Shown here: positions 1 through 64,000 of the stretch, piece by piece
How the letters are laid out: each line of letters opens with the position of its first letter
Position numbering within the stretch: the first letter of the stretch is position 1
Source: an uncultured archaeon
GTDB lineage: Archaea > Asgardarchaeota > Lokiarchaeia > Sigyniarchaeales > SOKP01
Assembly: GCA_964525635.1 (NCBI GenBank)
Contig: CAZGJX010000001.1
Location: 40,807 to 104,806 of the forward strand
Direction of reading: 5' to 3'
Length of the DNA stretch: 64,000 nt
Notes under the pieces: generated by a model
Databases searched by the model: none
Told to the model about the DNA's origin: nothing
The model's input: only the letters and a program-made list of their open reading frames with translations
Translations under genes and position numbers: made by a program

Positions 1-791
1 ATATCCGCCATTGTATAATAAATAGGAACTAATTCATCAGAGATAAATCCTAAGAAGTGGATATCTAGGTTCTTTTCTCTCCAAGTATTATAAATATTCT
101 CCATTTCAAAGTCAGGTTTTCCAGCAATTATTAAATTTAAATTGGAGATTGTTTTCTTAGCAATTTTATATGCTTTGATTATATGTTCTACTCCTTTATA
201 TTTAGCAATCCTTCCCAAGTATAAAATAATAGGTCCTTTAATTTTTAGTTGTTTTTTTAATTTTTCAGCATCTTTTGGATATGGTTTAAATTTATTATCA
301 ATTCCATTATATAAGATATGAATATTCTTACTATTGATACTAGGAATAAACTTTTTAAGACCTTCTCTTGTATGGTTGGATACCGTTGTAATATAAGTTG
401 CTTTTTTAATTATATATTTTATCAGAAATTTCTGAAGTGATTGTGTCGCAAATTTTGTTTCAAATGGTCCTAAATCATGAATAGTGGAAATAAACCTTTT
501 ATAATTAGAAAAAAGAATTGGTATTGAACTTTTAGGTCCATTTCCATGTATAATATCAAAAGAATTTCTATTTAAGTATTTATTTATATTATATATAAAA
601 TGGGGCATCCATAAGAAACGTTTCTTAACCAAGTTCATCTGTATTATATTTGGATCATTCAAAACATAATTCCATTTTCCAGTTAGTAATTTAACGTCAT
701 AACCTTCATTTTTAAGATAATTATATATCCCTTCGAAACCAGTTCTTTCACAATCAGGAGCTATTTTAAGTGATATTAAACAAATTTTCAT
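1..791 (-). CDS. Glycosyltransferase family 4 (GT-B fold), partial; the 3' end runs off the window
   Basis: Not in the ORF track because there is no stop in the window. Reverse complement from ATG 791..789 reads MKICLISLKIAPDCERTGFEGIYNYLKNEGYDV...IIHGNGPKSS...ILYLGRIAKYKGVEHIIKAYK...LIIAGKPD...FLGFISDELVPIYY, a typical GT4 layout. Confidence 0.6.
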   Translation of the reverse strand, partial: MKICLISLKIAPDCERTGFEGIYNYLKNEGYDVKLLTGKWNYVLNDPNIIQMNLVKKRFLWMPHFIYNINKYLNRNSFDIIHGNGPKSSIPILFSNYKRFISTIHDLGPFETKFATQSLQKFLIKYIIKKATYITTVSNHTREGLKKFIPSINSKNIHILYNGIDNKFKPYPKDAEKLKKQLKIKGPIILYLGRIAKYKGVEHIIKAYKIAKKTISNLNLIIAGKPDFEMENIYNTWREKNLDIHFLGFISDELVPIYYTMAD

Positions 792-836
792 CTGATTCAT
801 TGAACGAGACACTTCCTATTAAAAGAATTCATAATA

Positions 837-1817
837 TTATGTTAATTGTTCATATCCATCTTCTGTTATAAGAATAGTTTCTTCTGATTGTGCAACATAG
901 GCTTCTTTTTGTTCAGAAAGAACATAATGGGTTCTTAACTTTCCTTGTTGAATTAATTCCTGAAGTCCAAATACAACGCCCATTTGAAACTCATCAGCTA
1001 GCCATCTTTCTGCAAATGGAAGAGTCTTAAAATTTGAATTAATATATCCTAAAATTCTTTTTGAACTTTTTCTTCTTAAAGGAACTCTACCTGTATAGGG
1101 ATTTAATTCATAAATACTACAAGTATTAGTATTATGGACTGATCCTACCCCTGTGGAAGCAAATATTTCAATTGCAAATATATCATCTATTTCTATTAGA
1201 TCTCCTCCCTGATTACCCAATTCAGGTAGTGATTTTTTACCATGAACGGTCCATCTTTCAATTTGATGTCCACCTAATTCTTTTATGGGATTAAAATTAA
1301 ATCCTTTGACTATACTTTCAATCTTTTTTCCTATTTCTTGAGTATTAATTCCAGGTTTTACCATCATCTTGGCAGCTTCTAATGCAGTATCTGTAGCGAT
1401 TATTATATTATCAAGTGATTTTTCTTCAGTAAATTTAATAGAGAAAGCTGTGTCAACAATAAATCCTTCAATATGAACTCCTAAGTCTATCTTTACAAGA
1501 TCTTTATTTTTAATTACTAATCCATCATCTTTCATAGGTGATGTGTAATGAGCAGCGATATTATTAATTCCTATATTAACTGGAAAAGCACATAAGCCGC
1601 CTAATTCCTTTATCTTCTCTTCAGTTTCTAAAACTATATCTTGTGCTTTTCTACCAATTTTTATCTTTGGTTTTATATACTCCTTAACTTTTTTCGCAAT
1701 TTCTCCCGCTTTCTTTAAAGATTCTATCCTTAATCTCTTTTCTTCTTCACTTTCTCTGGGTTTTTCTTCCTTATTTTTATTAATGGGGGTTTTTTTTATA
1801 GTTTGTTTGTCACTCAT
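837..1817 (-). CDS. map: Methionine aminopeptidase, type 2 (archaeal/eukaryotic type) with a Lys/Glu-rich N-terminal extension
   Basis: 326-aa ORF with the pita-bread signatures NNIAAHYTSP, DLGVHIEGFIVDTAFS, GHQIERW and AIEIFASTG, plus the inserted helical subdomain typical of MetAP2. Confidence 0.85.
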   Translation of the reverse strand: MSDKQTIKKTPINKNKEEKPRESEEEKRLRIESLKKAGEIAKKVKEYIKPKIKIGRKAQDIVLETEEKIKELGGLCAFPVNIGINNIAAHYTSPMKDDGLVIKNKDLVKIDLGVHIEGFIVDTAFSIKFTEEKSLDNIIIATDTALEAAKMMVKPGINTQEIGKKIESIVKGFNFNPIKELGGHQIERWTVHGKKSLPELGNQGGDLIEIDDIFAIEIFASTGVGSVHNTNTCSIYELNPYTGRVPLRRKSSKRILGYINSNFKTLPFAERWLADEFQMGVVFGLQELIQQGKLRTHYVLSEQKEAYVAQSEETILITEDGYEQLT

Positions 1818-1978
1818 AACGATTCATAATGAAAAATGGATAATAATATTTTTTAAATAATTATTAACAAATTTATATAATCTTTTTCATTATCTAAAAA
1901 AATAAATAAAATCAATATTAATATTAGTTTATAACTTATTATAATAAAATTAAATTTTAATTATTGGTTGATCTATAA

Positions 1979-2350
1979 TTGAGTGAAAACATCAGTGAAC
2001 TTACCGATTTGTTAAGAAACCTTGAAGCAGTTAATTCTGATATTCAGGGTAGTGCTATCGTCTCAGTCCAAGGACTACCAATATGTTCTGCTCTATCTAG
2101 AGATGTGAACGATGGAATTGTTAGTGCGATGAGTGCTGCTATTCTTAGTGTTTCAGAACGAGCAGTTCAGGAACTCGCAAGAGGTATTTTACAGAGAATT
2201 TTAATTGAAGGAATAGATGGTATCATTATTCTTTCAAGAGCAGGAGAAAATGCAATATTATGTACATTAGCAAAACCAGATGCTAGTTTAGGTATGGTTT
2301 TTATACATATAACGAGTGTTTCAAAAAAAATAGCTACATTATTAGATTAA
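1979..2350 (+). CDS. Roadblock/LC7 (MglB-like) domain protein
   Basis: 123 aa with a TTG start. Contains LRNLEAVNSDIQGSAIVSVQGLPICSAL...GIVSAMSAAILSVSERA...ILIEGIDGIIILSRAGENAIL, the usual Roadblock/LC7 pattern and size. Confidence 0.75.
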   Translation: MSENISELTDLLRNLEAVNSDIQGSAIVSVQGLPICSALSRDVNDGIVSAMSAAILSVSERAVQELARGILQRILIEGIDGIIILSRAGENAILCTLAKPDASLGMVFIHITSVSKKIATLLD

Positions 2351-2469
2351 ATAATATAAATTTGCTATATTCCTTTATTTAAATTTATTTGAAACGTCTT
2401 GAACTTAATTTCTTATAATAAATAAAGAATAAAATATAATTAGAAATTTAAAAAAATAAAAATAAATTT

Positions 2470-3936
2470 TTACTCTCTTAGAGCTTGAATATTGTTAAAA
2501 ATATTATCAAATCTATTTTTTATAGAACCTACTAATCCTTCTTCTTCTGAAATTACTGAATTTATAGCAGCTTTTAAACCATAATGTCCTTCTGATATTG
2601 ATACTCTAATTGGTAAAGTCAAAAATTCATTGATTAGCATAGCGATTTCTTGGAATAATTGTATTATTTTCGGAAAATTTTCTTGTGTTTTATTTATAAT
2701 TGACTGTTCAGGTGATAATAATCCATTTTCTCTTTCTTGATTCAATTCTTCCCAAATATTTTCTTTAAGGGTAGAAAAATTAATTCCTAAATCTTCTAAA
2801 GCAATTTGAGCTCCTTCAAAAAGAAAATTTATATCATCTCTACCAGAATAATTTTTGATATTTTCAACCATTTCATTTGGTGCTAATCCTTCTAAGAATT
2901 TAATTAATAGATTATGATAATCTTTTACTACATCTAAAGGCACAAATAATAATACCATCTCTTTAAGTTGTTTGAAAAAATATCCTGCCACTTTGGCGAT
3001 TGTTTCATTTTTTAGTAATTTCTCAATAAACCTTCCATTTTCATTAAGTAAGTGTATAAGAAGAAATCCAATAATTCTTATCATATCTTCTTCATAATTT
3101 CTAAAATAGTCAAAAAAATGCTCTGGTTCCATATTTAATTTATCTCTAATAATATCAGCAATTCTTTTTTTGATATTTTCTAATGGTTCATCAATTAGTT
3201 CTTCTAATTTATCGAGAGAAAAAGATTCTTGTAATTGATCTAGAAGATCTACTTTATTTTTTTGAATTACTTCCTCTTCTATATCTGATTCAAGGATTAC
3301 TTTAGATAATGTTTTATCTTTTAATTTTAATTGAGTCATTTTTTTCCATTCATTATAATCATAGATTTTACATAACAACTGAAGGCAATTATCACCTTTT
3401 CCCATGCATTTTTGTTCTACAATTTTTATCCTATAATTATTTTTTTTTACTTTTAAGATAAAATTTGCAACACCTTGAAGCATTCCACATAATCCACAAG
3501 CCATTCCTTCTGTTTTATTACCCAATTTCGATATATTAAATGTATCTTCTGGTGATGTACCATAACTTGCACATATTGGACAGTGTTTAATCTTTAAAAG
3601 ATAACTATTATAAATGGAATTTTCTTCTGAAATTTCTTCATAATCTAGCTCTTCTAATTCTTTACCAAATACAACTACCCATAATAATTCAAAATAGTCT
3701 ACAACTTTATCTGGACTTCCAGGCATGAATTTAAATATTGCAGAATGACGTTCACATGACTCCATTGCTGCTTGTTTCCCAACCTCCCTCATTACCAATA
3801 GACTTAATTCTTCATCTTTAGTAATTTCATTGATTTCTTTGAGAATTTCTCTATAAATTAATGAATAGAATAAAGAACTAGTATTCCGACCAAATGCTTT
3901 AGATATTTTTTTCATTAACCATTGAACGATTCCCAT
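2470..3936 (-). CDS. V4R (4-vinyl reductase / TRAPP Bet3-like) domain protein with a long helical C-terminal region
   Basis: 488 aa. V4R-type Cys pattern HCPICASYG...GMACGLCGMLQGVANF...EQKCMGKGDNCLQLL. Its start overlaps the upstream gene's stop by 1 nt (TAATG), suggesting translational coupling. Confidence 0.5.
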   Translation of the reverse strand: MGIVQWLMKKISKAFGRNTSSLFYSLIYREILKEINEITKDEELSLLVMREVGKQAAMESCERHSAIFKFMPGSPDKVVDYFELLWVVVFGKELEELDYEEISEENSIYNSYLLKIKHCPICASYGTSPEDTFNISKLGNKTEGMACGLCGMLQGVANFILKVKKNNYRIKIVEQKCMGKGDNCLQLLCKIYDYNEWKKMTQLKLKDKTLSKVILESDIEEEVIQKNKVDLLDQLQESFSLDKLEELIDEPLENIKKRIADIIRDKLNMEPEHFFDYFRNYEEDMIRIIGFLLIHLLNENGRFIEKLLKNETIAKVAGYFFKQLKEMVLLFVPLDVVKDYHNLLIKFLEGLAPNEMVENIKNYSGRDDINFLFEGAQIALEDLGINFSTLKENIWEELNQERENGLLSPEQSIINKTQENFPKIIQLFQEIAMLINEFLTLPIRVSISEGHYGLKAAINSVISEEEGLVGSIKNRFDNIFNNIQALRE

Positions 3937-4448
3937 TACATTCCACCTTCAATTTTATATTTAAATATTTGAACGCAATATTTATTTCCAAATGTTTTTG
4001 ATTCTTGAATTTTTAATGGTTCAATTAATAGGATTGTTTTATTTTTTGAATTAATATTAATAATATTTATAAATTCAGATATTAATCCTAAGAGAATTTC
4101 ACATCCAGCAATTTGAATATCATCATATTCATATTTACATAATGCACAGTTGGTATCATTAACAATGATTAATTGTTCATTTTCATTCAATTCCACTGAA
4201 ATCGAGCTTTTTAAAACTTTTTTATATATTGTAGCAATCACATCCCTAATATTATTTAAATCAACTAGTTCAGTTGGACTCCAATATTTAATATAGGTTT
4301 TAGAAATATTCTTACCAATTCTTTGCATTCTCTCTTTTTTATCATCAATATTATTTTTTGCCATAAAACGAGCCAGATGATAAATTGCATTTCTTAATTG
4401 ATTTATTGCAGCATCAGCATGTAATAATTCATTTCTTGAGTAATTCAT
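3936..4448 (-). CDS. Small V4R (TRAPP Bet3-like) domain protein
   Basis: 170 aa containing NCALCKYEYDDIQIAGCEILLGLISEF...ESKTFGNKYCVQIF. This matches the V4R CxxC...C-E-x-L-x-G...E...G-x-x-x-C-x-F pattern. Co-oriented and coupled to 2470..3936. Confidence 0.5.
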   Translation of the reverse strand: MNYSRNELLHADAAINQLRNAIYHLARFMAKNNIDDKKERMQRIGKNISKTYIKYWSPTELVDLNNIRDVIATIYKKVLKSSISVELNENEQLIIVNDTNCALCKYEYDDIQIAGCEILLGLISEFINIININSKNKTILLIEPLKIQESKTFGNKYCVQIFKYKIEGGM

Positions 4449-4654
4449 TATTTTTACTAAATATGTTTAATGTTTATGATATTATGTGAAAAAATAGAAG
4501 ATATTTAAAATTTTTAATTAGATTAAAAATATTATTTGTATCTATTTCAAGATATTAATTTCTAAATTATTATTAAATAATAATTATTATCATATGATTT
4601 TATCTAATTAAATTAAAATTATCAAGAAAAATAGTATATATTATTATAATATAG

Positions 4655-5040
4655 TTACATTTGTTCTATAATTGCTCTCAACATATCTTCTCCACATGCT
4701 CCCACCATTTTTCCATTTTGTATATGATTTTGACCATTTACTTCTATATTTTTTTCTATTAATTCCCCATCTTTGAAAAACAACAGGGTTGGGATTGCGT
4801 GTATATTAAACATATTACCCAATGGTCTATTTTGATCTAAATCAACTTGTATTATATTTATTAATCCTTCATCTCTTAGCTTATGTAAAATTGGTGTGAT
4901 GAACTTTCATGATGATTTATCTAATTATTAAATCATTTGCATGGTCCGCACCAAACAGTATAAATATCTATGATAAGCTTTCCTTTTTTCATTTCCTCTG
5001 TAACTGGAATGTTCACATCTTTTAATTTATCGATATTCAT
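4655..5040 (-). CDS. trx: Thioredoxin, interrupted by a 32-nt BHB-type insert (117 aa if spliced; pseudogene if not)
   Basis: Not in the ORF track because it is split. Exon 1 (5040..4938) reads MNIDKLKDVNIPVTEEMKKGKLIIDIYTVWCGPCK then TGA. Exon 2 (4905..4655, a different frame) reads (K)FITPILHKLRDEG...IHAIPTLLFFKDGE...-stop. The join gives the canonical WCGPCKxIxPxL. Confidence 0.8.
4906..4937 (-). other. Candidate bulge-helix-bulge (BHB) intron in the thioredoxin mRNA, 32 nt
   Basis: RNA fold drawn by eye. Outer helix GGAC/GUUC, central helix CAUG/CAUG, 3-nt bulges CAA and AAA, inner 8-bp helix AUGAUUUA/UAAAUCAU (4912..4919 / 4929..4936 on +) with a 9-nt loop. Canonical cuts excise 32 nt and restore the frame. 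Confidence 0.65.
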
Positions 5041-5431
5041 TTGTTCTCATCTTATATTAAATATTTTATTTAAATATCTTTTTTAAGATTTTCTCTTATT
5101 AAGTTTTTAAGATATATTTACATTAAGTAAATTGTAATATTTATTTTTTATATTTTAAATATAAATCAAAAAGATATTAATACAATAAAATTTATGTTAA
5201 ATTCTAGCTAAATTGTTTAAATTGATTTAAGAATAAATCATTTAATTTCTATCAATTAAATTGATATTTCTTAAAATATTTTAATTGGTGATTAAACAGT
5301 ATATTTAAGTTAATATCTATATTCTATTTTTATTTCTTAAATAAGGAAATAATTAGAATAAAATTTAAATTCTATGAAGAGAAATTTAAAATAATCTATA
5401 GTAGTTAAATAAATTAATAATATATTTTGTT

Positions 5432-5938
5432 ATGTTAACAATAGATTTTGATTTTCGAAACCAAATCATTCAGTCTGATATTGGAAAAACATTGGTATAT
5501 TGTTACCAATGTGCTACTTGTTCTGGAGCCTGTCCAGTAGCACAAGTAACTAATGGACGCTATAATCCAAGAAGACTAATTTTAACATCATTATTAGGTT
5601 TAAAAGAAAAGATATTTGGTGCTGAAAATTCTTTTGAGATTTGGGGGTGTACAGTGTGTGATACATGCGATGAACTATGTCCACAAAAAGTTGAACTTAC
5701 AGAAATATTTACAATACTTAAGAATATCAGCGTAGAGCGAGGAGAGGCTCCCGATCATTATACTATGCAGGCATCAACTATATTGGAAAATGGTAAAGCA
5801 ATTCCAATGCAGAGTGCCATAGAAAGGAGAAGAGAACAATTAGGATTGCCTAAAATTGTAAATCCAGATATTAATGAGGTAAAAAAGCTTTTAAAAGCTA
5901 CTGAATTAGAAAAAAAAATCCCTAAACAAGAAAAATAA
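5432..5938 (+). CDS. Heterodisulfide reductase subunit C-like 4Fe-4S protein (HdrC family)
   Basis: 168 aa with two ferredoxin-type motifs, CYQCATCSGACP and CTVCDTCDELCP, at HdrC-like spacing. No hdrA or hdrB is nearby. Confidence 0.6.
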   Translation: MLTIDFDFRNQIIQSDIGKTLVYCYQCATCSGACPVAQVTNGRYNPRRLILTSLLGLKEKIFGAENSFEIWGCTVCDTCDELCPQKVELTEIFTILKNISVERGEAPDHYTMQASTILENGKAIPMQSAIERRREQLGLPKIVNPDINEVKKLLKATELEKKIPKQEK

Positions 5939-6090
5939 GGTTTTCCTTCTTTAGTTTATTTTTTTTTTATTAGTACCTATAAATCTATCAAAGATGGAGA
6001 AAGTGATGTTTGATTTTTACAAAATTTTTTAGATTTATATTAATTTTCAAAGATCAATTTTAGAATTATTTTGTTTTAGAGGTATCAAAT

Positions 6091-6858
6091 TTGAGAAGAA
6101 TACCAATTATTGGTGGAAATTGGAAGATGCATCGAGGTACTCCTGAAGATGCTAAAGAAATGTTAGAAGAATTTATACAATTAGTTAAAGATATTGAAAA
6201 TGTTGAAATAGTCATTGTCCCCCCATATACTGCATTATCTGTGGTAAACGTCGTAAAGAACACTAATATAAAAATTGGTGCTCAAAACATGTATTATGAG
6301 GATAAAGGGGCTTTTACAGGTGAGATATCACCTAGGTTTTTGAAGGCACTTGGATGTGAATATGTAATTCTTGGTCATAGTGAAAGAAGAGACATTTTTA
6401 AGGAAGATGATGATCTAATAAATAAAAAATTAAAAAAAGCTTTATTGATGGAATTAAATCCTATTGTATGTATTGGTGAGCATTTAGAAGAAAGAGAAGC
6501 AGGGAAAACAAAAGATGTAATTCGAACACAGATTGAAGGAACATTTAAAGATTTAACAAAAGAACAGATGATTAAAATAGTTATTGCTTATGAACCTATA
6601 TGGGCAATAGGTACAGGAAAAACAGCAACTCCTGATCAAGCAGATGAAGTTCATCAATATATTCGAGATCTCCTAAATGAAAAATATGATAATGAAACTG
6701 CAGAATTAGTAAGAATTCAATATGGAGGATCTGTTAAACCAACTAATGCTCTAGAGCTTTTCCAAAAGAGCAATATAGATGGTGGTTTAGTAGGAGGTGC
6801 CTCCTTAAATGCAGATTCTTTTTCAGAAATAATAAAAGCTGCTGAAAATTCAAATTAA
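6091..6858 (+). CDS. tpiA: Triosephosphate isomerase, long bacterial/eukaryotic-type
   Basis: 255 aa, TTG start. Contains IIGGNWKMH, ILGHSERR, AYEPIWAIGTGKTAT and YGGSVKP, which are hallmark TIM motifs. Confidence 0.9.
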   Translation: MRRIPIIGGNWKMHRGTPEDAKEMLEEFIQLVKDIENVEIVIVPPYTALSVVNVVKNTNIKIGAQNMYYEDKGAFTGEISPRFLKALGCEYVILGHSERRDIFKEDDDLINKKLKKALLMELNPIVCIGEHLEEREAGKTKDVIRTQIEGTFKDLTKEQMIKIVIAYEPIWAIGTGKTATPDQADEVHQYIRDLLNEKYDNETAELVRIQYGGSVKPTNALELFQKSNIDGGLVGGASLNADSFSEIIKAAENSN

Positions 6859-7082
6859 ATTACATTTCTTATTTTATTTTATTAAATTTCTAATATTAAT
6901 CATTTATTTATCATAAATATTAACACTATTTTCAAATTATTTAAATAATTTTTAAAAAAACAAAATAAAATAAACATACGAAAAATATAGTTTTGTAATC
7001 ATTTTTATTAATATTTTTTATAAAATTTCAATGAACTATTGAAGCAATGTTCTTTTATATATAAAAAAAATATAATATATTA

Positions 7083-7958
7083 ATGACAATTTATGAGCTT
7101 AATATAATATCTACAACTGGTTTTCCCTACTATAATAAAATTTTAAAACCTATTCCAAAAGGAGTAAATGTTTTTTTAAGATTTTTTGATTTTTCTAAAG
7201 ATAATAGAGAAGATTTACCAAATGACGAAGCTGATTTAATGTTCGATTTAAAAGCAGGATTAATTTCCGCCCTGTTTGAATTCGCTCGTAATATTGATAA
7301 AAAAATAAAAATTTTAGAATTTAAACCCAAACCTTCGGTGGATTATAATTCAAAAACAAAGGAAAATGAAATAAAAATAGAAGGAGACGTTTTAATAACG
7401 GTTACAACAGAATCTTATCTTCTACATAATCAAATTCGTAAAAAAATAAATCTAATATATAATGATTTTATAACGTCTATAATTCCTTTAGACTCTGCAT
7501 ATGAGATTCCTAATGTTGAAGAGAATAATCTAATTGATTTATTAGTTGATATGAAAGCTAAAAACCATATAAATCATAAAAAGAAAGAGCTTAGTAATAA
7601 TGCTAAAAAGCTTCTTAATGAAATGGATCAATATGGCTTAAGAGGAATCGTTTGTACAAGTTTTGATTTAAGCCCAATTATTTGTTTTTCAAAAGAAAAT
7701 AGATATTCCTTACAGGATATAGACATTATTCTTAGAAATATTGGAAATATACCAGATATAGAACCATATGAATGGAAATATAGACAATCGATTTATAACA
7801 GTAAACCAATATGGGTTTTTATAATTAATAGTGGGGTGGGGGTGACTATCAAAGGTCTTTTTGAACCTTATTACTATCTATTATTAGCAGAACCTAATTC
7901 TTATATAGGGGAGTTTCCAAAAAAATTAACCTCCGAATTTAACCAAATATTAGGTTAG
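7083..7958 (+). CDS. Hypothetical protein
   Basis: 291-aa ORF with no competing ORF apart from a short antisense one. I recognise no family motif. Confidence 0.5.
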   Translation: MTIYELNIISTTGFPYYNKILKPIPKGVNVFLRFFDFSKDNREDLPNDEADLMFDLKAGLISALFEFARNIDKKIKILEFKPKPSVDYNSKTKENEIKIEGDVLITVTTESYLLHNQIRKKINLIYNDFITSIIPLDSAYEIPNVEENNLIDLLVDMKAKNHINHKKKELSNNAKKLLNEMDQYGLRGIVCTSFDLSPIICFSKENRYSLQDIDIILRNIGNIPDIEPYEWKYRQSIYNSKPIWVFIINSGVGVTIKGLFEPYYYLLLAEPNSYIGEFPKKLTSEFNQILG

Positions 7959-8037
7959 ATATTTATAATATCATTTTATTATATTGTATCGATAAATATT
8001 ACCTTTAAAATAAAAAGACATAAAGTTACAATAAAAT

Positions 8038-10830
8038 TTATTTTATAACTATACTTGGTCTTCCAGGTAGAGCCTGATTAGCTTTATTTTCCTTTGTTTC
8101 CTTCTCAAATAAAATTTCCACTTGACAATCATATTTTTTTCGAATAATAAATTTAATATCTTCAAAGAAATTAAATTCTTCATCTTGAGATAAAGAAAAC
8201 TTCGAGAATTTTCCTATATTTTTCAATATTTTATTTACAGTTTGACTAATGAATTTCCCATGTGGTTTCAGATTAGAATCTTTCATAATTTGAGTCATTA
8301 TTTCTCCCTGATTTATTGTTTTCTGCATTAGTTTAAATAATTGAGAGTAAAATGTATATTTCCATTTATCAGCAATTATGATCAATATTTTTTCTAAAGA
8401 ATCTTTTTTTACAACATGTTTAATATTATTAATATCATCTAAAGTACTATCCAATAAATTCCATTTAAATTCGTTTTCTTCTGTTAGAACATGCTCGTTA
8501 CATTCTATCCAAGGGGCTATACTCAAATAATCTTTATTCCCCATAATTTCCCAAACTTCTTCTGTCATATGAGGAGCAATTGGATGTAATAAAATAAGTA
8601 GTGTTTTAATACACTGATTATATACATCTTCAAAAATTCCTTCATTTTTATATTTAATAATTTCTGAAGTAAATTCAATGATATTATTAACAGCATCTCT
8701 AATAGCTAATTTATTCATTTGTTCTAAAGTTTCCTTAATGATTTTATTCATATAATAATTCATTAAAAGATCTCTAACATTTTTATTATTTCTTTTCATT
8801 TTTGGAGGATTTGCTAAGAGAGAGAAAGTATTTCGTATAAATTTTGATGCAAAACCAATTCCCTCTTCAGAGAATTCCAATCCAGACTCTGGACTAGCAC
8901 CAAATAATACAAAAAACCTAGCAGAATCAGCCCCGTACTTGTTTATAATTTCATCTGGATTTACAGTGTTACCATAGCTTTTACTCATCTTTACACTTCT
9001 TATGATATATTTTGTCCCACAAAATTTACATGTTTCATCATCCATTTCTGATTTCATTGCAAATCTATTACAATTTAAACAATAAGGATGGGATTTATTA
9101 ATCATTCCTTGTGTTAACAATCTTTGAAATGGTTCATCAAACTTATGTAATCCCAAGTCTCGAGAAACTTTTGTAAAGAATCTTGCATATATTAAATGCA
9201 TTACAGCATGTTCGACGCCACCAATATATTGATCCACATTTCCCCAATAATTTACGATATCTTTTCTATATGGAATATCTAAATTATGATAAGGAGGATC
9301 ACAAAAAGCAAAGAAATACCAAGAACTATCAATAAATGTATCCATTGTGTCAGTTTCACGTTTAGCTGGCTTTCCACATTTGGGACAGTTGGTATTTATA
9401 AATTTTTCACTAGTTTTTAATGGATTTCCTGATCCCGTAAAAATCACATCTTTTGGTAATAATACGGGTAATTCTTCAAAAGTCACAGGTACAGTACCAC
9501 ATTTTTCACAATAAATAATAGGGATGGGACATCCCCAATAACGTTGACGAGATATCCCCCAGTCTCTTAATTTATAATTGATCGTAGGATATCCTTTTCC
9601 TATTTTTTCTAATTTCTCGGTAATTGCTTTAATAGCATTACGATTTTCTAAACCATTGAATTCAACAGAATTTACAAGCACTCCATCACCTTCAAAAGCT
9701 CTATTCATTTTTTCAGCATTTATTTCATATTCATGAGGTTGGATTACAACTTTTATTGGAATATCATATTCTTTAGCAAATTCAAAGTCACGTTGATCGT
9801 GTGCAGGAACAGCCATTACTGCTCCAGCACCATATTCGTAAACTATAAAATTACCAATATATACAGGAATTTTTTCATTGGTCATAGGATTTATACAGTA
9901 TTTTCCAATAAACATCCCTTTTTTCTCTACTTCAATATCTGTTCTTTTAAACTTGTCTTCTTTCATAATTTCATTATATAATTTTTCAAATGGTTTTTCA
10001 TACTCAGTACCTTTTATCCATTCATGAATCCATGGATGTTCTGGAGCAAAAATCATAAATGTGACTCCAAAGAGAGTATCTGGACGTGTTGTAAAAATAT
10101 CAATTGTTTTATCCATTCCAATTATTGGAAATTTAATTATTGTTCCTACACTTCTTCCAATCCAATTTTTTTGCATTATTTTTACTTTTTCAGGCCAATC
10201 AACTGTTTCTAATCCATCTAATAATTCTTCAGCATAATCTCTTATTTTTAAGAACCATTGAGTGAGAAATTTTTGCTCAACTTCAGTATTACATCTCCAA
10301 CATTTTCCTCCTTGAGCTTGTTCATTAGCTAAAACAGTTTTACATTTTATACACCAATTTACATAACTCTTTTGTCTATAAGCAAGCCCTTTTTCATACA
10401 TTTTAAGAAAAAAATATTGATCAAATTTATAATAATTTGGATCATGACTATAGATTTCTCTTTTCCAATCATACGATAATCCTATTCTTTTTTGTTGTTC
10501 TTTCATGAAAGATATATTTGAATCAGTCCATTCTTCAGGTTTAATATTTTTATCGATTGCAGCATTTTCTGCTGGCATTCCAAAAGAATCATAGCCCATA
10601 GGATATAGTACATTAAACCCATTCATTCTTTTATATCTAGCATAACAATCACCAATTGTATAATTTCTTAAATGTCCCATGTGGAGTTTTCCAGAAGGAT
10701 ATGGATACATTTCAAGAATATAATATTTCTTTTTCTTTTTATCAACTTCAACTTCAAAAATTTTATCCTCTTCCCACTTTTTTTGCCATTTTTGTTCTAC
10801 TGTATGGGGATCATATTCAGAATCTATCAT
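8038..10830 (-). CDS. leuS: Leucyl-tRNA synthetase (archaeal/eukaryotic type)
   Basis: 930 aa with PYPSGKLHMGHLRNY (HIGH motif), KMSKSYGN (KMSKS motif), the CP1 editing insertion and Zn-binding Cys pairs. Confidence 0.95.
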   Translation of the reverse strand: MIDSEYDPHTVEQKWQKKWEEDKIFEVEVDKKKKKYYILEMYPYPSGKLHMGHLRNYTIGDCYARYKRMNGFNVLYPMGYDSFGMPAENAAIDKNIKPEEWTDSNISFMKEQQKRIGLSYDWKREIYSHDPNYYKFDQYFFLKMYEKGLAYRQKSYVNWCIKCKTVLANEQAQGGKCWRCNTEVEQKFLTQWFLKIRDYAEELLDGLETVDWPEKVKIMQKNWIGRSVGTIIKFPIIGMDKTIDIFTTRPDTLFGVTFMIFAPEHPWIHEWIKGTEYEKPFEKLYNEIMKEDKFKRTDIEVEKKGMFIGKYCINPMTNEKIPVYIGNFIVYEYGAGAVMAVPAHDQRDFEFAKEYDIPIKVVIQPHEYEINAEKMNRAFEGDGVLVNSVEFNGLENRNAIKAITEKLEKIGKGYPTINYKLRDWGISRQRYWGCPIPIIYCEKCGTVPVTFEELPVLLPKDVIFTGSGNPLKTSEKFINTNCPKCGKPAKRETDTMDTFIDSSWYFFAFCDPPYHNLDIPYRKDIVNYWGNVDQYIGGVEHAVMHLIYARFFTKVSRDLGLHKFDEPFQRLLTQGMINKSHPYCLNCNRFAMKSEMDDETCKFCGTKYIIRSVKMSKSYGNTVNPDEIINKYGADSARFFVLFGASPESGLEFSEEGIGFASKFIRNTFSLLANPPKMKRNNKNVRDLLMNYYMNKIIKETLEQMNKLAIRDAVNNIIEFTSEIIKYKNEGIFEDVYNQCIKTLLILLHPIAPHMTEEVWEIMGNKDYLSIAPWIECNEHVLTEENEFKWNLLDSTLDDINNIKHVVKKDSLEKILIIIADKWKYTFYSQLFKLMQKTINQGEIMTQIMKDSNLKPHGKFISQTVNKILKNIGKFSKFSLSQDEEFNFFEDIKFIIRKKYDCQVEILFEKETKENKANQALPGRPSIVIK

Positions 10831-11112
10831 TTGTTAAGAAAAATATGTTTATAATTTACCTAAATAGATAAAATATTTATTAAAAAAATATGGAGTGGAA
10901 TAAATTATTTTCGATATAGGAGTCTATCTGAAAGGATAAAGGAAATTACAAATAAGTATAATTCATAATTTATTTTTTTATAGCAATAATATATTAGAAT
11001 TATAAATTTTTTAAAACTTTCTTCAAATCTATAATAATGGAAATTTATATTGTTATTATATTAATTTAACACTCTCTTAATTTTTTTTAGATATATTCTA
11101 ATTTTTATAATT

Positions 11113-11586
11113 ATGTCGGAAGATTATGAAATCACACGATTTTTAACTTCTAAAAATAATAATAAAAAACCAAAAATAGATAATTATAATACTTTAAAAG
11201 AATATAACAATGAATTATATACAGGAATGAAAATAGGTGGTAAACATTATTGGAATTATGATAATGGAAAATGGATTGAAATTAAAAAATCCCCAAATAA
11301 ATGGAATTTTACGTTTAATTCCATTAAAACAAGAAATCATCTTGCTCCAATAAATACAGGTGCAAATGTTCACACAAAATACCATTGGTATATTATAGCA
11401 GAGCAATTCGCTGAGAAAATTAATGCTAATTCTTACATGACAACTATGAAAGGAGAGAAATTTAAAATAGGACATAAAAGACTATATTGGAGAACATTTA
11501 ATTATAGATATCCAGATCAAAAACCATATAAAGAGCGATTAATTGAAATTTTAGAAGGAATTTTATATAATTTAAAATCCGGATAA
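11113..11586 (+). CDS. Hypothetical protein
   Basis: 157-aa Trp/Tyr/Lys-rich ORF with no recognisable motif. Confidence 0.4.
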   Translation: MSEDYEITRFLTSKNNNKKPKIDNYNTLKEYNNELYTGMKIGGKHYWNYDNGKWIEIKKSPNKWNFTFNSIKTRNHLAPINTGANVHTKYHWYIIAEQFAEKINANSYMTTMKGEKFKIGHKRLYWRTFNYRYPDQKPYKERLIEILEGILYNLKSG

Positions 11587-12195
11587 AAATGGATAAAATA
11601 TGCAAATGGGTTCTTCAATAGTTCTAAAATGTAAATAAATTTGAATAATTTTAATATAATTTCTCCTATCTCTCTTATATTTTCTATATCTATGTTTTAA
11701 CTACAATTTCTTCATATCTACATACTAAAGTAGAAATTTTTCATTCTCTATTATAGTTTTAAAAAGAATTTTCTATTTCTTATAGATAAAATCATAATAT
11801 AGGTGTATTATAAGAGAGAATAAGAAAATGTAAACACACATCCAATAGAACATGTATAAAAAATAAAAGAGGATATCCCTCAATTGGGAAAAATTACTCC
11901 TATTTCAGGAGTAAAAGAGAAATTGGGAAGAAATTTCAATTCATAATTCATTGGTGCGATAAAAACAAAACAAAATCGATGTTTCTGGAGTATTCTAGAA
12001 GATAATGACTTTGAACTCTATCAGAATGTAGCGAGTCCCGTTCCCGCTAAAAGGTGATTGATGATAATAAGGTAGGGAGAGCTCTGTGAGTTCAATGAAC
12101 ACTTATTTGAGATGCAAGTTAAAGTGATAAAAGATATGAATTTATATCATTTTTATCTATTTGACAGAACGGAAAATTGGTTGATGAATAAATAA

Positions 12196-13284
12196 TTATA
12201 TTTTCCTTCTATCCCAAATTTTTTTTATCATTATTGCTTTTTTAAAGTATCCTTCAATAGTATCCACTGTATCACTAAAATCATGCATTTTTTTTGCTTT
12301 TTCACAAGCACTTTTAACTAATTTCTTTTTATAAATTAAATCATCTAAGATTTTTTTTATTCCTTGAATAAAATCATTTACATCATTCGCTTTATAAGCA
12401 GAAATATTATGTTCCAACCAATTAAATACTTCAATATCCCTTGCTATAACAGGTAATTTACATAAAGATGCTTCAATTAGGGGAAGGCATAGATTTTCTT
12501 CATCTGATGTATTTAACAAGATATCTGCACCGTAATAAGGTTCTCTAATGTCATCATAATATCCTGTAAAAAAAACATTATTTAATTTCGATGCTTTCTC
12601 TACTTCTGGATTATCACTTGTTGGTCCTACCCATATAAAATAATAGTTAGGGAGTTTTTCAGCTACTTGACGAAATGTATCAACTCGTTTTCTTTTCCAT
12701 GTTAATCCAACATTCAAAATAATAGTCGCATCTATTGGGATTTTGTATTTTTCATTAAGATATTGCCGGAATTTTATTCTATACTCCTTTTTCTCCGTGA
12801 ATTTTTCAATTATAATTCCACTACTAACTGACCATATTGGATATGTCCTTGATTTCTGTATTCCTTCAATGCACGTCTTTGCATAATCGCTTGGAGTCAT
12901 TAATAAATGAGCTTGGCTATATAAGAGTCTGACCCATAATTTTATAATTTTATTAATAATTGGAATATCTGGTAATAAATTTCCTTTCAAATCTTCATAT
13001 GTTGTATGAGCATGTTGAACAACAGCAATTGTTTTTTTAAATTGATTTTTAAACCTATATAATTGAAGAAAAGTAAGAGGATCAAAACTTGAGGAACAAA
13101 TTATATCCACATTACCTTCTTCGACCCATTTTGGCTTTTTTTGTCTATTGGGAATCCATAAATTATGACCCCTATTTTTTAGTTCTTGAATAATATCTTC
13201 AGTAGTTACCTCTATTCCTCCAATTGTATCTAGTTTCTTGAATTTTTTATAAATATGAAAGTTAACAATATAAATGATATTCAT
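12196..13284 (-). CDS. Glycosyltransferase family 4
   Basis: 362 aa, GT-B layout. The C-terminal half has ILNVGLTWKRKRVD...FIWVGP...FTGYY...ADILLNTSDEENLCLPLIEASLCKLPVIA, an EX7E-like region. Confidence 0.7.
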   Translation of the reverse strand: MNIIYIVNFHIYKKFKKLDTIGGIEVTTEDIIQELKNRGHNLWIPNRQKKPKWVEEGNVDIICSSSFDPLTFLQLYRFKNQFKKTIAVVQHAHTTYEDLKGNLLPDIPIINKIIKLWVRLLYSQAHLLMTPSDYAKTCIEGIQKSRTYPIWSVSSGIIIEKFTEKKEYRIKFRQYLNEKYKIPIDATIILNVGLTWKRKRVDTFRQVAEKLPNYYFIWVGPTSDNPEVEKASKLNNVFFTGYYDDIREPYYGADILLNTSDEENLCLPLIEASLCKLPVIARDIEVFNWLEHNISAYKANDVNDFIQGIKKILDDLIYKKKLVKSACEKAKKMHDFSDTVDTIEGYFKKAIMIKKIWDRRKI

Positions 13285-13344
13285 AATTTGATTTTATGAA
13301 TTGAATGAAAAAAACTTAACTTCACTCAGAAATTATCAAAAATA

Positions 13345-14349
13345 ATGGATGTTGATAAAATAAGAATTTCAATTGGGAGTGCAATTGCCCTTGGTTTAAT
13401 TAATTATAGAAAATGTGATGTTCTTCCAACAACATGTTATTTGATGACTTATTTCTCAGGGAAATGTTTATCAAATTGTAGTTTTTGTCCTCAAGCAAGA
13501 AATTCACAAGGTTCATTAGATAAACTTTCACGAGTTAGTTGGCCTGCTTTTGAATTTAATGATTTCATAACAAAATTAAAATATATGCACCCTTTAAAAA
13601 AATTTAAAAGGATCTGTATTCAAACCCTCAATTATCAAAATAATTTTAAAGATCTAACTGAAATAATAATAGAAATAAAGAAAGAAACAGACATTCCAAT
13701 ATCTGTTGCAATTCCTCCGATGAATAAAGAGGAATTAAGAGAATTAAGATTAATAGGCGTGCAACGAGTGGGTATTGCTCTTGATGGCGCTTCAAAAGAT
13801 ACTTTTGAGAAAATTAAAGGAAAAGGAGTTAATAGTTCTTATAAGTGGAATACCCATTATAATGCACTAATCGAAGCTACAACTATTTTTTCAAACAACT
13901 CAGTATCTACACATTTGATATATGGTTTAGGTGATACACAACAACAGATAATGAATTTGATCAATGAATTAAAAAATTATAATATATTAACAGCTTTATT
14001 TGCTTTTATGCCAATAAAAGGTACGAAACTTGAAGATTTAAATCAACCAAACTTATTAGATTTTAGAAAATTACAACTTGCAAGAGAGCTTATTATAAAT
14101 AGAGGTAAAGCTTTAAAAGATATTACTTTCAACAACAAGGGCGATATTATTAATTTCAATATTAATAAAAAAGAATTAATGGATATTATAGATGAAAATA
14201 ATGCGTTTATTACAACTGGATGCCCCAATTGTAATAGACCCTATTACACTTCAAGACCATCTGGTCCTATTTATAATTTTCCAAGAAAATTAAAGGAATT
14301 TGAGAAACAAGACATATATCAACAAATGAAAAATTTAGTCAAGTTCTAA
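13345..14349 (+). CDS. Radical SAM protein, candidate archaeal two-component lipoyl synthase subunit (LipS1/LipS2 type)
   Basis: 334 aa with the CX3CX2C motif (CLSNCSFCPQ). It lies directly upstream of an LplA-family gene and a second radical-SAM gene. Confidence 0.5.
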   Translation: MDVDKIRISIGSAIALGLINYRKCDVLPTTCYLMTYFSGKCLSNCSFCPQARNSQGSLDKLSRVSWPAFEFNDFITKLKYMHPLKKFKRICIQTLNYQNNFKDLTEIIIEIKKETDIPISVAIPPMNKEELRELRLIGVQRVGIALDGASKDTFEKIKGKGVNSSYKWNTHYNALIEATTIFSNNSVSTHLIYGLGDTQQQIMNLINELKNYNILTALFAFMPIKGTKLEDLNQPNLLDFRKLQLARELIINRGKALKDITFNNKGDIINFNINKKELMDIIDENNAFITTGCPNCNRPYYTSRPSGPIYNFPRKLKEFEKQDIYQQMKNLVKF

Positions 14350-14359
14350 AACCCGAATT

Positions 14360-15139
14360 ATGAATGATTGGAGATTTATTCCTTTAGAAATTAAAGATGG
14401 ATACTGGAATATGGCTTTAGATGAATCAATTTTAAAAGCAGTAATTCAAAAAAAAACTCCTTACACAATAAGATTTTATAAATGGAATCCTTCTACTGTA
14501 TCTATAGGGAGAAATCAAAGTCTAACTAATGAAGTGAATATCAAATTCTGTAAACATAATAATTTTAATATTGTAAGAAGGATAACAGGGGGAGGTGCTG
14601 TTTTTCATGATCAAAAAGGTGAGATTACATATTCTATAGTTTGTTCTCTGAAATTCTTGAAAGACCTGAATGCTATAAATGTGATGGATCAATATGAATT
14701 AATTACAGATTCTATAATATTTAGTTTGAGTCGACTTGGATTAAACGTTCATAAGGGAGTAATTAATTGTCCTGCGATATTTTTAGATGATAAAAAATTC
14801 TCAGGAAATGCTCAAATAAGAAGAAAAGGGTTTATTTTGCAACATGGAACAATATTATTAAAAATTAATGCTGATTTAATGTATTCTGCATTAAAAACTC
14901 CTCCAAACATATCTCAAAATAGAATGGTTCGATCTGTAAAAACAAAATGTATAGGAATTAAAGAAAGATTAGATGATTATAAAGAAGAAGATTTTATAAA
15001 TTCACTAAAAAAAGGCTTTGAGGAGACACTTAATATAAATACTATTAGAGGTCAATTTTCTAAATGGGAATTAAAATTAGCGGAAAAATTAGTAAATGAA
15101 AAATATATAAATAAAACTTGGTTAAGAAGATATGAATAA
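14360..15139 (+). CDS. Lipoate-protein ligase / octanoyltransferase family protein (LplA/LipM-like)
   Basis: 259 aa containing RRITGGGAVFHD and KFSGNAQIRRKG...QHGTILL, the core BPL_LplA_LipB motifs. Confidence 0.8.
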   Translation: MNDWRFIPLEIKDGYWNMALDESILKAVIQKKTPYTIRFYKWNPSTVSIGRNQSLTNEVNIKFCKHNNFNIVRRITGGGAVFHDQKGEITYSIVCSLKFLKDLNAINVMDQYELITDSIIFSLSRLGLNVHKGVINCPAIFLDDKKFSGNAQIRRKGFILQHGTILLKINADLMYSALKTPPNISQNRMVRSVKTKCIGIKERLDDYKEEDFINSLKKGFEETLNINTIRGQFSKWELKLAEKLVNEKYINKTWLRRYE

Positions 15140-16199
15140 AGTTAATACCTTGTTAAAGAAATTTCAAAATAATGCATGTTCATGGGAAGATTATTTAAAA
15201 TTTTTAGAATTAGATAATAATGAAGAACTTGAAGCTTTTTTTAAATTTGCTCAGGAATTAAAAAAAGTTCATTTTGGAGATATCCTTAAAATATATATTC
15301 CAAATAAAAGATTTCCTCCAATTAGTATAACAGGAAATAAATGTGAATTACATTGTGAGCATTGCAATGAAAAATATCTTAATGGCATGCATCATATCAT
15401 CAATAAAGTGGAATTGGAAAATTATTTAATACAACATTATAAAAATGGGGGTATTGGCGCATTAATTTCCGGAGGTTGTCTTTTAGATGGATCAGTTCCC
15501 TTATTGGGTTTTCTAGATGCGCTTAAAAATGTGAAAAATAAAACGGATTTAATATTAAACATACATACTGGGTTATTAAATAATGAAACAGCTAAACAAT
15601 TAGCAAATATAAACGCTGATATTATTTCCTTTGATATCAATATGGATACAGAAATAATTAAAGAAATATATCATTTAAACAAGGATATAAATGATTATAA
15701 AGAAGCTATTAGATTATTAAAAAAAAATAATCTTAATATAGTTCCCCATATATGTGTAGGATTATATTATGGTGAATTACATAAAGAATTGAATTCAATT
15801 AAATTTATAAAAGAATCTAAAATAAATCCATCTTTAATAGTGCTTATTGTTTTAATACCTCCAAAAGAATCTAAAAAACATTTTAAAACACCCAATCCAT
15901 ATGATATTGCGAAGGTTATTACTATTATTAGAACTGTGTTTCCCAAATCAGAAATTTCTTTAGGTTGTATGCGTCCAAGAGATAAAATCAGGAAGAGAAT
16001 AGAAAAATTTGCAATTAAAGCAGGTATAACAAGGATAGAATTACCTTTAAGACAAACATATGAATGGGTTATGAAAAAATTTTCAAGAATAAATATAGAG
16101 TTTTACTCTGCTTGTTGTGCTATTCCTCAAGAATATGAAAAAAAGGCAAAAATGTCTAAATCTGAAATAAAAAAATATCAAAGGAATGGAAATGAATAA
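15132..16199 (+). CDS. Radical SAM protein, second candidate lipoyl synthase subunit (LipS1/LipS2 type)
   Basis: 355 aa with the CX3CX2C motif (CELHCEHC). Its start overlaps the LplA-like gene's stop by 8 nt. Confidence 0.5.
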   Translation: MNKVNTLLKKFQNNACSWEDYLKFLELDNNEELEAFFKFAQELKKVHFGDILKIYIPNKRFPPISITGNKCELHCEHCNEKYLNGMHHIINKVELENYLIQHYKNGGIGALISGGCLLDGSVPLLGFLDALKNVKNKTDLILNIHTGLLNNETAKQLANINADIISFDINMDTEIIKEIYHLNKDINDYKEAIRLLKKNNLNIVPHICVGLYYGELHKELNSIKFIKESKINPSLIVLIVLIPPKESKKHFKTPNPYDIAKVITIIRTVFPKSEISLGCMRPRDKIRKRIEKFAIKAGITRIELPLRQTYEWVMKKFSRINIEFYSACCAIPQEYEKKAKMSKSEIKKYQRNGNE

Positions 16200-17592
16200 T
16201 AAAGTTGAGATAATTAAAATTCACGGAATTCCCCATATTAAAAAGGGAGATAATATTTCTCAAATTATTTTAGATAATTTAGAAAATAATAATATAGAAA
16301 TAGAGAATAAGGATATTTTAATAATTGCCCAGAAAATTATTTCAAAAAGTCTGGGTTTAGTAAAAGATTTAAGAAAAATAAAACCAAGAAAAGAAGCATT
16401 AAGAATATTTAATAAAATTAATTCAATAATAAGAGAACCCAATCTTCCAGTAAAAGATCCAGAATTAATAGAAATTATATTAGATGAATCCAATGAACTA
16501 ATAAAAATAAACCATGTATTAATAACTGAAACAAAACATGGATTTGTCTGTGCAAATGCAGGAATTGATAAATCTAATATTAAAGGTCAGAATAATGTTA
16601 CGTTGTTACCTGATGATCCTGATAAAGAAGCAAAAAAAATAAAAGAAATTATAAAAGAAAGAATAGGTAAAAATATTGCTGTTATTATTTCTGATTCTTT
16701 TGGAAGACCATTTAGAAATGGATCTGTTGGAGTTGCTTTAGGTGTTGCAGGTATTGAACCTTTATTAGATAAAAGAGGATGTAAAGATCTTTATGGAAAA
16801 ATTTTAAGGAGTACAATAATAGCTCAAATAGATAATTTATCTTCAGCCGCACAATTAATTATGGGTGAATCAAATGAAGGAATTCCTATTGCTCTTATTA
16901 GAGGATATAATTTTAAATTAAGTGATAATTCTTCAATAAAATCCATTTTAAGAGAAAAAAAAAAAGATCTTTTTAGACAAGAGAATGTTGAAAGAGTAAT
17001 AGAAGATTTATTGAAGAATAGAAGGAGTTACAAACTAAAATTTGCAAATAAAGATGTGAATGAAGATTTAATTATAAATTGCATTAATATAGCTAGATAT
17101 GCCCCTAGTGCTCATAATAAACAATTATGGAAATATATAATATTAGAAAAGCAAAATCGAAAAGAATTAATAGATAATATGAATCAAAAATTAAAAGATG
17201 ATTTAGAAAAAGATGATAAATCAGAAAAATTCATAAAAAATAAAATTAATAAAACGAGAAGTCATTTCCTAGAAGCTCCCTTTCTAATATTATTATCCTT
17301 AGATTGTTCTGAAATAGATGAATATTCAGATCTTAAAAGAAATAATAATGAATTTCTATTGGGGATTCAAGGTATAAGTGCTTCTGCAATTTATTTCCTT
17401 TTAGCTCTAGAATCAAAAGGATTAAATTCTTGTTGGTATTCTGCACCATTATTTGCTGAAGAAGTAGTTCAAAAAACTTTAAATTTACCCAAAAATTTTA
17501 AACCAATCGCATTTTTTACAATAGGTTATCCAAAAAAAAAAATTTTGGCTCAACCACGTAAAAAAATAGATGAAATAATTTATAAAATATGA
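16186..17592 (+). CDS. cofE: F420-0:gamma-glutamyl ligase (CofE) fused to a C-terminal nitroreductase-like domain (FbiB-type architecture)
   Basis: 468 aa. The N-terminal half has GFVCANAGIDKSN and ISDSFGRPFRNGSVGVALG (CofE). The C-terminal half has RRSYK...INIARYAPSAHNKQLWKY...LNSCWYS, an NADH-oxidase/nitroreductase fold. Confidence 0.75.
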   Translation: MEMNNKVEIIKIHGIPHIKKGDNISQIILDNLENNNIEIENKDILIIAQKIISKSLGLVKDLRKIKPRKEALRIFNKINSIIREPNLPVKDPELIEIILDESNELIKINHVLITETKHGFVCANAGIDKSNIKGQNNVTLLPDDPDKEAKKIKEIIKERIGKNIAVIISDSFGRPFRNGSVGVALGVAGIEPLLDKRGCKDLYGKILRSTIIAQIDNLSSAAQLIMGESNEGIPIALIRGYNFKLSDNSSIKSILREKKKDLFRQENVERVIEDLLKNRRSYKLKFANKDVNEDLIINCINIARYAPSAHNKQLWKYIILEKQNRKELIDNMNQKLKDDLEKDDKSEKFIKNKINKTRSHFLEAPFLILLSLDCSEIDEYSDLKRNNNEFLLGIQGISASAIYFLLALESKGLNSCWYSAPLFAEEVVQKTLNLPKNFKPIAFFTIGYPKKKILAQPRKKIDEIIYKI

Positions 17593-17602
17593 ATGATATA
17601 AA

Positions 17603-18529
17603 TTGGAAGATTATTACTTAATTTTAGCAGGTGGTGTGGGTGCAGCAAAATTCATTGAAGGATTAGCTAATATAATAGATCAAGCAAAAATAAAGATTGT
17701 AGTAAATACGGGGGATGATATTGAATTATTTGGTTTACAGATATCTCCTGATTTAGATATAATTACATATACATTGGCAAATTTAATTGATAAAAAAAAA
17801 GGCTGGGGATTTAAAGAAGATACATTTAATTGTTTGAAGAATTTAAGCAAATTTTATCAAGATGATTGGTTTAATCTTGGAGATAAAGATTTAGCAACTC
17901 ATATTTATCGAACAAATTTATTCAATAAAGGATATTCTAAAGCAAGAATTACAAAAAAAATTAGTCGAAAATTAGGGATTAAAGCAGATTTAATTCCTAT
18001 GTGCAATGAACCTGTTCAAACATATATAGAAACTACAGAAGGATTATTTCATTTTGAGGAATTTTATATAAAATATCAGTGTAAACCTAAAATTTTAGAC
18101 ATTAAACTTGAAGGAATTGAAAAAGCGAAACCAATCGATGGTATTTTTAAAATAATAAAGTTTGCTAAAAAGATAATAATAAGTCCTTCGAATCCTATTG
18201 TATCTATAGGTCCAATTCTAGCTGTACCTGGAATGAAAGAAGCTTTAATTAAGGAAAAAGATAAAATATATGGAATTAGCCCAATTATAAAAGGAGCACC
18301 AATTAAAGGTCCTGCTGATAAATTATTACAATTCTGTGATTTAGAAGTCTCATGTGTAGGAGTTGCAAATTTTTATAAAAATATAGTAAGACATTTTATT
18401 ATTGATAAAAGAGATGAAAAATTAAAATCAAAAATAGAAGAATTAGATATAAATACGTATTGTTATGACACCTTAATGATAAATTTAAGAAAAAAGAAAG
18501 ATTTAGCTTCTTTTATAATCGAGTTGTAA
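17603..18529 (+). CDS. cofD: 2-phospho-L-lactate (or EPPG) transferase CofD/FbiA
   Basis: 308 aa, TTG start. Contains LAGGVGAAKF, NTGDD, GDKDLATHIYR and ISPSNPIVSIGPIL. Confidence 0.85.
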   Translation: MEDYYLILAGGVGAAKFIEGLANIIDQAKIKIVVNTGDDIELFGLQISPDLDIITYTLANLIDKKKGWGFKEDTFNCLKNLSKFYQDDWFNLGDKDLATHIYRTNLFNKGYSKARITKKISRKLGIKADLIPMCNEPVQTYIETTEGLFHFEEFYIKYQCKPKILDIKLEGIEKAKPIDGIFKIIKFAKKIIISPSNPIVSIGPILAVPGMKEALIKEKDKIYGISPIIKGAPIKGPADKLLQFCDLEVSCVGVANFYKNIVRHFIIDKRDEKLKSKIEELDINTYCYDTLMINLRKKKDLASFIIEL

Positions 18530-18535
18530 TAAAAA

Positions 18536-20041
18536 TTAGGTTGTTTCAGTTGCTATTTCTTCAGATCCAACTTTAGGCTCTTCTTCTAAACTTGAGTCAA
18601 TATCCTCTTTTTTAACGTAATCTCCCACAGATATAAGTATATCTTTTATCTTTCCTTCTTGCTTTAATCTCATAATCAGACTACGGTTTTTAATGAATGA
18701 AATAACTTTTGCAACAACAGGGAAAAGAAGCATAATTGGTAGAAGAAGAACAATAATTGCCTCTGGAGAATACATAGCAACACTTTTACTAATAGCATCG
18801 GGAAGTTGAAGAACATTAATAAGGAACCACCTTGGATGAATAATAATATAGCTGATAAATATTAAGACGATAATTCTTGTAGATGCATTAATGAGTGTAG
18901 AAACTGCTAGGTTTTTTGATCTCGGTGCAGAACTTTTTGCGGTTAAAGTATCCTCTGCCTCTGGATCTTCTCTAAATAAACGTTCAGCATATCTCCCTAA
19001 CCTCCGTGTCTTTGAGGCTGCAGTAATTAATTTTTTCTCCTCAGATTCTAATTTTTTCTTTTCAATCATTTCTTTTATATAGGAGAATTTTCTTTCTTTT
19101 TTCATTAAGAATACTTCTACAGATTCTTTTTCTATTCCTAATTCTTCTTTTTTTTTTTTAGCTTCTTCTTTTATTTTATCTATATTTGTTGTAATATGCA
19201 TTGATTCTCTGCGTATTAATTTTAATTGAGCTTCTAATCGTTCACTTCTCCTGAGAGATGGTTGAGTGACTGTATCTGTATAATTAATTTGAAAGGCCAT
19301 TTCAAGATACAAATAGCATACTATTGCAAATAATATAAGTGGATTACTAATGAAGGTAAAAAAATTATCTATTGGTATATCGTTGAAAGAATCACTTAAT
19401 GGATTTGCTAACTCATTTAAATTAATAATTTCATTTTCTGTAAGCCAATCATTTATAGGTTTAAGTGCACCAAATAAATCGAGCATATCTCTAAATCCAT
19501 AAATAATTAATGGAAATATAATCATTGAAACTAAAAGTCCAATAGCTCTTAAATTATTTTTTGGATTACTTTGGAATATAGCTCTTATAACATAAAAAAT
19601 AGCTAAGATAAACAATAATTGAAAGATGACTAAATAAATATCATTTGAAAGTATAGCTAATTGTGTAAATATTTTATCTCCAAGATCATCAAATTCAGGA
19701 GTTACTCCATCTGGGAAACTAAACCAACTACCAAGAAGATTTTTAAAGAATAGATGAACAAAATTAAATATATCTGATCCACCAACAGCGGAAAACATTC
19801 CACCAATTACAAATGCAAAAGCTATAGCAATGCAATATAATAGTACAAAGATTAATAAACTAATCAGATCCTTTAATGCAAATATAAAATCCACAACAAC
19901 CCATTGTTTATTACCATCTTTAGCAACTGTGAGTATTTCTTGAAAATTAAACAATGAGAAAAAGATAGTAAGTATCCAAAAAAATAATAATGCATTTAAT
20001 ATTCTTAAAGTCATTAAATAATATCTTCGTTCCATATTCAA
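18536..20041 (-). CDS. Polytopic membrane protein with a central charged coiled-coil loop; last gene of the MoxR cluster
   Basis: 501 aa with multiple hydrophobic helices flanking a K/E-rich segment (KEEAKKKKEELGIEKE...). It starts 10 nt after the DUF58 gene on the same strand. Confidence 0.5.
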   Translation of the reverse strand: MNMERRYYLMTLRILNALLFFWILTIFFSLFNFQEILTVAKDGNKQWVVVDFIFALKDLISLLIFVLLYCIAIAFAFVIGGMFSAVGGSDIFNFVHLFFKNLLGSWFSFPDGVTPEFDDLGDKIFTQLAILSNDIYLVIFQLLFILAIFYVIRAIFQSNPKNNLRAIGLLVSMIIFPLIIYGFRDMLDLFGALKPINDWLTENEIINLNELANPLSDSFNDIPIDNFFTFISNPLILFAIVCYLYLEMAFQINYTDTVTQPSLRRSERLEAQLKLIRRESMHITTNIDKIKEEAKKKKEELGIEKESVEVFLMKKERKFSYIKEMIEKKKLESEEKKLITAASKTRRLGRYAERLFREDPEAEDTLTAKSSAPRSKNLAVSTLINASTRIIVLIFISYIIIHPRWFLINVLQLPDAISKSVAMYSPEAIIVLLLPIMLLFPVVAKVISFIKNRSLIMRLKQEGKIKDILISVGDYVKKEDIDSSLEEEPKVGSEEIATETT

Positions 20042-20050
20042 TATACCTCT

Positions 20051-21379
20051 TTAATATGCACTTCCTTTCTTTTTTGCTTCTAAATAGTTATTTATTACTT
20101 GATTCATCATATCATCAGGACCAACTGTAATAAGATTAATTCCAAGCCTTCGAGCTTCTTGTTTTATTCCTAAAATATGCTCCATCATTTCTTCAGATAT
20201 TGCTTCTGCTAAGGCTTTATCTGTTGACGATAAATCAACTTCATGAATTTCAAACCAAGGTGAAAAAGGATTTATTATAATAACTGTATGACCAAAAGGA
20301 ATTAATTTTCTAACTGCGTCTCTAATTTCTTTGATACTTGTCTCTAAATCAGAAATGATAAAAATTAAGCTCCGCTTCTGATACCTCTTAATAAAATTAT
20401 CCATAGCATCAAAAATTTTGCATTTACCTTCAGGTTTTACTCTTGCAACAAAATCTAAAACTTGATAAAAATACTCTTCACCACTTCCTGGTTTTAAATA
20501 TTTAAAATTTTTTTTATTGGAGAATGTATATATCCCCACATTATCACGTCTCGTTAAGGCAATTTTTGTTAATAACATACATGCTCTAATAGCATATTCA
20601 AATTTTGTATTATCTATTGCACCCCCCGCCATTGAATTAGAGGAATCAACCAAAATCATCATATTGATATCTCTTTCAGTTTCAAATTCTCTTACAATTA
20701 ATTTTTGGGTTCTAACACTTGCTTTCCAATCGATTAATCTAAATTGATCTCCAAAAACATATTTTCTCATTCCAAAAAATTCTGAACCTAATCCTTTTTG
20801 TTTTGATCGTTGTACACCATAATTTAAATTAAGAGATCTTTTTGATCCTAAGATTTCTATCCTTTTTATATCTTCATACGGAGGATAAATTAAAACATCA
20901 GTAACACTATTTGGGATAATTCTTTCAGCAGAATTAAATCCAAGACGATCTTTTACTATTACAGATAAAGGTCCAAGTGGATATTCACCCCTTACCTTTG
21001 GTTCAAGTACATAAGAAAATTTAATTAAATCTTTTGGACCTATTCGAGTACTTATAAAATTCTCACCTAATATTAATCTAAAAAGTGCAGGATTATAGTA
21101 ATCTCTAATTTCTATAAAGTCAAAACTATTTCTCCCAGCATTTTCAATGATTACTTTGATATGTACAAAATCATCTTTGAAAATCTTTTGTTTTTCTAAT
21201 TCCCTATGAACCCTTAATTCTTCTACATCCATCTGATAATAGAATAATGGGAGACTGATAACGGCACTAAATAGTAGAATTATTCCAAAATAGACTAGAA
21301 AATAATTTACATTAGCAAACCCAGCTGCTAAAAAAAAAACACTAAATAAAATTAACGTTCTTCCTTTTCCACCTAGCAT
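20051..21379 (-). CDS. DUF58 family protein (vWA-like), MoxR partner
   Basis: 442 aa. Two N-terminal TM helices, then FGDQFRLIDWKASVRTQKLIVREFETERDINMMILVDSSNSM, the classic DUF58 signature. Confidence 0.8.
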   Translation of the reverse strand: MLGGKGRTLILFSVFFLAAGFANVNYFLVYFGIILLFSAVISLPLFYYQMDVEELRVHRELEKQKIFKDDFVHIKVIIENAGRNSFDFIEIRDYYNPALFRLILGENFISTRIGPKDLIKFSYVLEPKVRGEYPLGPLSVIVKDRLGFNSAERIIPNSVTDVLIYPPYEDIKRIEILGSKRSLNLNYGVQRSKQKGLGSEFFGMRKYVFGDQFRLIDWKASVRTQKLIVREFETERDINMMILVDSSNSMAGGAIDNTKFEYAIRACMLLTKIALTRRDNVGIYTFSNKKNFKYLKPGSGEEYFYQVLDFVARVKPEGKCKIFDAMDNFIKRYQKRSLIFIISDLETSIKEIRDAVRKLIPFGHTVIIINPFSPWFEIHEVDLSSTDKALAEAISEEMMEHILGIKQEARRLGINLITVGPDDMMNQVINNYLEAKKKGSAY

Positions 21380-21455
21380 TCTAATTTATCTCCCATTATT
21401 TATTATTTTAAAAATTTTCAATAAAAATAAACTCAGAAAATTATAAAAATCCAGC

Positions 21456-22467
21456 TTAAATTGGAACTGGAATTTCCTCCATAATATTTTTTATAACAGC
21501 TCTGACGTCAAGACCTTCTAATTCTGCTTCTGGTTTTAATAACAGACGATGATTCAATGCAGGGACAGTTAATGCTCTTACATCATCAGGAGTTACATAA
21601 GTTCTTCCTAAGATCGCAGCTCTTGCCTTAGAGCATTTCATTAGTACTAAACTTGCTCTAGGACCACATCCTAATCCAATTTGAGGATGGTTTCTTGTTT
21701 TAAGAATTATATCTCTAATATATTTTAGAATTCTCTCATCGATATATACTTGATTTACCAAATTCTGAGCAGCAAGTATTTCTGGTCCACTAGTGATACG
21801 TTGGACAGTTGGTGAGTCTCCAGACAATTGTCGTCTCATGATTTCAACTTCTTCATCATGTTCTGGATAATCCAGCCATAATTTAAACAAAAATCTATCA
21901 ACCTGAGCTTCAGGTAATGGATAAGTCCCTTCCATCTCTACAGGATTCTCTGTTGCTATTACCATAAATGGTTTTTCGAGTTCCAAGGTTTGACCTTCTA
22001 TTGTAATTTGCCGTTCAGCCATGGCTTCAAGGAGTGCTGCTTGTGTTTTAGGAGCACTTCTATTAATTTCATCCGCTAATACGATGTTTGCAAATAAAGG
22101 TCCTTTTTGAAGCACGAATGTTCCTTCTTCTTGTGAGAATATTTTTGTACCGGTAATATCTGCCGGAAGAAGATCTGGTGTGAATTGTACTCGTTTAAAA
22201 CTTACACCTAAAGTATTTGCAAATGTTTTAGCCATTACTGTTTTACCTAGTCCCGGAACGCCTTTTAACCAAATAATTCGAATTGAATTAAATTTCTAGT
22301 AAGACGTGTCCGTTGACAAGTAAGGATACAAATAATTGCTGAAGAATTTCTCCACATCCCACAATAACTCTACTTACCTCTGAGAGTACCTCCTGAGCAA
22401 TTTCTCTTATGGGGGTAATATCTAACTCGCTATGAGAAGCTGTTTTTATTTTACTTGGTGTTGACAT
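21456..22467 (-). CDS. MoxR-family AAA+ ATPase, interrupted by a 31-nt BHB-like insert just before Walker A (326 aa if spliced)
   Basis: The track ORF 21456..22235 lacks the N-terminus. Exon 1 (22467..22296) reads MSTPSK...[25 protein letters not shown]. After the insert comes [15 protein letters not shown]..., then [28 protein letters not shown]. Confidence 0.8.
22265..22295 (-). other. Candidate relaxed BHB intron in the MoxR mRNA, 31 nt
   Basis: Fold drawn by eye. 6-bp outer helix ACGUCU/AGGCGU, central helix UACU/GGUU (A-U, C-G, U-G plus one U-U), 3-nt bulges AGA and AAA, inner hairpin UAAUUC-AAUUC-GAAUUA. Canonical cuts excise 31 nt and give CUA-GAA-GGC (L-E-G). Confidence 0.5.
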
Positions 22468-22549
22468 ATTTTTTTATACCTTCCTTTTTTTATTTTTAAT
22501 TTTTATATTATTTTTTTAATAAATTATTCATTTATAACTAGATTTTAAA

Positions 22550-24319
22550 TTACATATTGTTTACAACCCATTCCATTTCAAAGAATAGGTCTTCAAATTC
22601 TATTTCATTTTTAATTTTTAATTTTCCTACTTTTAAATTTAACATATTATCAATAAAACGTGATATTCTCTTTACTTTATTCCTTGTGATATTTGGATCT
22701 TTTCGTTGAACCAAATCAATTACGTTTTTTGTAGTTATTTTCATATCTCCTAATTGAGCATGTAATTTTCTATCCAATCTTCGATTAAGTAAAGTGAGTG
22801 CTTTATTAAATTGTCTCTTTTCATGATACCACTCTATTTTTTTTGCAAAAAATGATGAGGTTCTAAATCTCATTTTTTCCTCTTTTTTTTCTTCTTTTTC
22901 TATTTTCTTTTTCTCAGCTTTCTTTCCTTTTTTAGGTAGATACCTTCTTAAAGAATAAATAGCAAGTAAAGGATAAATCCAGGCCGTAATTGGATTTGTA
23001 CTTAGATGTATAACATATTGTAATACAATTCCATAAATTCCAGCGGAACTTAAATCTCTTGATTGTTCAGGGCGAATATGTGCTTCATCAAAAGCTATAA
23101 CCCAATCATCTGGACCTTCATTATATGTAAGCCACTCTATTACATTCATTGCTAATTGTTTATTATCATAACCACCTCGATCAATTAGCTCATTATTCCA
23201 TAAACTTGCATCAGAAGAAACAAATATACGCGATTTAGTTGTCTCTTTTGCTAGGAAAACGGCAGGTGTAATTGGGTAACCTAATGGAATCTTCAATAAA
23301 TCGGGATCAACATCACCAAGAAATGAAGACATAAAAGATAAATCTATAAAATCATCATTAAAATCATATTTTTTATCCCCATTTTTATCAACAAAACTAT
23401 ATTTTCCACTTGCTTCACCGACTAATTTCCATCCAAAAGCAGAAATTAAAGGATCTCCTACTGCTGCTGATGCTTTTGAAAGAATAACTTGATTAACATT
23501 ATCAGTTAGGCCTTGATAATTATACAATTGAGTTATTTTTGGAAATTCGGGAGTTGTGTCATATGATTCATTATCTCTTAAATATCCTCTTGGAAATAAA
23601 GTCACTGGAACTAAATCAACCGGATCTGCTCCTTCATGCAATAAACTTAAAGCACTTGCTATAAATATTTGCCATAATAATTCTGAAGTAGAACCATGAT
23701 CATGACAAATCAAAATAGAATTACGACCCTGTAAAAATTCAACAAAGTATGGAATTTCAAAAATGGGATTATAGAAAGAATTGGGGCCCATAAGTATCAA
23801 TAGTATAGATTTATTTAACCTCTCTGTTGCACTTAAACTTGTCTGTATTGACATTACGTCATACTCATAGTCATTATATCCAGGTTCTCCATCTTCTAAA
23901 AGTTCTCTAAATTCTGAACATCCATTCCAACGATTGTTATATATTGAAAAATTATGATCATTTATCCCTTTATCAATGACAGGTCCGAGGAGGGGAACAA
24001 AAGAAAATCCAAAAATTATGATGAATAATGCATTTTTATATAGAGATCCTTGTGATTTACCTCTGGACTTCAATTCACGTGATTTTTGAGTTCTAACGTT
24101 CCTAATAAAAATGATGAGACCTATAAATGAAAAAATAGAGCCTAAATAACATACAAAAGGGATATAAGTTATAACAACAGGTAATTGTCCGGGATTTACC
24201 CTCTGAAGATAAATAATAAAATCTTCAAGAAAGAGACCAACTACAATTAAATAAATTATAAAAAATGTATAAAGAATTCCTTTTGAGACTTTTACACTTT
24301 TTTTATTTGTATAACTCAT
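22550..24319 (-). CDS. Membrane protein of the MoxR/DUF58/transglutaminase cluster (DUF4350-like by position)
   Basis: 589 aa. N-terminal TM helices, a large extracytoplasmic domain, a late TM helix and a K/E-rich tail. The family call rests on gene context only. Confidence 0.35.
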   Translation of the reverse strand: MSYTNKKSVKVSKGILYTFFIIYLIVVGLFLEDFIIYLQRVNPGQLPVVITYIPFVCYLGSIFSFIGLIIFIRNVRTQKSRELKSRGKSQGSLYKNALFIIIFGFSFVPLLGPVIDKGINDHNFSIYNNRWNGCSEFRELLEDGEPGYNDYEYDVMSIQTSLSATERLNKSILLILMGPNSFYNPIFEIPYFVEFLQGRNSILICHDHGSTSELLWQIFIASALSLLHEGADPVDLVPVTLFPRGYLRDNESYDTTPEFPKITQLYNYQGLTDNVNQVILSKASAAVGDPLISAFGWKLVGEASGKYSFVDKNGDKKYDFNDDFIDLSFMSSFLGDVDPDLLKIPLGYPITPAVFLAKETTKSRIFVSSDASLWNNELIDRGGYDNKQLAMNVIEWLTYNEGPDDWVIAFDEAHIRPEQSRDLSSAGIYGIVLQYVIHLSTNPITAWIYPLLAIYSLRRYLPKKGKKAEKKKIEKEEKKEEKMRFRTSSFFAKKIEWYHEKRQFNKALTLLNRRLDRKLHAQLGDMKITTKNVIDLVQRKDPNITRNKVKRISRFIDNMLNLKVGKLKIKNEIEFEDLFFEMEWVVNNM

Positions 24320-24403
24320 ATTTATCTATACCAATCTTTTATTATTCTTCTTAAATTTATAATAATTATTTTAAAATTGTGGAATACTTGATATTTTTCC
24401 AAT

Positions 24404-24769
24404 TTATAGATTAAAACCAAAATTCTTACCAGTAATTTCATTATATAAATTAGAAAACATCGTTAATGTAAATTTGAACTCATTTTGTGTTGGTTCTAAT
24501 CCACCATAAATTATATCTTCTATTTTTTTTATGAAAGGATAAACGGATTCAGGTTTCTGACCTAATTCATTCACACATGTAATTGCATATTCTCTTATTG
24601 TTTGATAGGCCATTCTTGGTTTTTCATATTTATTTTTAATAAGATCATTGTAGATAAGATATATATAAGCAATAGCTTCTTTTGCTCTACCACTTTTCAT
24701 AAGAACATTGAGATTTTCTTTCTTTCTATCAACATTTATAAATTCTTCTTGATGTTTTGTACGAGCCAT
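24404..24769 (-). CDS. Small DUF4129-like protein
   Basis: 121 aa. Alignable by eye to the C-terminus of the 534-aa neighbour (TIREYAITCVNELGQKPESVYPFIKKIEDIIYG vs TIRDFAIISVKDFKLDPTKIYPFIQKVEQIIYA). Confidence 0.5.
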   Translation of the reverse strand: MARTKHQEEFINVDRKKENLNVLMKSGRAKEAIAYIYLIYNDLIKNKYEKPRMAYQTIREYAITCVNELGQKPESVYPFIKKIEDIIYGGLEPTQNEFKFTLTMFSNLYNEITGKNFGFNL

Positions 24770-24889
24770 TTTTTCACACTCACTATTCTATTTTTAATTT
24801 TTTTTTTTTTTTATTCTTTTTTATAGTTTACTTATTTCATAATGGTAAAATTACTTTTTATATGTTTATAATAATAACATAAAACTCCT

Positions 24890-26494
24890 TTAAAAGTTTA
24901 AAATAAAATTATATCCAGTTAATTGATGATAAATTGGTGAAAATAAATTAACAGTATCATAAAATTCTTTATCAGTTACTTGAAATGGACGAGCATAAAT
25001 TATTTGTTCTACTTTTTGAATGAAAGGATATATTTTTGTTGGATCTAACTTAAAATCTTTAACAGAAATAATCGCAAAATCCCTAATAGTTTCATTTTCT
25101 TTTCGAATTCTTCCATACTTTGCTCCCACCAAATCTATATAAATTGCATTAAATAAATATGAAAGTGATTCTTCTATTCTGTTAGAATCCTTTAATATTT
25201 TAAGATTTTGAATCTTTGATTCAAGAGGTATTTTTACTGTCTGAAAAGTTGATAATTTTGTTTTATATTTTTTATAAATAAATATACTTACCACTGTGAC
25301 ACTTCCAATGATAATAGGAACTCCAATTATGAAAAATAATTGTAGTGGAGTTAATGGGATTTCAGGAGGAGGTGGAGGTATATATGGTAAAACTTCAATA
25401 TCGATAGAACTATCAAAGTCATAAACACTACTATACTCAACTAGAGAAATCCTCACAGTTTTATTATCTGATCCACTTGGAATTGTAAAACTATAAGAAA
25501 ACCAACCAGTTCCATCTGTTTCAAAAGTATCTGTAAAATCATCGACGAGGAGTGTTCCAAATCTAATTGAAAAATGACGATTATTAAGATAACGGGAATC
25601 ATCATATAGATCGACTATATAACCTCCGATTGTTATTTGATCTCCTTCAGTTACTGATGATGGATATATATCCCATAAACAATCTAAATCTGTAAAAATT
25701 TCTATGTTAGGTATTATAGTATTTGAAGGTTCTGCAATATTCGGTATTCTTACCATAGTTATATTCAAATTAATGCTTTCAGGAGATGCATCAGTAGGAA
25801 CAGAGAAATCAACTGCATTAATATCCCCCTCTATATCTGTGTATATGGTATTTTCAGACCAAGTATCTGAAATAGAATACCAATTATACTTTAATTCTGC
25901 ACTGGGAATAGGATCATTATTTTGCAATAATATATTTCCCGAAAAATCTGTATTTATTAATATTTCTCCAGCTAAATAGGGTAAACTCCCTTTTGTAATA
26001 TTAATGGTGGATGTTGAATTTATATCTATAGTATAACTATTATATAGATAAATTTCTAATGCAGGAACATCAACCTCAATTGTATGAGATAGATATACAT
26101 CTAAAGATGTTTCTATTGTATAGGTAATAGTAAATTCGCCAAATGCGTTTGTAATATTATTAAATGATGGTTTATTTGTACCATCAATTGTTAAAATAAC
26201 GGTTACATCTTCTAAGGGGTCTGGAAAAGGTAGTTCATCAATTACTGTTCCAGTTATATCAATTGATGAACCAATGATAAACATTCTTCCATCAATTTCA
26301 TTAGCATTCGTTAAATTCACTGAAGCGTCAATAGCAGAGATATTTAAATTATCGGTATTTTCTCTATTATCATCCCTTTCATTGTTTATTTTAAAAGATG
26401 GATTTACATAATAAAATGATAAAACTATAAATAATACAGAAATTAATATAAAAAAAATCAATACGTTATTTTTAAGGTTTTTTTTTGTTTTCAT
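24890..26494 (-). CDS. Secreted/membrane-anchored protein with beta-rich ectodomain, TM helix and C-terminal DUF4129-like domain
   Basis: 534 aa. N-terminal signal/anchor, a PPPPPEIP linker, a TM helix (FFIIGVPIIIGSVTVVSIFIY), then a domain paralogous to 24404..24769. Confidence 0.5.
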   Translation of the reverse strand: MKTKKNLKNNVLIFFILISVLFIVLSFYYVNPSFKINNERDDNRENTDNLNISAIDASVNLTNANEIDGRMFIIGSSIDITGTVIDELPFPDPLEDVTVILTIDGTNKPSFNNITNAFGEFTITYTIETSLDVYLSHTIEVDVPALEIYLYNSYTIDINSTSTINITKGSLPYLAGEILINTDFSGNILLQNNDPIPSAELKYNWYSISDTWSENTIYTDIEGDINAVDFSVPTDASPESINLNITMVRIPNIAEPSNTIIPNIEIFTDLDCLWDIYPSSVTEGDQITIGGYIVDLYDDSRYLNNRHFSIRFGTLLVDDFTDTFETDGTGWFSYSFTIPSGSDNKTVRISLVEYSSVYDFDSSIDIEVLPYIPPPPPEIPLTPLQLFFIIGVPIIIGSVTVVSIFIYKKYKTKLSTFQTVKIPLESKIQNLKILKDSNRIEESLSYLFNAIYIDLVGAKYGRIRKENETIRDFAIISVKDFKLDPTKIYPFIQKVEQIIYARPFQVTDKEFYDTVNLFSPIYHQLTGYNFILNF

Positions 26495-26520
26495 AAAAAT
26501 CTCCTTGATAAAATATGATA

Positions 26521-29500
26521 TTAAGTTTGGTGTTGTAGTTCTCTATTTGATTCTTCAATATAACCCGCTTCTGGATATGAATAAGTATCATTTGGATAGA
26601 AATACACTGTAATTGTAGTTGTGGGTTCATTCCAATTATCAGTAACAAGGAATGAATATGTAAAATCTCCTTGTGAATCAGTTAAAACAACAGTACTGTT
26701 TAGGATTCCTAAAACACTATCATAGACAATTATTTGAACATACACATTTGTTATTCCTGTGCTATTATCCCAACTTAAAGTACCAAAAACATTACACATA
26801 TCTCCAGTATACCAATCGGGAATAAAAGTTCTATTATAAAATCCACTGATGGATGTATCAGCGGTTATATTAATAAATGTAAAACTACTCTCAAAATTTA
26901 CCATATAAGGGCCTTCACTTAGGGAGATTGAACATCCTAAAAAAGGATCTGAATGCAATATTGCTCCTTTAAAGTCTATTCTAATCTTGTATTCTCCTTG
27001 AGCTAAGGTTTGATCAATATAAAGATTATTAAATTGAAACTCTCCATTGATATCTGTTCTAAGATATCGATTAGAGGTTATTATGTATGCTGATACATCT
27101 TGATTGAAGGAATCAAAAAGATTTATACTAACTTCCACTCCTCTGAGATCCCCATAAATATCAAATACTGTTCCTGAAACTGAGAAACTTTCACTATCTC
27201 TTATGATACTTTCAGAAGCAGGAGCTAAAGGATTTATATCTATTGATGCACTTTCATTTATAATAATATAGGTAAGATTATATTTGTTGAAACCACCCCA
27301 ACTTACTGTAATCAGGTGAATTCCTGCTTTCCAGTTCCCTGTACCTACTACAATATTACAATATCCATCTGGTATCTCAGAACCCGTATAAGTATAACTT
27401 CCTATTTCAGCACCATTCTGATCTTCATCATAGAATCTTACAGTACCACTGTCTACTCCAGTACCATACTGACTAACCCAAACTTCAAAAGAAATAGAAT
27501 CTCCACGATTATATTGATTTGGTAAATTAAAATCATCATAATTATAAGTATCGATTGCTGGAATTCCATCAATTTCAAATAGGATTTCTATGTTAGAGGG
27601 ATCCATAACTTCCAAATCACTCGTAGTATCTGCTGCCGCATTGAAGTTTGGATGTCCTATGAAATTAAAATCAGGTTCAGCACCAGGATAGGTAAAATAA
27701 CCATCAAATCTCACCTCAATTCTATAAAAACCTTCAGGTGTTATTGATGAAACCCTATGTTGAATATTAAAATATCCCGTATCGTCTGTTCGTAGAGTAC
27801 TAGGAGCACTTCTTAGAATGAGATATGAAGATACCTCTGTGGGACCATCATACATATGAACTGTAAGATCAGCATTTTTTATTGGATTAGAAAAACTATC
27901 TCTTAAATATCCACTTATATTGAAAAGATATGTTCCATCATAATCTGGAGTATTATCAATTTGAAAAGGCATAGGAGAATGATTAAGAACACTAAATGCC
28001 ATTGAATCATTTAAAATATAATATGAACTATTTACATTGCTAGTTCCTAACCTTGCATATAATTTATTTGGTCCAGCAGGGATGCTATTATTTACAGTAT
28101 AATAGTATATCGCTTCACCATTTACATCTGTATCATCTCCACCAAGTAAGTTGAAATTAGAATCAAAGAATCCAATGGACTTATTAGGTACGGGTAATCC
28201 TAATTCATCCCGGACGATTGCTTTTAATTCCAGAGTAGATGATCGGGCGATTTCTGGTGAAGTTACATCACCTGCTTCAAAATCATTGATATAAAAAGAT
28301 AAAGAATATACTTCTGGTTTGGTTATATTTATCTCTATACTATCAGTATCATTCACAAGATTTTCAATACCATATAACCAAATTCCATTGAAAGATGCTT
28401 CGATTTCATATACTCCACTGGGAGTTACCCCCATATTAATGGTTATTATTTCCTTAATAAATTCTCCTGTTGAACCCGTAGTAATAAGACCATAGCTAAG
28501 TGCCCCTGGCACTAGCAGATGTGTGTATTTTGTATATAGTTGAAATGTAACTACTCCAAATCTTCCCTTCTTGCTACTATTTAGAGGATCTGTTAGATCT
28601 CCTGATATTTCTATAGTTGGAGGATTACCTGGATAATTTACTGTAGAGGGATTTACACTATTTAAATTAAGATAAAGATCATTATCGGGATCAGAAAAAC
28701 TTCCTAAAACGCTATAAGTAACATTATCAATGGTTTTACCATATGAAGCAACTATTTGGTGAAGCCCTGCGGTTTGACTATCATCAATACTTACGTATGC
28801 GGATGCTACACCATTCACATCAGTCTCAACAGGATCAGTCCCAATAAAGTTATCCATATAAGCATCATAAAAGAGAATTGGTCTACCAGAAATGGATTGA
28901 TTTGATGATGATGTTAGAATAGCAGTTAGATTTGCTACATGACCTACATTTCTATGCCCAGAAGAGAAGTTTGAAACTAAGGTAAGATCATAATCACCCG
29001 AAGATGCAAATGGATCGACATTACCACATACATCTACTTGAATCCATTCTCCTGTTCCATCTATATCTGTTGGAATGAAGACTTCTGCCCAATTATACAT
29101 ATTCTTATACTTTATTGGTATATAATCACCTGTTCCATCTGTTTCTTCAGCAATATAGCGACTATTAAATCCATCTACAAATCGACTGGGAATTCCAAAA
29201 ACCCTTGCAAATACACAAAAAGTAGTAGCAAAATCTGACCAAACCCCTTCTTCATTTTCACAGAACCAATAAGCTATATCTTCACCATCCTCAGGAGGAT
29301 CAGCACTCATAGCATTAAATCCAAAATTAAAGTTATTTTGAAGATATGATTGAATTGTTAAGGCAATAGTAGCAGCATTATCAGTTGAGTTATCGATTAA
29401 TGCATTTAATGCATTATAATGTAATTCAAAGTCTCCATTGCGTTGTCTATATGTTACTCGATCTGTAGGTAATTGACCGTAGTCGTCATCCATAGATTGA

Positions 29501-30300
29501 TTTATATGTTCCGCATTAACAGCACTTCCAAGAACATCTGTCAAATCCTTAATTGAGCTTTCTAACATAGAATAAGTTATACTAAAATTATTTGTTGAAA
29601 GAATATCTACGGATAATGTAGCTGAGTTTAATTCATTTTTCTTCAATTGAGTTGCACTAGGATTGATATTTCCTAAAGGATCACTAACAACTGAATCGTA
29701 AATAATTGGAGTTGGAAATAAGGTAGGAATTGCAAATGATGTAGGACCGGTTTGAGAAGGGGACATAGGCATAGAAACTTTCAGTTCATTTGAAGGATAA
29801 GGTTGAAAGCCAGGTTCATAACTATGACTTTCAAGAGAATAGGAACAGTCCCATGAACTTTCTAAAAATTGATCATAACATCCAAATTTCCATAAATTAT
29901 CAGAAAGTCCCACTACACTTGCATAATCATATAGTCTGAACACTTCTATTTCTGAGAAAAAAAGTCCTGCAAGTAAAGCAGCGAGGGCAGCCAAGTCCAA
30001 ATCGTCAAAATCTGCATCCAATAAATCTAATAAATCCTGTGGATCTAAACCTAATGCATCAAATAAATCTAGTAAATCTTCAATGTCCCAAGGGAAAGGG
30101 GGATCCGTAAGAATAGGGGTTTCAGGTTCTGTTCCCTCTAGTTGTTTATTAGGATTTAAACGCGGGGAACCAAAAAACCAGCTAAAAATTACAACAGAAT
30201 AAGCAAATAATGCTACTAAAATAACACAAACGAGTGCTAAAGTAATAATTCTTTTTTTTGTAACTCTTGGACCAAGAAGTTCTTCATGTAATCCAGACAT
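26521..30300 (-). CDS. Giant membrane-anchored transglutaminase-like protein with multiple Ig-like/CarboxypepD_reg-like repeats
   Basis: 1259 aa with an N-terminal TM helix. Transglutaminase core FATTFCVFARVFGIPSRFVDGF...YNWAEVF...WIQVDV (about 29040..29290). Repeated TD(V/I)NG...Y motifs (TDVNGVASAYV, TDVNGEAIYYY, TDINGEFQF, TDSQGDFTY). Confidence 0.7.
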   Translation of the reverse strand: MSGLHEELLGPRVTKKRIITLALVCVILVALFAYSVVIFSWFFGSPRLNPNKQLEGTEPETPILTDPPFPWDIEDLLDLFDALGLDPQDLLDLLDADFDDLDLAALAALLAGLFFSEIEVFRLYDYASVVGLSDNLWKFGCYDQFLESSWDCSYSLESHSYEPGFQPYPSNELKVSMPMSPSQTGPTSFAIPTLFPTPIIYDSVVSDPLGNINPSATQLKKNELNSATLSVDILSTNNFSITYSMLESSIKDLTDVLGSAVNAEHINQSMDDDYGQLPTDRVTYRQRNGDFELHYNALNALIDNSTDNAATIALTIQSYLQNNFNFGFNAMSADPPEDGEDIAYWFCENEEGVWSDFATTFCVFARVFGIPSRFVDGFNSRYIAEETDGTGDYIPIKYKNMYNWAEVFIPTDIDGTGEWIQVDVCGNVDPFASSGDYDLTLVSNFSSGHRNVGHVANLTAILTSSSNQSISGRPILFYDAYMDNFIGTDPVETDVNGVASAYVSIDDSQTAGLHQIVASYGKTIDNVTYSVLGSFSDPDNDLYLNLNSVNPSTVNYPGNPPTIEISGDLTDPLNSSKKGRFGVVTFQLYTKYTHLLVPGALSYGLITTGSTGEFIKEIITINMGVTPSGVYEIEASFNGIWLYGIENLVNDTDSIEINITKPEVYSLSFYINDFEAGDVTSPEIARSSTLELKAIVRDELGLPVPNKSIGFFDSNFNLLGGDDTDVNGEAIYYYTVNNSIPAGPNKLYARLGTSNVNSSYYILNDSMAFSVLNHSPMPFQIDNTPDYDGTYLFNISGYLRDSFSNPIKNADLTVHMYDGPTEVSSYLILRSAPSTLRTDDTGYFNIQHRVSSITPEGFYRIEVRFDGYFTYPGAEPDFNFIGHPNFNAAADTTSDLEVMDPSNIEILFEIDGIPAIDTYNYDDFNLPNQYNRGDSISFEVWVSQYGTGVDSGTVRFYDEDQNGAEIGSYTYTGSEIPDGYCNIVVGTGNWKAGIHLITVSWGGFNKYNLTYIIINESASIDINPLAPASESIIRDSESFSVSGTVFDIYGDLRGVEVSINLFDSFNQDVSAYIITSNRYLRTDINGEFQFNNLYIDQTLAQGEYKIRIDFKGAILHSDPFLGCSISLSEGPYMVNFESSFTFINITADTSISGFYNRTFIPDWYTGDMCNVFGTLSWDNSTGITNVYVQIIVYDSVLGILNSTVVLTDSQGDFTYSFLVTDNWNEPTTTITVYFYPNDTYSYPEAGYIEESNRELQHQT

Positions 30301-30529
30301 AAAAAATTTTACTCAATAAGCCTAAATATTTAGAATATAATCTAAATCATAATATAAATAATTTTCTAAGTTTCTAAAAATTCTGATTGAAAGAACATAA
30401 CTATATTGGTTATATGTGATCTAAATTTAAATGTTCAAGGATTATATAAAAAAATCCTATAAAATAATACTTTCTTAATTAAAGAATATATTATCCACTC
30501 CATTAAAAAAGGAAAATAAATAAAAGATT

Positions 30530-31327
30530 TTAGAATTCAAATCCACATTTAGTACAAATATTTTTTTTAGCGTAAGTTGGTTTAGGAATATAACTTATAA
30601 TTCTGGTTTTATCCTCAACCTCTTTTATAGCAGGACCTGATGCTGCGCAATTTGGACATATTTTTCTTTTTGTATCAAATGTACTCGTTTCGATTGGAGC
30701 ACTTGATATTGTACCATACGAGGATTGTTGTTCTGACGTTCCTTGACCCAAACTTGAGGCCATAACGGCTTTAGGTTCTTTTAATTCTTCAATGCGTTTA
30801 TTTTTATAGGATAGTTCTTGTTGTAGACCAGTTAATTGAGATTGTAAGGGTCCTATTTGTTGTTGAAGTGTCATATTTTCTTGTTCTATTTGTTGGACTT
30901 TTGTTTGTAATGTCCCTTTTTCTTGATTTATTTGGGCAATTTTACCCTCATATCCCTGAAGTTGGGCTTGAAAATTACTTACATTACCTCTTAATTGTCG
31001 AAGTTCTTTATCTTTTTCAAGAAGTATTCCATTTAATTCATTAACTTGTCTCCTAAGAGAAGCAATCTCATCTTGGGAAGCTATAGAAGGTTGAGGTGGA
31101 GGTGAAATTCCTTGATCTTGTTGTGAATACATACTTGAGGGGGGAGTGGGGGGTGTTATTGGTAACGAAGATGGAGGTATTGGGGGGCCTTGTCTTGGAG
31201 GAGGGGGAATCATTGGAGGATGAATGCTTGGTGGAGGTATATTAGGAGGGGGCGGAATAGAAGGTCGTTCAAGACCTCTCCTTTGAGCTTCTTTCTTTTT
31301 TTGTTCATCATCATTCTGATACGACAT
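30530..31327 (-). CDS. Proline-rich / coiled-coil / C-terminal zinc-ribbon protein
   Basis: 265 aa. Residues ~20-75 are polyproline-rich (PSIPPPPNIPPPSIHPPMIPPPPRQGPPIPP...). These are followed by Q/L-rich heptad-like repeats and then CPNC...CTKCG. Confidence 0.6.
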   Translation of the reverse strand: MSYQNDDEQKKKEAQRRGLERPSIPPPPNIPPPSIHPPMIPPPPRQGPPIPPSSLPITPPTPPSSMYSQQDQGISPPPQPSIASQDEIASLRRQVNELNGILLEKDKELRQLRGNVSNFQAQLQGYEGKIAQINQEKGTLQTKVQQIEQENMTLQQQIGPLQSQLTGLQQELSYKNKRIEELKEPKAVMASSLGQGTSEQQSSYGTISSAPIETSTFDTKRKICPNCAASGPAIKEVEDKTRIISYIPKPTYAKKNICTKCGFEF

Positions 31328-31432
31328 AATATATCAATTTAAAATAATTAGTAATTATATTTGATTAAACATAATAAATAAATTCGAACATATATATAAA
31401 ATTATAGCAAAAAAAAGATTGAACGAATAAAT

Positions 31433-32521
31433 TTAAAAACAATGCCAAAATGAGGATAAATTAGATTTGAGTGTTGGAATTAATTTTCCATTTATATAAT
31501 TTAACAAGTCTTTATCCGAATTTCTTGGGCTCTCTTCAATAAGATTCTTATCATCATTATTTAATACTCTTAAACAATTATATACTGCTCTTGTTTGTTT
31601 ATCTATTTCATACCCTCCTTCTAGAGTTAGTAAAATTCTATCTTTAGCATATTCATGAGCTATTTCTTTTATTTTTTTTAAATAATTCGCTGGTCCATGA
31701 TAAGTCCAACCCATATTCGTAAGTCTATCTGTCCAATGTGTATCAAACCCCGCAGATATAAGTATAAATTCTGGTTTAAATTCTTGGCAAATAGGAGCTA
31801 TAATTTCATTAAAAAATATTATATTAACATCGTCACCTGCTTTTGGAGGCATTGGAAAATTTATTATTGTTCCTTCTCCTTTTTTATTTCCAATATCATT
31901 AATAAATCCAGTTCCAGGATAGAGTGTCCTCCCATCCTGATGAGAATCAAAAAAGACAATTTTTCCATTTTCAGAACCATCATAAAAAATGTCAGATGTT
32001 CCATTTCCAGCATGACAATCCCAATCAATAATTGCTACTCTATTAATTCCTTTTTCCCGAAATAAATACTCTGCAGCTATCGCTATATTATTAAAAATAC
32101 AAAATCCAGAACATTTATATGAATTTGAATGATGTCCAGGGGGTCTTACAAGAGCAAAACAATTCTTTATATCTCCAGATATAATTTTATCAATTCCTTC
32201 TAAATTTCCACCAACAGAAAATAATGATGCTTCATAGGTTTTTGCAGAAATAGAAGTATCCATATCAAGACTTTGTATATGACCTGTTGAACCCGCTATT
32301 TCACTTAATTTCTTTATTTCTTCAATTAAATGTTCTGTATGAACATATTTGATTTGATCAAGTGTCGCCTGTCTTGGTTTTATTATTCTAAATTCAGAGT
32401 GATCCCAAATATGATTTTCTTCTAAGAAATGTTTTATAGCTATTAACCGTTCATGTGATTCGACATGAAGCCCTATACGATGTTCTAAATATATATCATC
32501 ATAAACAATACCAGTTGTCAT
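31433..32521 (-). CDS. Histone deacetylase-family (class II HDAC / acetoin utilisation AcuC-like) deacetylase
   Basis: 362 aa containing RPPGHHS, IIDWDCHAGNGT, SAGFDTH and LEGGY. Confidence 0.85.
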   Translation of the reverse strand: MTTGIVYDDIYLEHRIGLHVESHERLIAIKHFLEENHIWDHSEFRIIKPRQATLDQIKYVHTEHLIEEIKKLSEIAGSTGHIQSLDMDTSISAKTYEASLFSVGGNLEGIDKIISGDIKNCFALVRPPGHHSNSYKCSGFCIFNNIAIAAEYLFREKGINRVAIIDWDCHAGNGTSDIFYDGSENGKIVFFDSHQDGRTLYPGTGFINDIGNKKGEGTIINFPMPPKAGDDVNIIFFNEIIAPICQEFKPEFILISAGFDTHWTDRLTNMGWTYHGPANYLKKIKEIAHEYAKDRILLTLEGGYEIDKQTRAVYNCLRVLNNDDKNLIEESPRNSDKDLLNYINGKLIPTLKSNLSSFWHCF

Positions 32522-32648
32522 AAAAATATTCTCTTATATTGATCAACTAATCCAAATTACTTTTTTATTAAGGATTTAATTATTTTTATATTTATACGTT
32601 TTTTTTATTATTTAGAATAAATATAATTATGAATTCAGTAAAAATAAT

Positions 32649-33179
32649 ATGAGTGAAAAAGAGGATTTTAAGTTAAAAATTATTGTAATTGGTCAACCAG
32701 CCGTTGGGAAGACTAGCTTAGTTAGAAAATTTGTTTCCGGGGAATTTAATAAAGATTATCGAAGTACAATTGGTACAAATATCTATATAAAAGATGTTGT
32801 TTTAGAGGATGGTCGTAAAGTTATTCTTAATATATGGGATATTGCAGGACAGGAAAGATGGATTAGAATGAGAAATAGATATTATAATGGAACGCAGGGT
32901 GCTGTTATTGTAGGAGATTTATCAAGAAAAAGAACTTTTGAAAATATTGAAAAATTTTGGTACCCTGATTTAAAAGTACATAATCTTTTAATTCCAATAA
33001 TATTAATTGGAAATAAACATGATCTCGAAGCTGAAATCTCCAATCAAGAAGTTGAAGATTTAAAGAGAAGAATAAAGGCGGAATTATTTATAACCACTTC
33101 AGCAAAAACTGGAGAAAATGTAAATGAAATCTTCCAAAAATTATCAAAAAAAATATTAGATGCTATCAATAACAAATAA
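32649..33179 (+). CDS. Ras-superfamily small GTPase, Rab/Ras-like
   Basis: 176 aa with G1 GQPAVGKTS, G2 YRSTIG, G3 WDIAGQERW, G4 GNKHDL and G5 TSAKTG. There is no C-terminal Cys prenylation motif (the protein ends DAINNK). Confidence 0.85.
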   Translation: MSEKEDFKLKIIVIGQPAVGKTSLVRKFVSGEFNKDYRSTIGTNIYIKDVVLEDGRKVILNIWDIAGQERWIRMRNRYYNGTQGAVIVGDLSRKRTFENIEKFWYPDLKVHNLLIPIILIGNKHDLEAEISNQEVEDLKRRIKAELFITTSAKTGENVNEIFQKLSKKILDAINNK

Positions 33180-33296
33180 AATGTTTAATGATTTATTACG
33201 AGAGAAACAAATATTTATTTATTATCTTAACCAAAATCTCATTATATCTTTATTATTTTATTATTATTAATTAAATTTTAAGTAAATGATATTAAA

Positions 33297-34004
33297 ATGG
33301 AAGTTAGAAACGAAGAGCATATAAAAGGTGGGGAAAAAATTCGAAGTTTTATTTTGGGATTTAATGATGGCCTCATTTCTACTTTCACATTATTGGTTGG
33401 AGTAGCTGCTGCCACATTAGCTTCAGGAAATAATGCAATAATAATTCTTACAGGTGTGGCAGCAATGGTTTCTGGTGCAACCAGTATGGGTTTGGGAGAA
33501 TACATTTCATCAAAAAGTGAAGCAAAATATATTAAAAATGAATTGAGAAGAGAAAAAGCAGAAATAAAATTATTTCCAGAAGAAGAAAAACAAGAAGTAA
33601 AAGAAATTTTGCAAACATGGGGTTTTGATGGTGATTTACTTGAGAGAGGAGTTAGGAAAATAATATCTAATGAAGATATTTGGTTAGATTTTCTAATAAA
33701 GGAGGAATTAGGGTTAGAAGAACCAGAAAATCCATTAATTGGGGGAGGGCTTACCTTTTTTGCTTTTATATGTGGTGCAATAACAACACTTTTTCCATAT
33801 TTTTTAAAATTAGGAATGGTCTCTTTAATTTTATCTTCCATAATTTCCTTTGTAATGTTATTCAGTGTTGGTGCTGCAAAAACAAAGATTACAGGAGAAA
33901 AAGCAATAAAAAGTGCTATAGAAATGGTAATAGTGGGAATTATTGCATTTTTAGTTTCTTATTTTGTTGGTTTATGGCTTGAGCAAATTATACCTGCTTT
34001 ATAG
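33297..34004 (+). CDS. VIT1/CCC1-family iron/manganese transporter
   Basis: 235 aa with GFNDGLISTFTLLVGVAAA and GLGEYISSKSE, a cytoplasmic metal-binding helical insert, and 5 TM helices. Confidence 0.75.
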   Translation: MEVRNEEHIKGGEKIRSFILGFNDGLISTFTLLVGVAAATLASGNNAIIILTGVAAMVSGATSMGLGEYISSKSEAKYIKNELRREKAEIKLFPEEEKQEVKEILQTWGFDGDLLERGVRKIISNEDIWLDFLIKEELGLEEPENPLIGGGLTFFAFICGAITTLFPYFLKLGMVSLILSSIISFVMLFSVGAAKTKITGEKAIKSAIEMVIVGIIAFLVSYFVGLWLEQIIPAL

Positions 34005-34081
34005 AATTTAGAATGTGGTCAAAACCTGACAAATTGGAAAATATATAACTTTTATTATTTGTAAGAAAAGTGCGTATTCTA

Positions 34082-34651
34082 TTAGATAATCTCCTTAAAA
34101 AATGTCTGATTATGATCACATATTGGACATTTTTCTGGAAGATTGCCAAATTCAATATTTCCACAAATTTGACACACATAAATTCTTTTTGATTTAATAG
34201 ATTGCCCTTTTTTTAATAATTTCAAATATAAAGAGAAAAGTTTTGCATGAATCCTTTCAGCGTCTCTTGCTAATGAAAATGATAGTTCAGCTATATAATT
34301 ACCTTGACTAATCGCGTTTTTTTTGAATTTTTTATACATTACTTTTGTCTCATACAGTTCACCATTAATTGCATTTTGTAAGTTGGAGAGTGTATCTTTC
34401 ACCTTATTTTTTAACATTTCTTGATCAGGTATCCCTATTTCTTTAAAGTTATTTGTAGAATTAGTAATAACAGATAGAGCTTTAAAATGGTTCTTTATAT
34501 GAATGCTTTCTGCAAATGATGTAGCTCTAAAAAGATGTGCGACTTCATTTAAACTCTCTTTTATAGCATTCTCAGAAAATAATTCATATTTTATTTTAGC
34601 ATTATTTTCTCCATTAATTGCTTCCTTTAAATTATCTATAACTATGGACAT
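34082..34651 (-). CDS. rbr: Rubrerythrin
   Basis: 189 aa. A ferritin-like four-helix bundle with E...ExxH pairs (FAESIH, DAERIH) plus a C-terminal rubredoxin-like CQICG...CPICD. Confidence 0.85.
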   Translation of the reverse strand: MSIVIDNLKEAINGENNAKIKYELFSENAIKESLNEVAHLFRATSFAESIHIKNHFKALSVITNSTNNFKEIGIPDQEMLKNKVKDTLSNLQNAINGELYETKVMYKKFKKNAISQGNYIAELSFSLARDAERIHAKLFSLYLKLLKKGQSIKSKRIYVCQICGNIEFGNLPEKCPICDHNQTFFKEII

Positions 34652-34706
34652 TTTAATTACTTAAAGTTTAGATTTTTTATATTTGCTTAAGTTGGTAATT
34701 CAATAT

Positions 34707-36794
34707 TTAATCCTTATTATTGATTAATTTATCAGCAGTAATAAAATTTAAACTTTTATTATATAACTTTCTGGTATTATGATAATTATCTTTAAAAGTT
34801 ATTTTTTCATAAAGTTTTTTATCTAATTCTTCAATAAAGCGAGAGATTTTTAAACAATTATATTTTTTGTATGTATTAGATTCTTCAGGGGTTATTAAAA
34901 ATAATTCATCTTTTGCTCGAGTTAAGGCCACATAAAAAATTCTTCTCTCTTCTTCTAATTTATATTGATCAGTAATATTTCCGACTGAGGGAAATAGGTT
35001 TTCTGAAAGTGATATAATAAACACAAATTTCCATTCAAGGCCTTTAGCTCTATGTATAGTAGATAAGACAACATGATCATTTAATTCTGCATCTTTATTA
35101 GTAGAGATATTTTTAATTTCATTGGTTCTTAAATTCAAATCATCTAATAATTCTTTAATTGTTGAAAATTCTTCATAAATTTCCTTCAATGTATTTATAT
35201 CTTTTAATCTTTTTTCTGAATTATTATAATTCTTTACAAGGTAATCTTTAATAAATTTCATAGTTTGATTAAAAATCTCAATGGGAATTGATTTAGAACT
35301 GAGATTCTTGAAATACTCAACAAATTCAGATACATTTTCAATTGACTTTTTATTTAATCTTATATTGCTTAAATTTTGAGGGGTCAATTCATATGAGAAA
35401 ATAGATTCTCTTAAATTTTCTTCTGATATAATTTTTTGAATAATTTTCTCTGCATTTACTTTCCCCAATCCAGGAATAATCGCAAAAATTCTTCTCCAAG
35501 CTAATTCATCATGATGATTTAGAATGATTTTAGAGAATGCAATGATATCTTTTATATGAGATTGCTCAAAAAAAGAAATTCCTGAACGAATTATAAAAGG
35601 TATTTTATGAGATTGAAGTTGTTTCTGTAAAGTCAATGAATGAAAATTTGAACGATATAAAATTGAAATATCTGAATATGAGAATCCTCTTTTTCTAACT
35701 TCTTCAATTTTTTCAATAATAAAATTTGCTTGCTCAAGATCATTAATAACTGTTATATGTATTGGTTTCTTTTGATTTCTTCGAGTTGACATCATTTTTT
35801 TTGAGAATTGGATTTTATTATTAAATATTGAATTATTAGCTAAATCTAGAATTTCAGATGTTGATCGATAATTATGAGTCAATTTATATTTTTTCATATT
35901 AGGAAACCATTTTCCAAAATTTAAAAGATTTCTAAAATTAGCTCCACGGAATCCATAAATACTCTGAGCATCATCTCCTACGACCATAATATTTTTATTA
36001 ATATGAGCTATTTTATAAATTATCTGAGCTTGTAAATAATTAGTATCTTGATATTCATCAACCAAAATATACTTTATTTTTTCTGCAATATTTTGAGCTA
36101 TTTCTTTTGTATTGAGTAATTTATTCCAGATAACAAGAAGATCATTAAAATCCACAAAGTTATTATATCTTTTTCTTGATTCGTATTTCTTTGATATCTC
36201 TTTTAAAATATTGATATATTCACCCTTTGCATAGTAAGGATAGTTCTCTTTTAAGATTGTTATTATCGATTTATTTCTATTAATTGCATTTGATAAAATT
36301 TTAAAACATAATTTAGGAGAGGGTACATCTTCTAAGATTTTATTTGTATAATTTTCATCAATTAGTAATTTAATTAAAGATAGAGAATCAGATTGGTCAA
36401 TTATGGAATAAGCTGGTTTTAAACCTGCTTGTTGAGTATAAATTCTAATAAATCTATTAGCTAGAGAATGAAAAGTCCCGCCCCATAAACCCTTTAGTTC
36501 ATAACCTAATAAGGCTTCAACTCTTTTTAACATTTCATCAGTTGCTTTATTTGTAAAGGTGACTAACATTATCTCAGAAGGTTTTATTCCATCACTTATT
36601 AATTTCGCTACACTGTAAGTGATTACCCTTGTTTTTCCTGATCCTGCTCCTGCAATAACAATCATAGGACCTATGATGTTATTAACTATTACTAGTTGTT
36701 CCTTATTTAAATTAGACTCAAAGAATTCATTATTAAAAAATCTTTTAGATTTATCCCCTTTTGGCTCCTGTAGGTTTTTTAAAAACTTTTCCAT
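34707..36794 (-). CDS. UvrD/PcrA/Rep-type SF1 DNA helicase
   Basis: 695 aa containing AGAGSGKTRV (Walker A), VDEYQDTN, VGDDAQSIYGFRGA, TIHRAKGLEW and YVALTRAK. It starts 8 nt after the mcm stop on the same strand. Confidence 0.9.
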   Translation of the reverse strand: MEKFLKNLQEPKGDKSKRFFNNEFFESNLNKEQLVIVNNIIGPMIVIAGAGSGKTRVITYSVAKLISDGIKPSEIMLVTFTNKATDEMLKRVEALLGYELKGLWGGTFHSLANRFIRIYTQQAGLKPAYSIIDQSDSLSLIKLLIDENYTNKILEDVPSPKLCFKILSNAINRNKSIITILKENYPYYAKGEYINILKEISKKYESRKRYNNFVDFNDLLVIWNKLLNTKEIAQNIAEKIKYILVDEYQDTNYLQAQIIYKIAHINKNIMVVGDDAQSIYGFRGANFRNLLNFGKWFPNMKKYKLTHNYRSTSEILDLANNSIFNNKIQFSKKMMSTRRNQKKPIHITVINDLEQANFIIEKIEEVRKRGFSYSDISILYRSNFHSLTLQKQLQSHKIPFIIRSGISFFEQSHIKDIIAFSKIILNHHDELAWRRIFAIIPGLGKVNAEKIIQKIISEENLRESIFSYELTPQNLSNIRLNKKSIENVSEFVEYFKNLSSKSIPIEIFNQTMKFIKDYLVKNYNNSEKRLKDINTLKEIYEEFSTIKELLDDLNLRTNEIKNISTNKDAELNDHVVLSTIHRAKGLEWKFVFIISLSENLFPSVGNITDQYKLEEERRIFYVALTRAKDELFLITPEESNTYKKYNCLKISRFIEELDKKLYEKITFKDNYHNTRKLYNKSLNFITADKLINNKD

Positions 36795-36801
36795 ATAGAT
36801 C

Positions 36802-39800
36802 TTATAAATCTTTACTTGTAAATTTTATATATCCAGTTCTTGGTTCATATAATATCCCTTGAGTAATTAAATCATCAATAGCTTTTTTTATATAATCGCC
36901 TTCCAATCCTTCTTCAAGATAAAGGATTTGAGCCACTGATTTTCTTTCAAGCATCTTCCAGTCATTTTCCTCAAATACTTCCTTAAGCCTGGTTAAAAGT
37001 TTATCAAATTTATTTAATTTACTTCTTGATTCTCCAACAAAAATCCTATCCACATCAATTTTTCCAGTAGTTTCATCATATCCTGTATCTCTTAGATATC
37101 GCTTAAATAATTTAATAATTTCTATAACATCTTCTTTAAGAACTTTTTCTCTTAAAGCCATTTTAGCATGTGCTTCACTTAATCGGACGAGTGCATCTAA
37201 ATTTCTCGCTAAAATTGAAATGATTGCATCTTCACTACTATATTCTCCTCGCAGTTCTAAATAGAAATCTTTTATATATTTTTTTGCTTCTTTTGTTAAA
37301 GTTGGTTTACAGGTTCTTTTTGCATGCTTAATATATTTTTTTAACAATTCACCTGAAATTGGAGCAAAATTTTCTTCTTTTTCACTAAAATTTTCATTAT
37401 CAGAATCTATCATTGCGCTTTGGAGGATAAATTCTGCCATTTGAGCATCATCAGCTTTATTTGGCCGATCAACAACAACAAATATTAGATCAAATCTAGA
37501 TAATAATGAAGGGGGTAATCTTATATTTTGTGTTGGTGTTTTATATATATCATATCTTCCAGAATGTGGATTTGCGGCGGCTATAACGGCAGTCTCGGCT
37601 TTTAATGTTGCTACTATTCCTGCCTTTGCTATACTTATAGTCTGTTGTTCCATCGCCTCATGCAGGGCAGATCTATCAGCTGTACTCATTTTATCAAATT
37701 CATCGATGGCCGCAACACCTCCATTTGCTAAGACTATTGCTCCTGCTTCCAAATTCATCTGACCTGTATCTGTATCTTTGATTACCGCAGCCGTCAATCC
37801 CACAGCGCTTGCGCCCTTTCCACTAGTGTATAAACCTCTAGGAGATATATCTACTGATGATTTTAATATTTCGCTATTATGAACAATTAGATTTCCATTA
37901 GCTACAATAAAGTGATGATCCTTAGTTCCAATATCATAAACATAAGTTTTTCTTTTTATTATATCAATTTTATCTATTTCATCCCATAATATATCCGATT
38001 CTGATAAAAGTTTTAACCATTTTAGATCATTGTTATATTCCTTATCTCTTTCATTATAAAGAAGTTCTAGCTTTTTTATTACTTTTCTTAAATATTGTCG
38101 TCCTACTCTTTGTCTTTGTGTTTTAACACGAAGTTCTGCACTAAATTTCCGTAACCATGTTCCTCTACGATTAAAATTTCCTAATTCTCTAATTATATTC
38201 TGCAATATATCTCCAAAGTTTGGAATTATATCTTTTTTTTGGTATCTCGAAGTTTGAGATGCTAATTCTATAGATTTTTCTAGTTTAATTTTTTTTTCTT
38301 TTATTAGAAATCCTATTATCTTATAATATTTAATAGTCTCTTCTCCTGTTAGAATTATCGTATGATATAAATTCCCTTTATAGATTCCAGATTTTATTTC
38401 TTTAATTCCTATTGTTGCAAAAATTCCAAAAGAACATAACATATCTGATAGATTATAAGCTAAATCTTTGCTAGCTGTACTAGCTTCTATATATAACATA
38501 TTCTTTTCAATATAACTATCTCCAGTAAAATAAGCGGATAATAATCCCCGACGAAATGTTTCTGGTGTAAATAAGATTTTTGATGAAATTTTTTTGAATT
38601 TAGCATGATTTCCAAAAAATTTTTTAATCCATTTCATAAAAACTTCATTATGAATTTGAATTGTATTATCATAATTATAGATAGATACTTTATTGAAAAT
38701 GGACTTGATATCTTTTTGAAGTATTTTAACAACATCTGGATTTGTATTTGTAATTCTAACAGAATTTTGACTAATATCTCCTTCAGCAATATAAAAACCG
38801 ATTATTCTGCCAAATTCTTCATTAAGGGTTATGTTGTGTGGGATCCAATTATTATTTCTTTTTTTTCTTATCCAATCACCACTAGGGATAACATTAGGTT
38901 CTTTTTTATATAGTAATAATGTTGATTTTCCTATATTTGAGACTATTGCTGCATTTTTAAGAGATACTATCCCTTTGTTATATAATGATAGCTGTTCTTT
39001 TATCTTAAGACTACTTTGACAATCTTTTTTATTAATAAATGGAGACATATCAGCTTTATGATAATTAACTTCACATCTTAAATTCCTTGCTACAGGTAAG
39101 TAATACCTTTTTTTATTTTTTGAGAGTCTATTTGAATTTTTAATTTCACATAATTGATTTGCATCAATTAATTCTAATTTACCATTTATTAAAGTTGTAA
39201 AGGAGTGGTTTGGAGTAGCTATAATTTTACGCCCATTTTTTGTATTTATTTTAATAAGAATATTCGTCATATGACGACTAATTTCATTTATTTGAGATAT
39301 TTGAGTTTTAAAATTATTAAAATTAATAGAATAAGTATATTGTTTAGGTGAATTTTCTAATTTTAGAACTTCTGAATCTCCTTTTAAAATTATTTTAGAA
39401 GGATTTTGATTCATTAATTCATCAATGAAATCACTTATCTTTGTTAGATCCCAAATTTTTCCATTATTAATTTCTGTTCCTATATAAATTTTTTCTGATC
39501 CATGAATACTCTTTCCAGTCCCGGGATCACCTACAAATAAAACATGGATATCCCCTCTTTTATAGTTGCCTCCTATTTTTTTTTTTCTTGTTCCGGCAAA
39601 TAAAGTTAATGCACATGCCATTTTTAGATCATTTCTTCCATAAATCGTTGGTGCGATTGAACGAGTAATTTTTCTTTGAATGAATGGTTCTTTTGCGAGT
39701 TTTTCAATCTCTTTTTTCTCTTCTTTAGTTATATCGATTTGTTCTTCACTTTTATCTTCCGGATCTATATAATTCACATCTATAAATGTCTTGAATAAAG

Positions 39801-40578
39801 TAGAATTATTACTATTCATGGATGTAGCAATGACAGATTTGAATATACCAACTATTTTTATTCTATCCCCTGGTTTAACATAATCAACTAAATCATGTGT
39901 TAATATAGCCTGAATTGCTCTTGGAATCCTTCCAGGAGGTAAATCCTCCGGCACTTCTTGAACTGTAATGCTTTGCCAGTCTATGAAATCTGATTTTTTA
40001 GAAATTAGACGAAAATCTGATTTTGCTTTTGCTTTACATCTTTTATTATGACAGAAGTTAGGCCATCTTATACTTGAAGTAAGTTGTAATACTTCAAAAG
40101 CGGCTCCACAAATATTACATTCAAAAATAGCTTTTATTAATTTTGGTCTGACTACTGAACTTCTAATTGTAATACCTTTTACACACACTAATTTATCAAT
40201 ATTTTTTGATCTTAAACCTCTTATACTAATTGTTAATGGACTTTTTTCGTCTTTTGTAGTTATTCTCACAGAATACTCATCATAATTTATAGTTCCTCCA
40301 GAATGGAACTTTAAAATATTTTTAAATGCCTTTATCGCATCTTCTATAAGGATTTCAGGATCATTTTTTAGCATTTCAGCTATTTGAGAATCGAAAGAAA
40401 GAAGATCTTCATATAAGATTATTAGAGTTTTTCTACCTTTAGCATCAATATTTTTTATTTGTTCTTGATATTTATATTCTCCAGGCGTCTCCTCAAAGAG
40501 CCGATAAAAATCTTCAAATCTTTGAGTTTGATTAATGGGAGAGATTGGGCTTGATAGAGGTGTTACCATACAAAACAC
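36802..40578 (-). CDS. mcm: MCM replicative helicase containing a 545-aa intein in the P-loop
   Basis: 1258 aa. Zn finger CNICG...CHNKRC, Walker A GDPGTGK|S split by the intein, then EILKSS...SGKGASAVGLTAAV, Walker B AAIDEFDKM, and arginine finger SRFDLIF. The extein is 713 aa. Confidence 0.95.
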   Translation of the reverse strand: MFCMVTPLSSPISPINQTQRFEDFYRLFEETPGEYKYQEQIKNIDAKGRKTLIILYEDLLSFDSQIAEMLKNDPEILIEDAIKAFKNILKFHSGGTINYDEYSVRITTKDEKSPLTISIRGLRSKNIDKLVCVKGITIRSSVVRPKLIKAIFECNICGAAFEVLQLTSSIRWPNFCHNKRCKAKAKSDFRLISKKSDFIDWQSITVQEVPEDLPPGRIPRAIQAILTHDLVDYVKPGDRIKIVGIFKSVIATSMNSNNSTLFKTFIDVNYIDPEDKSEEQIDITKEEKKEIEKLAKEPFIQRKITRSIAPTIYGRNDLKMACALTLFAGTRKKKIGGNYKRGDIHVLFVGDPGTGKSIHGSEKIYIGTEINNGKIWDLTKISDFIDELMNQNPSKIILKGDSEVLKLENSPKQYTYSINFNNFKTQISQINEISRHMTNILIKINTKNGRKIIATPNHSFTTLINGKLELIDANQLCEIKNSNRLSKNKKRYYLPVARNLRCEVNYHKADMSPFINKKDCQSSLKIKEQLSLYNKGIVSLKNAAIVSNIGKSTLLLYKKEPNVIPSGDWIRKKRNNNWIPHNITLNEEFGRIIGFYIAEGDISQNSVRITNTNPDVVKILQKDIKSIFNKVSIYNYDNTIQIHNEVFMKWIKKFFGNHAKFKKISSKILFTPETFRRGLLSAYFTGDSYIEKNMLYIEASTASKDLAYNLSDMLCSFGIFATIGIKEIKSGIYKGNLYHTIILTGEETIKYYKIIGFLIKEKKIKLEKSIELASQTSRYQKKDIIPNFGDILQNIIRELGNFNRRGTWLRKFSAELRVKTQRQRVGRQYLRKVIKKLELLYNERDKEYNNDLKWLKLLSESDILWDEIDKIDIIKRKTYVYDIGTKDHHFIVANGNLIVHNSEILKSSVDISPRGLYTSGKGASAVGLTAAVIKDTDTGQMNLEAGAIVLANGGVAAIDEFDKMSTADRSALHEAMEQQTISIAKAGIVATLKAETAVIAAANPHSGRYDIYKTPTQNIRLPPSLLSRFDLIFVVVDRPNKADDAQMAEFILQSAMIDSDNENFSEKEENFAPISGELLKKYIKHAKRTCKPTLTKEAKKYIKDFYLELRGEYSSEDAIISILARNLDALVRLSEAHAKMALREKVLKEDVIEIIKLFKRYLRDTGYDETTGKIDVDRIFVGESRSKLNKFDKLLTRLKEVFEENDWKMLERKSVAQILYLEEGLEGDYIKKAIDDLITQGILYEPRTGYIKFTSKDL
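37876..39510 (-). mobile_element. Intein with LAGLIDADG homing-endonuclease domain (MCM P-loop insertion site)
   Basis: Starts with Ser (GDPGTGK/SIHGSEKIY). Block B is ATPNHSF. LAGLIDADG motifs are IIGFYIAEGD and LLSAYFTGDS. Ends YVYDIG..HHFIVANGNLIVHN/S with a +1 Ser. 1635 nt = 545 aa. Confidence 0.9.
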
Positions 40579-40740
40579 TATTCTTTTTTATTATATAACG
40601 GTTAATATTTATGATTTTATTTTAATTCGATTATTAAGGGTTAAATTTTATTAAATAGATAATAAAGATTATCTAAAAAAGAATAGAGATAATTAATTTA
40701 GTAATCTAGTAAAATTAAATATTATAAGTATCTAGTAGAA

Positions 40741-43700
40741 TTAACTTTCATTTAATTGATGAAATACTTTACAAATAATTTGATCTTGGGACATTTCACA
40801 TCTCATTTTTAAAAGAGAAATAACTCTATTTTTAGTATCATCATCTTCAACATTAATAGTACGTCCTAATATCAAAGCAATCGATCTTTGTAATTCAATT
40901 GAGAATTCATCACTAAGATGTTTTAATAGACTTGGTAATAAATTCTTAAGACCTTTTCTTTTAATTAATTCAACCATAACATTAATTATTCGATTTCTTA
41001 CATCTTTAGAGGGATCATCTAATAATGATATTATTTCATCAAATACTTTTTCAATATTATCCTGAGCAAAAATCTTTAATAATCCCACAGTTGCTTCTCT
41101 TACATTTTCATCTTTATGGTTAATATTGTCTAATATTTTTTGAAAGGGTATTTTAGAAACGTTGATATCTTTGATATCAGAAAGTAAATTTAATACTGAG
41201 CGCCTTACCCAGCTCTCATTATCATCAAGAAGAGGAATGAGTTTTTCAATAATAAAATCTTTATCTTCTATTTTATGAATAATATTACCAAGACTGGTAA
41301 TAGCCGCTTGTCTTACGATCCAATCTTTGTCTATTAGAGTTTTATTTAGTAGATATTCAATTGATTTTTTATAATCATCAATATTTTCTCCAATTCTACC
41401 TAAAATCTTTGTTGCAGATTCTCTAATAAATGAGTCTTTATCATTTAATAAATTATCAATAGAATCTATTTGTATGAATTTTGGCGTTTTTTCCACTATT
41501 TCAGATAAAGATTTTACTAAGGTTATTTTTACAGTTATTTCCTGTTGATTAAATATCTCAAATAACTCGGGCATTATTGATTTTATTAATTTTGGTTCGA
41601 TTTTAGCGATATTAGTAAATAAATTTATAATTTCATTTTTTAATTTCACATCCCATGGTTTTTTTAAAATTATAATTAGAGGTTCTACGTCAATTAATTC
41701 AGGAAATTCAGTTGCAAGCCCTTCTAATGTGGATATTGCATTTAAACATATATCTTCTGTTTCTACCTTTATTATCTTATTCAATTTAGGGATTATATCT
41801 TTTGGATACTTTTTTGCTATTCTTATTAGAGTTCTTGAAATAATACCTTTTGTTAAGAATTTTGAAATTTCTGGGATTTTGATTAAATTATTAAATATTA
41901 AATCTGGATTTGATTGATATTTTTCAACAAAAATATCTGAGATTTTTTCTTTTATTTTGATATTATCATAATTAATAAAATTTGATAATATTTCAATAAT
42001 TTTTTCAGGATTTTTATCCCATATTTTTCCTAATAAAATTAAAATACTGAGCAATCTATTAGGATCTCTTTCATCTATTCTATTTATTATTTGGTTTAGT
42101 TCAATTGCTTTTGGTTTTTCCTCTATATATTTACCAAGAAGCAGTATTGAAGCATTTCGTACTTTTTCATCAGGATCAATTAAACCATCTAATAATGAAG
42201 TAAGAGAGATTGGGAGCTTATAAAAATCTTTAAATTCTGCTAATAATTCGTATAAGGATGCTCTAACTGAACTAGACGGGTCAGTCATTAATGGTAATAC
42301 TTTTGAGATTAATTCAGATTTTAAATTATCTTTAGTTATTAATTTAATGTGTTTAATTGCAGTAGCTCTAATATTTTTATTATTATGTCCTATTTTTTTT
42401 ATTAAAATCTCAGTAGGAATAGTGGTTGATGATTTAGATAATAGTTTTATTAGTTCAATTTGAATATTACTGTCTGGATTGTTTAATAACTCTTGAATGT
42501 TTAATTCTTGAATCAGGTCTTTATTATATTCTATTAATCTTGAAATGATTTTTAACGATATTTCTCTCATTCTCCATTCAGGATCATTAATAAGATCAAA
42601 AAAGATACTAAGTTGTAATTTTTGAAGATGTTTTATATCTACTTCTAATAATGATCTTGCTATTGGAATACTCTTATCATAATTAGGCGAATATAAAGCT
42701 TCTTTTATCCAAATTGCTATACTATTAGGTGAATCTTTAAGAAGTTGAGTAAAGATTCTATAACAAATCCTTCGTGTTTTAGCATCTGGATCACATATCC
42801 CATCAAATAAAGGATTTTTATATTTCACCTTATTTATATCATATTCTTTTTTCAGAGGTATCCTTTCATACATATTAATTAAAGTTTGTTCAGCATATTT
42901 TTGAATCTTAAGATCACTACTTTTAATAAAATTAAAGAGAGGGATTGGATCAAATTTTTGGCCACATTCTGTAATCTTAGAATGATATAAATTAATAGAG
43001 AAACTATTTTTTTTATTAATAAAATAATATAAAATAAAAATAACAATAAATATTTCTTCTATAACTGCAGGTATTGCAAATAATGGAAAATTAATAGGAA
43101 TAGGGATTGGTTTTGTTAATACCCAAGCATTTAAAGTTTCTGTTAATTTTTTAATATTTACAATTAGGAAATTTACAAATATATTTATTCCAACTGCAGC
43201 CATAAGATAAGCAGCAAAATAGATATCTATACCTCTATATTTTATCTTTCTTCCCCAAAATCGAGTAAAATATCCAATTACTCCAAAAAGTAAAGTAATA
43301 AATACCATTCCAGAATAAGAATATGTTGAGATTGCTAAAGATCCTGTAAATAGAAAATTTAAAGTTTGTATCATAGAAACCCATTGCCAAACAAAAACAA
43401 ATAACATAAAACCAATAAGTATTCTTGGTAATGGATCATTAGCAAATTCATTTAATGATCTCTTCGAATCTTCAAATCCAAGAAAGAGAGATCTATTTAA
43501 ATCAGGTAAATGAAAAAAGGAATTTGTAATTCCAGCAATATATCCCTTTGCGCCAAAATAGGTTAAGATCATCATTGGATAGATTAAAAACCAAGTTATC
43601 CAAACAATTATCAAGGGTACTCCTAAAAATGATATTATGATGGGTGGAATTATAAAGACACCTATATATAGAGAAATAGCGATAAATACAGAAAGAATTT

Positions 43701-44109
43701 TTGAATTAAATCGGGCAATAATATTTTTTCCCAAGATTTTATGAAATATCGTAAGCCCTTCATGTGATTTTGAACTCATAGCAATGAATATAAAATCAAT
43801 TAATGGATATATAGAAATATATCCCAAACATAATGCTATTGGTATGGATAACATTAGAGGATTAATATCCTCTTGAGGTTTAATTGTACTCAATTCCCAA
43901 AGTTCAGGAGATTTTATAGCAAATATAAATGCCATCACCATTACAATCATAAGTGCCATACTAAAAACAATACCATAAAAAACACATAATAATCCATCTT
44001 TTAGAGAGAATTCTCCCTTTTTTACTAAATTGACTTGTTTATATATGATAAAGAATCCTAAAATGGCAAAAATAAAGAATATAATAAATAAAATTATTTC
44101 AGCAATCAA
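40741..44109 (-). CDS. Polytopic membrane protein fused to a ~750-aa HEAT/PBS-lyase-like repeat array
   Basis: 1122 aa. About 10 N-terminal TM helices, then repeated D-P/K-D-x-x-V-R units (DPDAKTRR, DPEWRMRE, DPSSSVRA, DPDEKVRN, DKDSFIRE, DKDWIVRQ, DNESWVRR, HKDENVRE, DPSKDVRN). Confidence 0.65.
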   Translation of the reverse strand: MIAEIILFIIFFIFAILGFFIIYKQVNLVKKGEFSLKDGLLCVFYGIVFSMALMIVMVMAFIFAIKSPELWELSTIKPQEDINPLMLSIPIALCLGYISIYPLIDFIFIAMSSKSHEGLTIFHKILGKNIIARFNSKILSVFIAISLYIGVFIIPPIIISFLGVPLIIVWITWFLIYPMMILTYFGAKGYIAGITNSFFHLPDLNRSLFLGFEDSKRSLNEFANDPLPRILIGFMLFVFVWQWVSMIQTLNFLFTGSLAISTYSYSGMVFITLLFGVIGYFTRFWGRKIKYRGIDIYFAAYLMAAVGINIFVNFLIVNIKKLTETLNAWVLTKPIPIPINFPLFAIPAVIEEIFIVIFILYYFINKKNSFSINLYHSKITECGQKFDPIPLFNFIKSSDLKIQKYAEQTLINMYERIPLKKEYDINKVKYKNPLFDGICDPDAKTRRICYRIFTQLLKDSPNSIAIWIKEALYSPNYDKSIPIARSLLEVDIKHLQKLQLSIFFDLINDPEWRMREISLKIISRLIEYNKDLIQELNIQELLNNPDSNIQIELIKLLSKSSTTIPTEILIKKIGHNNKNIRATAIKHIKLITKDNLKSELISKVLPLMTDPSSSVRASLYELLAEFKDFYKLPISLTSLLDGLIDPDEKVRNASILLLGKYIEEKPKAIELNQIINRIDERDPNRLLSILILLGKIWDKNPEKIIEILSNFINYDNIKIKEKISDIFVEKYQSNPDLIFNNLIKIPEISKFLTKGIISRTLIRIAKKYPKDIIPKLNKIIKVETEDICLNAISTLEGLATEFPELIDVEPLIIILKKPWDVKLKNEIINLFTNIAKIEPKLIKSIMPELFEIFNQQEITVKITLVKSLSEIVEKTPKFIQIDSIDNLLNDKDSFIRESATKILGRIGENIDDYKKSIEYLLNKTLIDKDWIVRQAAITSLGNIIHKIEDKDFIIEKLIPLLDDNESWVRRSVLNLLSDIKDINVSKIPFQKILDNINHKDENVREATVGLLKIFAQDNIEKVFDEIISLLDDPSKDVRNRIINVMVELIKRKGLKNLLPSLLKHLSDEFSIELQRSIALILGRTINVEDDDTKNRVISLLKMRCEMSQDQIICKVFHQLNES

Positions 44110-44236
44110 TATAATTCACGGAAATTAGTAATATCTAAATAAAAAATTATATTTTAATTTTTCAATTAGTATTATAATAAAGTTACATTAAAGATATAAA
44201 ATTATTTTAAATTATAAAAACTATTGAGTTGGAAAA

Positions 44237-44797
44237 TTGTTAAAAATAAAAGAAAATATGAGAGATTCTTTAAAGAGAATAAATTTTATTTATAAAAATC
44301 AAAAAATTTTAACAGAATGTATAAAAGATTTTAAAGGCTTCTCATTATTAAATGAAAAAATAGGTCCGTATCAAAAAGGAAAAACTTACCAAATAAAACT
44401 CTTTTTAGCTATACCCCTTATTAAAAATAACATTTTAAAGGTTGCACATGAAGATAAATGTGATAATATTGATGTACAAAGATATGCGATTAGTGAAAGA
44501 GATGATCTTAAATTAAGAAATTTAGAAAGTAAATTTTTTCTAAATAAAATTAAGGAGTTTGACTTTTTTATGAAAAAATCAGTAGATATAGGAGAAAAAC
44601 CTAAATCAGATTTAGATAGGTTTAATTCTTATAAAACTAATATCATAGATAGTAGACTTTTAAAGCTGTTAAGATTGGCAACAACAGAATTAACACTTTC
44701 AGATGAGAAAAGGTTAACTAATTCAGAACAAATTTTATTTTCAAGTATCTCTGAACTTATATATATTTGGAGAAATTATTTTTTGAACCAGAATTAA
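44237..44797 (+). CDS. GINS subunit-like protein (Gins23-type order, beta domain then alpha domain)
   Basis: 186 aa, TTG start. Contains GPYQKGKTYQIKLFLAIPLIKNNILKV (B-domain-like), then IDVQRYAISERDDLKLRNLESKFFLNKIKEF and RLLKLLRLA...LTNSEQILFSSI (A-domain-like). Assigned by eye only. Confidence 0.45.
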   Translation: MLKIKENMRDSLKRINFIYKNQKILTECIKDFKGFSLLNEKIGPYQKGKTYQIKLFLAIPLIKNNILKVAHEDKCDNIDVQRYAISERDDLKLRNLESKFFLNKIKEFDFFMKKSVDIGEKPKSDLDRFNSYKTNIIDSRLLKLLRLATTELTLSDEKRLTNSEQILFSSISELIYIWRNYFLNQN

Positions 44798-44869
44798 AAA
44801 AACATATCTGAATAAATTAACTTAAAGTTATCGATAACTTTCAGACACCTAGACTCTTTTTTAAAGGTT

Positions 44870-45265
44870 TTAACTTTTTAAATTTTGTGATATATTTTTC
44901 GCTCTTTTAGCTATTTTTTTATTTGGATTATTTAATAAATTATCCAAGAATGGAGAAATATGATTAGCTGCTTTAACATTTGATTCGGATAATTCTTGAA
45001 ATTTTTCAAGAATTGAAATTATTTCGTCCTGATCATTATTTTCAAAAACTTTCTTTAATTTAGGAATTGCTATCGAGGTTAAAATCTCATCTAAATATTT
45101 AGAAATTTCATTTTGGACTTTATCATCACGATAACTTCTAAGTTTGTTATTTCGGATATATTCCACAAATATAAAAGATAATTCAATTGGCCAATTTTGT
45201 ATCTTTTCTTCTTCAATTAATTGAATCACTCCTCCATTTTCTTTATAGAATATTTTCATATCCAA
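44870..45265 (-). CDS. Hypothetical helical protein, last gene of the top6B-top6A operon
   Basis: 131 aa. Its start overlaps the top6A stop by 10 nt. No recognisable motif. Confidence 0.45.
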   Translation of the reverse strand: MDMKIFYKENGGVIQLIEEEKIQNWPIELSFIFVEYIRNNKLRSYRDDKVQNEISKYLDEILTSIAIPKLKKVFENNDQDEIISILEKFQELSESNVKAANHISPFLDNLLNNPNKKIAKRAKNISQNLKS

Positions 45266-46452
45266 TCACCAGTTGTCAATTTTTCAGGTAAATATGTCTC
45301 AGTTAGAAAATCAATTCCTTTTGAAGAAAAAGCTTGTATTTCTGCTTTTGTTTTTAATTTAATAGATAATTTTATATCTTCTTCCCAATTTTTATTTTTC
45401 TTTACAAAATCTTCTTTTAACATATCATTAGCACGTTTTAAGTCCTGTTTTGTCATTTTTAGTCGTACATCATTTTTTATCTTATAAGTGTCTAAATCTC
45501 TGGTCAAAACCCCAAGTAATTTAATATTGGGGGTTGCAAGAAATGGTGTTTCATAGCTTAAGCGTTTAGATCCCCTTAAATATACAGAGTGAATATAATG
45601 ACCATAAGGATCACTATCAACTAAGGTAAATGCAGGAAGATTTAATTCTTTAGTTAATCTTTTTAAGAACATACGGGTTGCCACGTTTCCAACACCTTGA
45701 GCAGTCAATAAAATACATGGATATGTACGCCAAAATCGAACTTCAGCTAAATCCATCATTGCTGCACTTTTTTCAATTACTAATATAAATTCAGCATCAG
45801 ATTCAATTATCTCAATTTCATCCAACATGGGGGATATTGTCCAAGCCCCACTTCCTTGATTCTCAAGATCAATAATATCATTTTTATCTCTGATTCGTAA
45901 TCTTCCTACACATGAACCTCTCGGATTGGCAACTATATGAGTGGCATTTCTTGTTGTATAGAGCATCGTTGCAGCATCTTCTATACTTTTATCACTATTT
46001 TTTTGTTCTTTAAATAAATCAACGTCCATATAAAAAACATGTCTTTTTGTGATATGTCGGTTTTTTTTCAATAACTCATGGACTACTTCGAGAATTTTCA
46101 TTAGGCGAGTAATATCTGCTACACTTGTAAGTGTATGAAATTGTTTTTCCATGATTTGTTTTCCTAGTAGTAATAAATCATTTTCTTCATCCCATATAAT
46201 ATTCGAACTTGCTCTAGAAGGTAAATGGAAAGAGGGTTTCCCATTTTCAAATATTTTTTCAATTAAATCATCAATTAATTTATATAATCGATTTAATGTG
46301 TCTTTTCTGTTGAGATCATCAATTTTCACTGTGTTTGGAGGGAGATTAATACTAAGATTTTCTAATCTCCTTTCTAAATAACTTTTAAATAACTCTTTAG
46401 TTGCTTTTAAATCATATTCTTTAATCTTTAATCTATTTTCCATATATTTCAC
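45256..46452 (-). CDS. top6A: DNA topoisomerase VI subunit A (Spo11 family)
   Basis: 398 aa containing RHVFYMD (catalytic Tyr region), Toprim ILVIEKSAAMMDL, and VDSDPYGHYI. The track start is GTG 46452. ATG 46443 (MENRLK...) sits 7 nt after a GGUGA SD-like motif and may be the true start. Confidence 0.9.
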   Translation of the reverse strand: MKYMENRLKIKEYDLKATKELFKSYLERRLENLSINLPPNTVKIDDLNRKDTLNRLYKLIDDLIEKIFENGKPSFHLPSRASSNIIWDEENDLLLLGKQIMEKQFHTLTSVADITRLMKILEVVHELLKKNRHITKRHVFYMDVDLFKEQKNSDKSIEDAATMLYTTRNATHIVANPRGSCVGRLRIRDKNDIIDLENQGSGAWTISPMLDEIEIIESDAEFILVIEKSAAMMDLAEVRFWRTYPCILLTAQGVGNVATRMFLKRLTKELNLPAFTLVDSDPYGHYIHSVYLRGSKRLSYETPFLATPNIKLLGVLTRDLDTYKIKNDVRLKMTKQDLKRANDMLKEDFVKKNKNWEEDIKLSIKLKTKAEIQAFSSKGIDFLTETYLPEKLTTGDWI

Positions 46453-46453
46453 C

Positions 46454-49400
46454 TTATTTTAATTTCCAATGATGTTTTCCCATTTTTGACATAACTAAAA
46501 TTGTTCCTTTTCTCTCTAACTCTTTTAATTTGACCTGTAATAATCTTGCATCTAACATATCTTTAATCCTTAATTTAAAAATTAAATGTTTAATTGTTAA
46601 CCACTCCTCCTTATCCAAGGCTTTCAAAATTACATCATTTGTTAATATGGGCAATTTTGTTTGTTTTACCTTTGTAGGAGATGGAGTAGGAGAAGGTTTA
46701 GGTTTTATTATTGGTTTTGTAACAGATTTTTGTATTATAGGTTTTGTAACAGATTTTTGTATTATAGGTTTTGTTACTGGTTTCATTACAGGTTTTATTA
46801 TGGTAGTTTTTGCTATTGGTTTTTTTTCATCAAGGATTTTTTTACTTATTATTAATTCTTCTTTTATTTTTTCTTCTTTTTCTACTTTTGGTTTTATGAT
46901 TTCTTCTTTTTCCTTTATAGAAGATTCTAAGCTAGTTGCTGTCGATGATACAATAGGGATTGGTTTTCTAATAGCTTCTCTCATCAGAGTCTCTAGTTTA
47001 TTTCGGGTTATTTCTTCTTTATACTTACTGCTATCAGAAGCAATGTTATAGAGACTTTCTACAAATTTAGGAATATATTTTTCTATAAGATTTGTCCTTT
47101 TTTCCATTCTATGCATTTTCTCTCTTCTATTAAGATATATCCTTAATCGTCTCCCAACTGCTTCTAGACAATATTTTATTTCACTTATTAATCCTTCATC
47201 ATCAGCTAAAGCATTTTTTGATTGAGATTTAAACATTAAATGAACATAAGGACCTGATACATTTATTAATAATCTTATGGGACCTTTAGGAAGCCCATTT
47301 TCAAAAAGTTCTAAATTGTAATTTTTCCATTTTACTGATTGGACTGCTTTAGTAATAGCGCAATCAGCTGTATCTCTTAATTTTGGAGTTCTATTTACAA
47401 ATCTAGATAAAACATCTCTTGATCTTTTTGGAGTTTCTAATTTATTTGAATATGCCATAACCGCTTCAACAACATAGGCTAATCCTTTTCCACTTGTTGG
47501 ATTTCTTGTTTCTGCTGCAACAAAATCATCATCTTTAGTAAAATTATCAATAAAGTATTCAAATACTTCTTTATAATCATATTCTTTAGCTTCTTCAGAG
47601 GGAATTAAAAGTGAATCTATTTTATTAACTAATGTTTCTATTTCTATATTTTCATTATTTAACAGAAAAGAAGATAAGATTTTAGAATTGATATCTATTA
47701 TTTCAGCTTCTTCTACTTTAACACTATCTAATTCTATACTTTCAGGATTTTCTTTTATAAGAGAATTCTTTTTTTCATATAATAGATCTTTTGATATTTG
47801 GGTTAAATCTTGCTCTGAAGAACCAAAATCATCCAGATTTTCTGACACTCTTAAACCTAATTCTTTAATTAATGTATTTTCTAAAACAATATCTCCTACA
47901 GGGACAACTGTATCTGTTGGAGGGGCCATATATTTAACAGACTTAAATGCATAGAATAATGAATTAAATTGATTATTAGTTAAATTATCTGGTTTTGCTT
48001 CAGTAATTTTAACTTCTTTAACCAAATCTTTATATTTATTATTAATATTTTTGTTTTTTACTTCTTTAAAATCGGTAGCGTTAAATTTTATTATAATATT
48101 TATACTTTCCTTAATTTTTTCTTTCTCTATCGTGATTTTTTCAATATTTTGACGATGGGCCTTTACCTCTGCTTTAATTTGTTTAATTTCTTTTTTTGTA
48201 TTAACATTTTGGATTTTATCTTTTAATTTTTTTATTTTTTTGTGAATATCTTCAATTTCATTATATTTTTTATCATAATCAACTATTTTATCCCAATATA
48301 ATTTTTTTAAATCCTCTGAAATAATTTCATATATAATAAGTTTATCTCTAGGTCTATCTGATCTTCCATAAACTCTTTTTTCAATTCGGATAAAGTAAAT
48401 TGGTTGATTAATTTTTTTTGTTTTATTTATTGATCCATCTTTTAGGACAAAAAAATTTAATTTGTCTTGTAGATCCTTTTCAGCAAGATTTGTCACCTCT
48501 CTTGCTGTTTTATTACTCATTCTTACGAAATTATCTTGTAGAAATGCTGATAAAGTGAGATTGTTTGATTTAGCTAATAAATCTTGAAGATCTCCTATAT
48601 TTGTGGATGATGGATGTGGTTTTGCATATTTTGGTTGAGAAGGAAATGAGGAGACCTTACGTGGAAATATGAATTCCTTATTATATGGATCAATAAAAAT
48701 AATTGTTGCATGAGGATTCATTAAAGCAGTTTGTTGAATATAGGTATCGACATAACCTCTTACATATTTTATATTTAGATAATGAAGTTTTATATATGTA
48801 CCATGAAGGAAAGGTGAATCAATTTCTGTAGGATGGATAACATATTTTTTTTCATTTTTTGATGTTGTAAAAAACTCGGAAGCAGAAGCATATAAATTAT
48901 CAATATCTTTTGAAATAACAACAATTGGGTTTCCTGTGGTATTTTGAGCATCACTAAAGGCACTTGGAGCACCAAATCCTTGACTACCTCGTGTTTGTTT
49001 TAATTCTGTACTTTTAGATGATGCTAGATATTTACCATATTTTCTTAAATCTACTTTTGACATTCCATGTCCATTATCAAAAATTTCAAATTTATAACTC
49101 ATTATATTTTTTGCGTCAATTTCTCCTGTCAAAAGCGAATGTGCTTCTGATTCTGTCATTCGAATAATAACTAATGGTTCTTTATCAATTATGTTAATAT
49201 TATTAGCTGGTTGGAGAAGACTCTCCATATCTTTAATGATACTTTTAACTTCTATTTCTTCTATTTCTTCCTTTTTTTTTGATAATAATACTGTCTTATC
49301 AACTTTCTTTTTATCATCTTCACGTAAATCATCATAATGATATTCGGACTTTATTTCTTCAATTAGCGTTCGCTTAGCTTCATTATCGAGTTTTTGAGTT

Positions 49401-49612
49401 TTTTCTTCTTCTTTTTCTTTCATTAAAATTGAAAAACTTTCTAATTGAATATCTTGATCTAAAGTATATATTATTTGAGAACCTTTTTTCTTTAATTCAT
49501 CCCATTGGTAAGATTCAATCGCATCAAGTGCATTATCTAAAAATTCAGCACAATATTGTGTATGTTTCCAATATCCAAACTCAAAACCAACTAATTGGGT
49601 TCGCTTTCGCAT
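46454..49612 (-). CDS. top6B: DNA topoisomerase VI subunit B, unusually long (1052 aa) with K/E-rich insertions and an extra C-terminal repeat linker plus small globular domain
   Basis: GHKL boxes EFLDNALDA, EIFDNGHGM and TRGSQGFGAPSA, plus H2TH and transducer regions. The frame stays open 90 nt upstream of ATG 49612 (..GQIKQGTIAQF-MRKRTQLVGF), so the start is uncertain. Confidence 0.85.
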   Translation of the reverse strand: MRKRTQLVGFEFGYWKHTQYCAEFLDNALDAIESYQWDELKKKGSQIIYTLDQDIQLESFSILMKEKEEEKTQKLDNEAKRTLIEEIKSEYHYDDLREDDKKKVDKTVLLSKKKEEIEEIEVKSIIKDMESLLQPANNINIIDKEPLVIIRMTESEAHSLLTGEIDAKNIMSYKFEIFDNGHGMSKVDLRKYGKYLASSKSTELKQTRGSQGFGAPSAFSDAQNTTGNPIVVISKDIDNLYASASEFFTTSKNEKKYVIHPTEIDSPFLHGTYIKLHYLNIKYVRGYVDTYIQQTALMNPHATIIFIDPYNKEFIFPRKVSSFPSQPKYAKPHPSSTNIGDLQDLLAKSNNLTLSAFLQDNFVRMSNKTAREVTNLAEKDLQDKLNFFVLKDGSINKTKKINQPIYFIRIEKRVYGRSDRPRDKLIIYEIISEDLKKLYWDKIVDYDKKYNEIEDIHKKIKKLKDKIQNVNTKKEIKQIKAEVKAHRQNIEKITIEKEKIKESINIIIKFNATDFKEVKNKNINNKYKDLVKEVKITEAKPDNLTNNQFNSLFYAFKSVKYMAPPTDTVVPVGDIVLENTLIKELGLRVSENLDDFGSSEQDLTQISKDLLYEKKNSLIKENPESIELDSVKVEEAEIIDINSKILSSFLLNNENIEIETLVNKIDSLLIPSEEAKEYDYKEVFEYFIDNFTKDDDFVAAETRNPTSGKGLAYVVEAVMAYSNKLETPKRSRDVLSRFVNRTPKLRDTADCAITKAVQSVKWKNYNLELFENGLPKGPIRLLINVSGPYVHLMFKSQSKNALADDEGLISEIKYCLEAVGRRLRIYLNRREKMHRMEKRTNLIEKYIPKFVESLYNIASDSSKYKEEITRNKLETLMREAIRKPIPIVSSTATSLESSIKEKEEIIKPKVEKEEKIKEELIISKKILDEKKPIAKTTIIKPVMKPVTKPIIQKSVTKPIIQKSVTKPIIKPKPSPTPSPTKVKQTKLPILTNDVILKALDKEEWLTIKHLIFKLRIKDMLDARLLQVKLKELERKGTILVMSKMGKHHWKLK
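46701..46803 (-). repeat. Coding tandem repeat (27-nt unit) inside the top6B 3' region
   Basis: On the + strand ggttttgtaacagatttttgtattata occurs twice exactly (46713..46739 and 46740..46766), flanked by degenerate copies. It encodes (V)TKPIIQKS repeats, followed by KPKPSPTPSPT. Confidence 0.85.
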
Positions 49613-50017
49613 AAACTGTGCTATTGTTCCTTGTTTTATTTGTCCTTCCTCTTCATCACCAGTAATCTTAAAAACACCCCATTTTACATTTGAATATATT
49701 TTTTATAGTATTTTCATTACTCTTAATTTTTATATATATTAATATAGTAAGCATTATTCAATAATTGTTTTGATAATAGGTATATGATTAAATGTTTATA
49801 AACCCCACTTTCTAAGCTATATGTAGAATTTACTTCACTTAATTTAAAATCTGATTTATTATTTAAAGTTTTTTGTTGTTATTAAATCTTTAACTTATGA
49901 TGAAGAAATCAAGCTTAGAATCATATTTACTGATAATTAATAATGATCTTTTTATAATAAGCAAGAAGAATGTTATATTTACTTTATTATTAAATTAAAA
50001 TCTTAAATAATATGGTT

Positions 50018-51289
50018 TTAAAGATCTTTAATTCTATAATTTTCTAAAACAACATCAATCAATTTAGAGGCAATATAGCGTTTAGAATGTTTTGCTATAT
50101 GAGTTATATGTTTTTCTTTATCAATGATATAAACCTCATTTTCTGTACTTTCAAATCCAATATCTTCTCTACCAATATCATTAGCTACTATAAGATCCAC
50201 TTTAGATTTTTTTAGCCGAGAATATGCGCGATCAATTAATTCACTCCGAGATATATTTGATTCTGCTTTAAAAGCTACAATAAAAACTTTATTATTTACT
50301 TTCCTTGCTTCATTTATTATTTTGGGAGTTAAGGCCATATTAACTTGAAGTTCTTCAATATCGTCAGAAGAAATTTTTCCTTCAATGATTTTAGTTGGAC
50401 TATAATCGCTAATAGCAGCAGCACAGATAAATATATCAAATTCTTTATCAGTTAACTCTTTTTTGATTTTATCTATAAAATCTTGAGTTGTGGTAACATT
50501 AATTACATTTAGATAATCCGGTGGAGACACTGTGCTTTTTCCATTTATTAATAAAACATCTCCTCCTCTCGCTGAGCATTCTTTAGCAATTTCAATCCCT
50601 TGTCTACCTGAAGATTTATTGGAAACATACCTAACAGTGTCTATTGGTTCACGAGTAGGACCAGCAGTTATTAAAATCTTCTTTCCATGTAAATCTTTTT
50701 TAGATACTAATAAATCAATAACACGATCTATAATATCATCAATTCGTGCAATCTTTGCTTTTCCTTCAGATATTCTTGGACCAAGTATTTCTACACCATA
50801 TTTCTTTAATTTTTTCATATTTTCAGCAAGTATTTCATGTCTAAACATACTTTCATGCATAGCTGGAACAATAATAATAGGTAAAGATGATCCGAAAGCA
50901 GTCGTTACTACAGTTGTAACAGGAGTATCATCAATACCACAAGCAATCTTTGATATAGTATTTGCTGTTGCAGGACAAACTAAGATTAAATCAGCTCTAC
51001 CAACCATTTTTGGTCTTTCTCCTGCTAAATATACATGTTCTACAGCACCTGATAAATTTGAAATTACTTTATTTCCAGTTGCCCAATGAATTAAAGAAGG
51101 TGATATTAATTCAGTAGCCGCTTTTGTCATAACTGCAATAACATCAGCACCTTTCCTCATAAGTTCTCTCGCAATTATTGGAGCACTAATAATTGCAACA
51201 CTTCCAGTTAAACATAAACATATAGTTTTTCCTCTTAGAATTGTACCTTCTAATTCCATTATATCTTTACTAGGATGTTTATATGACAT
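50018..51289 (-). CDS. coaBC: Bifunctional phosphopantothenoylcysteine decarboxylase / phosphopantothenate-cysteine ligase
   Basis: 423 aa. N-terminal flavoprotein domain (CLTGSVAIISAP, PAMHESM) plus the C-terminal DFP ligase domain (ITAGPTREPIDTVRYVSNKSSG, AAAISDY). Confidence 0.9.
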   Translation of the reverse strand: MSYKHPSKDIMELEGTILRGKTICLCLTGSVAIISAPIIARELMRKGADVIAVMTKAATELISPSLIHWATGNKVISNLSGAVEHVYLAGERPKMVGRADLILVCPATANTISKIACGIDDTPVTTVVTTAFGSSLPIIIVPAMHESMFRHEILAENMKKLKKYGVEILGPRISEGKAKIARIDDIIDRVIDLLVSKKDLHGKKILITAGPTREPIDTVRYVSNKSSGRQGIEIAKECSARGGDVLLINGKSTVSPPDYLNVINVTTTQDFIDKIKKELTDKEFDIFICAAAISDYSPTKIIEGKISSDDIEELQVNMALTPKIINEARKVNNKVFIVAFKAESNISRSELIDRAYSRLKKSKVDLIVANDIGREDIGFESTENEVYIIDKEKHITHIAKHSKRYIASKLIDVVLENYRIKDL

Positions 51290-51454
51290 TTGAGCTTACC
51301 TCAAAATAATAAAAAAATCTTTTCTCTTATTAAGGTTTATAACTAGTAAAAAATACCATATCAAAAAAAATTTTCTCAACAAATTCTCTTGATAATTAAA
51401 TTAATTTTATTTTCAATTAGTTCCCTTTTCATAGTAAAACGTTGACTCTACTAA

Positions 51455-52906
51455 CTAGTTCTCATTAAGATTTTTAAACCATCGATTAAAAAAATCTTTC
51501 CATAAGAGTAAATCAGCATAATTTTTAAATCTAAACTTATTTAAGATTGGGGTATAATTCTCTTTATAATCCCATATTAATTGTTTTAATGAATAATTTT
51601 TTGATACTTTTCTAAATACAGAATTCTTAAAATTATTTGAAGATAGTTTCCACCAGTTTTTAATTAATTTAGAATTATATTTTTTCTCATAATATTCAAT
51701 ATTTGCATAAACCGGAGTATTTGGATAACAAGAAAAAATTGAGGGGCTAATTTGAATATTCTCATGAATAGCATATTTATTTATAAAATCGATTGTATCT
51801 GTAAATTTTTTTTTGGTTTCTCCGGGAAATCCACAGAGAATATTTATCCTACAATAAATCTGGGTTATTTTCTTATATTTTTCCAATAGCAATTTCATTG
51901 ATTTAATATATTGAGAAGGAGACTCCGTTTTATGCATTTCAATTAATAACTCTTTATTTGCTGATTCAAATCCAAAACCAACAATCATATTAGAATTTTG
52001 AATTTTTTTTAAAAGTATATCATTATTAACAAGAGACTCAATACGACTTTGACAAGAGAATTTGTATTCTTCCTGTAAATTATTCTCAATAATATATTCT
52101 AGGATATGTTCACTTAATGGATTGTTAAAAAATGATTGATCAGCAAAGCTAATTTTTGTGTTTTTTTTATTGTAAATACTCACAATATTTGTAATTTTAT
52201 TAAAATATTTTTGAAAATTATCGAAAGAATAGCTTCTGAAAGGATAATTTAGAGAACAAAAGGAACATTGATAAGGACATCCTCTTGACATATATAAATC
52301 AAAATTAAATTTGTCCTTAAATGGATATTTTGATAAAAATAACTCATAATCCGGAGGGGGTAAATTATTAATATCAATTAGCTCATCTGGATTTATAACT
52401 ACCGGTTCTTTTTTTTTTATTGTTTTATTCAGGGCATTTTTTTTAAAAAGATTATATAAAACAATTTCAGCTTCACCTTTTATAATAAAGTCAAAAGGTG
52501 AATTTTTAAATATAAAATCCCCAGGAACAGCTGAGGGATGATATCCTCCTACAAATATTATTTTATCAGGGAATTCTTTTTTGATAAGATTGGCAATGGC
52601 AAGAGTTTGTTGATATTGATAAGAAGTATAACAATTGATTCCAATATTTTGATATTCTTGGATATTATTTGATTCAAATATTTTTAAACAAAATTCATTG
52701 AATTTATTGATATTAATATTATTTATCTCTAATTGGTTATTGTTTTCTTCTTCTAAACGCATATCTATTATATCAGTTTTAAGATTAAGCTTTTTCTTTA
52801 AAAAAGAGGAGATTTGTAAAGTTCCAAGGGGGATATTATTATTATATAATCTTTTTTGATATTCTTCTATGTTAAAAAACCCTGGTATAATAAAAAGTAA
52901 ATTCAT
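51455..52906 (-). CDS. B12-binding-domain radical SAM protein
   Basis: 483 aa. The N-terminal Rossmann-like region resembles a cobalamin-binding domain. The radical-SAM motif is CPYQCSFCS (CX3CX2C). Confidence 0.6.
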   Translation of the reverse strand: MNLLFIIPGFFNIEEYQKRLYNNNIPLGTLQISSFLKKKLNLKTDIIDMRLEEENNNQLEINNININKFNEFCLKIFESNNIQEYQNIGINCYTSYQYQQTLAIANLIKKEFPDKIIFVGGYHPSAVPGDFIFKNSPFDFIIKGEAEIVLYNLFKKNALNKTIKKKEPVVINPDELIDINNLPPPDYELFLSKYPFKDKFNFDLYMSRGCPYQCSFCSLNYPFRSYSFDNFQKYFNKITNIVSIYNKKNTKISFADQSFFNNPLSEHILEYIIENNLQEEYKFSCQSRIESLVNNDILLKKIQNSNMIVGFGFESANKELLIEMHKTESPSQYIKSMKLLLEKYKKITQIYCRINILCGFPGETKKKFTDTIDFINKYAIHENIQISPSIFSCYPNTPVYANIEYYEKKYNSKLIKNWWKLSSNNFKNSVFRKVSKNYSLKQLIWDYKENYTPILNKFRFKNYADLLLWKDFFNRWFKNLNEN

Positions 52907-52959
52907 TTTTTCATATTATATAAATTAACTTAATATATGATTATTAGATACATTAAATT

Positions 52960-53130
52960 ATAAGAGAGAGTGTGAACTACCACAACTTAAAGTTTGTGGT
53001 TTCCTACGAGTGCACAATCGCTTCTACTACGGATTGGTCTGTATATCGTAGAAAATCCTCCCATTGCGTTAGGAAGGATTCCTCGACCACAGAGGATTCA
53101 TGCGATAGGAAATCATAACGATTCTGTTTT
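52960..53130 (-). ncRNA. Putative TnpB guide RNA (omega/reRNA) scaffold overlapping the tnpB 3' end
   Basis: Inferred from the known organisation of TnpB elements. The segment is locally GC-enriched and structured, and includes hairpin 52979..53000. The ends are not determined. Confidence 0.3.
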
Positions 53131-54380
53131 TTACACAAAAGAAATTTGACCATAATATTAATTGCTGAGTTAAGATCTCGATCAATATGATTTCCACAAC
53201 CGCAAATAATAGTTCGTTCATAAATAGCTCTCTTTTTTTTTTTTCCACATTTACAACAGACTTGGGTTGTATCTGATTCATTAATTCTTATTACTCTCTT
53301 ACCTGCTTTTTCTGCTTTATAGGTTAAGAATTGAGTAAATCGAGATATAAACCCTGTATTTTTGACTGAATAATTCAATGTTTTAATTTGTTTATTTGTT
53401 GTATTATTCCCCGAACTTTTCTTCTTATTAGCCATTTGTTTAACCTTCAATTTTCCAACAATTATCGTATTTGCCTTGGTATGAGTAATAATTTGAGTTG
53501 AAAGCCAATGTTGATAATCTTTAAGTTGATATACACATTTTTTCATCATCTTCTTTAGTTTTAACTGATACCAATTCCACTTCTTGCTATATTTTTTACA
53601 ATGATCTCGTTTTGATTGGACCTGTTCAATCTTTTTTTTCCAATAGAGATCTGCGCGTCTATGAGTAAAATGAAGAGCTTTTCCCAGATAATTTACTCCA
53701 ACAGTTTGATGAATACCTAAATCAAATGCTTGATAGAAGGAATTATCATAGTAATTTGGTGGTTTGAATTGATAGGTAATCGATAGGAACCATTTGTTTT
53801 GAGAAAGAGAAATCTCTACTTGTTTGATCTTCTCTTGTGGAATAAGATGAGAAGGAAGAGTAAATTGAAGGGTTAGTTTTGAAGGATGTTTATGAGAAAA
53901 AGTAATTGAATTATTATTGATTTTAAATCCAGATTGCTTATAACAGAGTGTTGTAAAATACTTCTTTCCTTTAAATCGTGGAGGTTTTACTGTTCTATCT
54001 CCCTTTTTCCATAAAGCAAAAAAGGATTTATAATCTCCATCGAGTTTTTCTAGTGTAGTTTGGAGAACTTTCGAATACACCCATTTATATTCTGGGTATG
54101 TTTCTTTTATTTGAGGTAATGTAGTTGATTGATCATTATAGGTAATATAGTTGCATTCTTCTTTTGGTAGATTCTTATTTTTTTTCCAATTCTCTATTCT
54201 CTGTGCTAAAGCAAAATTAAAAATAAGACGACATTTCTCAGAAAAAATCCATAGAAGGTGTTCTTGCTCCGTTGAGGGAATGATCCGGATTTTTTGCGTA
54301 AGCAACATTACTATAGAAAGAATGTAAGAACCATTAAATATAAGAAGACTCCAATAATTTATTAAGATAGAGAATCTCAC
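53004..54380 (-). CDS. tnpB: TnpB (IS200/IS605-family OrfB, RuvC-like RNA-guided nuclease)
   Basis: 458-aa ORF. The likely true start is ATG 54308 (MLLTQKIRIIPSTEQEHLL...), a typical TnpB N-terminus. Also has FDLGIHQ (RuvC-I D), the zinc finger CCKCG...CGCGNHIDRDLNSAINI, and a C-terminal RuvC-III. Confidence 0.85.
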   Translation of the reverse strand: MRFSILINYWSLLIFNGSYILSIVMLLTQKIRIIPSTEQEHLLWIFSEKCRLIFNFALAQRIENWKKNKNLPKEECNYITYNDQSTTLPQIKETYPEYKWVYSKVLQTTLEKLDGDYKSFFALWKKGDRTVKPPRFKGKKYFTTLCYKQSGFKINNNSITFSHKHPSKLTLQFTLPSHLIPQEKIKQVEISLSQNKWFLSITYQFKPPNYYDNSFYQAFDLGIHQTVGVNYLGKALHFTHRRADLYWKKKIEQVQSKRDHCKKYSKKWNWYQLKLKKMMKKCVYQLKDYQHWLSTQIITHTKANTIIVGKLKVKQMANKKKSSGNNTTNKQIKTLNYSVKNTGFISRFTQFLTYKAEKAGKRVIRINESDTTQVCCKCGKKKKRAIYERTIICGCGNHIDRDLNSAINIMVKFLLCKKQNRYDFLSHESSVVEESFLTQWEDFLRYTDQSVVEAIVHS

Positions 54381-54450
54381 TCAATTCATCCCCTCCCTAA
54401 AAGGAGGGATCTTCTTGAGTGTCAAAAGATAAAGTGTTATAAATTAAAAA

Positions 54451-55323
54451 ATGAAGATTGGAATTTTATTTAATAGAGTAACTTGGGAAATTAAGCAGAT
54501 AATTAAAGAACTTGAAGAAAGAAATATTGAGTATAAGTTAATAAATAACCAAAATATTTTTTTCAGATTAAATAAGTTAAAAGATTTAGAATATAATTGT
54601 GATATTTTTCTAGAAAGATCACTTAGTTTTTTAAGGGGGTTATATACTACAGCGATACTTGAGGCGAAGGGATATAAGGTTATAAACAATTTTGAATGTT
54701 TGAATATTACTGGAAATAAATTATTAACAACCTTAGAATTAATTAAGGAGGGTATTCCTACGCCAAATACTTGTATTGCCTATACAAATGATTCATCTAT
54801 CAAGGCAATAGAAGAAGAAATAGATTATCCCGCCATTTTAAAACCTATTATTGGATCTTGGGGTAGATTAATAGCAAAATTGGATGATTATAATTGTGCT
54901 AGTGCAAACTTGGAAGTAAGAGAAACTTTAGGTAATATTTTACAAAAAATATTTTATATTCAAAAGTATGTATCTAATGAGAATTCTGATAAAGACATTC
55001 CAACAGATTTAAGAATTTTTGTTATAGGAAATAACTGTGTTGCAGCTATGGGAAGATATCATACCAAACAAGATTTCAGGAGTAATATAGCAATTGGTGG
55101 TGTAGCAAAACCTATAGAAATCTCTTCTGAAATAGAGGAGTTAAGTTTGAAAGCATCAAAAGTCTCTAAAGGAGAAATTGTGGGAGTTGATTTGATGGAA
55201 GATAATGGGAAATTATCTGTAATTGAAGTTAATGGGACACCTCAATTCAAAGCTGTAGCAACAACAACCAATATCAATATTGCTTCCGAAATTGTTGAAT
55301 ATATTACGAAAAATTATAATTAA
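54451..55323 (+). CDS. lysX: RimK-type ATP-grasp ligase LysX/ArgX (alpha-aminoadipate/glutamate--LysW ligase)
   Basis: 290 aa. Contains MKIGILFNRVTWEIKQIIKELEERNIEY, YPAILKPIIGSWGR and VDLMED...VIEVNGTPQF. Followed by lysZ and lysK. Confidence 0.8.
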   Translation: MKIGILFNRVTWEIKQIIKELEERNIEYKLINNQNIFFRLNKLKDLEYNCDIFLERSLSFLRGLYTTAILEAKGYKVINNFECLNITGNKLLTTLELIKEGIPTPNTCIAYTNDSSIKAIEEEIDYPAILKPIIGSWGRLIAKLDDYNCASANLEVRETLGNILQKIFYIQKYVSNENSDKDIPTDLRIFVIGNNCVAAMGRYHTKQDFRSNIAIGGVAKPIEISSEIEELSLKASKVSKGEIVGVDLMEDNGKLSVIEVNGTPQFKAVATTTNINIASEIVEYITKNYN

Positions 55324-55335
55324 ATGTGATGATTA

Positions 55336-56157
55336 TTGTTAGTTGTTATTAAAATTGGAGGAGCTTTAATTGCGAAAAACTTTGAAAATGTTATTAGTGA
55401 TATTACAAATATTTGCTCACAAAATAAATATAATTTGGTTATAGTTCATGGAGGAGGTCCACAAATAAATGAATTACTTCAACAAATGAATAAGACACCA
55501 AAATATTTTAAGACACCTTCAGGATTTACAACAAGATATACAGATCAAGAAGCAATTGAAACCGCAATTATGGCATTAGGAGGAAAAAATAATAAAAGAA
55601 TAGTAGAAGCTTTACAAAAAAAGAATGTAAATGCTTTTGGTTTTACCGGTATTGATGGAGGAATTATTGAAGCTAAGAGAAAGGAAAAAATATTAGTTTT
55701 AGTTGATAATAAACGAATCATGAAAAGAGGAGAGTTTTCTGGAAAGGTCACTAATGTAAAGACTAAAGTAATAAAATTTTTACTTGAAAATGGCTATTTA
55801 CCTATAATTGGATCAATAGCCAAAAGTGAATATGGAGAGATCGTAAATGTTGATGGGGATAGAGCAGCTAGTTATGTGGCAGATGCTTTAAATGCTGATA
55901 TTTTAATCAGTTTAACAGATGTCGATGGTATCTATAAAAATTTTAATGATAAAAATTCTCTGATAAGGACAATTGGTACATCTCAATTAAGAATCATTTT
56001 GGAGGATTTAGATGGAGGAATGAAAAAGAAAGCATATGCCTCTTTGGAAGCTTTAGAAAAGAATATAAAAAAAGTAATAATTTGCTCAGGTTTGACAGCA
56101 AATCCGATATCTAATGCTTTAGAAAATAATACAGGAACAGTGATTACAAATGAGTAG
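55336..56157 (+). CDS. lysZ: [LysW]-aminoadipate/glutamate kinase (acetylglutamate-kinase fold)
   Basis: 273 aa, TTG start. Contains VVIKIGGA, VIVHGGGPQINELL, NVDGDRAA and LTDVDGIY. Confidence 0.8.
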   Translation: MLVVIKIGGALIAKNFENVISDITNICSQNKYNLVIVHGGGPQINELLQQMNKTPKYFKTPSGFTTRYTDQEAIETAIMALGGKNNKRIVEALQKKNVNAFGFTGIDGGIIEAKRKEKILVLVDNKRIMKRGEFSGKVTNVKTKVIKFLLENGYLPIIGSIAKSEYGEIVNVDGDRAASYVADALNADILISLTDVDGIYKNFNDKNSLIRTIGTSQLRIILEDLDGGMKKKAYASLEALEKNIKKVIICSGLTANPISNALENNTGTVITNE

Positions 56158-57310
56158 TAATCCTGTTGAATTTCTAAAGAAGTGCATTGAATTTTATAGT
56201 CCTTCTGGGAAAGAAGAAAAATATTCTGAATTTCTCGCGGAGTTTTTAAAAAAACATAACTTTAAAGTTAAATTTGATAAGGTTGGAAATTTAATAGCAG
56301 AAAAAGGTCATGGTAATCCTCTTATTTTATTTTCTTCTCATATGGATACAATTCCAGGGGAATTACCCATTATTCAAAAAGATGGAAAAATATATGGTAG
56401 AGGAGCTGTAGATTGTAAATCTTCCTTAGCTGCTATGGTCTATTCATTAAGTCATTATGATTTTGATCAAAAAGATACTGGAAAAATAATTTTTGCTGGA
56501 ATAGTAAGAGAAGAAGATAGTTTAATTGGGATAAATGAACTGATAAAGACAGATATTCAACCTGATTTTGCTATATTTGGAGAACCCACAAAAATTGACC
56601 AAATATGTATTGGTTATAAAGGAAGACTTAGTATAGGATATTATATTTCAACAGATTCTGGACATGTTGCTTGTTCATGGTTATATTCAAATGCTATAGA
56701 AATAGGAATAAATATCTGGAATATAATAAAGGAGGATTGTAAAGTACTATCTAAAGAGTTTTGTGAAAAAGATAATAATACAAAATATTTTGATAAAATC
56801 ATAACAAATCTAACAGTTATTTTTGGGGGAAAACTGACAAATTGTGTTCCTTCAGAATGTAATATCCAAATTGATATTAGATTTCCTCCATCTATAAAAT
56901 CTGAGATAATATTAGGAAAAATACGAGATCATGTTGAAAATTTTAATTTAAAATATAAAAAAAAGAAGAATTCAGAGCTTACTATTCAAGAAAATATTTA
57001 TAGTCGTGTTGAAGGATTCGAAATTAAAGCAGATGAATATATAATTGGAGCATTGAGATGGGCTATCTTTAAAACTATCAATAAAAAACCTAACTTAATT
57101 AAAAAGACAGGAACAACGTTTATAAATTCCATTGGTATTCATTATAGAATACCTTCCATAACTTACGGTCCAGGAGATTCTAAACTCGAACATACAGATA
57201 AAGAATTTATAGAAATTGAAGAATATTTAAATATTATTGAGGTTTATAAGAAATTTATAAAAAAATTATGTAATATTTACAACAAAAAAAAAAATGAGAA
57301 GAAAACTTAG
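56150..57310 (+). CDS. lysK: [LysW]-lysine/ornithine hydrolase (M20 peptidase, ArgE/LysK)
   Basis: 386 aa containing SSHMDTIPG, GRGAVDCKSS and REEDS. Overlaps the lysZ stop by 8 nt. Confidence 0.75.
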   Translation: MSSNPVEFLKKCIEFYSPSGKEEKYSEFLAEFLKKHNFKVKFDKVGNLIAEKGHGNPLILFSSHMDTIPGELPIIQKDGKIYGRGAVDCKSSLAAMVYSLSHYDFDQKDTGKIIFAGIVREEDSLIGINELIKTDIQPDFAIFGEPTKIDQICIGYKGRLSIGYYISTDSGHVACSWLYSNAIEIGINIWNIIKEDCKVLSKEFCEKDNNTKYFDKIITNLTVIFGGKLTNCVPSECNIQIDIRFPPSIKSEIILGKIRDHVENFNLKYKKKKNSELTIQENIYSRVEGFEIKADEYIIGALRWAIFKTINKKPNLIKKTGTTFINSIGIHYRIPSITYGPGDSKLEHTDKEFIEIEEYLNIIEVYKKFIKKLCNIYNKKKNEKKT

Positions 57311-57404
57311 ATTTGTCTATTTATCTTAAATACTAAATAGAACTATAATTATAGAAAATTATCTCAATAATAAAACTAAACATCAATTTAATTGATAGTA
57401 ATAA

Positions 57405-57878
57405 TTATTTAAATTCAGTACCACAACTCGCACAAAATCGTGCATTTTGTTCATTTATAACATTACACAACGGACATATTTTATTTATATATTGATCAAC
57501 GGTTTTATTCGGATTATTAGGCATTACTGATGCATTATCATTTGAATTCGATGTAATTGGCTTTATAGATTCTTCAAAATTCATTAAAATCGTTTTTAAT
57601 TGATTAAAATAATTTAAGACTCTACTAATATCCTGTTTTTTACTTTTAGTGATTGTAATCCAAAGTATCTGTTGTGTAGCTTTAATTGGTTTAATCTTTA
57701 TCACACATTTTAAGAATTCATTTGGTTCATTATTTAATGTTTTAATAACACCAGAAGGTTTTTTAGCTTGGATAATTTTGAGTGTTGTATTTTGTTGAAC
57801 AAATTCAAGAACTACATCAAATACTTCCATCATTGATTTAGAAGTTTTAAATATCCATATTTGTTTATTTTCTACCAT
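57405..57878 (-). CDS. Hypothetical protein with C-terminal zinc-ribbon
   Basis: 157 aa. The C-terminus is CPLCNVINEQNARFCASCGTEF. Confidence 0.45.
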   Translation of the reverse strand: MVENKQIWIFKTSKSMMEVFDVVLEFVQQNTTLKIIQAKKPSGVIKTLNNEPNEFLKCVIKIKPIKATQQILWITITKSKKQDISRVLNYFNQLKTILMNFEESIKPITSNSNDNASVMPNNPNKTVDQYINKICPLCNVINEQNARFCASCGTEFK

Positions 57879-57898
57879 TTAAAACAAATCTTAAATTT

Positions 57899-58804
57899 AT
57901 GTTAATTGATATTTTTATAATTATATCAAAATTATATAAATATATCATAATGAATAAAATGACCATTAATAAGAAGAACAATTCTTATTCAAAAAATCCA
58001 TATCCCTTCTTAAAATGGGTAGGGGGTAAGAGACAATTAATATCTCAAATAGATCCAATTCTACCTGATATATTTGGAACTTATTTTGAACCATTTGTTG
58101 GTGGAGGTGCTTTATTTTTTTATCTCTTACCTAAGAAAGCTGTATTAATTGATAATAATCCTGTTTTGATAAATGTTTATAACGTTATAAAATATAAAGT
58201 TGATGAGTTAATAGCATCATTAAAAAATCATAAAAATGAAAAAGATTATTACTACAAAATTCGTAATGTTGATAGAGAAGAAGAATTTAAACTTTGGAAT
58301 GATGTTCAAAAAGCATCACGTACTATTTTTTTAAATCGTTGTTGTTATAATGGACTCTATCGGGTTAATAGTAAAGGACAATTTAATGTACCCTTTGGTA
58401 AATATAAAAACCCTCGTTTCTGTGATGAAGAAAATTTAAGGGTAGTAAATCAAATTCTAAAAAATGTTGATATAATTAATGGTTCTTATGAAATTGTATT
58501 AAAATATGCACAAAAAAATGATTTCATTTATTTTGATCCCCCTTATATGCCCATATCCAAATCAGCCAATTTCACAAGTTATACTAAAGATAATTTTAGT
58601 GAAAAAGACCAATTGGATTTAAAATCTGTATACGATAATCTATCTAAAATGAATGTGAAAGTAATGTTAAGCAATTCTTATTGTGATTTTATTTTAGATT
58701 TATATCAAGAATATCGTATTGAAATTGTTAAAGCAAAAAGGGCAGTTAACAGTGATTCATCCAAACGAGGTCAAATACGAGAAGTTTTAATTCTAAATTA
58801 TTAA
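57899..58804 (+). CDS. dam: Dam-type (D12 class) N6-adenine DNA methyltransferase
   Basis: Contains FLKWVGGKRQLI, EPFVGGGALFF, NRCCYNGLYRVN and FIYFDPPY. The true start is probably the internal MNKMTINKK..., since the first 17 codons look like AT-rich read-in. Confidence 0.85.
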   Translation: MLIDIFIIISKLYKYIIMNKMTINKKNNSYSKNPYPFLKWVGGKRQLISQIDPILPDIFGTYFEPFVGGGALFFYLLPKKAVLIDNNPVLINVYNVIKYKVDELIASLKNHKNEKDYYYKIRNVDREEEFKLWNDVQKASRTIFLNRCCYNGLYRVNSKGQFNVPFGKYKNPRFCDEENLRVVNQILKNVDIINGSYEIVLKYAQKNDFIYFDPPYMPISKSANFTSYTKDNFSEKDQLDLKSVYDNLSKMNVKVMLSNSYCDFILDLYQEYRIEIVKAKRAVNSDSSKRGQIREVLILNY

Positions 58805-59040
58805 TTATTTTAAAATACAATAATTGAAGTATCTTCCCTCTTAAATGACAATATTGTTATTCTTAAATGTTCTTTACATCTCCAATTGGGAGCGAAATTC
58901 TTTCTTTTTAATATTATCATGAACGAGTAAAAAGATTATTATATGAATAAAAACAAAATTCAATTAATTACATTAATCAACACTCATTTAATACATCATG
59001 ATAAAAATGCTATAAGCATTAATTTTTGCAATAAATTAAA

Positions 59041-59048
59041 GAGGAGGT
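59041..59048 (+). promoter_or_regulatory. Strong Shine-Dalgarno-like motif (GAGGAGGT) upstream of the GH5 gene
   Basis: gaggaggt lies 11 nt before ATG 59060. It is much stronger than the motifs upstream of most other genes in the window. Confidence 0.5.
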
Positions 59049-59059
59049 AGAATATCTAT

Positions 59060-60391
59060 ATGAGTACAGGATTTGTCAAAATAAATGGAACTAATTTTGT
59101 CGTAAATAATAAAAAAATTATATTTCGTGGTTTTGGAATTCCAAATTTCTTAAATATTGAACACTTTTTAATTGGATTACCCGGTTCGGAATCCCAAATA
59201 AGAAGAGCTATAATAGATGCATATGGACAAAAAGAATCGGAAATATTCTGGGAAAAATTTTATAAATGTTATTTAAATGAAAAAGATTTTGAATTTTTTA
59301 AATATATTGGAATAAACTCAATTAGGCTTTCATTTAATTATCATATTTTTGAATCAGATCAAGATCCCTATAATTATAATAAAAAAGGCTTTAAACAGAT
59401 TGATCGTGCTTTAGATTTATGTGATAAATATAAAATATATGCAATACTCGATTTACATTCTGCGCCAGGAGGACAAAATCCTGACTGGCATTCTGATAAC
59501 GCTATTGGAGAATGTTTATTCTGGGAATATGCTGATTTTCGAAATCGTACAATTGCTCTATGGGAATATATCGCAAATAAATATAAAAATAATCCATGGA
59601 TTGCAGCATATGATCTATTGAATGAACCGTGTCTCTATGATATTAATGGAAAACCTATTAATGACTTTTATGGAACAATTATCAAAAAAATCAGAAAAAT
59701 CGATAATAATCATATTTTATTTATTGAAGGGGATTTTTATGCAAGGGATTTTACATGTTTTAAACAGTTTGATGATCCTAATATTGCTTACTCATTTCAT
59801 TACTATGCTTTTTTTAATCAAAATAAATTTTTATCAGGAGATATATTGAAAAAAGTAGAAACGGATTTATTTGAAAATATTACACTTGATTATATACAAA
59901 ATAAATTAAAGAAACCAATCTGGTGTGGTGAAACGGGTATTTTATTGAATTCTCTAAACAAGGAACTCCAAGAGAATATTTTAAAAAATACAATTATTAT
60001 CTTAGAAAAATATAATATATCATGGAGTCTATGGGATTATAAAGATGCTCGAAGCATGGGTTCACTTTTCCCATCAGATAACTCTAAATGGATGGAATTT
60101 TCAAGGAAAGCTTGTAATAATTGGGAATTCTGGCATAATCAGAGAGAAAGTGAAGTAGAAGTAGAAAATTTATTTAAAAAATATTCTATAAATAAGAATG
60201 AAAAAAAATTAAATCTTAAATTAAAATTCAGGATTATGGCAAATAATCAACTATTATATATTGAAAATTATAAAAAATTATTTTCAAAAATAAAATTTGA
60301 AGATCTACTAACATATCCAGAAGCATTTTTATTTGATAAATGTGAGCAATGGAATGAAATAATAGAAATGATAAAACACTATAATAAGTGA
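59060..60391 (+). CDS. Glycoside hydrolase family 5 (cellulase/mannanase-like), apparently cytoplasmic
   Basis: 443 aa containing IRLSFNYH, HSAPGGQN, AYDLLNEP (acid/base Glu) and WCGETG (nucleophile Glu). No obvious signal peptide. Confidence 0.8.
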   Translation: MSTGFVKINGTNFVVNNKKIIFRGFGIPNFLNIEHFLIGLPGSESQIRRAIIDAYGQKESEIFWEKFYKCYLNEKDFEFFKYIGINSIRLSFNYHIFESDQDPYNYNKKGFKQIDRALDLCDKYKIYAILDLHSAPGGQNPDWHSDNAIGECLFWEYADFRNRTIALWEYIANKYKNNPWIAAYDLLNEPCLYDINGKPINDFYGTIIKKIRKIDNNHILFIEGDFYARDFTCFKQFDDPNIAYSFHYYAFFNQNKFLSGDILKKVETDLFENITLDYIQNKLKKPIWCGETGILLNSLNKELQENILKNTIIILEKYNISWSLWDYKDARSMGSLFPSDNSKWMEFSRKACNNWEFWHNQRESEVEVENLFKKYSINKNEKKLNLKLKFRIMANNQLLYIENYKKLFSKIKFEDLLTYPEAFLFDKCEQWNEIIEMIKHYNK

Positions 60392-60482
60392 TTGTATTTA
60401 AAACATATAAGATTTTTAACTTTTTTTTATATTAGAAATGAATTTAGTTAAGTACTATCTAAAGTGAAAAGATAAATCTCGT

Positions 60483-60758
60483 TTATTTAGAGGGAGGATC
60501 TTTATCAACAAATTTGTATCTTATTATAATAATTAACCAACTAAAAACAATTGAATTTCCAAGGATAAGTCCAATACTTATAATTAATAGTCCATAAAAA
60601 ATCCAAAGAAAAACACCAATTGTCGTTAAAACAATCCACCACCATGATAAATCTTTAGTAGATTTAGTTTGTATTACTCGAACTGTTTGGGGAAAAAATG
60701 CAATTATTGTAAAAATTGAAGCAATAATTCCAAATATTTCAATAATATAATTCATCAT
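60483..60758 (-). CDS. SemiSWEET (PQ-loop, 3-TM sugar transporter)
   Basis: 91 aa with three TM helices. FFPQTVRVIQTKSTKDLS closely resembles the bacterial SemiSWEET FLPQ..R...TK.T.D.S motif. Confidence 0.75.
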   Translation of the reverse strand: MMNYIIEIFGIIASIFTIIAFFPQTVRVIQTKSTKDLSWWWIVLTTIGVFLWIFYGLLIISIGLILGNSIVFSWLIIIIRYKFVDKDPPSK

Positions 60759-60979
60759 TCATTTTCCATAACTTAAAACTTATCTAATTATAAATTTATC
60801 TTCTACTTAACTTTTCTTATTATTTTTTTGATTTAATTTTATTTTACTATCTTTTTTAATAAAGGCGTAGTCTAACACTACTTATATATCAATCATGCTA
60901 TTTATAATTCAAATTTATTAACAATAAATTATTTTTAACTATTTTAATTTAGATATATAATAGTAAATATATGATTCAA

Positions 60980-61081
60980 GGGCCTGTAGATCAGTGGAAG
61001 ATCGCGTGTTTATTTGATATAACATCTAATAAAGCGAAGTTCGCAATCACGAGGTCACGGGTTCAATCCCCGTCAGGTCCA
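60980..61081 (+). tRNA. tRNA-Ala (anticodon CGC) with a 30-nt intron at a non-canonical position (about 30/31 or 31/32)
   Basis: Acceptor GGGCCTG/CAGGTCC with G3:U70 and A73 (Ala identity). D arm GATC-AGTGGAA-GATC. T arm ACGGG-TTCAATC-CCCGT. The loop TTCGCAA (anticodon 61042..61044) needs removal of 61009..61038 or 61010..61039. No encoded CCA. Confidence 0.85.
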
Positions 61082-61501
61082 TCTTTTAGCAACATCAGAT
61101 TGACGTTGTATTTTTCCCCAAGGAGTAAAAATTAATATAATCAAGCTAATTAAGTTCTAGGAAAAAAACCAGAATAAGGAAAAATTATCTCTAAAGATCA
61201 GTTTTATCTTAATTTAAATTAATAATCCCAATTTAATACAACAAACTTATGAATACTAAAAATTTAAAAATTCAAAAGAGAAAAGTATAAAAGAGAATTG
61301 TCTAAAGAACTACAAAGAAATATATTTTTTCAGTTTGAGTTTTTTTTAGATTATATAATTTGAATGATAGAATCTTGTAGTGTCAAGGTCGTTTAGCTTT
61401 CTGGAGAAATTATACGTTTATTTCTTCTATTTAATTTAAATAAAATAAACCTAATAAAAATATTATTATCAATTTTATATATAAAAATAAATGAAATTAA
61501 T

Positions 61502-62050
61502 ATGGTAGAAAATAGAAATAATCTATTTGGAATTATTGCGATTATTATTGGTGCATCAGGATTAGGATTTGGGATTTATTCAATCGTCAGTTTACAGAGT
61601 ATTAATGATACTCAAAGTCCTCCTGGGCAAAATGAACATCTAACAATCGCAAAAGCTTTTCTTTCATCTGGTTATACAGAAGGGCCAGCAACTTATAAAA
61701 TTAACTTTGATGAGAAATTATATGATCCAGATAATGCTTTTGATTTAGCCACAGATATGTATAATGTCCCAAAAGAGGGGTATTACCTTATTAATGCACA
61801 ATTTACAGGGTTATCATTTGGAAATCTTATGTGGATGAATATTAATATAAGTAATGTTATTCAGCTTCAAGTAATGGTGCATGTTAATAGCGGTACAAAT
61901 GGAGCTACTGCAAGTGCATCAGATATCTTTTATTTATATGAAGGAGATTCTGTAATTCTTGAAGCAGGAAGTAATACGGTTACTAATCTTGAAGTACTAG
62001 GGGATTCTAATGGAACACTAACATATATTTCAATATATTATTTAATGTAG
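61502..62050 (+). CDS. Membrane-anchored protein with C1q/TNF-like jelly-roll domain (tentative)
   Basis: 182 aa. N-terminal TM helix (LFGIIAIIIGASGLGFGIYSIV), then a C1q-like pattern: FLSSGY...INFDEKLYDPDNAFD...YNVPKEGYYLINAQF...LYEGDSVILEA. Confidence 0.4.
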   Translation: MVENRNNLFGIIAIIIGASGLGFGIYSIVSLQSINDTQSPPGQNEHLTIAKAFLSSGYTEGPATYKINFDEKLYDPDNAFDLATDMYNVPKEGYYLINAQFTGLSFGNLMWMNINISNVIQLQVMVHVNSGTNGATASASDIFYLYEGDSVILEAGSNTVTNLEVLGDSNGTLTYISIYYLM

Positions 62051-62153
62051 TATAATTTTTTAATTATTTTTTTTTCCTTCTTTTATTTTTTCCTAAACAA
62101 CTAATCTATTTTATAATGACACAATATTAAATAAATTACATAACAGTGGTTTT

Positions 62154-62801
62154 TTATATATCTAGAAAATTGTCAAAATAGTTTATTCTTTCACCAATTA
62201 ATATCAACATTGTATGATATTTCGTATCTTTTGCATAATTTTTTTGGAAATATTCAAATAGTTTAAAAATTTTTAAAAATTTAAAATCTTCACGGAGCTC
62301 ATCTTCAGAAGAAAAGTGAATAAAATATTCACTTTGAAAAGAATTTGGATCATTTTTTACAGCTATACCTTTTCCATAATATTGCTTATCATTTGTAGAG
62401 AGTGTACTTAAGAAAAAAAAACCATTTGGTTTCAAAATCTTCTGAATTTTAGAAATAAATGCCTTTCTTACTTTTAGATTAAAGAAATTATATACATTTG
62501 AAATATAAATGATATCATATTGAGTATCATCTAAATCTTTCCAATCAATACATTCAAATGTGATATTTCTTTTATTTGAATTTCGCTGAATTGCATTTTC
62601 TATAGCCTTTGATGAAATGTCAATTCCATGTATTATAAGATTATTTAAATTCATGGATATAAAGTCAATATCACGTCCATCGCCACAGCCGATATCAAGA
62701 AACGTGAATTGGTCAGAGATTCTAATTCTTTTTTTAAGAAAATTTAAAGTTACATTCGCTGTTTTACTAACTTTATCTTCACAACTATAAATTTTAGTCA
62801 T
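62154..62801 (-). CDS. Class I SAM-dependent methyltransferase
   Basis: 215 aa with motif I FLDIGCGDGRD and post-I IHGIDIS. Confidence 0.7.
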   Translation of the reverse strand: MTKIYSCEDKVSKTANVTLNFLKKRIRISDQFTFLDIGCGDGRDIDFISMNLNNLIIHGIDISSKAIENAIQRNSNKRNITFECIDWKDLDDTQYDIIYISNVYNFFNLKVRKAFISKIQKILKPNGFFFLSTLSTNDKQYYGKGIAVKNDPNSFQSEYFIHFSSEDELREDFKFLKIFKLFEYFQKNYAKDTKYHTMLILIGERINYFDNFLDI

Positions 62802-62844
62802 ATATATCCTTGAAATAAATGATTATCAAATAAAATGCGGTATT

Positions 62845-63342
62845 TTATATATTCCTCCTTAGATTTGGGATCCACTTTGGTACTTTTTCTTTATATTTAA
62901 GAAAATCATCTCCAATTAATTCTTCCAATTTCTTTTCTTCAAAATTAGCCATTTTATTATAAACTAAGAAAATAAAGACGAATAGAATAATACATATAAT
63001 ACTTACTGAGAGACATATTAAAGCAACATATATTAAAAGGATACCTAAATACATAGGATTTCTTACATAACCTAAAACACCATTAGTTAATAAAGTGTTT
63101 GGAGGCTCATGTTTCTGTTGAAATAATATTTTATGGGATAATTGAATAAAGATTAAAGCAAAAATTAAGAATATAATAAAAAAAATGATACGTAGCCATA
63201 AAAAAATAAAATTATTTATCCAAATAGTTAATTTAAAAATATTAGTATCCAAAATCCAAATTGTTACAAAAATGATAGGTAAGATTGCATGATACATATG
63301 GGCATTATGTATCTCCCGCTCTTTACCTTTATGTCTATTCAT
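62845..63342 (-). CDS. Isoprenylcysteine carboxyl methyltransferase (ICMT/Ste14-like) family membrane methyltransferase
   Basis: 165 aa, 4-5 TM helices. Contains GVLGYVRNPMYLGILLIY and a C-terminal EEKKLEELIGDDFLKYKEKVP. Confidence 0.65.
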   Translation of the reverse strand: MNRHKGKEREIHNAHMYHAILPIIFVTIWILDTNIFKLTIWINNFIFLWLRIIFFIIFLIFALIFIQLSHKILFQQKHEPPNTLLTNGVLGYVRNPMYLGILLIYVALICLSVSIICIILFVFIFLVYNKMANFEEKKLEELIGDDFLKYKEKVPKWIPNLRRNI

Positions 63343-63642
63343 TTTAAATATCCTTTATTGAGTTGTTTGTGATATTTATTCAAAAAAATGAAATATTTCA
63401 ATAATTATATTAATTATTATCTATGCATATTTATAAATTAATTATATCTATTGATTTTCATTTATTTTAATCCACCACCTTATATGTCATAAAATTCTAT
63501 AATTCTATTTTGTAAATCGTTATTGTGTGTTTTTTTCAAGAAATCAAATTTACTTTTTTTTTATATGATAATTATAATTAGAGTGCTTAAATGGAGAATA
63601 CCTTTTTTATGTGAATAGAAATCTTAAAAAAAAAAAAATTTT

Positions 63643-63861
63643 TTATAAACCTTTTGTACGAATTCCTATATACATTATTAACCAGCTTAGTAGTGCGAGT
63701 AAAAAACCACCATAAAAACACCATACGTTAGCATGTATATCCAAAAAATAAAGTTCTTCTTTGATTGATTCTTGATATCCAGTGATAACCAATGAAATTC
63801 CAGCAATCAAGATTAATAATGACAATTCTACTGTGGATTTTGTTGGGGGACTATATTTCAT
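63643..63861 (-). CDS. Small membrane protein
   Basis: 72 aa with two TM helices. Paralogous to the partial ORF immediately upstream (its C-terminus ...LIMYIGIRTKGL matches ...FLIFIGTRLRGI). Confidence 0.4.
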   Translation of the reverse strand: MKYSPPTKSTVELSLLILIAGISLVITGYQESIKEELYFLDIHANVWCFYGGFLLALLSWLIMYIGIRTKGL

Positions 63862-63880
63862 TTTAACATCTCCTTAATTA

Positions 63881-64000
63881 TTATATCCCTCTAAGTCTTG
63901 TCCCTATAAAGATCAAAAACCATCCAAAACCAATTATAAAGAGTCCTGTATAAACTAAGAATTCATTAATTTCGATTCCGAAAATAACTGTCTCTGAAGA
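63881..64000 (-). CDS. Small membrane protein, partial (5' end outside the window); paralogue of 63643..63861
   Basis: Reverse complement reads SSETVIFGIEINEFLVYTGLFIIGFGWFLIFIGTRLRGI-stop (TAA 63883..63881). Confidence 0.35.
   Translation of the reverse strand, partial: SSETVIFGIEINEFLVYTGLFIIGFGWFLIFIGTRLRGI

What the first reader, a model, noticed from the sequence alone, without database searches (positions are those of the whole stretch)
4900..4945. 32-nt bulge-helix-bulge intron splitting a thioredoxin gene immediately after the CGPC active site
On the minus strand, the frame from ATG 5040 reads MNIDKLKDVNIPVTEEMKKGKLIIDIYTVWCGPCK and then hits TGA (4935..4933). A different frame from 4903 continues FITPILHKLRDEGLINIIQVDLDQNRPLGNMFNIHAIPTLLFFKDGELIEK...EQM-stop (4657..4655). 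Deleting exactly 32 nt joins WCGPCK to FITPIL, which is colinear with the canonical thioredoxin WCGPCK-x-I-x-P-I-L and gives a normal 117-aa Trx. The RNA around the insert draws as a textbook hBHBh' motif. The outer helix is GGAC/GUUC and the central 4-bp helix is CAUG/CAUG. Two 3-nt bulges (CAA and AAA) flank the central helix, and an inner 8-bp helix AUGAUUUA/UAAAUCAU closes a 9-nt loop. Cutting after the 2nd nt of each bulge, the rule for the archaeal tRNA splicing endonuclease, removes 4937..4906 (32 nt). Ligation then gives UGC-AAG-UUC (C-K-F) in frame. To my knowledge, BHB introns in protein-coding mRNAs are documented essentially only for cbf5 in Crenarchaeota, so a Trx mRNA intron would be new.
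Basis: partly seen in the sequence, partly recalled or inferred. Interest (0 to 1): 0.9.

Follow-up and report, generated by a model that had tools for sequence, protein, structure and literature searches.

The report
Tiny tRNA-type intron in thioredoxin gene
A 32-base insert that breaks a thioredoxin gene of a Lokiarchaeon (an Asgard archaeon) folds into exactly the RNA shape cut by the archaeal tRNA-splicing enzyme. A sister lineage keeps it with compensating base changes, and a second gene in the same window carries a similar insert, so it is very probably a real mRNA intron, a kind so far confirmed for only one gene in other archaea.

Summary
On the minus strand, ATG 5040 reads to WCGPCK and then hits TGA. 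Deleting 4937..4906 (32 nt) gives a gapless 117-aa thioredoxin. The lowest-energy fold is a strict hBHBh' motif. The insert is not an assembly artefact, because three independent assemblies carry it unchanged. It is not a pseudogene lesion either. A sister lineage has a 32-nt insert at the same site with 9 substitutions that keep the structure, including one A:U to G:C compensatory pair, and both exons are under purifying selection (dN/dS about 0.2). Stops in all three frames rule out frameshifting.

I also found that this is not a one-off:
- A MoxR ATPase gene in the same window (intron 22295..22265) is split inside its Walker A motif by a 31-nt BHB-like insert. Three other lineages have it at 30, 30 and 32 nt with compensatory changes, and exon 2 has dN/dS 0.04.
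- Relatives carry a second MoxR intron site.
- A Hodarchaeote has a different thioredoxin intron.

Best explanation: EndA cleavage and RtcB ligation of pre-mRNA. There are no RNA data. In the searched literature only cbf5 has a confirmed intron inside a coding sequence.

The parts
4655..5040 (-). Thioredoxin gene (pre-mRNA coding span, start codon to stop codon), interrupted.
   Evidence: The spliced product is 117 aa, matches PF00085 at E 3e-18, and is colinear with 117-aa Lokiarchaeal orthologues.
4938..5040 (-). Exon 1 (103 nt): M1..C34 plus the first base of the K35 codon. It contains the WCGPC active site.
   Evidence: Exon 1 dN/dS is 0.20 against L164.
4906..4937 (-). 32-nt intron AAUGAUUUAAUAAUUAGAUAAAUCAUCAUGAA. 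Two registers shifted by 1 nt give the same product. It has stops in all three frames.
   Evidence: It is identical in L081, L082 and L083. L164, L165 and L166 carry a 32-nt homologue with 9 substitutions.
4655..4905 (-). Exon 2 (251 nt including the stop): the last two bases of the K35 codon, then F36..M117.
   Evidence: Exon 2 dN/dS is 0.22 against L164.
4944..4947 (-). Outer helix h, 5' strand GGAC. It pairs with GUUC at 4901..4904.
   Evidence: MFE fold. This helix is not conserved in L164 (GGAC/GAUA). There a distal UGGUGU/GCACCA helix closes the motif instead.
4901..4904 (-). Outer helix h, 3' strand GUUC (in exon 2).
4940..4943 (-). Central 4-bp helix H, 5' strand CAUG (in exon 1).
   Evidence: Invariant in L164 and L166.
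4908..4911 (-). Central 4-bp helix H, 3' strand CAUG (3' end of the intron).
4937..4939 (-). 5' bulge CAA. Predicted cut between 4938 and 4937.
   Evidence: The rule 'cut between 2nd and 3rd bulge residue' is stated in PMC2738675. The bulge is conserved as CAA in L164.
4905..4907 (-). 3' bulge AAA. Predicted cut between 4906 and 4905.
   Evidence: It is AGA in L164, and the same rule again gives an in-frame CK|IIAPFLHK.
4912..4936 (-). Inner hairpin h': 8-bp helix AUGAUUUA/UAAAUCAU closing a 9-nt loop (4920..4928).
   Evidence: Against L164, pair 1 changes A:U to G:C (compensatory), pair 7 changes U:A to U:G, and the loop is free to vary.
21456..22467 (-). Second interrupted gene in the window: a MoxR-type AAA+ ATPase (326 aa after splicing).
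   Evidence: Pfam AAA_3 is matched over 1-131/131 at E 1e-64. The alignment to PDB 2r44 is gapless across LLE|GVPGLGKT.
22265..22295 (-). 31-nt BHB-like intron inside the Walker A coding region of moxR. It is a relaxed motif.
- outer helix ACGUCU/AGGCGU
- central helix UACU/GGUU with one U.U mismatch
- bulges AGA and AAA
- inner hairpin UAAUUC/GAAUUA
   Evidence: - The fold has z -4.45, and the register that restores the frame is listed.
- Homologous inserts of 30, 30 and 32 nt occur in L167, L169 and L172-175, with two compensatory pairs and a co-inserted G:C pair.
- Exon 2 dN/dS is 0.036-0.038 at dS 1.2.
60980..61081 (+). tRNA-Ala(CGC) with a 30-nt intron at a non-canonical position (31/32 to 33/34). 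It is the only other candidate splicing substrate in the window.
   Evidence: aragorn with introns allowed. Default ARAGORN and the Rfam gathering threshold missed it. A permissive Rfam search found the acceptor and T arms.

Best explanation
The 32 nt at 4937..4906 are an archaeal bulge-helix-bulge (BHB) intron inside the coding sequence of a thioredoxin gene of a Lokiarchaeon (Promethearchaeota, Asgard).

Proposed mechanism:
1. The gene is transcribed with the insert.
2. The pre-mRNA folds into the hBHBh' motif.
3. The tRNA-splicing endonuclease EndA cuts after the second residue of each 3-nt bulge. In Asgard archaea EndA is reported to be the broad-specificity (alpha-beta)2 type.
4. An RtcB-type ligase joins ...UGCA to AGUUC..., which restores codon AAG (Lys35) and the reading frame.
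5. The 32-nt intron is released, probably as a circle.
6. Only the spliced mRNA encodes the 117-aa thioredoxin. Unspliced RNA would yield a 35-residue peptide ending right after CGPCK.

The intron belongs to a wider class of 25-32-nt BHB-type introns that sit in conserved-motif codons of protein genes in Asgard archaea. Examples are moxR in this same window, a second moxR site in relatives, and a different trx site in a Hodarchaeote.

Shown here: the exact motif, exact frame restoration, independence from assembly, conservation with compensatory change, purifying selection on both exons, and recurrence in other genes and sites.

Inferred: that removal happens at the RNA level, that EndA and RtcB are the enzymes, and the fate of the intron.
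For: 1. Motif and product.
- The MFE and centroid fold equal the strict hBHBh'.
- The cleavage rule removes exactly 32 nt and yields a 117-aa Trx.
- The product is colinear with orthologues across the invariant K35/F36.

2. Real DNA.
- The gene is identical in contigs from JGI 3300031624, JGI 3300031257 and Logan SRR9706179.

3. Sister lineage (L164, L165, L166).
- The site, the 32-nt length and the synteny are the same.
- 9 of 32 intron positions differ, yet the central helix, the 5' bulge and all 8 inner pairs are kept (A:U to G:C, U:A to U:G).
- The spliced product is in frame.

4. Selection.
- dN/dS is 0.20 for exon 1 and 0.22 for exon 2, at dS 0.56 and 0.85.

5. Translational rescue is excluded.
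- The insert has stops in all three frames.

6. Recurrence.
- The moxR intron at 22295..22265 restores LLE|GVPGLGKT exactly.
- Its homologues are 30, 30, 31 and 32 nt long. The frame relation between the exons therefore changes, yet exon 2 has dN/dS 0.04.
- MoxR site B is present in L174, L177 and L178, with 4 compensatory pairs. One of them pairs a synonymous exon change with an intron change.
- The Hodarchaeote L014 has a 25-nt intron at another trx site, with fold z -3.26.

7. Enzymology and precedent.
- Asgard archaea have (alpha-beta)2 EndA with the L1 loop (PMC5829648).
- cbf5 introns are cut between the 2nd and 3rd bulge residues by the hetero-oligomeric EndA (PMC2738675).
Against: - There is no transcript evidence of any kind. 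No spliced-form protein (117-aa Trx or 326-aa MoxR of this lineage) exists in the 5.8-billion-protein collection.
- EndA and RtcB genes are not in the window and could not be tied to this genome.
- The fold energy of the trx motif is not exceptional (z -1.08), and BHB-like shapes are common by chance in this AT-rich DNA. A strong one at 11276..11317 proved to be ordinary coding sequence.
- The proximal outer helix is not conserved in the sister lineage.
- Covariation for the trx intron itself rests on one double change and one wobble change.
- The moxR-A motif is relaxed, with a U.U mismatch in the central helix, and it is not the MFE or RNAalifold register.
- CAUG is a palindrome, so CATGCAA...CATGAAA could also be read as an imperfect target-site duplication.
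- How an archaeon with coupled transcription and translation would avoid translating unspliced RNA is unexplained.
Confidence: 0.8

Rival explanations
1. Translational bypassing (ribosome hopping, as in phage T4 gene 60). The ribosome takes off at Lys codon AAA (4938-4936), which is followed directly by a stop codon and a hairpin. It lands on AAG (4906-4904), so the insert stays in the mRNA.
For: In the window sequence the grammar fits. There is a Lys take-off codon, then TGA, then a stable hairpin, and a Lys codon exactly at the landing position in the exon-2 frame. Like splicing, hopping would tolerate stops in all frames.
Against: - In the sister lineage L164 the take-off codon is AAG, but the codon at the landing position in the pre-mRNA is GAG. 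The Lys codon exists only after BHB-rule joining (and my reading of it).
- The moxR inserts have no matching take-off and landing codons: GAA or GAG against AAA before GGC.
- L014 has none either.
- Hopping gives no reason for two 3-nt bulges spaced by 4 bp, nor for compensatory changes across both helices.
Confidence: 0.04
2. Inactivating insertion, that is a pseudogene. A small palindromic element, or a hairpin-forming duplication with an imperfect target-site duplication CATGCAA/CATGAAA, disrupted trx, and the BHB look is coincidental.
For: - CAUG/CAUG is both a direct and an inverted repeat.
- BHB-like shapes are frequent by chance here.
- About 30 other Asgard orthologues lack the insert.
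- Gene callers treat the pieces as 35-aa and 52-aa fragments.
Against: - Both exons stay open and are under purifying selection after dS 0.56-0.85 of divergence with the insert in place.
- The insert keeps its length and structure through 9 substitutions.
- No other copy of the element is in the window.
- L014 and the moxR inserts have non-palindromic central helices and no flanking direct repeats.
- moxR exon 2 has dN/dS 0.04.
- A copy that really looks decayed or erroneous (L171) shows point lesions, not BHB inserts.
Confidence: 0.05
3. The insert is removed from the RNA, but not by EndA. Some other nuclease and ligase, or a self-cleaving activity, recognises the hairpin.
For: No enzyme was tested. 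Several of the related inserts are only relaxed BHBs. I could not draw a convincing BHB for the window's own tRNA-Ala intron.
Against: - The trx motif is the canonical EndA substrate to the base.
- In every case the 'after 2nd bulge residue' rule, and no other simple rule, gives the in-frame colinear product.
- Relaxed motifs are the known substrates of the (alpha-beta)2 EndA that Asgard archaea carry (PMC5829648; PMC2738675).
- At 25-32 nt the inserts are too small for any known ribozyme intron. This rests on my own knowledge.
Confidence: 0.08
4. Assembly or sequencing artefact, or programmed ribosomal frameshifting or stop-codon read-through.
For: The data come from metagenome-assembled sequence. 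The two reading frames differ by 32 nt, which is not a multiple of 3.
Against: - The sequence is identical in three independent assemblies, and a diverged copy occurs in three more.
- Stops in all three frames inside the insert leave no frameshift path.
- The moxR homologues of 30 nt are in frame but carry stop codons (one in L169/L170, three in L167/L168), in a segment that would add 10 residues inside the P-loop.
Confidence: 0.01

Closest known systems
BHB intron in cbf5 (pseudouridine synthase) pre-mRNA of Crenarchaeota (Watanabe 2002; Yoshinari 2006; Yokobori 2009, PMC2738675)
   Same: - A short ORF-less intron inside a protein-coding sequence.
- A BHB or relaxed BHB lies at the exon-intron borders, with the predicted cut between the 2nd and 3rd bulge residue.
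- The host has the hetero-oligomeric, broad-specificity EndA.
- Presence and absence among related lineages is patchy.
- The split gene is mistaken for a frameshift or for fragments in annotation.
   Different: - The genes differ: thioredoxin, plus moxR in the same window.
- The phylum differs: Lokiarchaeia/Asgard instead of Desulfurococcales/Sulfolobales.
- The trx motif here is strict hBHBh', whereas most cbf5 motifs are unconventional.
- There are several genes and several sites per gene family, and one lineage has two introns in one gene.
- cbf5 splicing is confirmed by cDNA and in vitro cleavage. Here nothing is confirmed at the RNA level.
Archaeal tRNA and rRNA BHB introns and processing stems
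   Same: The same structural motif, and presumably the same EndA and RtcB enzymes. The sizes lie within the tRNA-intron range (11-175 nt according to PMC2738675). The window itself holds an intron-containing tRNA-Ala.
   Different: The substrate is an mRNA, so removal has to preserve a reading frame and has to compete with translation. There is no tRNA body to help recognition.
BHB intron in the 5' UTR of HVO_1309 mRNA, Haloferax volcanii (Schwarz et al. 2020, PMC7714728)
   Same: EndA-dependent processing of a messenger RNA outside tRNA and rRNA.
   Different: That intron lies in the untranslated leader, not in the coding sequence, so it does not interrupt the protein. It is also in a euryarchaeon with a different EndA type.
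Unconventional splicing of HAC1/XBP1 mRNA (IRE1 endonuclease plus tRNA ligase/RtcB) in eukaryotes
   Same: Non-spliceosomal splicing by a protein endonuclease and a tRNA ligase. The XBP1 intron is tiny (26 nt) and its removal switches the reading frame. Cleavage sites are presented by RNA stem-loops. This comparison rests on my own knowledge.
   Different: The endonuclease is IRE1, not EndA/TSEN. The sites lie in 7-nt loops, not 3-nt bulges. The event is a regulated stress switch, and no regulation is known or shown here.
Translational bypass of the 50-nt gap in phage T4 gene 60
   Same: A coding gap of tens of nucleotides that begins with a stop codon right after the last sense codon and contains a hairpin. 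The gene still makes one polypeptide.
   Different: Bypass needs matched take-off and landing codons. That fails in the sister trx lineage and in the moxR and L014 inserts. It also does not predict the bulge-helix-bulge geometry or its covariation.

Membership tests
Archaeal BHB (EndA-dependent) intron in a pre-mRNA | Two 3-nt bulges on opposite strands separated by a 4-bp helix at the exon-intron borders. | tested here: met
   The MFE and centroid fold of 4953..4895 shows CAUG/CAUG flanked by bulges CAA and AAA. L164 has the same layout with CAA and AGA.
Archaeal BHB (EndA-dependent) intron in a pre-mRNA | Flanking helices h and h' (the strict hBHBh' form). | tested here: met
   Outer helix GGAC/GUUC of 4 bp and inner helix of 8 bp. 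In the sister lineage the proximal outer helix is lost and a distal 6-bp helix replaces it, which is a relaxed form.
Archaeal BHB (EndA-dependent) intron in a pre-mRNA | Cutting after the 2nd residue of each bulge and joining the exons gives an intact, colinear gene product. | tested here: met
   The product is a 117-aa Trx matching PF00085 at E 3e-18, gapless against orthologues. The same rule works in L164 (CK|IIAPFLHK).
Archaeal BHB (EndA-dependent) intron in a pre-mRNA | The structure, not the sequence, is conserved among relatives (covariation). | tested here: met
   - trx: 9 of 32 positions changed, with 1 compensatory pair, 1 wobble change, no inner or central pair broken, and the loop free to vary.
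- This is thin for trx alone but strong for the class. moxR-A has 2 compensatory pairs plus a co-inserted pair, and moxR-B has 4 compensatory pairs.
Archaeal BHB (EndA-dependent) intron in a pre-mRNA | The interrupted gene remains functional, with purifying selection on the exons. | tested here: met
   dN/dS is 0.20 (exon 1) and 0.22 (exon 2) for trx, and 0.036-0.038 for moxR exon 2.
Archaeal BHB (EndA-dependent) intron in a pre-mRNA | The host encodes a splicing endonuclease able to cut BHBs outside a tRNA context, and an RtcB ligase. | not testable with these tools
   Neither gene is in the 64-kb window (Pfam scans). The literature reports (alpha-beta)2 EndA with the L1 loop in Asgard archaea (PMC5829648). 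The intron-containing tRNA-Ala in the window implies that a splicing system exists.
Archaeal BHB (EndA-dependent) intron in a pre-mRNA | Spliced mRNA is observed (cDNA or RNA-seq junction) and the intron is cut by EndA in vitro. | not testable with these tools
   No RNA data are available. No protein equal to the spliced product is in the public collection searched.
Translational bypass (gene 60 type) | Matched take-off and landing codons flanking the gap. | tested here: not met
   - The window has AAA and AAG, which is compatible.
- L164 has AAG against GAG at the landing position.
- The moxR inserts and L014 have no match.
Pseudogene or inactivating insertion | Relaxed selection and further lesions downstream of the disruption. 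| tested here: not met
   The exons are intact and constrained in two trx lineages and four moxR lineages.
Repeated mobile element (MITE-like) | Multiple similar copies in the genome, with target-site duplications. | tested here: inconclusive
   There is no second copy within 64 kb at up to 3 mismatches. CATGCAA/CATGAAA could be an imperfect duplication, but the other introns show none. The whole genome was not available.

The most novel reading that the evidence does not exclude
[quoted passage not shown] If that rate held genome-wide, it would mean dozens to more than a hundred per genome.
- They are inserted preferentially in the most conserved motif codons: CGPC|K, the Walker A motif and QFTPD|LLP.
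- They are gained and lost between close lineages, and one gene can hold two.

The closest prokaryotic relatives of eukaryotes would then routinely splice mRNAs. They would need some way to keep ribosomes off unspliced transcripts.
Probability: 0.4. Interest if true: 0.95.

Novelty: new variant of a known kind. Interest (0 to 1): 0.88.

Why it matters
Until now, protein-coding genes interrupted by tRNA-type (BHB) introns were a curiosity of one gene, cbf5, in some Crenarchaeota. Here the same mechanism appears to serve a thioredoxin and a MoxR ATPase in Lokiarchaeia, the archaeal group nearest to eukaryotes. Several independent sites are involved, and one lineage has two introns in one gene.

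If RNA data confirm this, three things follow:
- mRNA splicing by a protein endonuclease and RtcB would be a regular part of gene expression in Asgard archaea.
- An old question would become testable: how a cell without a nucleus copes with introns in messages that ribosomes can reach during transcription. That problem is often invoked for the origin of the nucleus.
- It would offer a prokaryotic counterpart of HAC1/XBP1-type unconventional splicing.

There is also a practical consequence. Such genes are currently annotated as fragments or pseudogenes, here as 35-aa and 52-aa pieces and as 59-aa and 259-aa pieces. Asgard gene inventories and metabolic reconstructions therefore miss them. BHB-aware gene calling is needed.

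Tried and rejected
1. Genome-style BHB scans with an 'ORF-joining' test gave 223 hits in the window. Nearly all lay in antisense or out-of-frame stretches or at operon gene junctions, so the scan is not specific.

2. Adding a codon-usage filter and relaxed motifs over 253 kb of AT-rich Asgard loci recovered only the L164-type trx intron. It missed the window's own two introns, so it is not sensitive. I therefore give no genome-wide count.

3. BHB motif enrichment: there is none relative to dinucleotide shuffles. The argument rests on position, not abundance.

4. A strong in-frame BHB-like motif at 11276..11317 (42 nt, outer 8 bp, inner 7 bp) was tested as a possible hidden intron and rejected. 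It is not the MFE, and homologues span the region with no length difference.

5. An A/U-rich 'BHB' at about 61281 is low-complexity pairing with z -0.67, so I rejected it.

6. Default ARAGORN and the Rfam gathering threshold found no RNA gene. The tRNA-Ala appeared only with permissive settings. I could not draw a canonical BHB for its intron.

7. The 609-nt ORF-free gap at 11587..12195 has no Rfam family and no repeats.

8. The MAFFT alignment of the moxR introns shifts one helix by a column in L172. I therefore used a hand alignment, checked against the raw sequences, for the pair counts. RNAalifold still recovered the two compensatory pairs.

9. An attempt to fetch DNA beyond the window returned only a 2-kb contig.

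10. Eight literature searches found no report of BHB introns in Asgard protein-coding genes. The library lacks most subscription-journal papers.
Full report
**1. The observation**

- ATG at 5040 opens a frame that encodes MNIDKLKDVNIPVTEEMKKGKLIIDIYTVWCGPCK and stops at TGA 4935..4933.
- A different frame continues from 4903 as FITPILHKLRDEG... to the stop at 4657..4655.
- Deleting 4937..4906 (32 nt) joins UGC-A to AG-UUC and gives a 117-residue protein.
- That protein matches Pfam Thioredoxin (PF00085, E 3e-18).
- It aligns with no gap to twenty 114-136-residue thioredoxins annotated as Lokiarchaeota/Promethearchaeota/Thorarchaeota, at 58-74% identity. K35 is invariant and F36 nearly invariant at the junction.

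The organism is therefore an Asgard archaeon of the Lokiarchaeal group. The window content agrees with this: Roadblock/LC7, a Ras-family GTPase, MCM, topoisomerase VI and F420 biosynthesis genes.

**2. The structure**

RNAfold's minimum-free-energy and centroid structure of 4953..4895 is the strict hBHBh' motif that was drawn:
- outer helix GGAC/GUUC
- central helix CAUG/CAUG
- 3-nt bulges CAA and AAA
- inner helix of 8 bp closing a 9-nt loop

The cleavage rule for archaeal splicing endonuclease is a cut between the second and third bulge residues, as stated for cbf5 in PMC2738675. Applied here, it removes exactly the 32 nt that the protein alignment requires.

**3. Chance**

The fold energy is ordinary for this AT-rich sequence (z -1.08). 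BHB-shaped motifs are as common in the window as in dinucleotide shuffles: 43 against 47 for inner >=6 and outer >=4, and 11 against 8.7 for inner >=8. A motif of this kind is therefore not evidence on its own. I confirmed this with a negative control. A strong in-frame motif at 11276..11317 is plain coding sequence.

The evidence is positional. From the counts, and allowing the 3 equivalent registers, the probability that a motif this strong has its two cut sites at exactly the required site and spacing is about 2e-6. For any strict BHB it is about 9e-4.

**4. Artefact, frameshift and pseudogene are excluded**

- The 35-residue exon-1 product is recorded on contigs from three separate assemblies (two JGI metagenomes and one Logan run). 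All carry the whole gene and insert with no difference.
- The insert has stop codons in all three frames, so no frameshift or read-through route exists.
- A search with the first 40 residues found exactly one other protein, a 35-residue fragment 83% identical. Its contigs (L164, L165, L166, from ENA and Logan) have the same neighbours and a trx gene interrupted at the same nucleotide by an insert of the same length.
- Nine of the 32 intron positions differ. Even so, the central helix, the 5' bulge and all eight inner pairs survive. The first inner pair changes on both sides (A:U to G:C) and the seventh changes to a wobble pair, while the loop changes freely.
- The same cleavage rule gives CK|IIAPFLHK in frame. 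The spliced proteins are 74% identical.
- Nei-Gojobori dN/dS is 0.20 for exon 1 and 0.22 for exon 2, at dS 0.56 and 0.85. A gene disabled by the insert would not keep both halves constrained over that much divergence.
- The proximal outer helix is not kept in this lineage. A distal UGGUGU/GCACCA helix closes the motif instead, which makes it a relaxed BHB.

**5. It is not a one-off**

*A second trx site.* Among about 30 Asgard orthologous loci fetched from genomes and metagenomes, all others are uninterrupted. The exception is a Hodarchaeote MAG (L014). It has a 25-nt insert at a different place (NRPLGE-R|FGITAIPT), with central helix GGCG/CGCU, AAA bulges, a 5-bp inner helix, fold z -3.26 and exact frame restoration.

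*A second gene in the window.* Inspecting ORF-free gaps of the window showed a second split gene. A 59-residue ORF ends ...GHVLLEI*, and it is followed by a 259-residue ORF that starts inside a P-loop.
- Removing 22295..22265 (31 nt) gives a 326-residue MoxR ATPase.
- The Pfam AAA_3 domain is complete (1-131/131, E 1e-64).
- The protein aligns without a gap to PDB 2r44 across LLE|GVPGLGKT.
- The region folds into a long helix with two bulges (z -4.45).
- The register that restores the frame is a relaxed BHB: outer ACGUCU/AGGCGU, central UACU/GGUU with one U.U, bulges AGA and AAA, and inner hairpin UAAUUC/GAAUUA.

*The moxR intron in relatives (site A).* A search with the 59-residue fragment returned six more fragments of 57-61 residues. 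Four of them (P0124, P0125, P0127, P0128) are genes split at this site; the 61-aa P0126 (L171) and the 57-aa P0129 (L176) are not, as described below. Their contigs show three further lineages with an insert at the same site, of 30, 30 and 32 nt.
- The frame relation between the exons therefore differs among lineages. Even so, exon 2 is intact, with dN/dS 0.036-0.038 at dS 1.2.
- The inner helix has two double compensatory changes. One lineage has a co-inserted G:C pair, and two further changes keep pairing through wobble.
- RNAalifold independently reports the two compensatory pairs.

*A second moxR site (site B).* Three further hits (P0130-P0132) read through site A. Two of them (P0131, P0132) break later, after QFTPE; P0130 diverges earlier, after FRRV, and no insert could be defined there. 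For P0131 and P0132 the DNA shows a 30-nt in-frame insert with two stops inside the Asp codon of [10 protein letters not shown] (L177 and L178; fold z -3.8).
- The L172/L174 lineage has an insert at this second site too, so it has two introns in one gene.
- Between L174 and L177 the inner 9-bp helix differs by three compensatory pairs.
- The central helix differs by one compensatory pair, in which a synonymous exon change (ACA to ACU) is matched by an intron change.

*A contrast.* One MoxR copy, L171, carries a premature TGA and a 1-nt deletion but no insert. That is what decay or sequencing error looks like.

**6. Mechanism**

The simplest account of all cases is the one known for cbf5. The pre-mRNA folds, EndA cuts in the two bulges, and RtcB joins the exons.
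- Asgard archaea are reported to possess the (alpha-beta)2 EndA with the L1 insertion, which confers broad specificity (PMC5829648). This is the enzyme type linked to mRNA and relaxed-motif cleavage in Crenarchaeota (PMC2738675).
- The window also holds a tRNA-Ala(CGC) with a 30-nt intron at a non-canonical position. The organism therefore needs such an enzyme.
- Removal at the RNA level, the identity of the enzymes, and circularisation of the intron are inferences. No RNA data were available, and the enzyme genes are not in the window.

**7. Rivals**

- Ribosome hopping fits the window sequence on its face: AAA, a stop, a hairpin, then AAG. It fails in the sister lineage, where the pre-mRNA codon at the landing position is GAG. 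It also fails in moxR and L014, and it does not predict the bulge geometry.
- A palindromic insertion with an imperfect target duplication (CATGCAA/CATGAAA) is conceivable for trx alone. It is contradicted by selection on the exons, by the absence of other copies, and by the non-palindromic central helices of the other introns.
- A different RNA-processing enzyme cannot be excluded, but nothing requires one.

**8. Known or new**

Eight full-text searches found no report of BHB introns in Asgard protein-coding genes.
- A 2020 paper states that cbf5 is the only such mRNA example besides its own 5'-UTR case (PMC7714728).
- The 2009 cbf5 paper says other cases were predicted but never confirmed.
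- The library searched omits most subscription-journal papers, so an existing report cannot be ruled out.

I rate the finding as a new variant of a known kind. The mechanism is presumably the same, but the genes and the phylum are new, and the introns recur at several sites and in several genes.

**9. An unproven pattern**

All four sites lie in the most conserved motifs of their proteins, as inteins and homing introns do. The bulges are nearly always N-R-A (CAA, AAA, AGA, once AGU). How such tiny introns spread, and how translation of unspliced RNA is avoided, remains open.

Noticed in passing
window 21456..22467 (-), intron 22295..22265: A MoxR-type AAA+ ATPase gene is split inside its Walker A motif by a 31-nt BHB-like insert. 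Removing the insert restores LLE|GVPGLGKT exactly. Three related lineages have the insert at 30, 30 and 32 nt with compensatory changes.
   Followed up: yes
L174/L172 (about 2788..2817 in L174), L177 (about 709..738), L178: There is a second intron site in MoxR, 30 nt inside the Asp codon of [10 protein letters not shown]. The L172/L174 lineage therefore has two introns in one gene. The window's moxR lacks this one.
   Followed up: yes
L014 about 2969..2993 (Hodarchaeota MAG JBHLKV010000192.1): The orthologous thioredoxin, with the same downstream genes, carries a 25-nt BHB-like insert at a different site (NRPLGE-R|FGITAIPT). It is known from only one assembly.
   Followed up: partly
window 60980..61081 (+): A tRNA-Ala(CGC) with the G3:U70 pair has a 30-nt intron at a non-canonical position (31/32 to 33/34). 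Default ARAGORN and the Rfam gathering threshold missed it. I could not draw a canonical BHB for this intron.
   Followed up: partly
window 36802..40578 (-): The MCM helicase gene (1258 aa) contains an intein with a LAGLIDADG endonuclease domain inside the P-loop domain.
   Followed up: no
window 46454..49612 (-): Topoisomerase VI subunit B is 1052 aa long. About 430 residues between the ATPase domain (173-259) and the transducer domain (694-838) have no Pfam match, and no intein signature was detected.
   Followed up: no
window 53004..54380 (-): A TnpB/Cas12f-like IS605 OrfB gene (HTH, OrfB and TNB domains). No omega-RNA was looked for.
   Followed up: no
window 11276..11317 (+), inside ORF 11113..11586: A strong in-frame BHB-shaped motif (outer 8 bp, central AAUG/CGUU, inner 7 bp, 42 nt). 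Homologues show no length difference there, so it is a chance motif in ordinary coding sequence and a useful negative control.
   Followed up: yes
L171 about 1530..1650 (ENA ERZ23499165 scaffold_12343): An intron-less MoxR copy has GGA changed to TGA in the P-loop and a 1-nt deletion 60 nt later. It is either a decaying pseudogene or a poor assembly, and it contrasts with the clean BHB inserts.
   Followed up: partly
window 11587..12195: A 609-nt stretch between convergent genes has no ORF of 40 aa or more, no Rfam family (only a weak CRISPR-DR-like hit at E 0.49) and no repeats.
   Followed up: partly
window 1979..2350 (+), 32649..33179 (+), 40741..44109 (-): Eukaryote-like signature proteins typical of Asgard archaea: Roadblock/LC7, a Ras-family small GTPase, and a 1122-aa HEAT-repeat protein with PDS5/adaptin-like matches.
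   Followed up: no
all intron sites (window 4938/4905, 22296/22264; L014; L174/L177): All four intron sites lie in the most conserved motif of the host protein: CGPC-K, NRPLGE-R-FGI, Walker A and QFTPD. The bulges are almost always N-R-A. This resembles the site preference of inteins and homing introns, and no mechanism is known.
   Followed up: no

Follow-up and report, generated by a model that had tools for sequence, protein, structure and literature searches.

Probable short bulge-helix-bulge-type introns in conserved codons of protein genes of a Lokiarchaeal genome, beside an intein in MCM

Three interrupted genes in the window

The window, that is, the whole 64,000-nt stretch of Lokiarchaeal DNA analysed, carries three genes on the minus strand that are interrupted by additional sequence: those encoding a thioredoxin (Trx) and a MoxR ATPase (AAA_3), both of which look essential, and MCM. 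The first-pass annotation placed all three interrupting elements on codons of catalytic motifs, which holds for Trx, where the insert comes one residue past the second Cys, as well as for MCM, where it lies inside the P-loop, whereas the insert in MoxR sits one residue ahead of the first Gly in Walker A.

Exon 1 of Trx (5040..4938, minus) encodes MNIDKL...TVWCGPC and ends on the first A of a Lys codon; exon 2 (4905..4655, minus) supplies the AG of this codon and continues with FITPILHKL... up to the stop. Between them is a 32-nt insert (4937..4906, minus), A-ATGATTTA-ATAATTAGA-TAAATCAT-CATG-AA, with an in-frame TGA near its start, after 1 codon. Once the insert is removed, exon 2 reads AG-TTC, that is, K-FITPIL, and the Pfam Thioredoxin profile spans the junction in the spliced product. 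The MoxR gene is organized in the same manner, with exon 1 (22467..22296, minus) encoding MSTPSK...NGHVLL and the G of a Glu codon, a 31-nt insert (22295..22265, minus; AAATTTAATTCAATTCGAATTATTTGGTTAA) with an in-frame TAA after 2 codons, and exon 2 (22264..21456, minus) contributing the AA of the Glu codon followed by GVPGLGKT... up to the stop. Without the insert, exon 2 reads AA-GGC..., that is, E-GVPGLGKT, and the spliced product matches the AAA_3 and bpMoxR profiles across the junction. Both inserts were accordingly recovered where they had been proposed, at WCGPCK in Trx, with the cut inside the Lys codon, and before GVPGLGKT in MoxR, with frame-restoring cuts, and both contain the in-frame stops reported for them.

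The MCM open reading frame, intein included, extends over 40578..36802 (minus). The N-extein (40578..39511, minus) comprises MCM_N, MCM_OB and the start of the P-loop domain and ends with GDPGTGK; the 545-aa intein (39510..37876, minus) begins with Ser1 (SIHG...), contains a LAGLIDADG homing-endonuclease domain and ends with ...IVHN; and the C-extein (37875..36802, minus) starts at Ser+1 (SEILKSS...) and contains the remaining ATPase domain and the lid. The insert matches Pfam Intein_splicing (3.9e-19), with LAGLIDADG_3 (PF14528; 4.9e-15, residues 675-756) nested within it, and its ends, Ser1 of SIHG and ...VHN|S, are those of Hint splicing blocks, so the suggested intein splitting GDPGTGK/S is borne out. 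MCM is the most intein-rich archaeal protein, all MCM inteins reside in conserved ATPase motifs, and the archaeal MCM 'a' intein, with a LAGLIDADG endonuclease, occupies the P-loop site GDPGxGK|S (Novikova et al. 2016, PMC4760082). By site description, rather than by alignment to catalogued inteins, the present intein is located at this insertion point a; it shares site and type with the published ones and differs in host lineage and in its Ser1 nucleophile. It is an ordinary, classical protein-level mobile element, separate from the short introns.

Bulge-helix-bulge anatomy of the thioredoxin and MoxR inserts

Exactly at the frame-restoring cuts, both short inserts conform to the bulge-helix-bulge (BHB) geometry of archaeal introns. 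The Trx intron forms a strict hBHBh' motif with 3-4-3 geometry. On the minus strand, exon 1 provides one side of the outer helix (GGAC, 4947..4944) and of the central helix (CATG, 4943..4940), followed by the bulge bases CA (4939..4938); the inner hairpin of the intron spans 4936..4912, the central-helix return strand is CATG at 4911..4908, and the outer-helix return strand, GTTC (4904..4901), lies in exon 2. The central helix is completely paired (CATG/CATG, 4/4), the bulges are CA|A and AA|A, and h and h' consist of 4 and 8 bp, respectively. In MoxR, where exon 1 contributes the outer helix ACGTCT (22307..22302, minus) and the central helix TACT (22301..22298, minus), the motif is imperfect in this genome. 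Its central helix is paired at 3/4 positions (TACT/GGTT, one T.T mismatch), the canonical register leaves only 2 contiguous pairs to the inner helix, the minimum-free-energy fold slips by 2 nt, and the 5' side is less well formed. In the other three genomes belonging to the same genus (g1), the MoxR intron is 30 nt long and has a perfect central helix (TACT/GGTA, 4/4).

Comparison with relatives further shows that dozens of intron-less orthologues have an empty site precisely where each insert lies, and that each junction is continuous in 27-28 homologues. The exact empty site is CTAG|AAGG for MoxR and TGCA|AGTT for Trx, the latter present in 3 aligned intron-less orthologues. Outside g1, the Trx gene is uninterrupted. 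Within the class, about 140 of 151 genomes have MoxR as an unbroken gene of 978 nt, and the insert is found only in g1 (4/4 genomes) and in one additional genome, G080, which carries a homologous 32-nt intron. The inner helices show two double changes in each intron, in a small sample of 4-5 sequences: ATGAT/ATCAT vs GTGTT/AACAC among the four g1 genomes for Trx, and, with G080 included, TAATTC/GAATTA vs AAACTC/GAGTTT for MoxR. The bulge bases differ freely. Geometry at the cuts, empty sites and compensatory inner-helix changes together support the BHB-intron interpretation already suggested by the annotation; group I and group II introns, with a ribozyme core, usually an ORF and a length of hundreds of bases, do not match inserts of 31-32 nt.

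Given these observations, we consider it probable that the two inserts are BHB introns removed from mRNA, with their location in motif codons reflecting a survival filter. In the transcript, exon flanks and insert would together form two bulges of 3 nt each with a 4-bp helix between them; EndA, the tRNA-splicing endonuclease, would cut after the second base of each bulge; and RtcB would join the exons, restoring WCGPCKF in Trx and the frame of the Walker-A region in MoxR. Both enzymes are encoded in the genome, EndA as two paralogues (PF01974 matches at C18 and C105) and the RtcB ligase by a PF01139 match at C119. If the inserts instead stayed in the RNA, the genes would be pseudogenes, or their products would be made in two pieces or through ribosomal bypassing or frameshifting. 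Simple nonsense codons do exist in other genes of this genome, and splicing here is deduced from sequence, but this scenario appears highly improbable. The inserts are kept in all four g1 genomes with compensatory helix changes, and the host proteins otherwise stay intact among these genomes, at 91-93% identity for MoxR and 71-74% for Trx exon 2. Neither exon 2 begins with a start codon, and bypassing is ruled out by the take-off and landing codons at both inserts, which give the wrong frame. Moreover, 14 genes are interrupted in this way (see below), among them those for RpoB, aIF2-gamma and CTP synthase, and they cannot all have lost their function.

A genome-wide set of introns and its position bias

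In a genome-wide scan combined with Pfam and empty-site checks, at least 14 protein genes proved to carry an intron of 29-32 nt, so Trx and MoxR are not the only two cases. The other hosts are aIF2-gamma, RNase HII, CTP synthase (PyrG), a small GTPase, a CinA-like protein, RpoB, POR-gamma, AMP phosphorylase, a ThiF-like protein, Csp, Elf1 and S27ae. The central helix is paired at 4/4 positions in 11 of the 14 introns and at 3/4 in the remaining three, and the outer helix has just 0-1 bp in 6 of the 14. The homology checks were indispensable: the chance background of BHB-like candidates equals that of a control in which the 3' cut was shifted by 1-2 nt, so the scan alone proves nothing. This background consists of adjacent genes, the Pfam matches of which end exactly at the supposed junction, and no filter applied to the BHB candidates, whether based on open frames, on codon or dicodon scores, on a six-frame test or on missing start codons, ever raised them above the control. 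For aIF2-gamma, some loci of which were misjudged by the junction classifier, a separate per-locus table was used instead.

Several candidates were rejected. Longer ones, of 37-70 nt with good energies, are not introns: the one on C152 is a TAT-to-TAA point change, that at C1:114701 looks like a frameshift relative to genome G098, and the C103/C139 candidate is without a continuous homologue. Three in-frame candidates, located in genes for a methyltransferase, a caspase-domain protein and a beta-helix protein, are plain nonsense codons. Two more, one in another thioredoxin gene (C174) and one in an MvhD-like gene (C87), are probably cases of TGA read as selenocysteine.

Throughout the set, the first stop lies 0-8 codons past the 5' cut, and unspliced mRNA would yield only short peptides. 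The introns could be kept as a putative post-transcriptional switch that makes host expression dependent on EndA and RtcB, an option that is compatible with BHB splicing and adds a function to it. RtcB-dependent unconventional splicing is indeed regulatory in eukaryotes, where a short, frame-changing intron (26 nt in XBP1) of XBP1/HAC1 mRNA is cut non-spliceosomally at stem-loops by IRE1 and the exons are joined by RtcB. XBP1/HAC1 splicing, however, involves another nuclease (IRE1) and another recognition motif, is regulatory and concerns a single gene. We regard the switch as very unlikely: the host genes share no common function, close relatives do without the introns, and the in-frame stops are partly expected because the sequence is 80% A+T, a composition that yields a stop within 10 codons with probability 0.65, and because the scan demanded a broken frame.

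The suggested enrichment of the inserts at conserved positions was tested using ranks within each protein. Junction windows are more conserved than average (Fisher p=0.003, 8 genes), falling within the top 20% of conserved windows in 7 of the 8 genes, with RpoB (percentile 0.65) not especially conserved. The intron flanks are G+C-rich (Fisher p=8e-6), and Gly accounts for 18.5% of flanking residues vs 6.8% in the background (p=1.6e-5). Conservation and G+C are themselves correlated (rho 0.2-0.6), and tests conditional on one or the other gave mixed results.

A part of this association could be due to ascertainment, with introns elsewhere unseen or taken for indels. The initial observation, made from sequence alone, could rest only on recognised motifs; in the census, too, some motifs were recognised by eye, and four introns were first picked by motif continuity. 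Validation depended on alignments, to Pfam or to orthologues, that cross the junction. Because an intron enters the census only if it breaks the frame and homology can be recognised on either side of it, the census favours conserved proteins and regions, and in-frame inserts without stops are invisible to it. As the main cause of the motif association, however, such an artefact is unlikely, given that the within-protein rank tests, which are conditional on detection, still yield p=0.003 and p=8e-6, that all 301 windows of the first census were submitted to Pfam whatever their appearance, and that the cbf5 intron of Crenarchaeota likewise disrupts a catalytic-residue codon (PMC2738675).

The siting in motif codons most likely reflects a filter on surviving insertions, not homing. 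The coding sequence must supply the exon side of the BHB, and, the genome having just 27% G+C, stable helices would be possible mainly in the local G+C-rich patches that conserved loops (P-loop, GxGxxG, CGPC, DEAGRG) provide through their Gly, Pro, Ala, Cys and Arg codons; because these codons are under purifying selection, the splice site would then be preserved. The bias towards conserved, G+C-rich, Gly-rich codons parallels that of inteins, and may here be explicable, at least partly, by the needs of the splice site.

Recent gains and likeness to known introns

Most of the introns are restricted to g1, which implies recent gains and speaks against the retention of ancient introns, one of the options raised in the annotation. 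The aIF2-gamma, RNase HII and AMP phosphorylase introns have a patchy presence in other genera. At least one site, that in the GTPase, holds unrelated inserts in two genera, the g1 intron and a 34-nt insert in genome G025, and comparable convergence on the same regions was observed for Trx and MoxR: the Trx gene of G053 contains a 30-nt insert 6 codons upstream of the present site, which does not fit a canonical BHB fold, and the MoxR gene of G080 carries a second, perfect BHB intron at QFTP^DLLP. If few sites per gene qualify under the filter, independent gains would be expected to converge on the same places.

The recent gains, the patchy presence and the GTPase site hit twice, along with the narrow length band of 29-32 nt, are those elements of the proposed mobility that stand, and could indicate a family, mobile at present or in the past, that spreads into conserved targets by reverse splicing or homing-like copying. 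The copy-and-paste component of this proposal did not hold. Similarity between introns is not above that of shuffles (45 pairs; maximum z 2.9, mean 0.5), which also disposes of the common A-rich, AUUUAAU-like start claimed for the Trx and MoxR inserts, and a blastn-short search of the genome for repeated intron copies returned only A+T-rich, low-complexity chance matches. With neither a common sequence nor a repeat family, homing-like copying is unsupported; inserts of about 30 nt are also too short to encode an endonuclease, and the 3' end of each intron pairs with its own exon, a tailoring that would not be expected of a copied element. In Asgard archaea, tRNA introns are abundant and repeatedly gained, with many recent lineage-specific gains and likewise no detectable copying route (bioRxiv, doi 10.64898/2026.10.13.758758). 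A mobile family thus seems unlikely. The introns described here resemble those tRNA introns in clade, BHB motif and lack of a detectable copying route, and differ in residing in protein-coding genes, which in that preprint serve only as neighbours for locus matching. The tRNA introns of the present genome (8-61 nt, ARAGORN) span a much wider length range than those of its protein genes.

A bolder possibility, which we consider rather unlikely, is that one Lokiarchaeal genus is at present gaining introns de novo in a burst across its protein genes, with insertion aimed at a small number of proto-splice-like sites within conserved, Gly-rich motif codons and the same position independently struck across lineages. 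Such a burst would call for insertion to be directed, for example through reverse splicing by EndA/RtcB and subsequent retro-integration, and would amount to a prokaryotic parallel to intron gain, found in those archaea that are most closely related to eukaryotes.

In the accessible literature, archaeal pre-mRNA splicing by the tRNA machinery is confirmed for cbf5 alone, the BHB intron of which was experimentally shown to be spliced in Crenarchaeota (Watanabe 2002; Yokobori 2009, PMC2738675). Whereas cbf5 is a single gene of hyperthermophiles, here at least 14 genes are interrupted in one mesophile-like Asgard genome, by introns that are mostly recent genus-level gains of tightly 29-32 nt and the splicing of which we infer. 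In a genome from the archaeal group closest to eukaryotes, such a set would show that protein-gene introns can accumulate quickly in archaea, affecting RpoB, aIF2-gamma, CTP synthase, thioredoxin and a MoxR ATPase. It would also mean that standard gene callers mis-annotate essential genes in such lineages, and that close genomes differing by single introns offer natural before/after pairs for studying intron origin.

Two introns and an intein at motif codons

In the window (27% G+C, on contig C1 of a 4.45-Mb assembly in 245 contigs), the thioredoxin (Trx), MoxR and MCM genes are each interrupted by an element at motif codons, all on the minus strand, as the first-pass annotation had observed and as exon reading, Pfam matches to the spliced products and intein domains confirm. 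The MCM frame carries Intein_splicing and LAGLIDADG_3 domains (Pfam) between GDPGTGK and SEILKSS, in an intein at 39510..37876 that starts at Ser1 and ends ...VHN|S. MCM is the archaeal protein richest in inteins, and this element is already known in kind, because the P-loop contains the insertion point published as "a" (PMC4760082).

The first Trx exon (MNIDKL...TVWCGPCK) runs into TGA at the insert (4937..4906), and the frame restarts 32 nt on as (K)FITPILHKL; the predicted spliced product matches Pfam Thioredoxin end to end (3e-18). In MoxR (insert at 22295..22265), exon 1 ends ...NGHVLLE followed by I and a stop, and the frame restarts 31 nt on as GVPGLGKT, giving a spliced product with an end-to-end match to AAA_3 (1e-64). 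Both inserts thus contain the in-frame stops ascribed to them.

As the template for bulge-helix-bulge (BHB) geometry, we used tRNA introns, in which the 4-nt central helix (H) leads, on each strand, into a bulge of 3 nt, with the cut between the second and third bulge bases. The Trx insert fits strictly, with outer helix (h) GGAC/GTTC, H CATG/CATG, bulges CA|A and AA|A, and an inner helix (h') of 8 bp; its minimum-free-energy fold is exactly this structure, and the predicted cuts would yield TGC-AAG-TTC after joining. The MoxR fit is less clean: at the frame-restoring cuts H is TACT/GGTT with one T.T mismatch, h has 6 bp, h' retains just 2 contiguous pairs, and the minimum-free-energy fold adopts a register shifted by 2 nt from this one.

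At the level of sequence, comparison with relatives settles the identity of both inserts as BHB introns. The Trx insert is found in all four genomes of the window's genus (g1), always 32 nt long and precisely between TGCA and AGTT; in the relatives compared outside g1, the gene is continuous. Within g1, the exons are intact (71-74% protein identity for exon 2), h' differs by two compensatory pairs (ATGAT/ATCAT vs GTGTT/AACAC), H is unchanged, and A, T or G occupies the middle of the 3' bulge. MoxR is a continuous 978-nt gene in ~140 of the 151 genomes of the class, among which the insert is limited to g1 (31 nt in G000, the window's genome; 30 nt in G003, G023 and G036) and G080, a relative outside g1 (32 nt), aligned precisely between CTAG and AAGG of intron-less genes. 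H is perfect (TACT/GGTA) in all three 30-nt versions, the exons are intact, with 91-93% protein identity within g1, and the G080 intron is homologous to that of G000, with two compensatory pair changes in h' (AAACTC/GAGTTT vs TAATTC/GAATTA). G000 also encodes the splicing enzymes, namely the ligase RtcB and two paralogues of the endonuclease EndA, ~200 aa each (C18:18795-19022 and C105:10281-10529). The initial reading of both short inserts as BHB elements stands on this geometry, the empty sites, the compensatory changes and the enzyme genes. Two separate EndA paralogues suggest a two-subunit endonuclease, a type that accepts relaxed BHB motifs.

Census and distribution of protein-gene introns

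We scanned the entire G000 genome for 3-4-3 geometry with frame restoration, using a 3' cut shifted by 1-2 nt as the control. Statistical filters alone never exceeded this control in the genome-wide scan; the background consisted of adjacent gene pairs, not introns, with Pfam matches stopping at the supposed junction. The candidates passing homology and empty-site checks amount to 14 introns of 29-32 nt, so that the two in the window are not the only cases; this number is a lower bound, in-frame introns free of stops and introns with poorer motifs or in proteins without recognisable relatives being invisible to the scan. The junctions are PC^KF (Trx), LL^EGVPGLGKT (MoxR), GHVDHG^KT (aIF2-gamma), DEAG^RG (RNase HII), DFGT^YERF (CTP synthase, PyrG), I^FDFGGQ (small GTPase), SGGL^GPTFDD (CinA-like), VVPD^IPGF (RpoB), CPQ^C (Elf1), HYD^RWACGAC (S27ae), GSE^MHGLAQ (POR-gamma-like), DKHS^TGGV (AMP phosphorylase-like), VGVGAL^GCE (ThiF-like) and GWVK^WFDYKKGFGFI (cold-shock protein, Csp). 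H pairs at 4/4 positions in 11 introns and at 3/4 in three; six introns have only a weak outer helix (0-1 bp), which, we think, fits the relaxed motifs of two-subunit endonucleases.

The PyrG, CinA-like, RpoB, POR-gamma and ThiF introns occur only in g1 (24-30 genomes searched per gene), and that of Csp was seen in G000 alone, the g1 relatives giving no Csp match. The 30-nt RNase HII insert is present in 13 of the 21 other genomes searched in family f1 and in none outside this family, the aIF2-gamma intron is patchily present over several genera, and the extra 30 nt in AMP phosphorylase also appear in G007 and G009, outside g1. Restriction to g1 in most genes, with continuous orthologues elsewhere, upholds the proposal that the inserts are gained elements.

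Several sites or their vicinity are filled more than once. Among the 12 genomes searched in genus g4, one (G025) also has an insert in the GTPase gene; it is 34 nt long (about 1470-1505, minus strand, of a locus on C84) and lies at the g1 position (GGxATAT|TTGA), with unrelated sequence and hairpin, which suggests, from sequence comparison, independent gain at one position. Trx of G053 (genus g6) carries a different 30-nt insert, TAATCTGAGAGAATTTCTCGCTCAGACGGG (1750-1785, minus strand, of a locus on C6), immediately upstream of WCGPC, six codons upstream of the g1 site and on the opposite side of the motif; a canonical BHB fit to it was attempted and none obtained. MoxR of G080 has a second 30-nt intron, at QFTP^DLLPADI (about 350-380 of locus C55:14100-14500), with a perfect BHB (CACC/GGUG, bulges AG|U and AG|A, h' 9 bp) and a fold z of -5.8. 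We conclude that most of these protein-gene introns are young and that the same regions have been struck repeatedly.

Positional bias and the origin of the introns

The preference for conserved sites proposed from the window holds for eight genes taken together, compared in query-anchored alignments of 19-32 homologues each (Fisher p=0.003). In each protein, the 6-7 residues round the junction were ranked among all of its windows, and the fraction of windows at least as conserved was 0.02 for aIF2-gamma, 0.04 for RNase HII, 0.07 for CinA-like, 0.13 for the GTPase, 0.14 for Trx and PyrG, 0.19 for MoxR (already at the ceiling of 1.0) and 0.65 for RpoB. Compared with the remainder of their gene, the 24 nt of exon round the junction are also rich in G+C (median percentile 0.076; 8/14 in the top 10%; Fisher p=8e-6), and Gly makes up 18.5% of junction-flanking residues vs 6.8% overall (p=1.6e-5). 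Conservation correlates with G+C (rho 0.2-0.6), and tests of either one conditioned on the other gave mixed results. The cbf5 intron, which likewise interrupts a catalytic-residue codon, parallels this preference (PMC2738675).

The introns are 67-90% A+T, and the 3' end of each is complementary to its own upstream exon. Homing-like copying and shared ancestry, both raised in the first-pass annotation, find no support: intron-intron similarity never rose above shuffles, and no intron has related copies elsewhere in the G000 genome. According to a recent preprint, a copying route is likewise lacking for Asgard tRNA introns (doi 10.64898/2026.10.13.758758). Because of these observations and the tailoring of the 3' end to its own exon, we favour a survival filter, whereby an insertion would be kept only where the coding sequence can provide one half of the splice motif in a form that is stable and held constant by selection; such a filter would account for convergence on shared sites. 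Targeted insertion is a possible alternative. In each of the 14 introns, the upstream frame meets a stop after 0-8 codons. From composition alone, the probability of a stop within 10 codons is 0.65, and the stops are partly built into this set, since the scan demanded a broken frame.

Other interrupted reading frames

A second Trx paralogue of G000, outside the window (C174:4332-4667), reads ...DW-TGA-GP.CK..., with TGA replacing the first active-site Cys codon, and is probably, judging by this pattern, a selenocysteine (UGPC) thioredoxin rather than an intron-bearing gene. Two 30-nt candidates in an MvhD-like gene of G000 (C87, minus strand, strand positions ~8772 and ~8909), at expected CxxC-type motifs, were rejected as false; this gene probably has TGA codons for selenocysteine. 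The MoxR orthologue of G029 (g6; C26:5436-6388) is broken near residue 142. Four G000 genes are intact except for a single in-frame nonsense codon each: those encoding a methyltransferase, a caspase-domain protein, a beta-helix protein and a protein of roughly 200 aa (C192 ~2298, C87 ~14190, C96 ~8981 and C152:5740-6060). Compared with five orthologues, the C152 gene has TAA in place of TAT. Pseudogenes, variation within the population and errors of assembly are possible explanations for the four.

Follow-up and report, generated by a model that had tools for sequence, protein, structure and literature searches.

A 31-nt insert at positions 22295..22265 of the 64,000-nt stretch of DNA that we analyzed (the window) is very probably a bulge-helix-bulge (BHB) pre-mRNA intron lying in a functional Lokiarchaeial gene for a MoxR-type AAA+ ATPase. 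Comparative analysis establishes the anatomy of the insert, its conservation, its register, and the selection acting on the MoxR gene. The proposed removal of a BHB-type intron from the mRNA is supported, in that every computational test favored it.

The window is Lokiarchaeial (Promethearchaeota) DNA, and its MoxR (AAA_3) gene lies on the minus strand. It comprises the following parts, with carets marking breaks within nucleotide sequences and slashes marking insert sites within protein motifs:

22296..22467, minus strand: MoxR exon 1, starting at ATG 22467 and ending on the first base of Glu58, whose codon is split (G^AA)
22265..22295, minus strand: putative 31-nt BHB intron, AAAUUUAAUUCAAUUCGAAUUAUUUGGUUAA, placed by the BHB register and by the homologous 30- and 32-nt versions
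21456..22264, minus strand: MoxR exon 2, from the AA of the Glu58 codon through GGC GUU CCG (GVPGLGKT, Walker A) to the stop

Exon 1, whose product reads MSTPSK...LLVNGHVLL(E), falls in a 59-aa ORF (22288..22467) that starts at ATG 22467 and is closed by a stop. The C-terminal part of MoxR forms a 259-aa ORF (21456..22235), for which an exact sequence look-up gave no record; the exon-2 frame is open directly after a TAG at 22298-22296. The gap between GAA (Glu58) and GGC (Gly59) is exactly 31 nt, ATTTAATTCAATTCGAATTATTTGGTTAAAA (22293..22263). Because A runs flank the insert, three registers (22295..22265, 22294..22264, and 22293..22263) all yield an identical mRNA, and the first of them is the BHB register. 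The predicted spliced junction, 22296^22264, reads ...CUUACUAG^AAGGCGUU.... Free of the insert, MoxR is 326 aa long with AAA_3 and AAA_lid_2 domains, and its Pfam AAA_3 match (1-131/131, E=1e-64) runs unbroken across the junction. An earlier, sequence-only reading of this DNA had proposed that a 31-nt insert splits MoxR before Walker A, and these results confirm it. The same reading held that the family is uninterrupted at GHVLLEGVPGxGKT; indeed, about 155 orthologues carry GHVLLE/GVPGLGKT without an insert, and GHVLLEGVPGLG is unchanged in 160/160 aligned orthologues.

Homologous inserts of 30, 31, or 32 nt occupy the identical site in five lineages or assemblies, the window included, and every one of them brings in-frame stops or a frame shift:

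30-nt insert, L001/L002: in frame, with stops
30-nt insert, L004: in frame, with stops
31-nt insert, window and L161-L163: intron identical, exon 2 98.5-98.8% identical at the amino acid level
32-nt insert, L159/L169/L170

L161-L163 are three independent assemblies (samples SRR9707989, JGI 3300031698, and 3300031624). A single BHB register excises exactly 30, 31, or 32 nt, so that excision at the BHB cuts is predicted to restore functional sequence at every length, with L-E-G in all alleles and a contiguous AAA_3 domain. For none of the insert-bearing alleles did the protein collection hold a near-identical uninterrupted (spliced-cDNA-like) protein. Several further loci were set aside: L164, with frameshifts and stops, is either poorly assembled or decayed; L165 is truncated or chimeric; and the insert of L130, at ATENPV/EMEGT, has no clean BHB register and a TAA in place of a Glu codon, possibly reflecting a pseudogene or an assembly error.

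An interrupted ORF might simply mean a pseudogene created by a small insertion (e.g., a mobile-element remnant) or an assembly error. Gene callers do split the interrupted MoxR genes, whose 57-61-aa exon-1 ORFs have database entries as proteins in their own right, and the lesions of L164 and L130 resemble decay or poor assembly. We nevertheless find this explanation barely credible. Insert-bearing MoxR genes differ from one another with dN/dS of 0.04-0.05 at dS 0.7-1.5, and the window gene has no other stop or frameshift besides the insert. The neighboring genes of the operon are intact, indicating that the MoxR cluster, for which decay had been raised as a concern, is not decaying. The same intron was recovered from independent assemblies (ENA, JGI, Logan, NCBI), and the 59-aa exon-1 ORF is present, identical, in three of independent origin. 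Conservation of the intron also exceeds that of synonymous sites (29/31 intron positions are identical between the window and L004, vs 58% identity at third positions), and the intron structure has been kept with compensatory changes.

The pre-mRNA around the insert contains the following elements, where MFE denotes their status in the minimum-energy fold:

22302..22307, minus strand: outer helix h, 5' strand ACGUCU (exon 1); 6/6 pairs with 22258-22263; in the MFE
22258..22263, minus strand: outer helix h, 3' strand AGGCGU (exon 2); pairs with 22302-22307
22298..22301, minus strand: central 4-nt helix H, 5' strand UACU (exon 1); U.U plus three pairs
22267..22270, minus strand: central helix H, 3' strand GGUU (intron); pairs with 22298-22301
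22295..22297, minus strand: 5' bulge AG^A; predicted cut 22296/22295; bulge absent from the MFE
22264..22266, minus strand: 3' bulge AA^A; predicted cut 22265/22264; 3-nt bulge one base off in the MFE
22271..22294, minus strand: inner helix h' and hairpin; AA/UU, small internal loop, 6-bp stem, loop AAUUC; in the MFE

The helices, bulges, and inner hairpin named in the sequence-only reading are thus all present in the sequence, including both flanking helices, h (exon–exon) and h' (intron interior). The inner 6-bp stem UAAUUC/GAAUUA pairs 22290-22285 with 22279-22274. All alleles have a register in which a 4-nt helix separates two opposite-strand 3-nt bulges, with a predicted splice site following base 2 of either bulge, in relaxed rather than strict form. 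The proposal that such cuts excise 22295..22265 and give L-E-G likewise stands, in a register that holds for 30, 31, and 32 nt.

The 71-nt region around the insert folds with z = -4.2 vs shuffles. Energy-based folding had been expected to show two 3-nt bulges 4 bp apart, and this expectation was borne out only in part: the outer helix and hairpin appear in the MFE, but the BHB itself is suboptimal. The MFE slides AGA onto UUU, which abolishes the 5' 3-nt bulge, and moves the 3' bulge by one base. Under constrained folding, the BHB-register conformer of the window costs 5.4 kcal/mol relative to the MFE and that of relatives 2.5-5.9; we used this method instead of hand-drawn strict BHB structures, which overstated the energy gap (6-11 kcal/mol). 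When a BHB was scored as equally good if its central helix had at least 3/4 pairs, its outer helix 6/6, and its inner helix 2 bp, the chance rate in the AT-rich window was 1.4e-4 per (site, length), or about 4e-4 once all three registers allowed at n=31 are counted. A BHB scanner returned about 9000 matches to the relaxed motif per strand of the window. As a window-wide detector it was swamped, with many spurious "ORF-fusing" matches at gene boundaries, and it served only for chance rates and for confirming the registers of MoxR and of trx, a second interrupted gene in the window. The BHB motif by itself is weak evidence, and the case is carried by the register and the comparative data.

Across the same-site alleles, L001/L002 form all 4/4 pairs of the central helix, and the window, L004, and L159 form 3/4 (U.U plus three pairs). 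The outer helix extends to 10 bp in L159 and loses one pair (C.A) in L001/L002, and the inner part consists of 2-3 bp plus the 6-bp hairpin. Overall, 93.3% of cells are paired across alleles vs 30-49% when the partners are slid. The inner stem of L159 shows two compensatory pair changes (U-A to A-U and U-A to C-G), and the outer and central helices show two compatible one-sided changes. In a covariation control covering about five distinct sequences from 2-3 independent lineages, the observed score was reached in 17/500 shuffles. In this small sample (five distinct sequences), the structure appears to have been kept in evolution, with presence and absence of the insert at an identical site.

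The exon halves of the helices are codons, and pairing is therefore kept through the choice of synonymous sites. All five insert-bearing alleles use the helix-pairing exon codons CAC, GUC, YUA, YUA, and GGY, which occur in 19%, 27%, 19%, 56%, and 42%, respectively, of the 155 insert-free alleles. Constraint on the synonymous sites of BHB-pairing exon bases is confined to insert-bearing alleles. One syntenic gene without the intron, L172 (93% amino acid identity), is nested among insert-bearing genes in a clade with 98.5% bootstrap support, and the four insert-bearing genes were monophyletic in 0/200 replicates. This nesting implies precise loss of the insert. The insert is heritable, has been kept over dS > 1, and was precisely lost in at least one lineage.

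The MoxR insert also has counterparts at a second site of MoxR in other Lokiarchaeia. At QFTP/DLLPAD, L159/L169/L170 and L166/L167/L168 carry inserts with a BHB register as at the first site, 3/4 or 4/4 pairs in the central helix, and an inner stem of 9 bp; the outer helix is weak (3-4/6 pairs), as in the relaxed HBh' type. The L159 gene thus holds two introns, and at least two and perhaps three separate positions in the MoxR orthologous family carry introns. Cutting at the BHB in L166/L167 would give G^AC or G^AU, encoding Asp88, which is invariant in 161/161 sequences; excision at the codon boundary would give Asn.

Recreation of this Asp by the BHB cut only is one of several observations at odds with translational recoding, in which a programmed frameshift or bypassing (hopping) would carry the ribosome past an insert retained in the mRNA. 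The insert is short and hairpin-forming, a stop follows two codons past the last sense codon (GAA AUU UAA, superficially like a bypass or +1 shift site), and in the window one +1 shift after GAA would enter the exon-2 frame. The required event would, however, differ with length. A 31-nt insert calls for a +1 shift and a 32-nt insert for -1 or +2, and an allele with 30 nt would have to have its two or three in-frame stops read through or else undergo two shifts that cancel each other. A shift would also add about 10 residues directly before the invariant P-loop, and recoding leaves the exon–intron complementarity and the compensatory changes unexplained. The bypassed segments of T4 gene 60 and the "byps" of Magnusiomyces mitochondria are similarly short inserts of 27-55 nt that form hairpins and bring stops into conserved coding sequence, but they need matched take-off and landing codons, which MoxR lacks (GAA or GAG vs AAA before GGC/GGU), and have no need for the exon–intron complementarity or 3-4-3 geometry seen in MoxR. 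We judge recoding to be extremely unlikely.

For a spliced MoxR mRNA, we infer removal of the insert at the RNA level with the involvement of EndA and RtcB. Exon ACGUCU would pair with exon AGGCGU to form the outer helix, exon UACU would pair with intron GGUU to form the central 4-nt helix, and the AU-rich interior of the intron would fold into a hairpin. As a result, AG^A on one strand and AA^A on the other would form 3-nt bulges. EndA, the tRNA-splicing endonuclease, would cut after the second base of each bulge, leaving 2',3'-cyclic phosphate and 5'-OH ends, and an RtcB-type ligase would join the exons to give ...CUA G^AA GGC..., or L-E-G. The intron probably leaves as a 31-nt circle, and the P-loop motif would be encoded solely by the spliced mRNA.

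Removal from RNA by some other route, such as another endonuclease or a ribozyme-like or protein-guided activity that recognizes the hairpin, would fit the suboptimal BHB conformer, the U.U in the central helix, and the weak outer helix at QFTP/DLLPAD. We consider such a route very unlikely. At 31 nt, the insert is far below the size of group I or group II introns, whose catalytic core spans hundreds of nucleotides, and no Rfam family of any kind matched anywhere in the window. Eight inserts at three sites all share the exact EndA geometry, in which two 3-nt bulges flank a 4-nt helix and cutting follows the second bulge base. Broad-specificity EndA is of the (alpha-beta)2 or epsilon2 type and has a specific loop. 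Asgard EndA is an (alpha-beta)2 enzyme with an L1 loop that confers broad substrate specificity, and such enzymes cut relaxed motifs like these (PMC5829648). Within the 64-kb window, EndA and RtcB genes are absent. No tRNA genes were found in the window either, and only one, intronless, was found in 60 related loci.

A second case in the window, the thioredoxin gene trx, had been put forward in the sequence-only reading and proved consistent with the MoxR pattern. Its 32-nt insert fits a BHB register like that of MoxR, with a central helix CAUG/CAUG of 4/4, and the spliced product of 117 aa matches Lokiarchaeial thioredoxins in length and in its WCGPCKF motif. Inspection of the ORF map identified only MoxR and trx as interrupted genes in the window; other close same-strand ORF pairs (the LeuRS upstream region and those at 49.7, 36.8, 26.5, 24.3, and 3.9 kb) are ordinary gene boundaries. 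Across about 150 loci, no inserts were found in the flanking DUF58, DUF4350-like, and membrane-protein genes, so these introns are sporadic rather than dense. The suggestion of systematic mRNA splicing holds to the extent that inserts recur at three or more sites in two genes, but not in the sense of a dense distribution.

The pre-mRNA BHB introns of crenarchaeal cbf5, a pseudouridine synthase gene, were reportedly described by Watanabe in 2002 and Yoshinari in 2006, and archaeal tRNA introns at canonical and noncanonical positions are said to have been surveyed by Marck and Grosjean in 2003. The cbf5 introns are 16-44 bp long, have relaxed BHB motifs, and break the codon of a catalytic residue (Yokobori 2009, PMC2738675). 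The MoxR inserts resemble them as short introns in coding sequence (30-32 nt in MoxR) with a relaxed motif made partly of exon bases. In both cases, the insertion falls in the most conserved, catalytic region of the protein (the catalytic Asp codon in cbf5, directly before the Walker A P-loop in MoxR), the frame is kept or not depending on length, and the distribution is patchy with gains and losses. Both hosts have a hetero-oligomeric, broad-specificity EndA, on the Asgard side as given in the literature. The host genes differ, being a MoxR AAA+ ATPase and a thioredoxin here, as do the organisms: the Lokiarchaeia (Asgard) are mesophilic and very AT-rich, the Crenarchaeota thermophilic. Multiple intron positions within one family, with two introns in the L159 gene, further set MoxR apart from cbf5, for which splicing has been demonstrated experimentally, whereas for MoxR it is predicted.

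According to a 2020 study, cbf5 of Crenarchaeota provides the only reported archaeal mRNA BHB intron besides one in a Haloferax 5' UTR (PMC7714728). The latter, in HVO_1309 of Haloferax volcanii, likewise makes an mRNA, rather than a tRNA or rRNA, the target of the archaeal splicing endonuclease, but it lies in the 5' UTR, where the reading frame is unbroken, and its host is a euryarchaeon with a homodimeric EndA (PMC7714728). Introns occur in 92-95% of the tRNA genes of some Asgard genomes (PMC11291895). Archaeal tRNA introns, including these, share with the MoxR insert a predicted hBHBh' or relaxed element, the size range, and the proposed enzymes; they differ in that the MoxR host RNA is an mRNA and the exon helix halves are codons. 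The unconventional cytoplasmic splicing of eukaryotic HAC1/XBP1 offers another parallel, as a short intron is removed from mRNA independently of the spliceosome, an endonuclease cuts stem-loops, the splice changes the frame, and a tRNA ligase or RtcB joins the exons. Its endonuclease, in contrast, is Ire1 (no Sen/EndA homologue), with another recognition motif and stress regulation. A full-text literature search found no report of BHB introns in Asgard protein-coding genes.

If confirmed, these findings would take mRNA splicing by the tRNA machinery beyond a crenarchaeal curiosity, placing it at several sites and genes in Lokiarchaeia, the lineage closest to eukaryotes. Introns that are long kept and precisely lost would also offer a tractable system for studying how introns come and go where there is no spliceosome. 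Because gene callers split intron-bearing genes into "hypothetical" fragments, the gene inventories of Asgard archaea and their pseudogene counts are likely slightly off wherever such introns occur. It is conceivable, though we hold this broader reading only tentatively and at somewhat less than even chance, that protein-coding genes of Lokiarchaeia, perhaps of Asgard archaea generally, harbor a population of BHB mini-introns, mobile and about 30 nt long, in the most conserved, catalytic codons; these introns would rely on exon–intron pairing, undergo rapid gain, transfer, and precise loss, and be removed by the tRNA-splicing machinery. The sites concerned are the MoxR P-loop, the QFTPD motif, and the thioredoxin CGPC active site. 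Were this reading true, each genome of these archaea, the closest prokaryotic relatives of eukaryotes, would have tens of sites at which mRNA is spliced without a spliceosome, and regulation in the style of HAC1/XBP1 might be possible.

The minus-strand MoxR gene is split into exon 1 (22467..22296) and exon 2 (22264..21456) by an insert at 22295..22265. The relevant features and the genes on either side are as follows.

22288..22467, minus strand: exon-1 ORF of MoxR, starting at ATG 22467 (MSTPSK...stop), 59 aa
21456..22235, minus strand: ATG-started part of the exon-2 frame, the sole part in the mechanical ORF list
20051..21379: DUF58/vWA protein, intact neighbor
22550..24319: DUF4350-like protein, intact neighbor

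The exon-2 frame lies one base out of phase with exon 1 and is open from just behind TAG 22298-22296 to the stop at 21456, and the extra DNA between GAA (Glu58) and GGC (Gly59) measures exactly 31 nt. Deletion of these 31 nt yields a 326-aa protein that matches Pfam AAA_3 over positions 1-131/131 in one stretch spanning the junction (E = 1e-64) and, beyond it, AAA_lid_2, as expected from the sequence-only reading that 31 nt are extra. Together with a further neighbor, a membrane protein, the intact flanking genes make up a normal MoxR operon, and the decay of the cluster that had been raised as a concern is not seen.

The spliced MoxR protein, used as the query against GTDB species representatives and JGI metagenomes, gave 160 loci, about 155 of which encode an uninterrupted GHVLLE^GVPGLGKT with invariant residues (carets mark junctions or cuts). 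The closest relatives of the window gene all belong to Promethearchaeota (Lokiarchaeia and allies) MAGs. Homologous inserts occupy the identical position in loci L001/L002 (30 nt, ATATAATTCAAATAGAATTATTGGTAAAAA), L004 (30 nt), and L159 (32 nt, AAGTAAACTCAAATCGAGTTTTTCGGTTAAAA); the 30-nt inserts are in frame yet contain TAA/TAG stops. A second search with the 59-aa exon-1 ORF recovered further insert-bearing copies. Loci L161-L163, from three further independent assemblies (Logan, JGI), share an identical exon-1 ORF with the window and are strain variants because their 31-nt intron is identical and their exon 2 is 98.5-98.8% identical. The L159-type allele also occurs on a 77-kb contig (L169, L170).

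A single bulge-helix-bulge (BHB) register (4-nt central helix; bulges AG^A and AA^A) accounts for every allele: the stretch it excises is exactly 30, 31, or 32 nt long, and the resulting junction always reads CUA/UUA-GAA-GGY (L-E-G). The cut originally proposed for the 31-nt insert, after the second base of each bulge, thus holds for all three lengths. The alleles differ in length in the intron interior, a part of BHB introns that is free to vary in this way. Recoding, in which the ribosome would frameshift or bypass across the insert, is rejected: a separate event would be required for each of the three lengths, several in-frame stops lie in the 30-nt alleles, the take-off and landing codons are mismatched, and read-through would add ~10 residues ahead of the invariant P-loop.

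The RNA structure expected of a BHB intron was recovered with every helix and bulge named in the sequence-only reading.

22307-22302 with 22263-22258, minus strand: outer helix ACGUCU/AGGCGU, 6/6 pairs
central helix UACU/GGUU: one U.U and three pairs
bulges AGA and AAA: either side of the central helix
inner part: AA/UU, then hairpin UAAUUC-AAUUC-GAAUUA

The insert region is more stable than its shuffles (z = -4.2; 0/200 shuffles as stable). Energy folding supports the two-bulge structure only in part: in the MFE structure the outer helix and the hairpin are retained and the 3' bulge still has 3 nt, though displaced by one base, but AGA of the 5' bulge is paired to UUU. Folding with only the two bulges and the central pairs constrained places the BHB conformer above the MFE by 5.4 kcal/mol in the window and by 2.5-5.9 kcal/mol in the relatives, making it a plausible conformer that an enzyme could select rather than the thermodynamic optimum. 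Loosely defined BHBs are common in this AT-rich window (~9000 hits per strand). The chance rate of one of equal quality (outer helix 6/6, central helix at least 3/4, inner 2 bp) is 1.4e-4 per site and length, or ~4e-4 when summed over the three cut registers that give the right mRNA.

Over five distinct insert-bearing sequences, 93.3% of cells are paired, compared to 30-49% with the partners slid. The inner stem contains two compensatory double changes (U-A to A-U and U-A to C-G), and compatible one-sided changes are found in the outer helix (G-C to G-U) and central helix (C-G to U-G); in L001/L002 one pair is lost (U-A to C.A) and one gained (U.U to U-A). The covariation score was reached by 17/500 shuffles, in a small sample with few independent lineages. 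The helix-forming codons of the five insert-bearing alleles are always CAC, GUC, YUA, YUA, and GGY, choices made by 19%, 27%, 19%, 56%, and 42% of 155 insert-free alleles (product ~0.002). Shared ancestry is an unlikely cause of this uniformity because L159 is a distant relative of the window's clade, and the pattern suggests that exon bases take part in the BHB structure.

Between insert-bearing MoxR genes, dN/dS is 0.04-0.05 at dS = 0.7-1.5, which corresponds to about one turnover of synonymous sites, during which strong purifying selection on the interrupted gene persisted. The introns of the window and L004 are identical at 29/31 positions, and third codon positions are 58% identical. These comparisons argue for a functional MoxR gene and an intron that is itself under selection. 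The possibility that the gene is a pseudogene or the insert an artifact is rejected on these selection data and on the presence of the insert in independent assemblies, in agreement with the earlier argument against random damage.

The window, L004, and L001/L002 are mutually closest at the DNA level (81-87%). The best protein match overall (P0011; 93% aa and 82% nt identity to the window) comes from an insert-free locus.

L172 2882..3859 (ENA ERZ27271186 k141_594543): syntenic MoxR, closest full-length relative

Its junction reads ...CTT CTT GAG^GGT GTT.... In a protein NJ tree, the window, L001, L002, L004, and L172 group with 98.5% bootstrap, and the four insert-bearing sequences form a clade excluding L172 in 0/200 replicates. 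Since L172 lacks the insert and is nested among insert-bearing sequences, the simplest reading of this NJ tree, which is not conclusive, is precise intron loss in the L172 lineage, exactly at the predicted splice junction. L159 falls outside the window's clade, so the intron would be either old and often lost or moved between lineages, again inconclusively from NJ.

MoxR genes also carry inserts at a second site.

L159 473..502 (also L169, L170): 30-nt site-2 insert, QFTP^DLLPAD
L166 ~712..741, L167 ~985..1014, and L168: 30-nt site-2 insert, same place

L159 therefore has two introns within one 978-nt gene, and L166/L167/L168 form a lineage separate from the L159 type (79-81% identity). Both versions fit the register, with 9-bp inner stems and either central helix CACC/GGUG (4/4) and bulges AG^U and AG^A (L159) or CUCC/AGAG (3/4) and bulges AG^A and AA^A (L166/L167); their outer helices are weak, matching the relaxed HBh' type. 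L166/L167 provide a sharp test, because only the BHB cut gives Asp (G^AC or G^AU), whereas codon-boundary excision would give Asn, and Asp88 is invariant in 161/161 orthologues. A third 30-nt insert with a stop, in L130 (~1996..2025, ATENPV^EMEGT), shows no clean BHB in any frame-restoring register; in the same gene a premature TAA replaces a conserved Glu codon (~1804, DQN*G). The gene may be a pseudogene or misassembled, or the insert may be an intron of a different structure. The MoxR copy at L164 1364..2343 has several frameshifts and stops (GVPG to VVP*), which indicates poor assembly or a decayed gene, and L099 has a single stop within its DUF58 gene; neither set of lesions looks like introns.

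A second interrupted gene in the window, also put forward by the sequence-only reading, fits the same register.

4655..5040, minus strand: trx, 32-nt insert at 4937..4906 after WCGPCK

Its central helix is CAUG/CAUG (4/4), its outer helix pairs at 5/6, and its bulges are CA^A and AA^A. After removal the gene reads WCGPCK^FITPILHKL, and the 117-aa product matches Pfam thioredoxin; Lokiarchaeial thioredoxins of 117 aa have the same length and the same WCGPCKF(I/V) junction motif (WCGPCKFIAPILHKL). No trx relatives above 70% identity were found, nor were further split genes within the window besides MoxR and trx. The proposal of systematic mRNA splicing is borne out insofar as inserts recur at both MoxR sites and in trx, but across ~150 loci the DUF58, DUF4350-like, and membrane-protein genes on either side contain no such inserts, and for this reason the introns are sporadic rather than dense.

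The window (G+C 25-32%) also encodes Roadblock/LC7, a Ras-family GTPase, an intein-containing MCM, and Topo VI.

1979..2347, plus strand: Roadblock/LC7, eukaryote-signature-type gene typical of Asgard archaea
32616..33176, plus strand: Ras-family small GTPase, likewise
40744..44115, minus strand: HEAT-repeat (PDS5/condensin-like) protein, 1124 aa, likewise
36805..40587, minus strand: MCM helicase, 1261 aa, with an intein (Intein_splicing and LAGLIDADG, residues ~413-904) in the P-loop domain, another selfish element in a conserved ATPase motif
46457..49702, minus strand: Topo VI B-like ORF, 1082 aa, roughly double the normal size, in which E<1e-5 is reached by the transducer domain alone (residues 724-868); the ORF may carry an intein or large insertion
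45259..46458: Topo VI A, directly downstream of the Topo VI B-like ORF
53007..54380, minus strand: TnpB/Cas12f-like IS605 OrfB (HTH_OrfB_IS605, OrfB_IS605, Cas12f1-like TNB), mobile-element nuclease

Overall, the comparative sequence evidence makes it highly probable that the MoxR insert is an RNA-spliced BHB intron. The pre-mRNA would be cut by the tRNA-splicing endonuclease EndA, and the exons would be joined by RtcB. Removal by some other RNA-level activity is disfavored by the exact EndA geometry common to eight inserts. Asgard archaea are reported to have an (alpha-beta)2 EndA with an L1 loop conferring broad specificity (PMC5829648), and introns are reported in 92-95% of tRNA genes in some Asgard genomes (PMC11291895). 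The closest known case, with probably the same mechanism, is the cbf5 intron of Crenarchaeota, which has 16-44 bp and a relaxed BHB, splits a catalytic codon, keeps the frame in some cases, and has undergone gains and losses (PMC2738675). According to a 2020 paper, it is the only BHB intron reported in archaeal mRNA besides that in the HVO_1309 5' UTR described there (PMC7714728). In contrast to cbf5, the putative MoxR and trx introns lie in new genes and a new phylum, with several sites per gene, and we found no report of BHB introns in Asgard protein-coding genes in the open-access and bioRxiv literature. Annotation is affected, because databases list the exon-1 fragments as hypothetical proteins in their own right. 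The MoxR introns would offer a system to study intron gain and loss and would bear on the evolutionary reach of mRNA splicing by the tRNA machinery in the relatives of eukaryotes.
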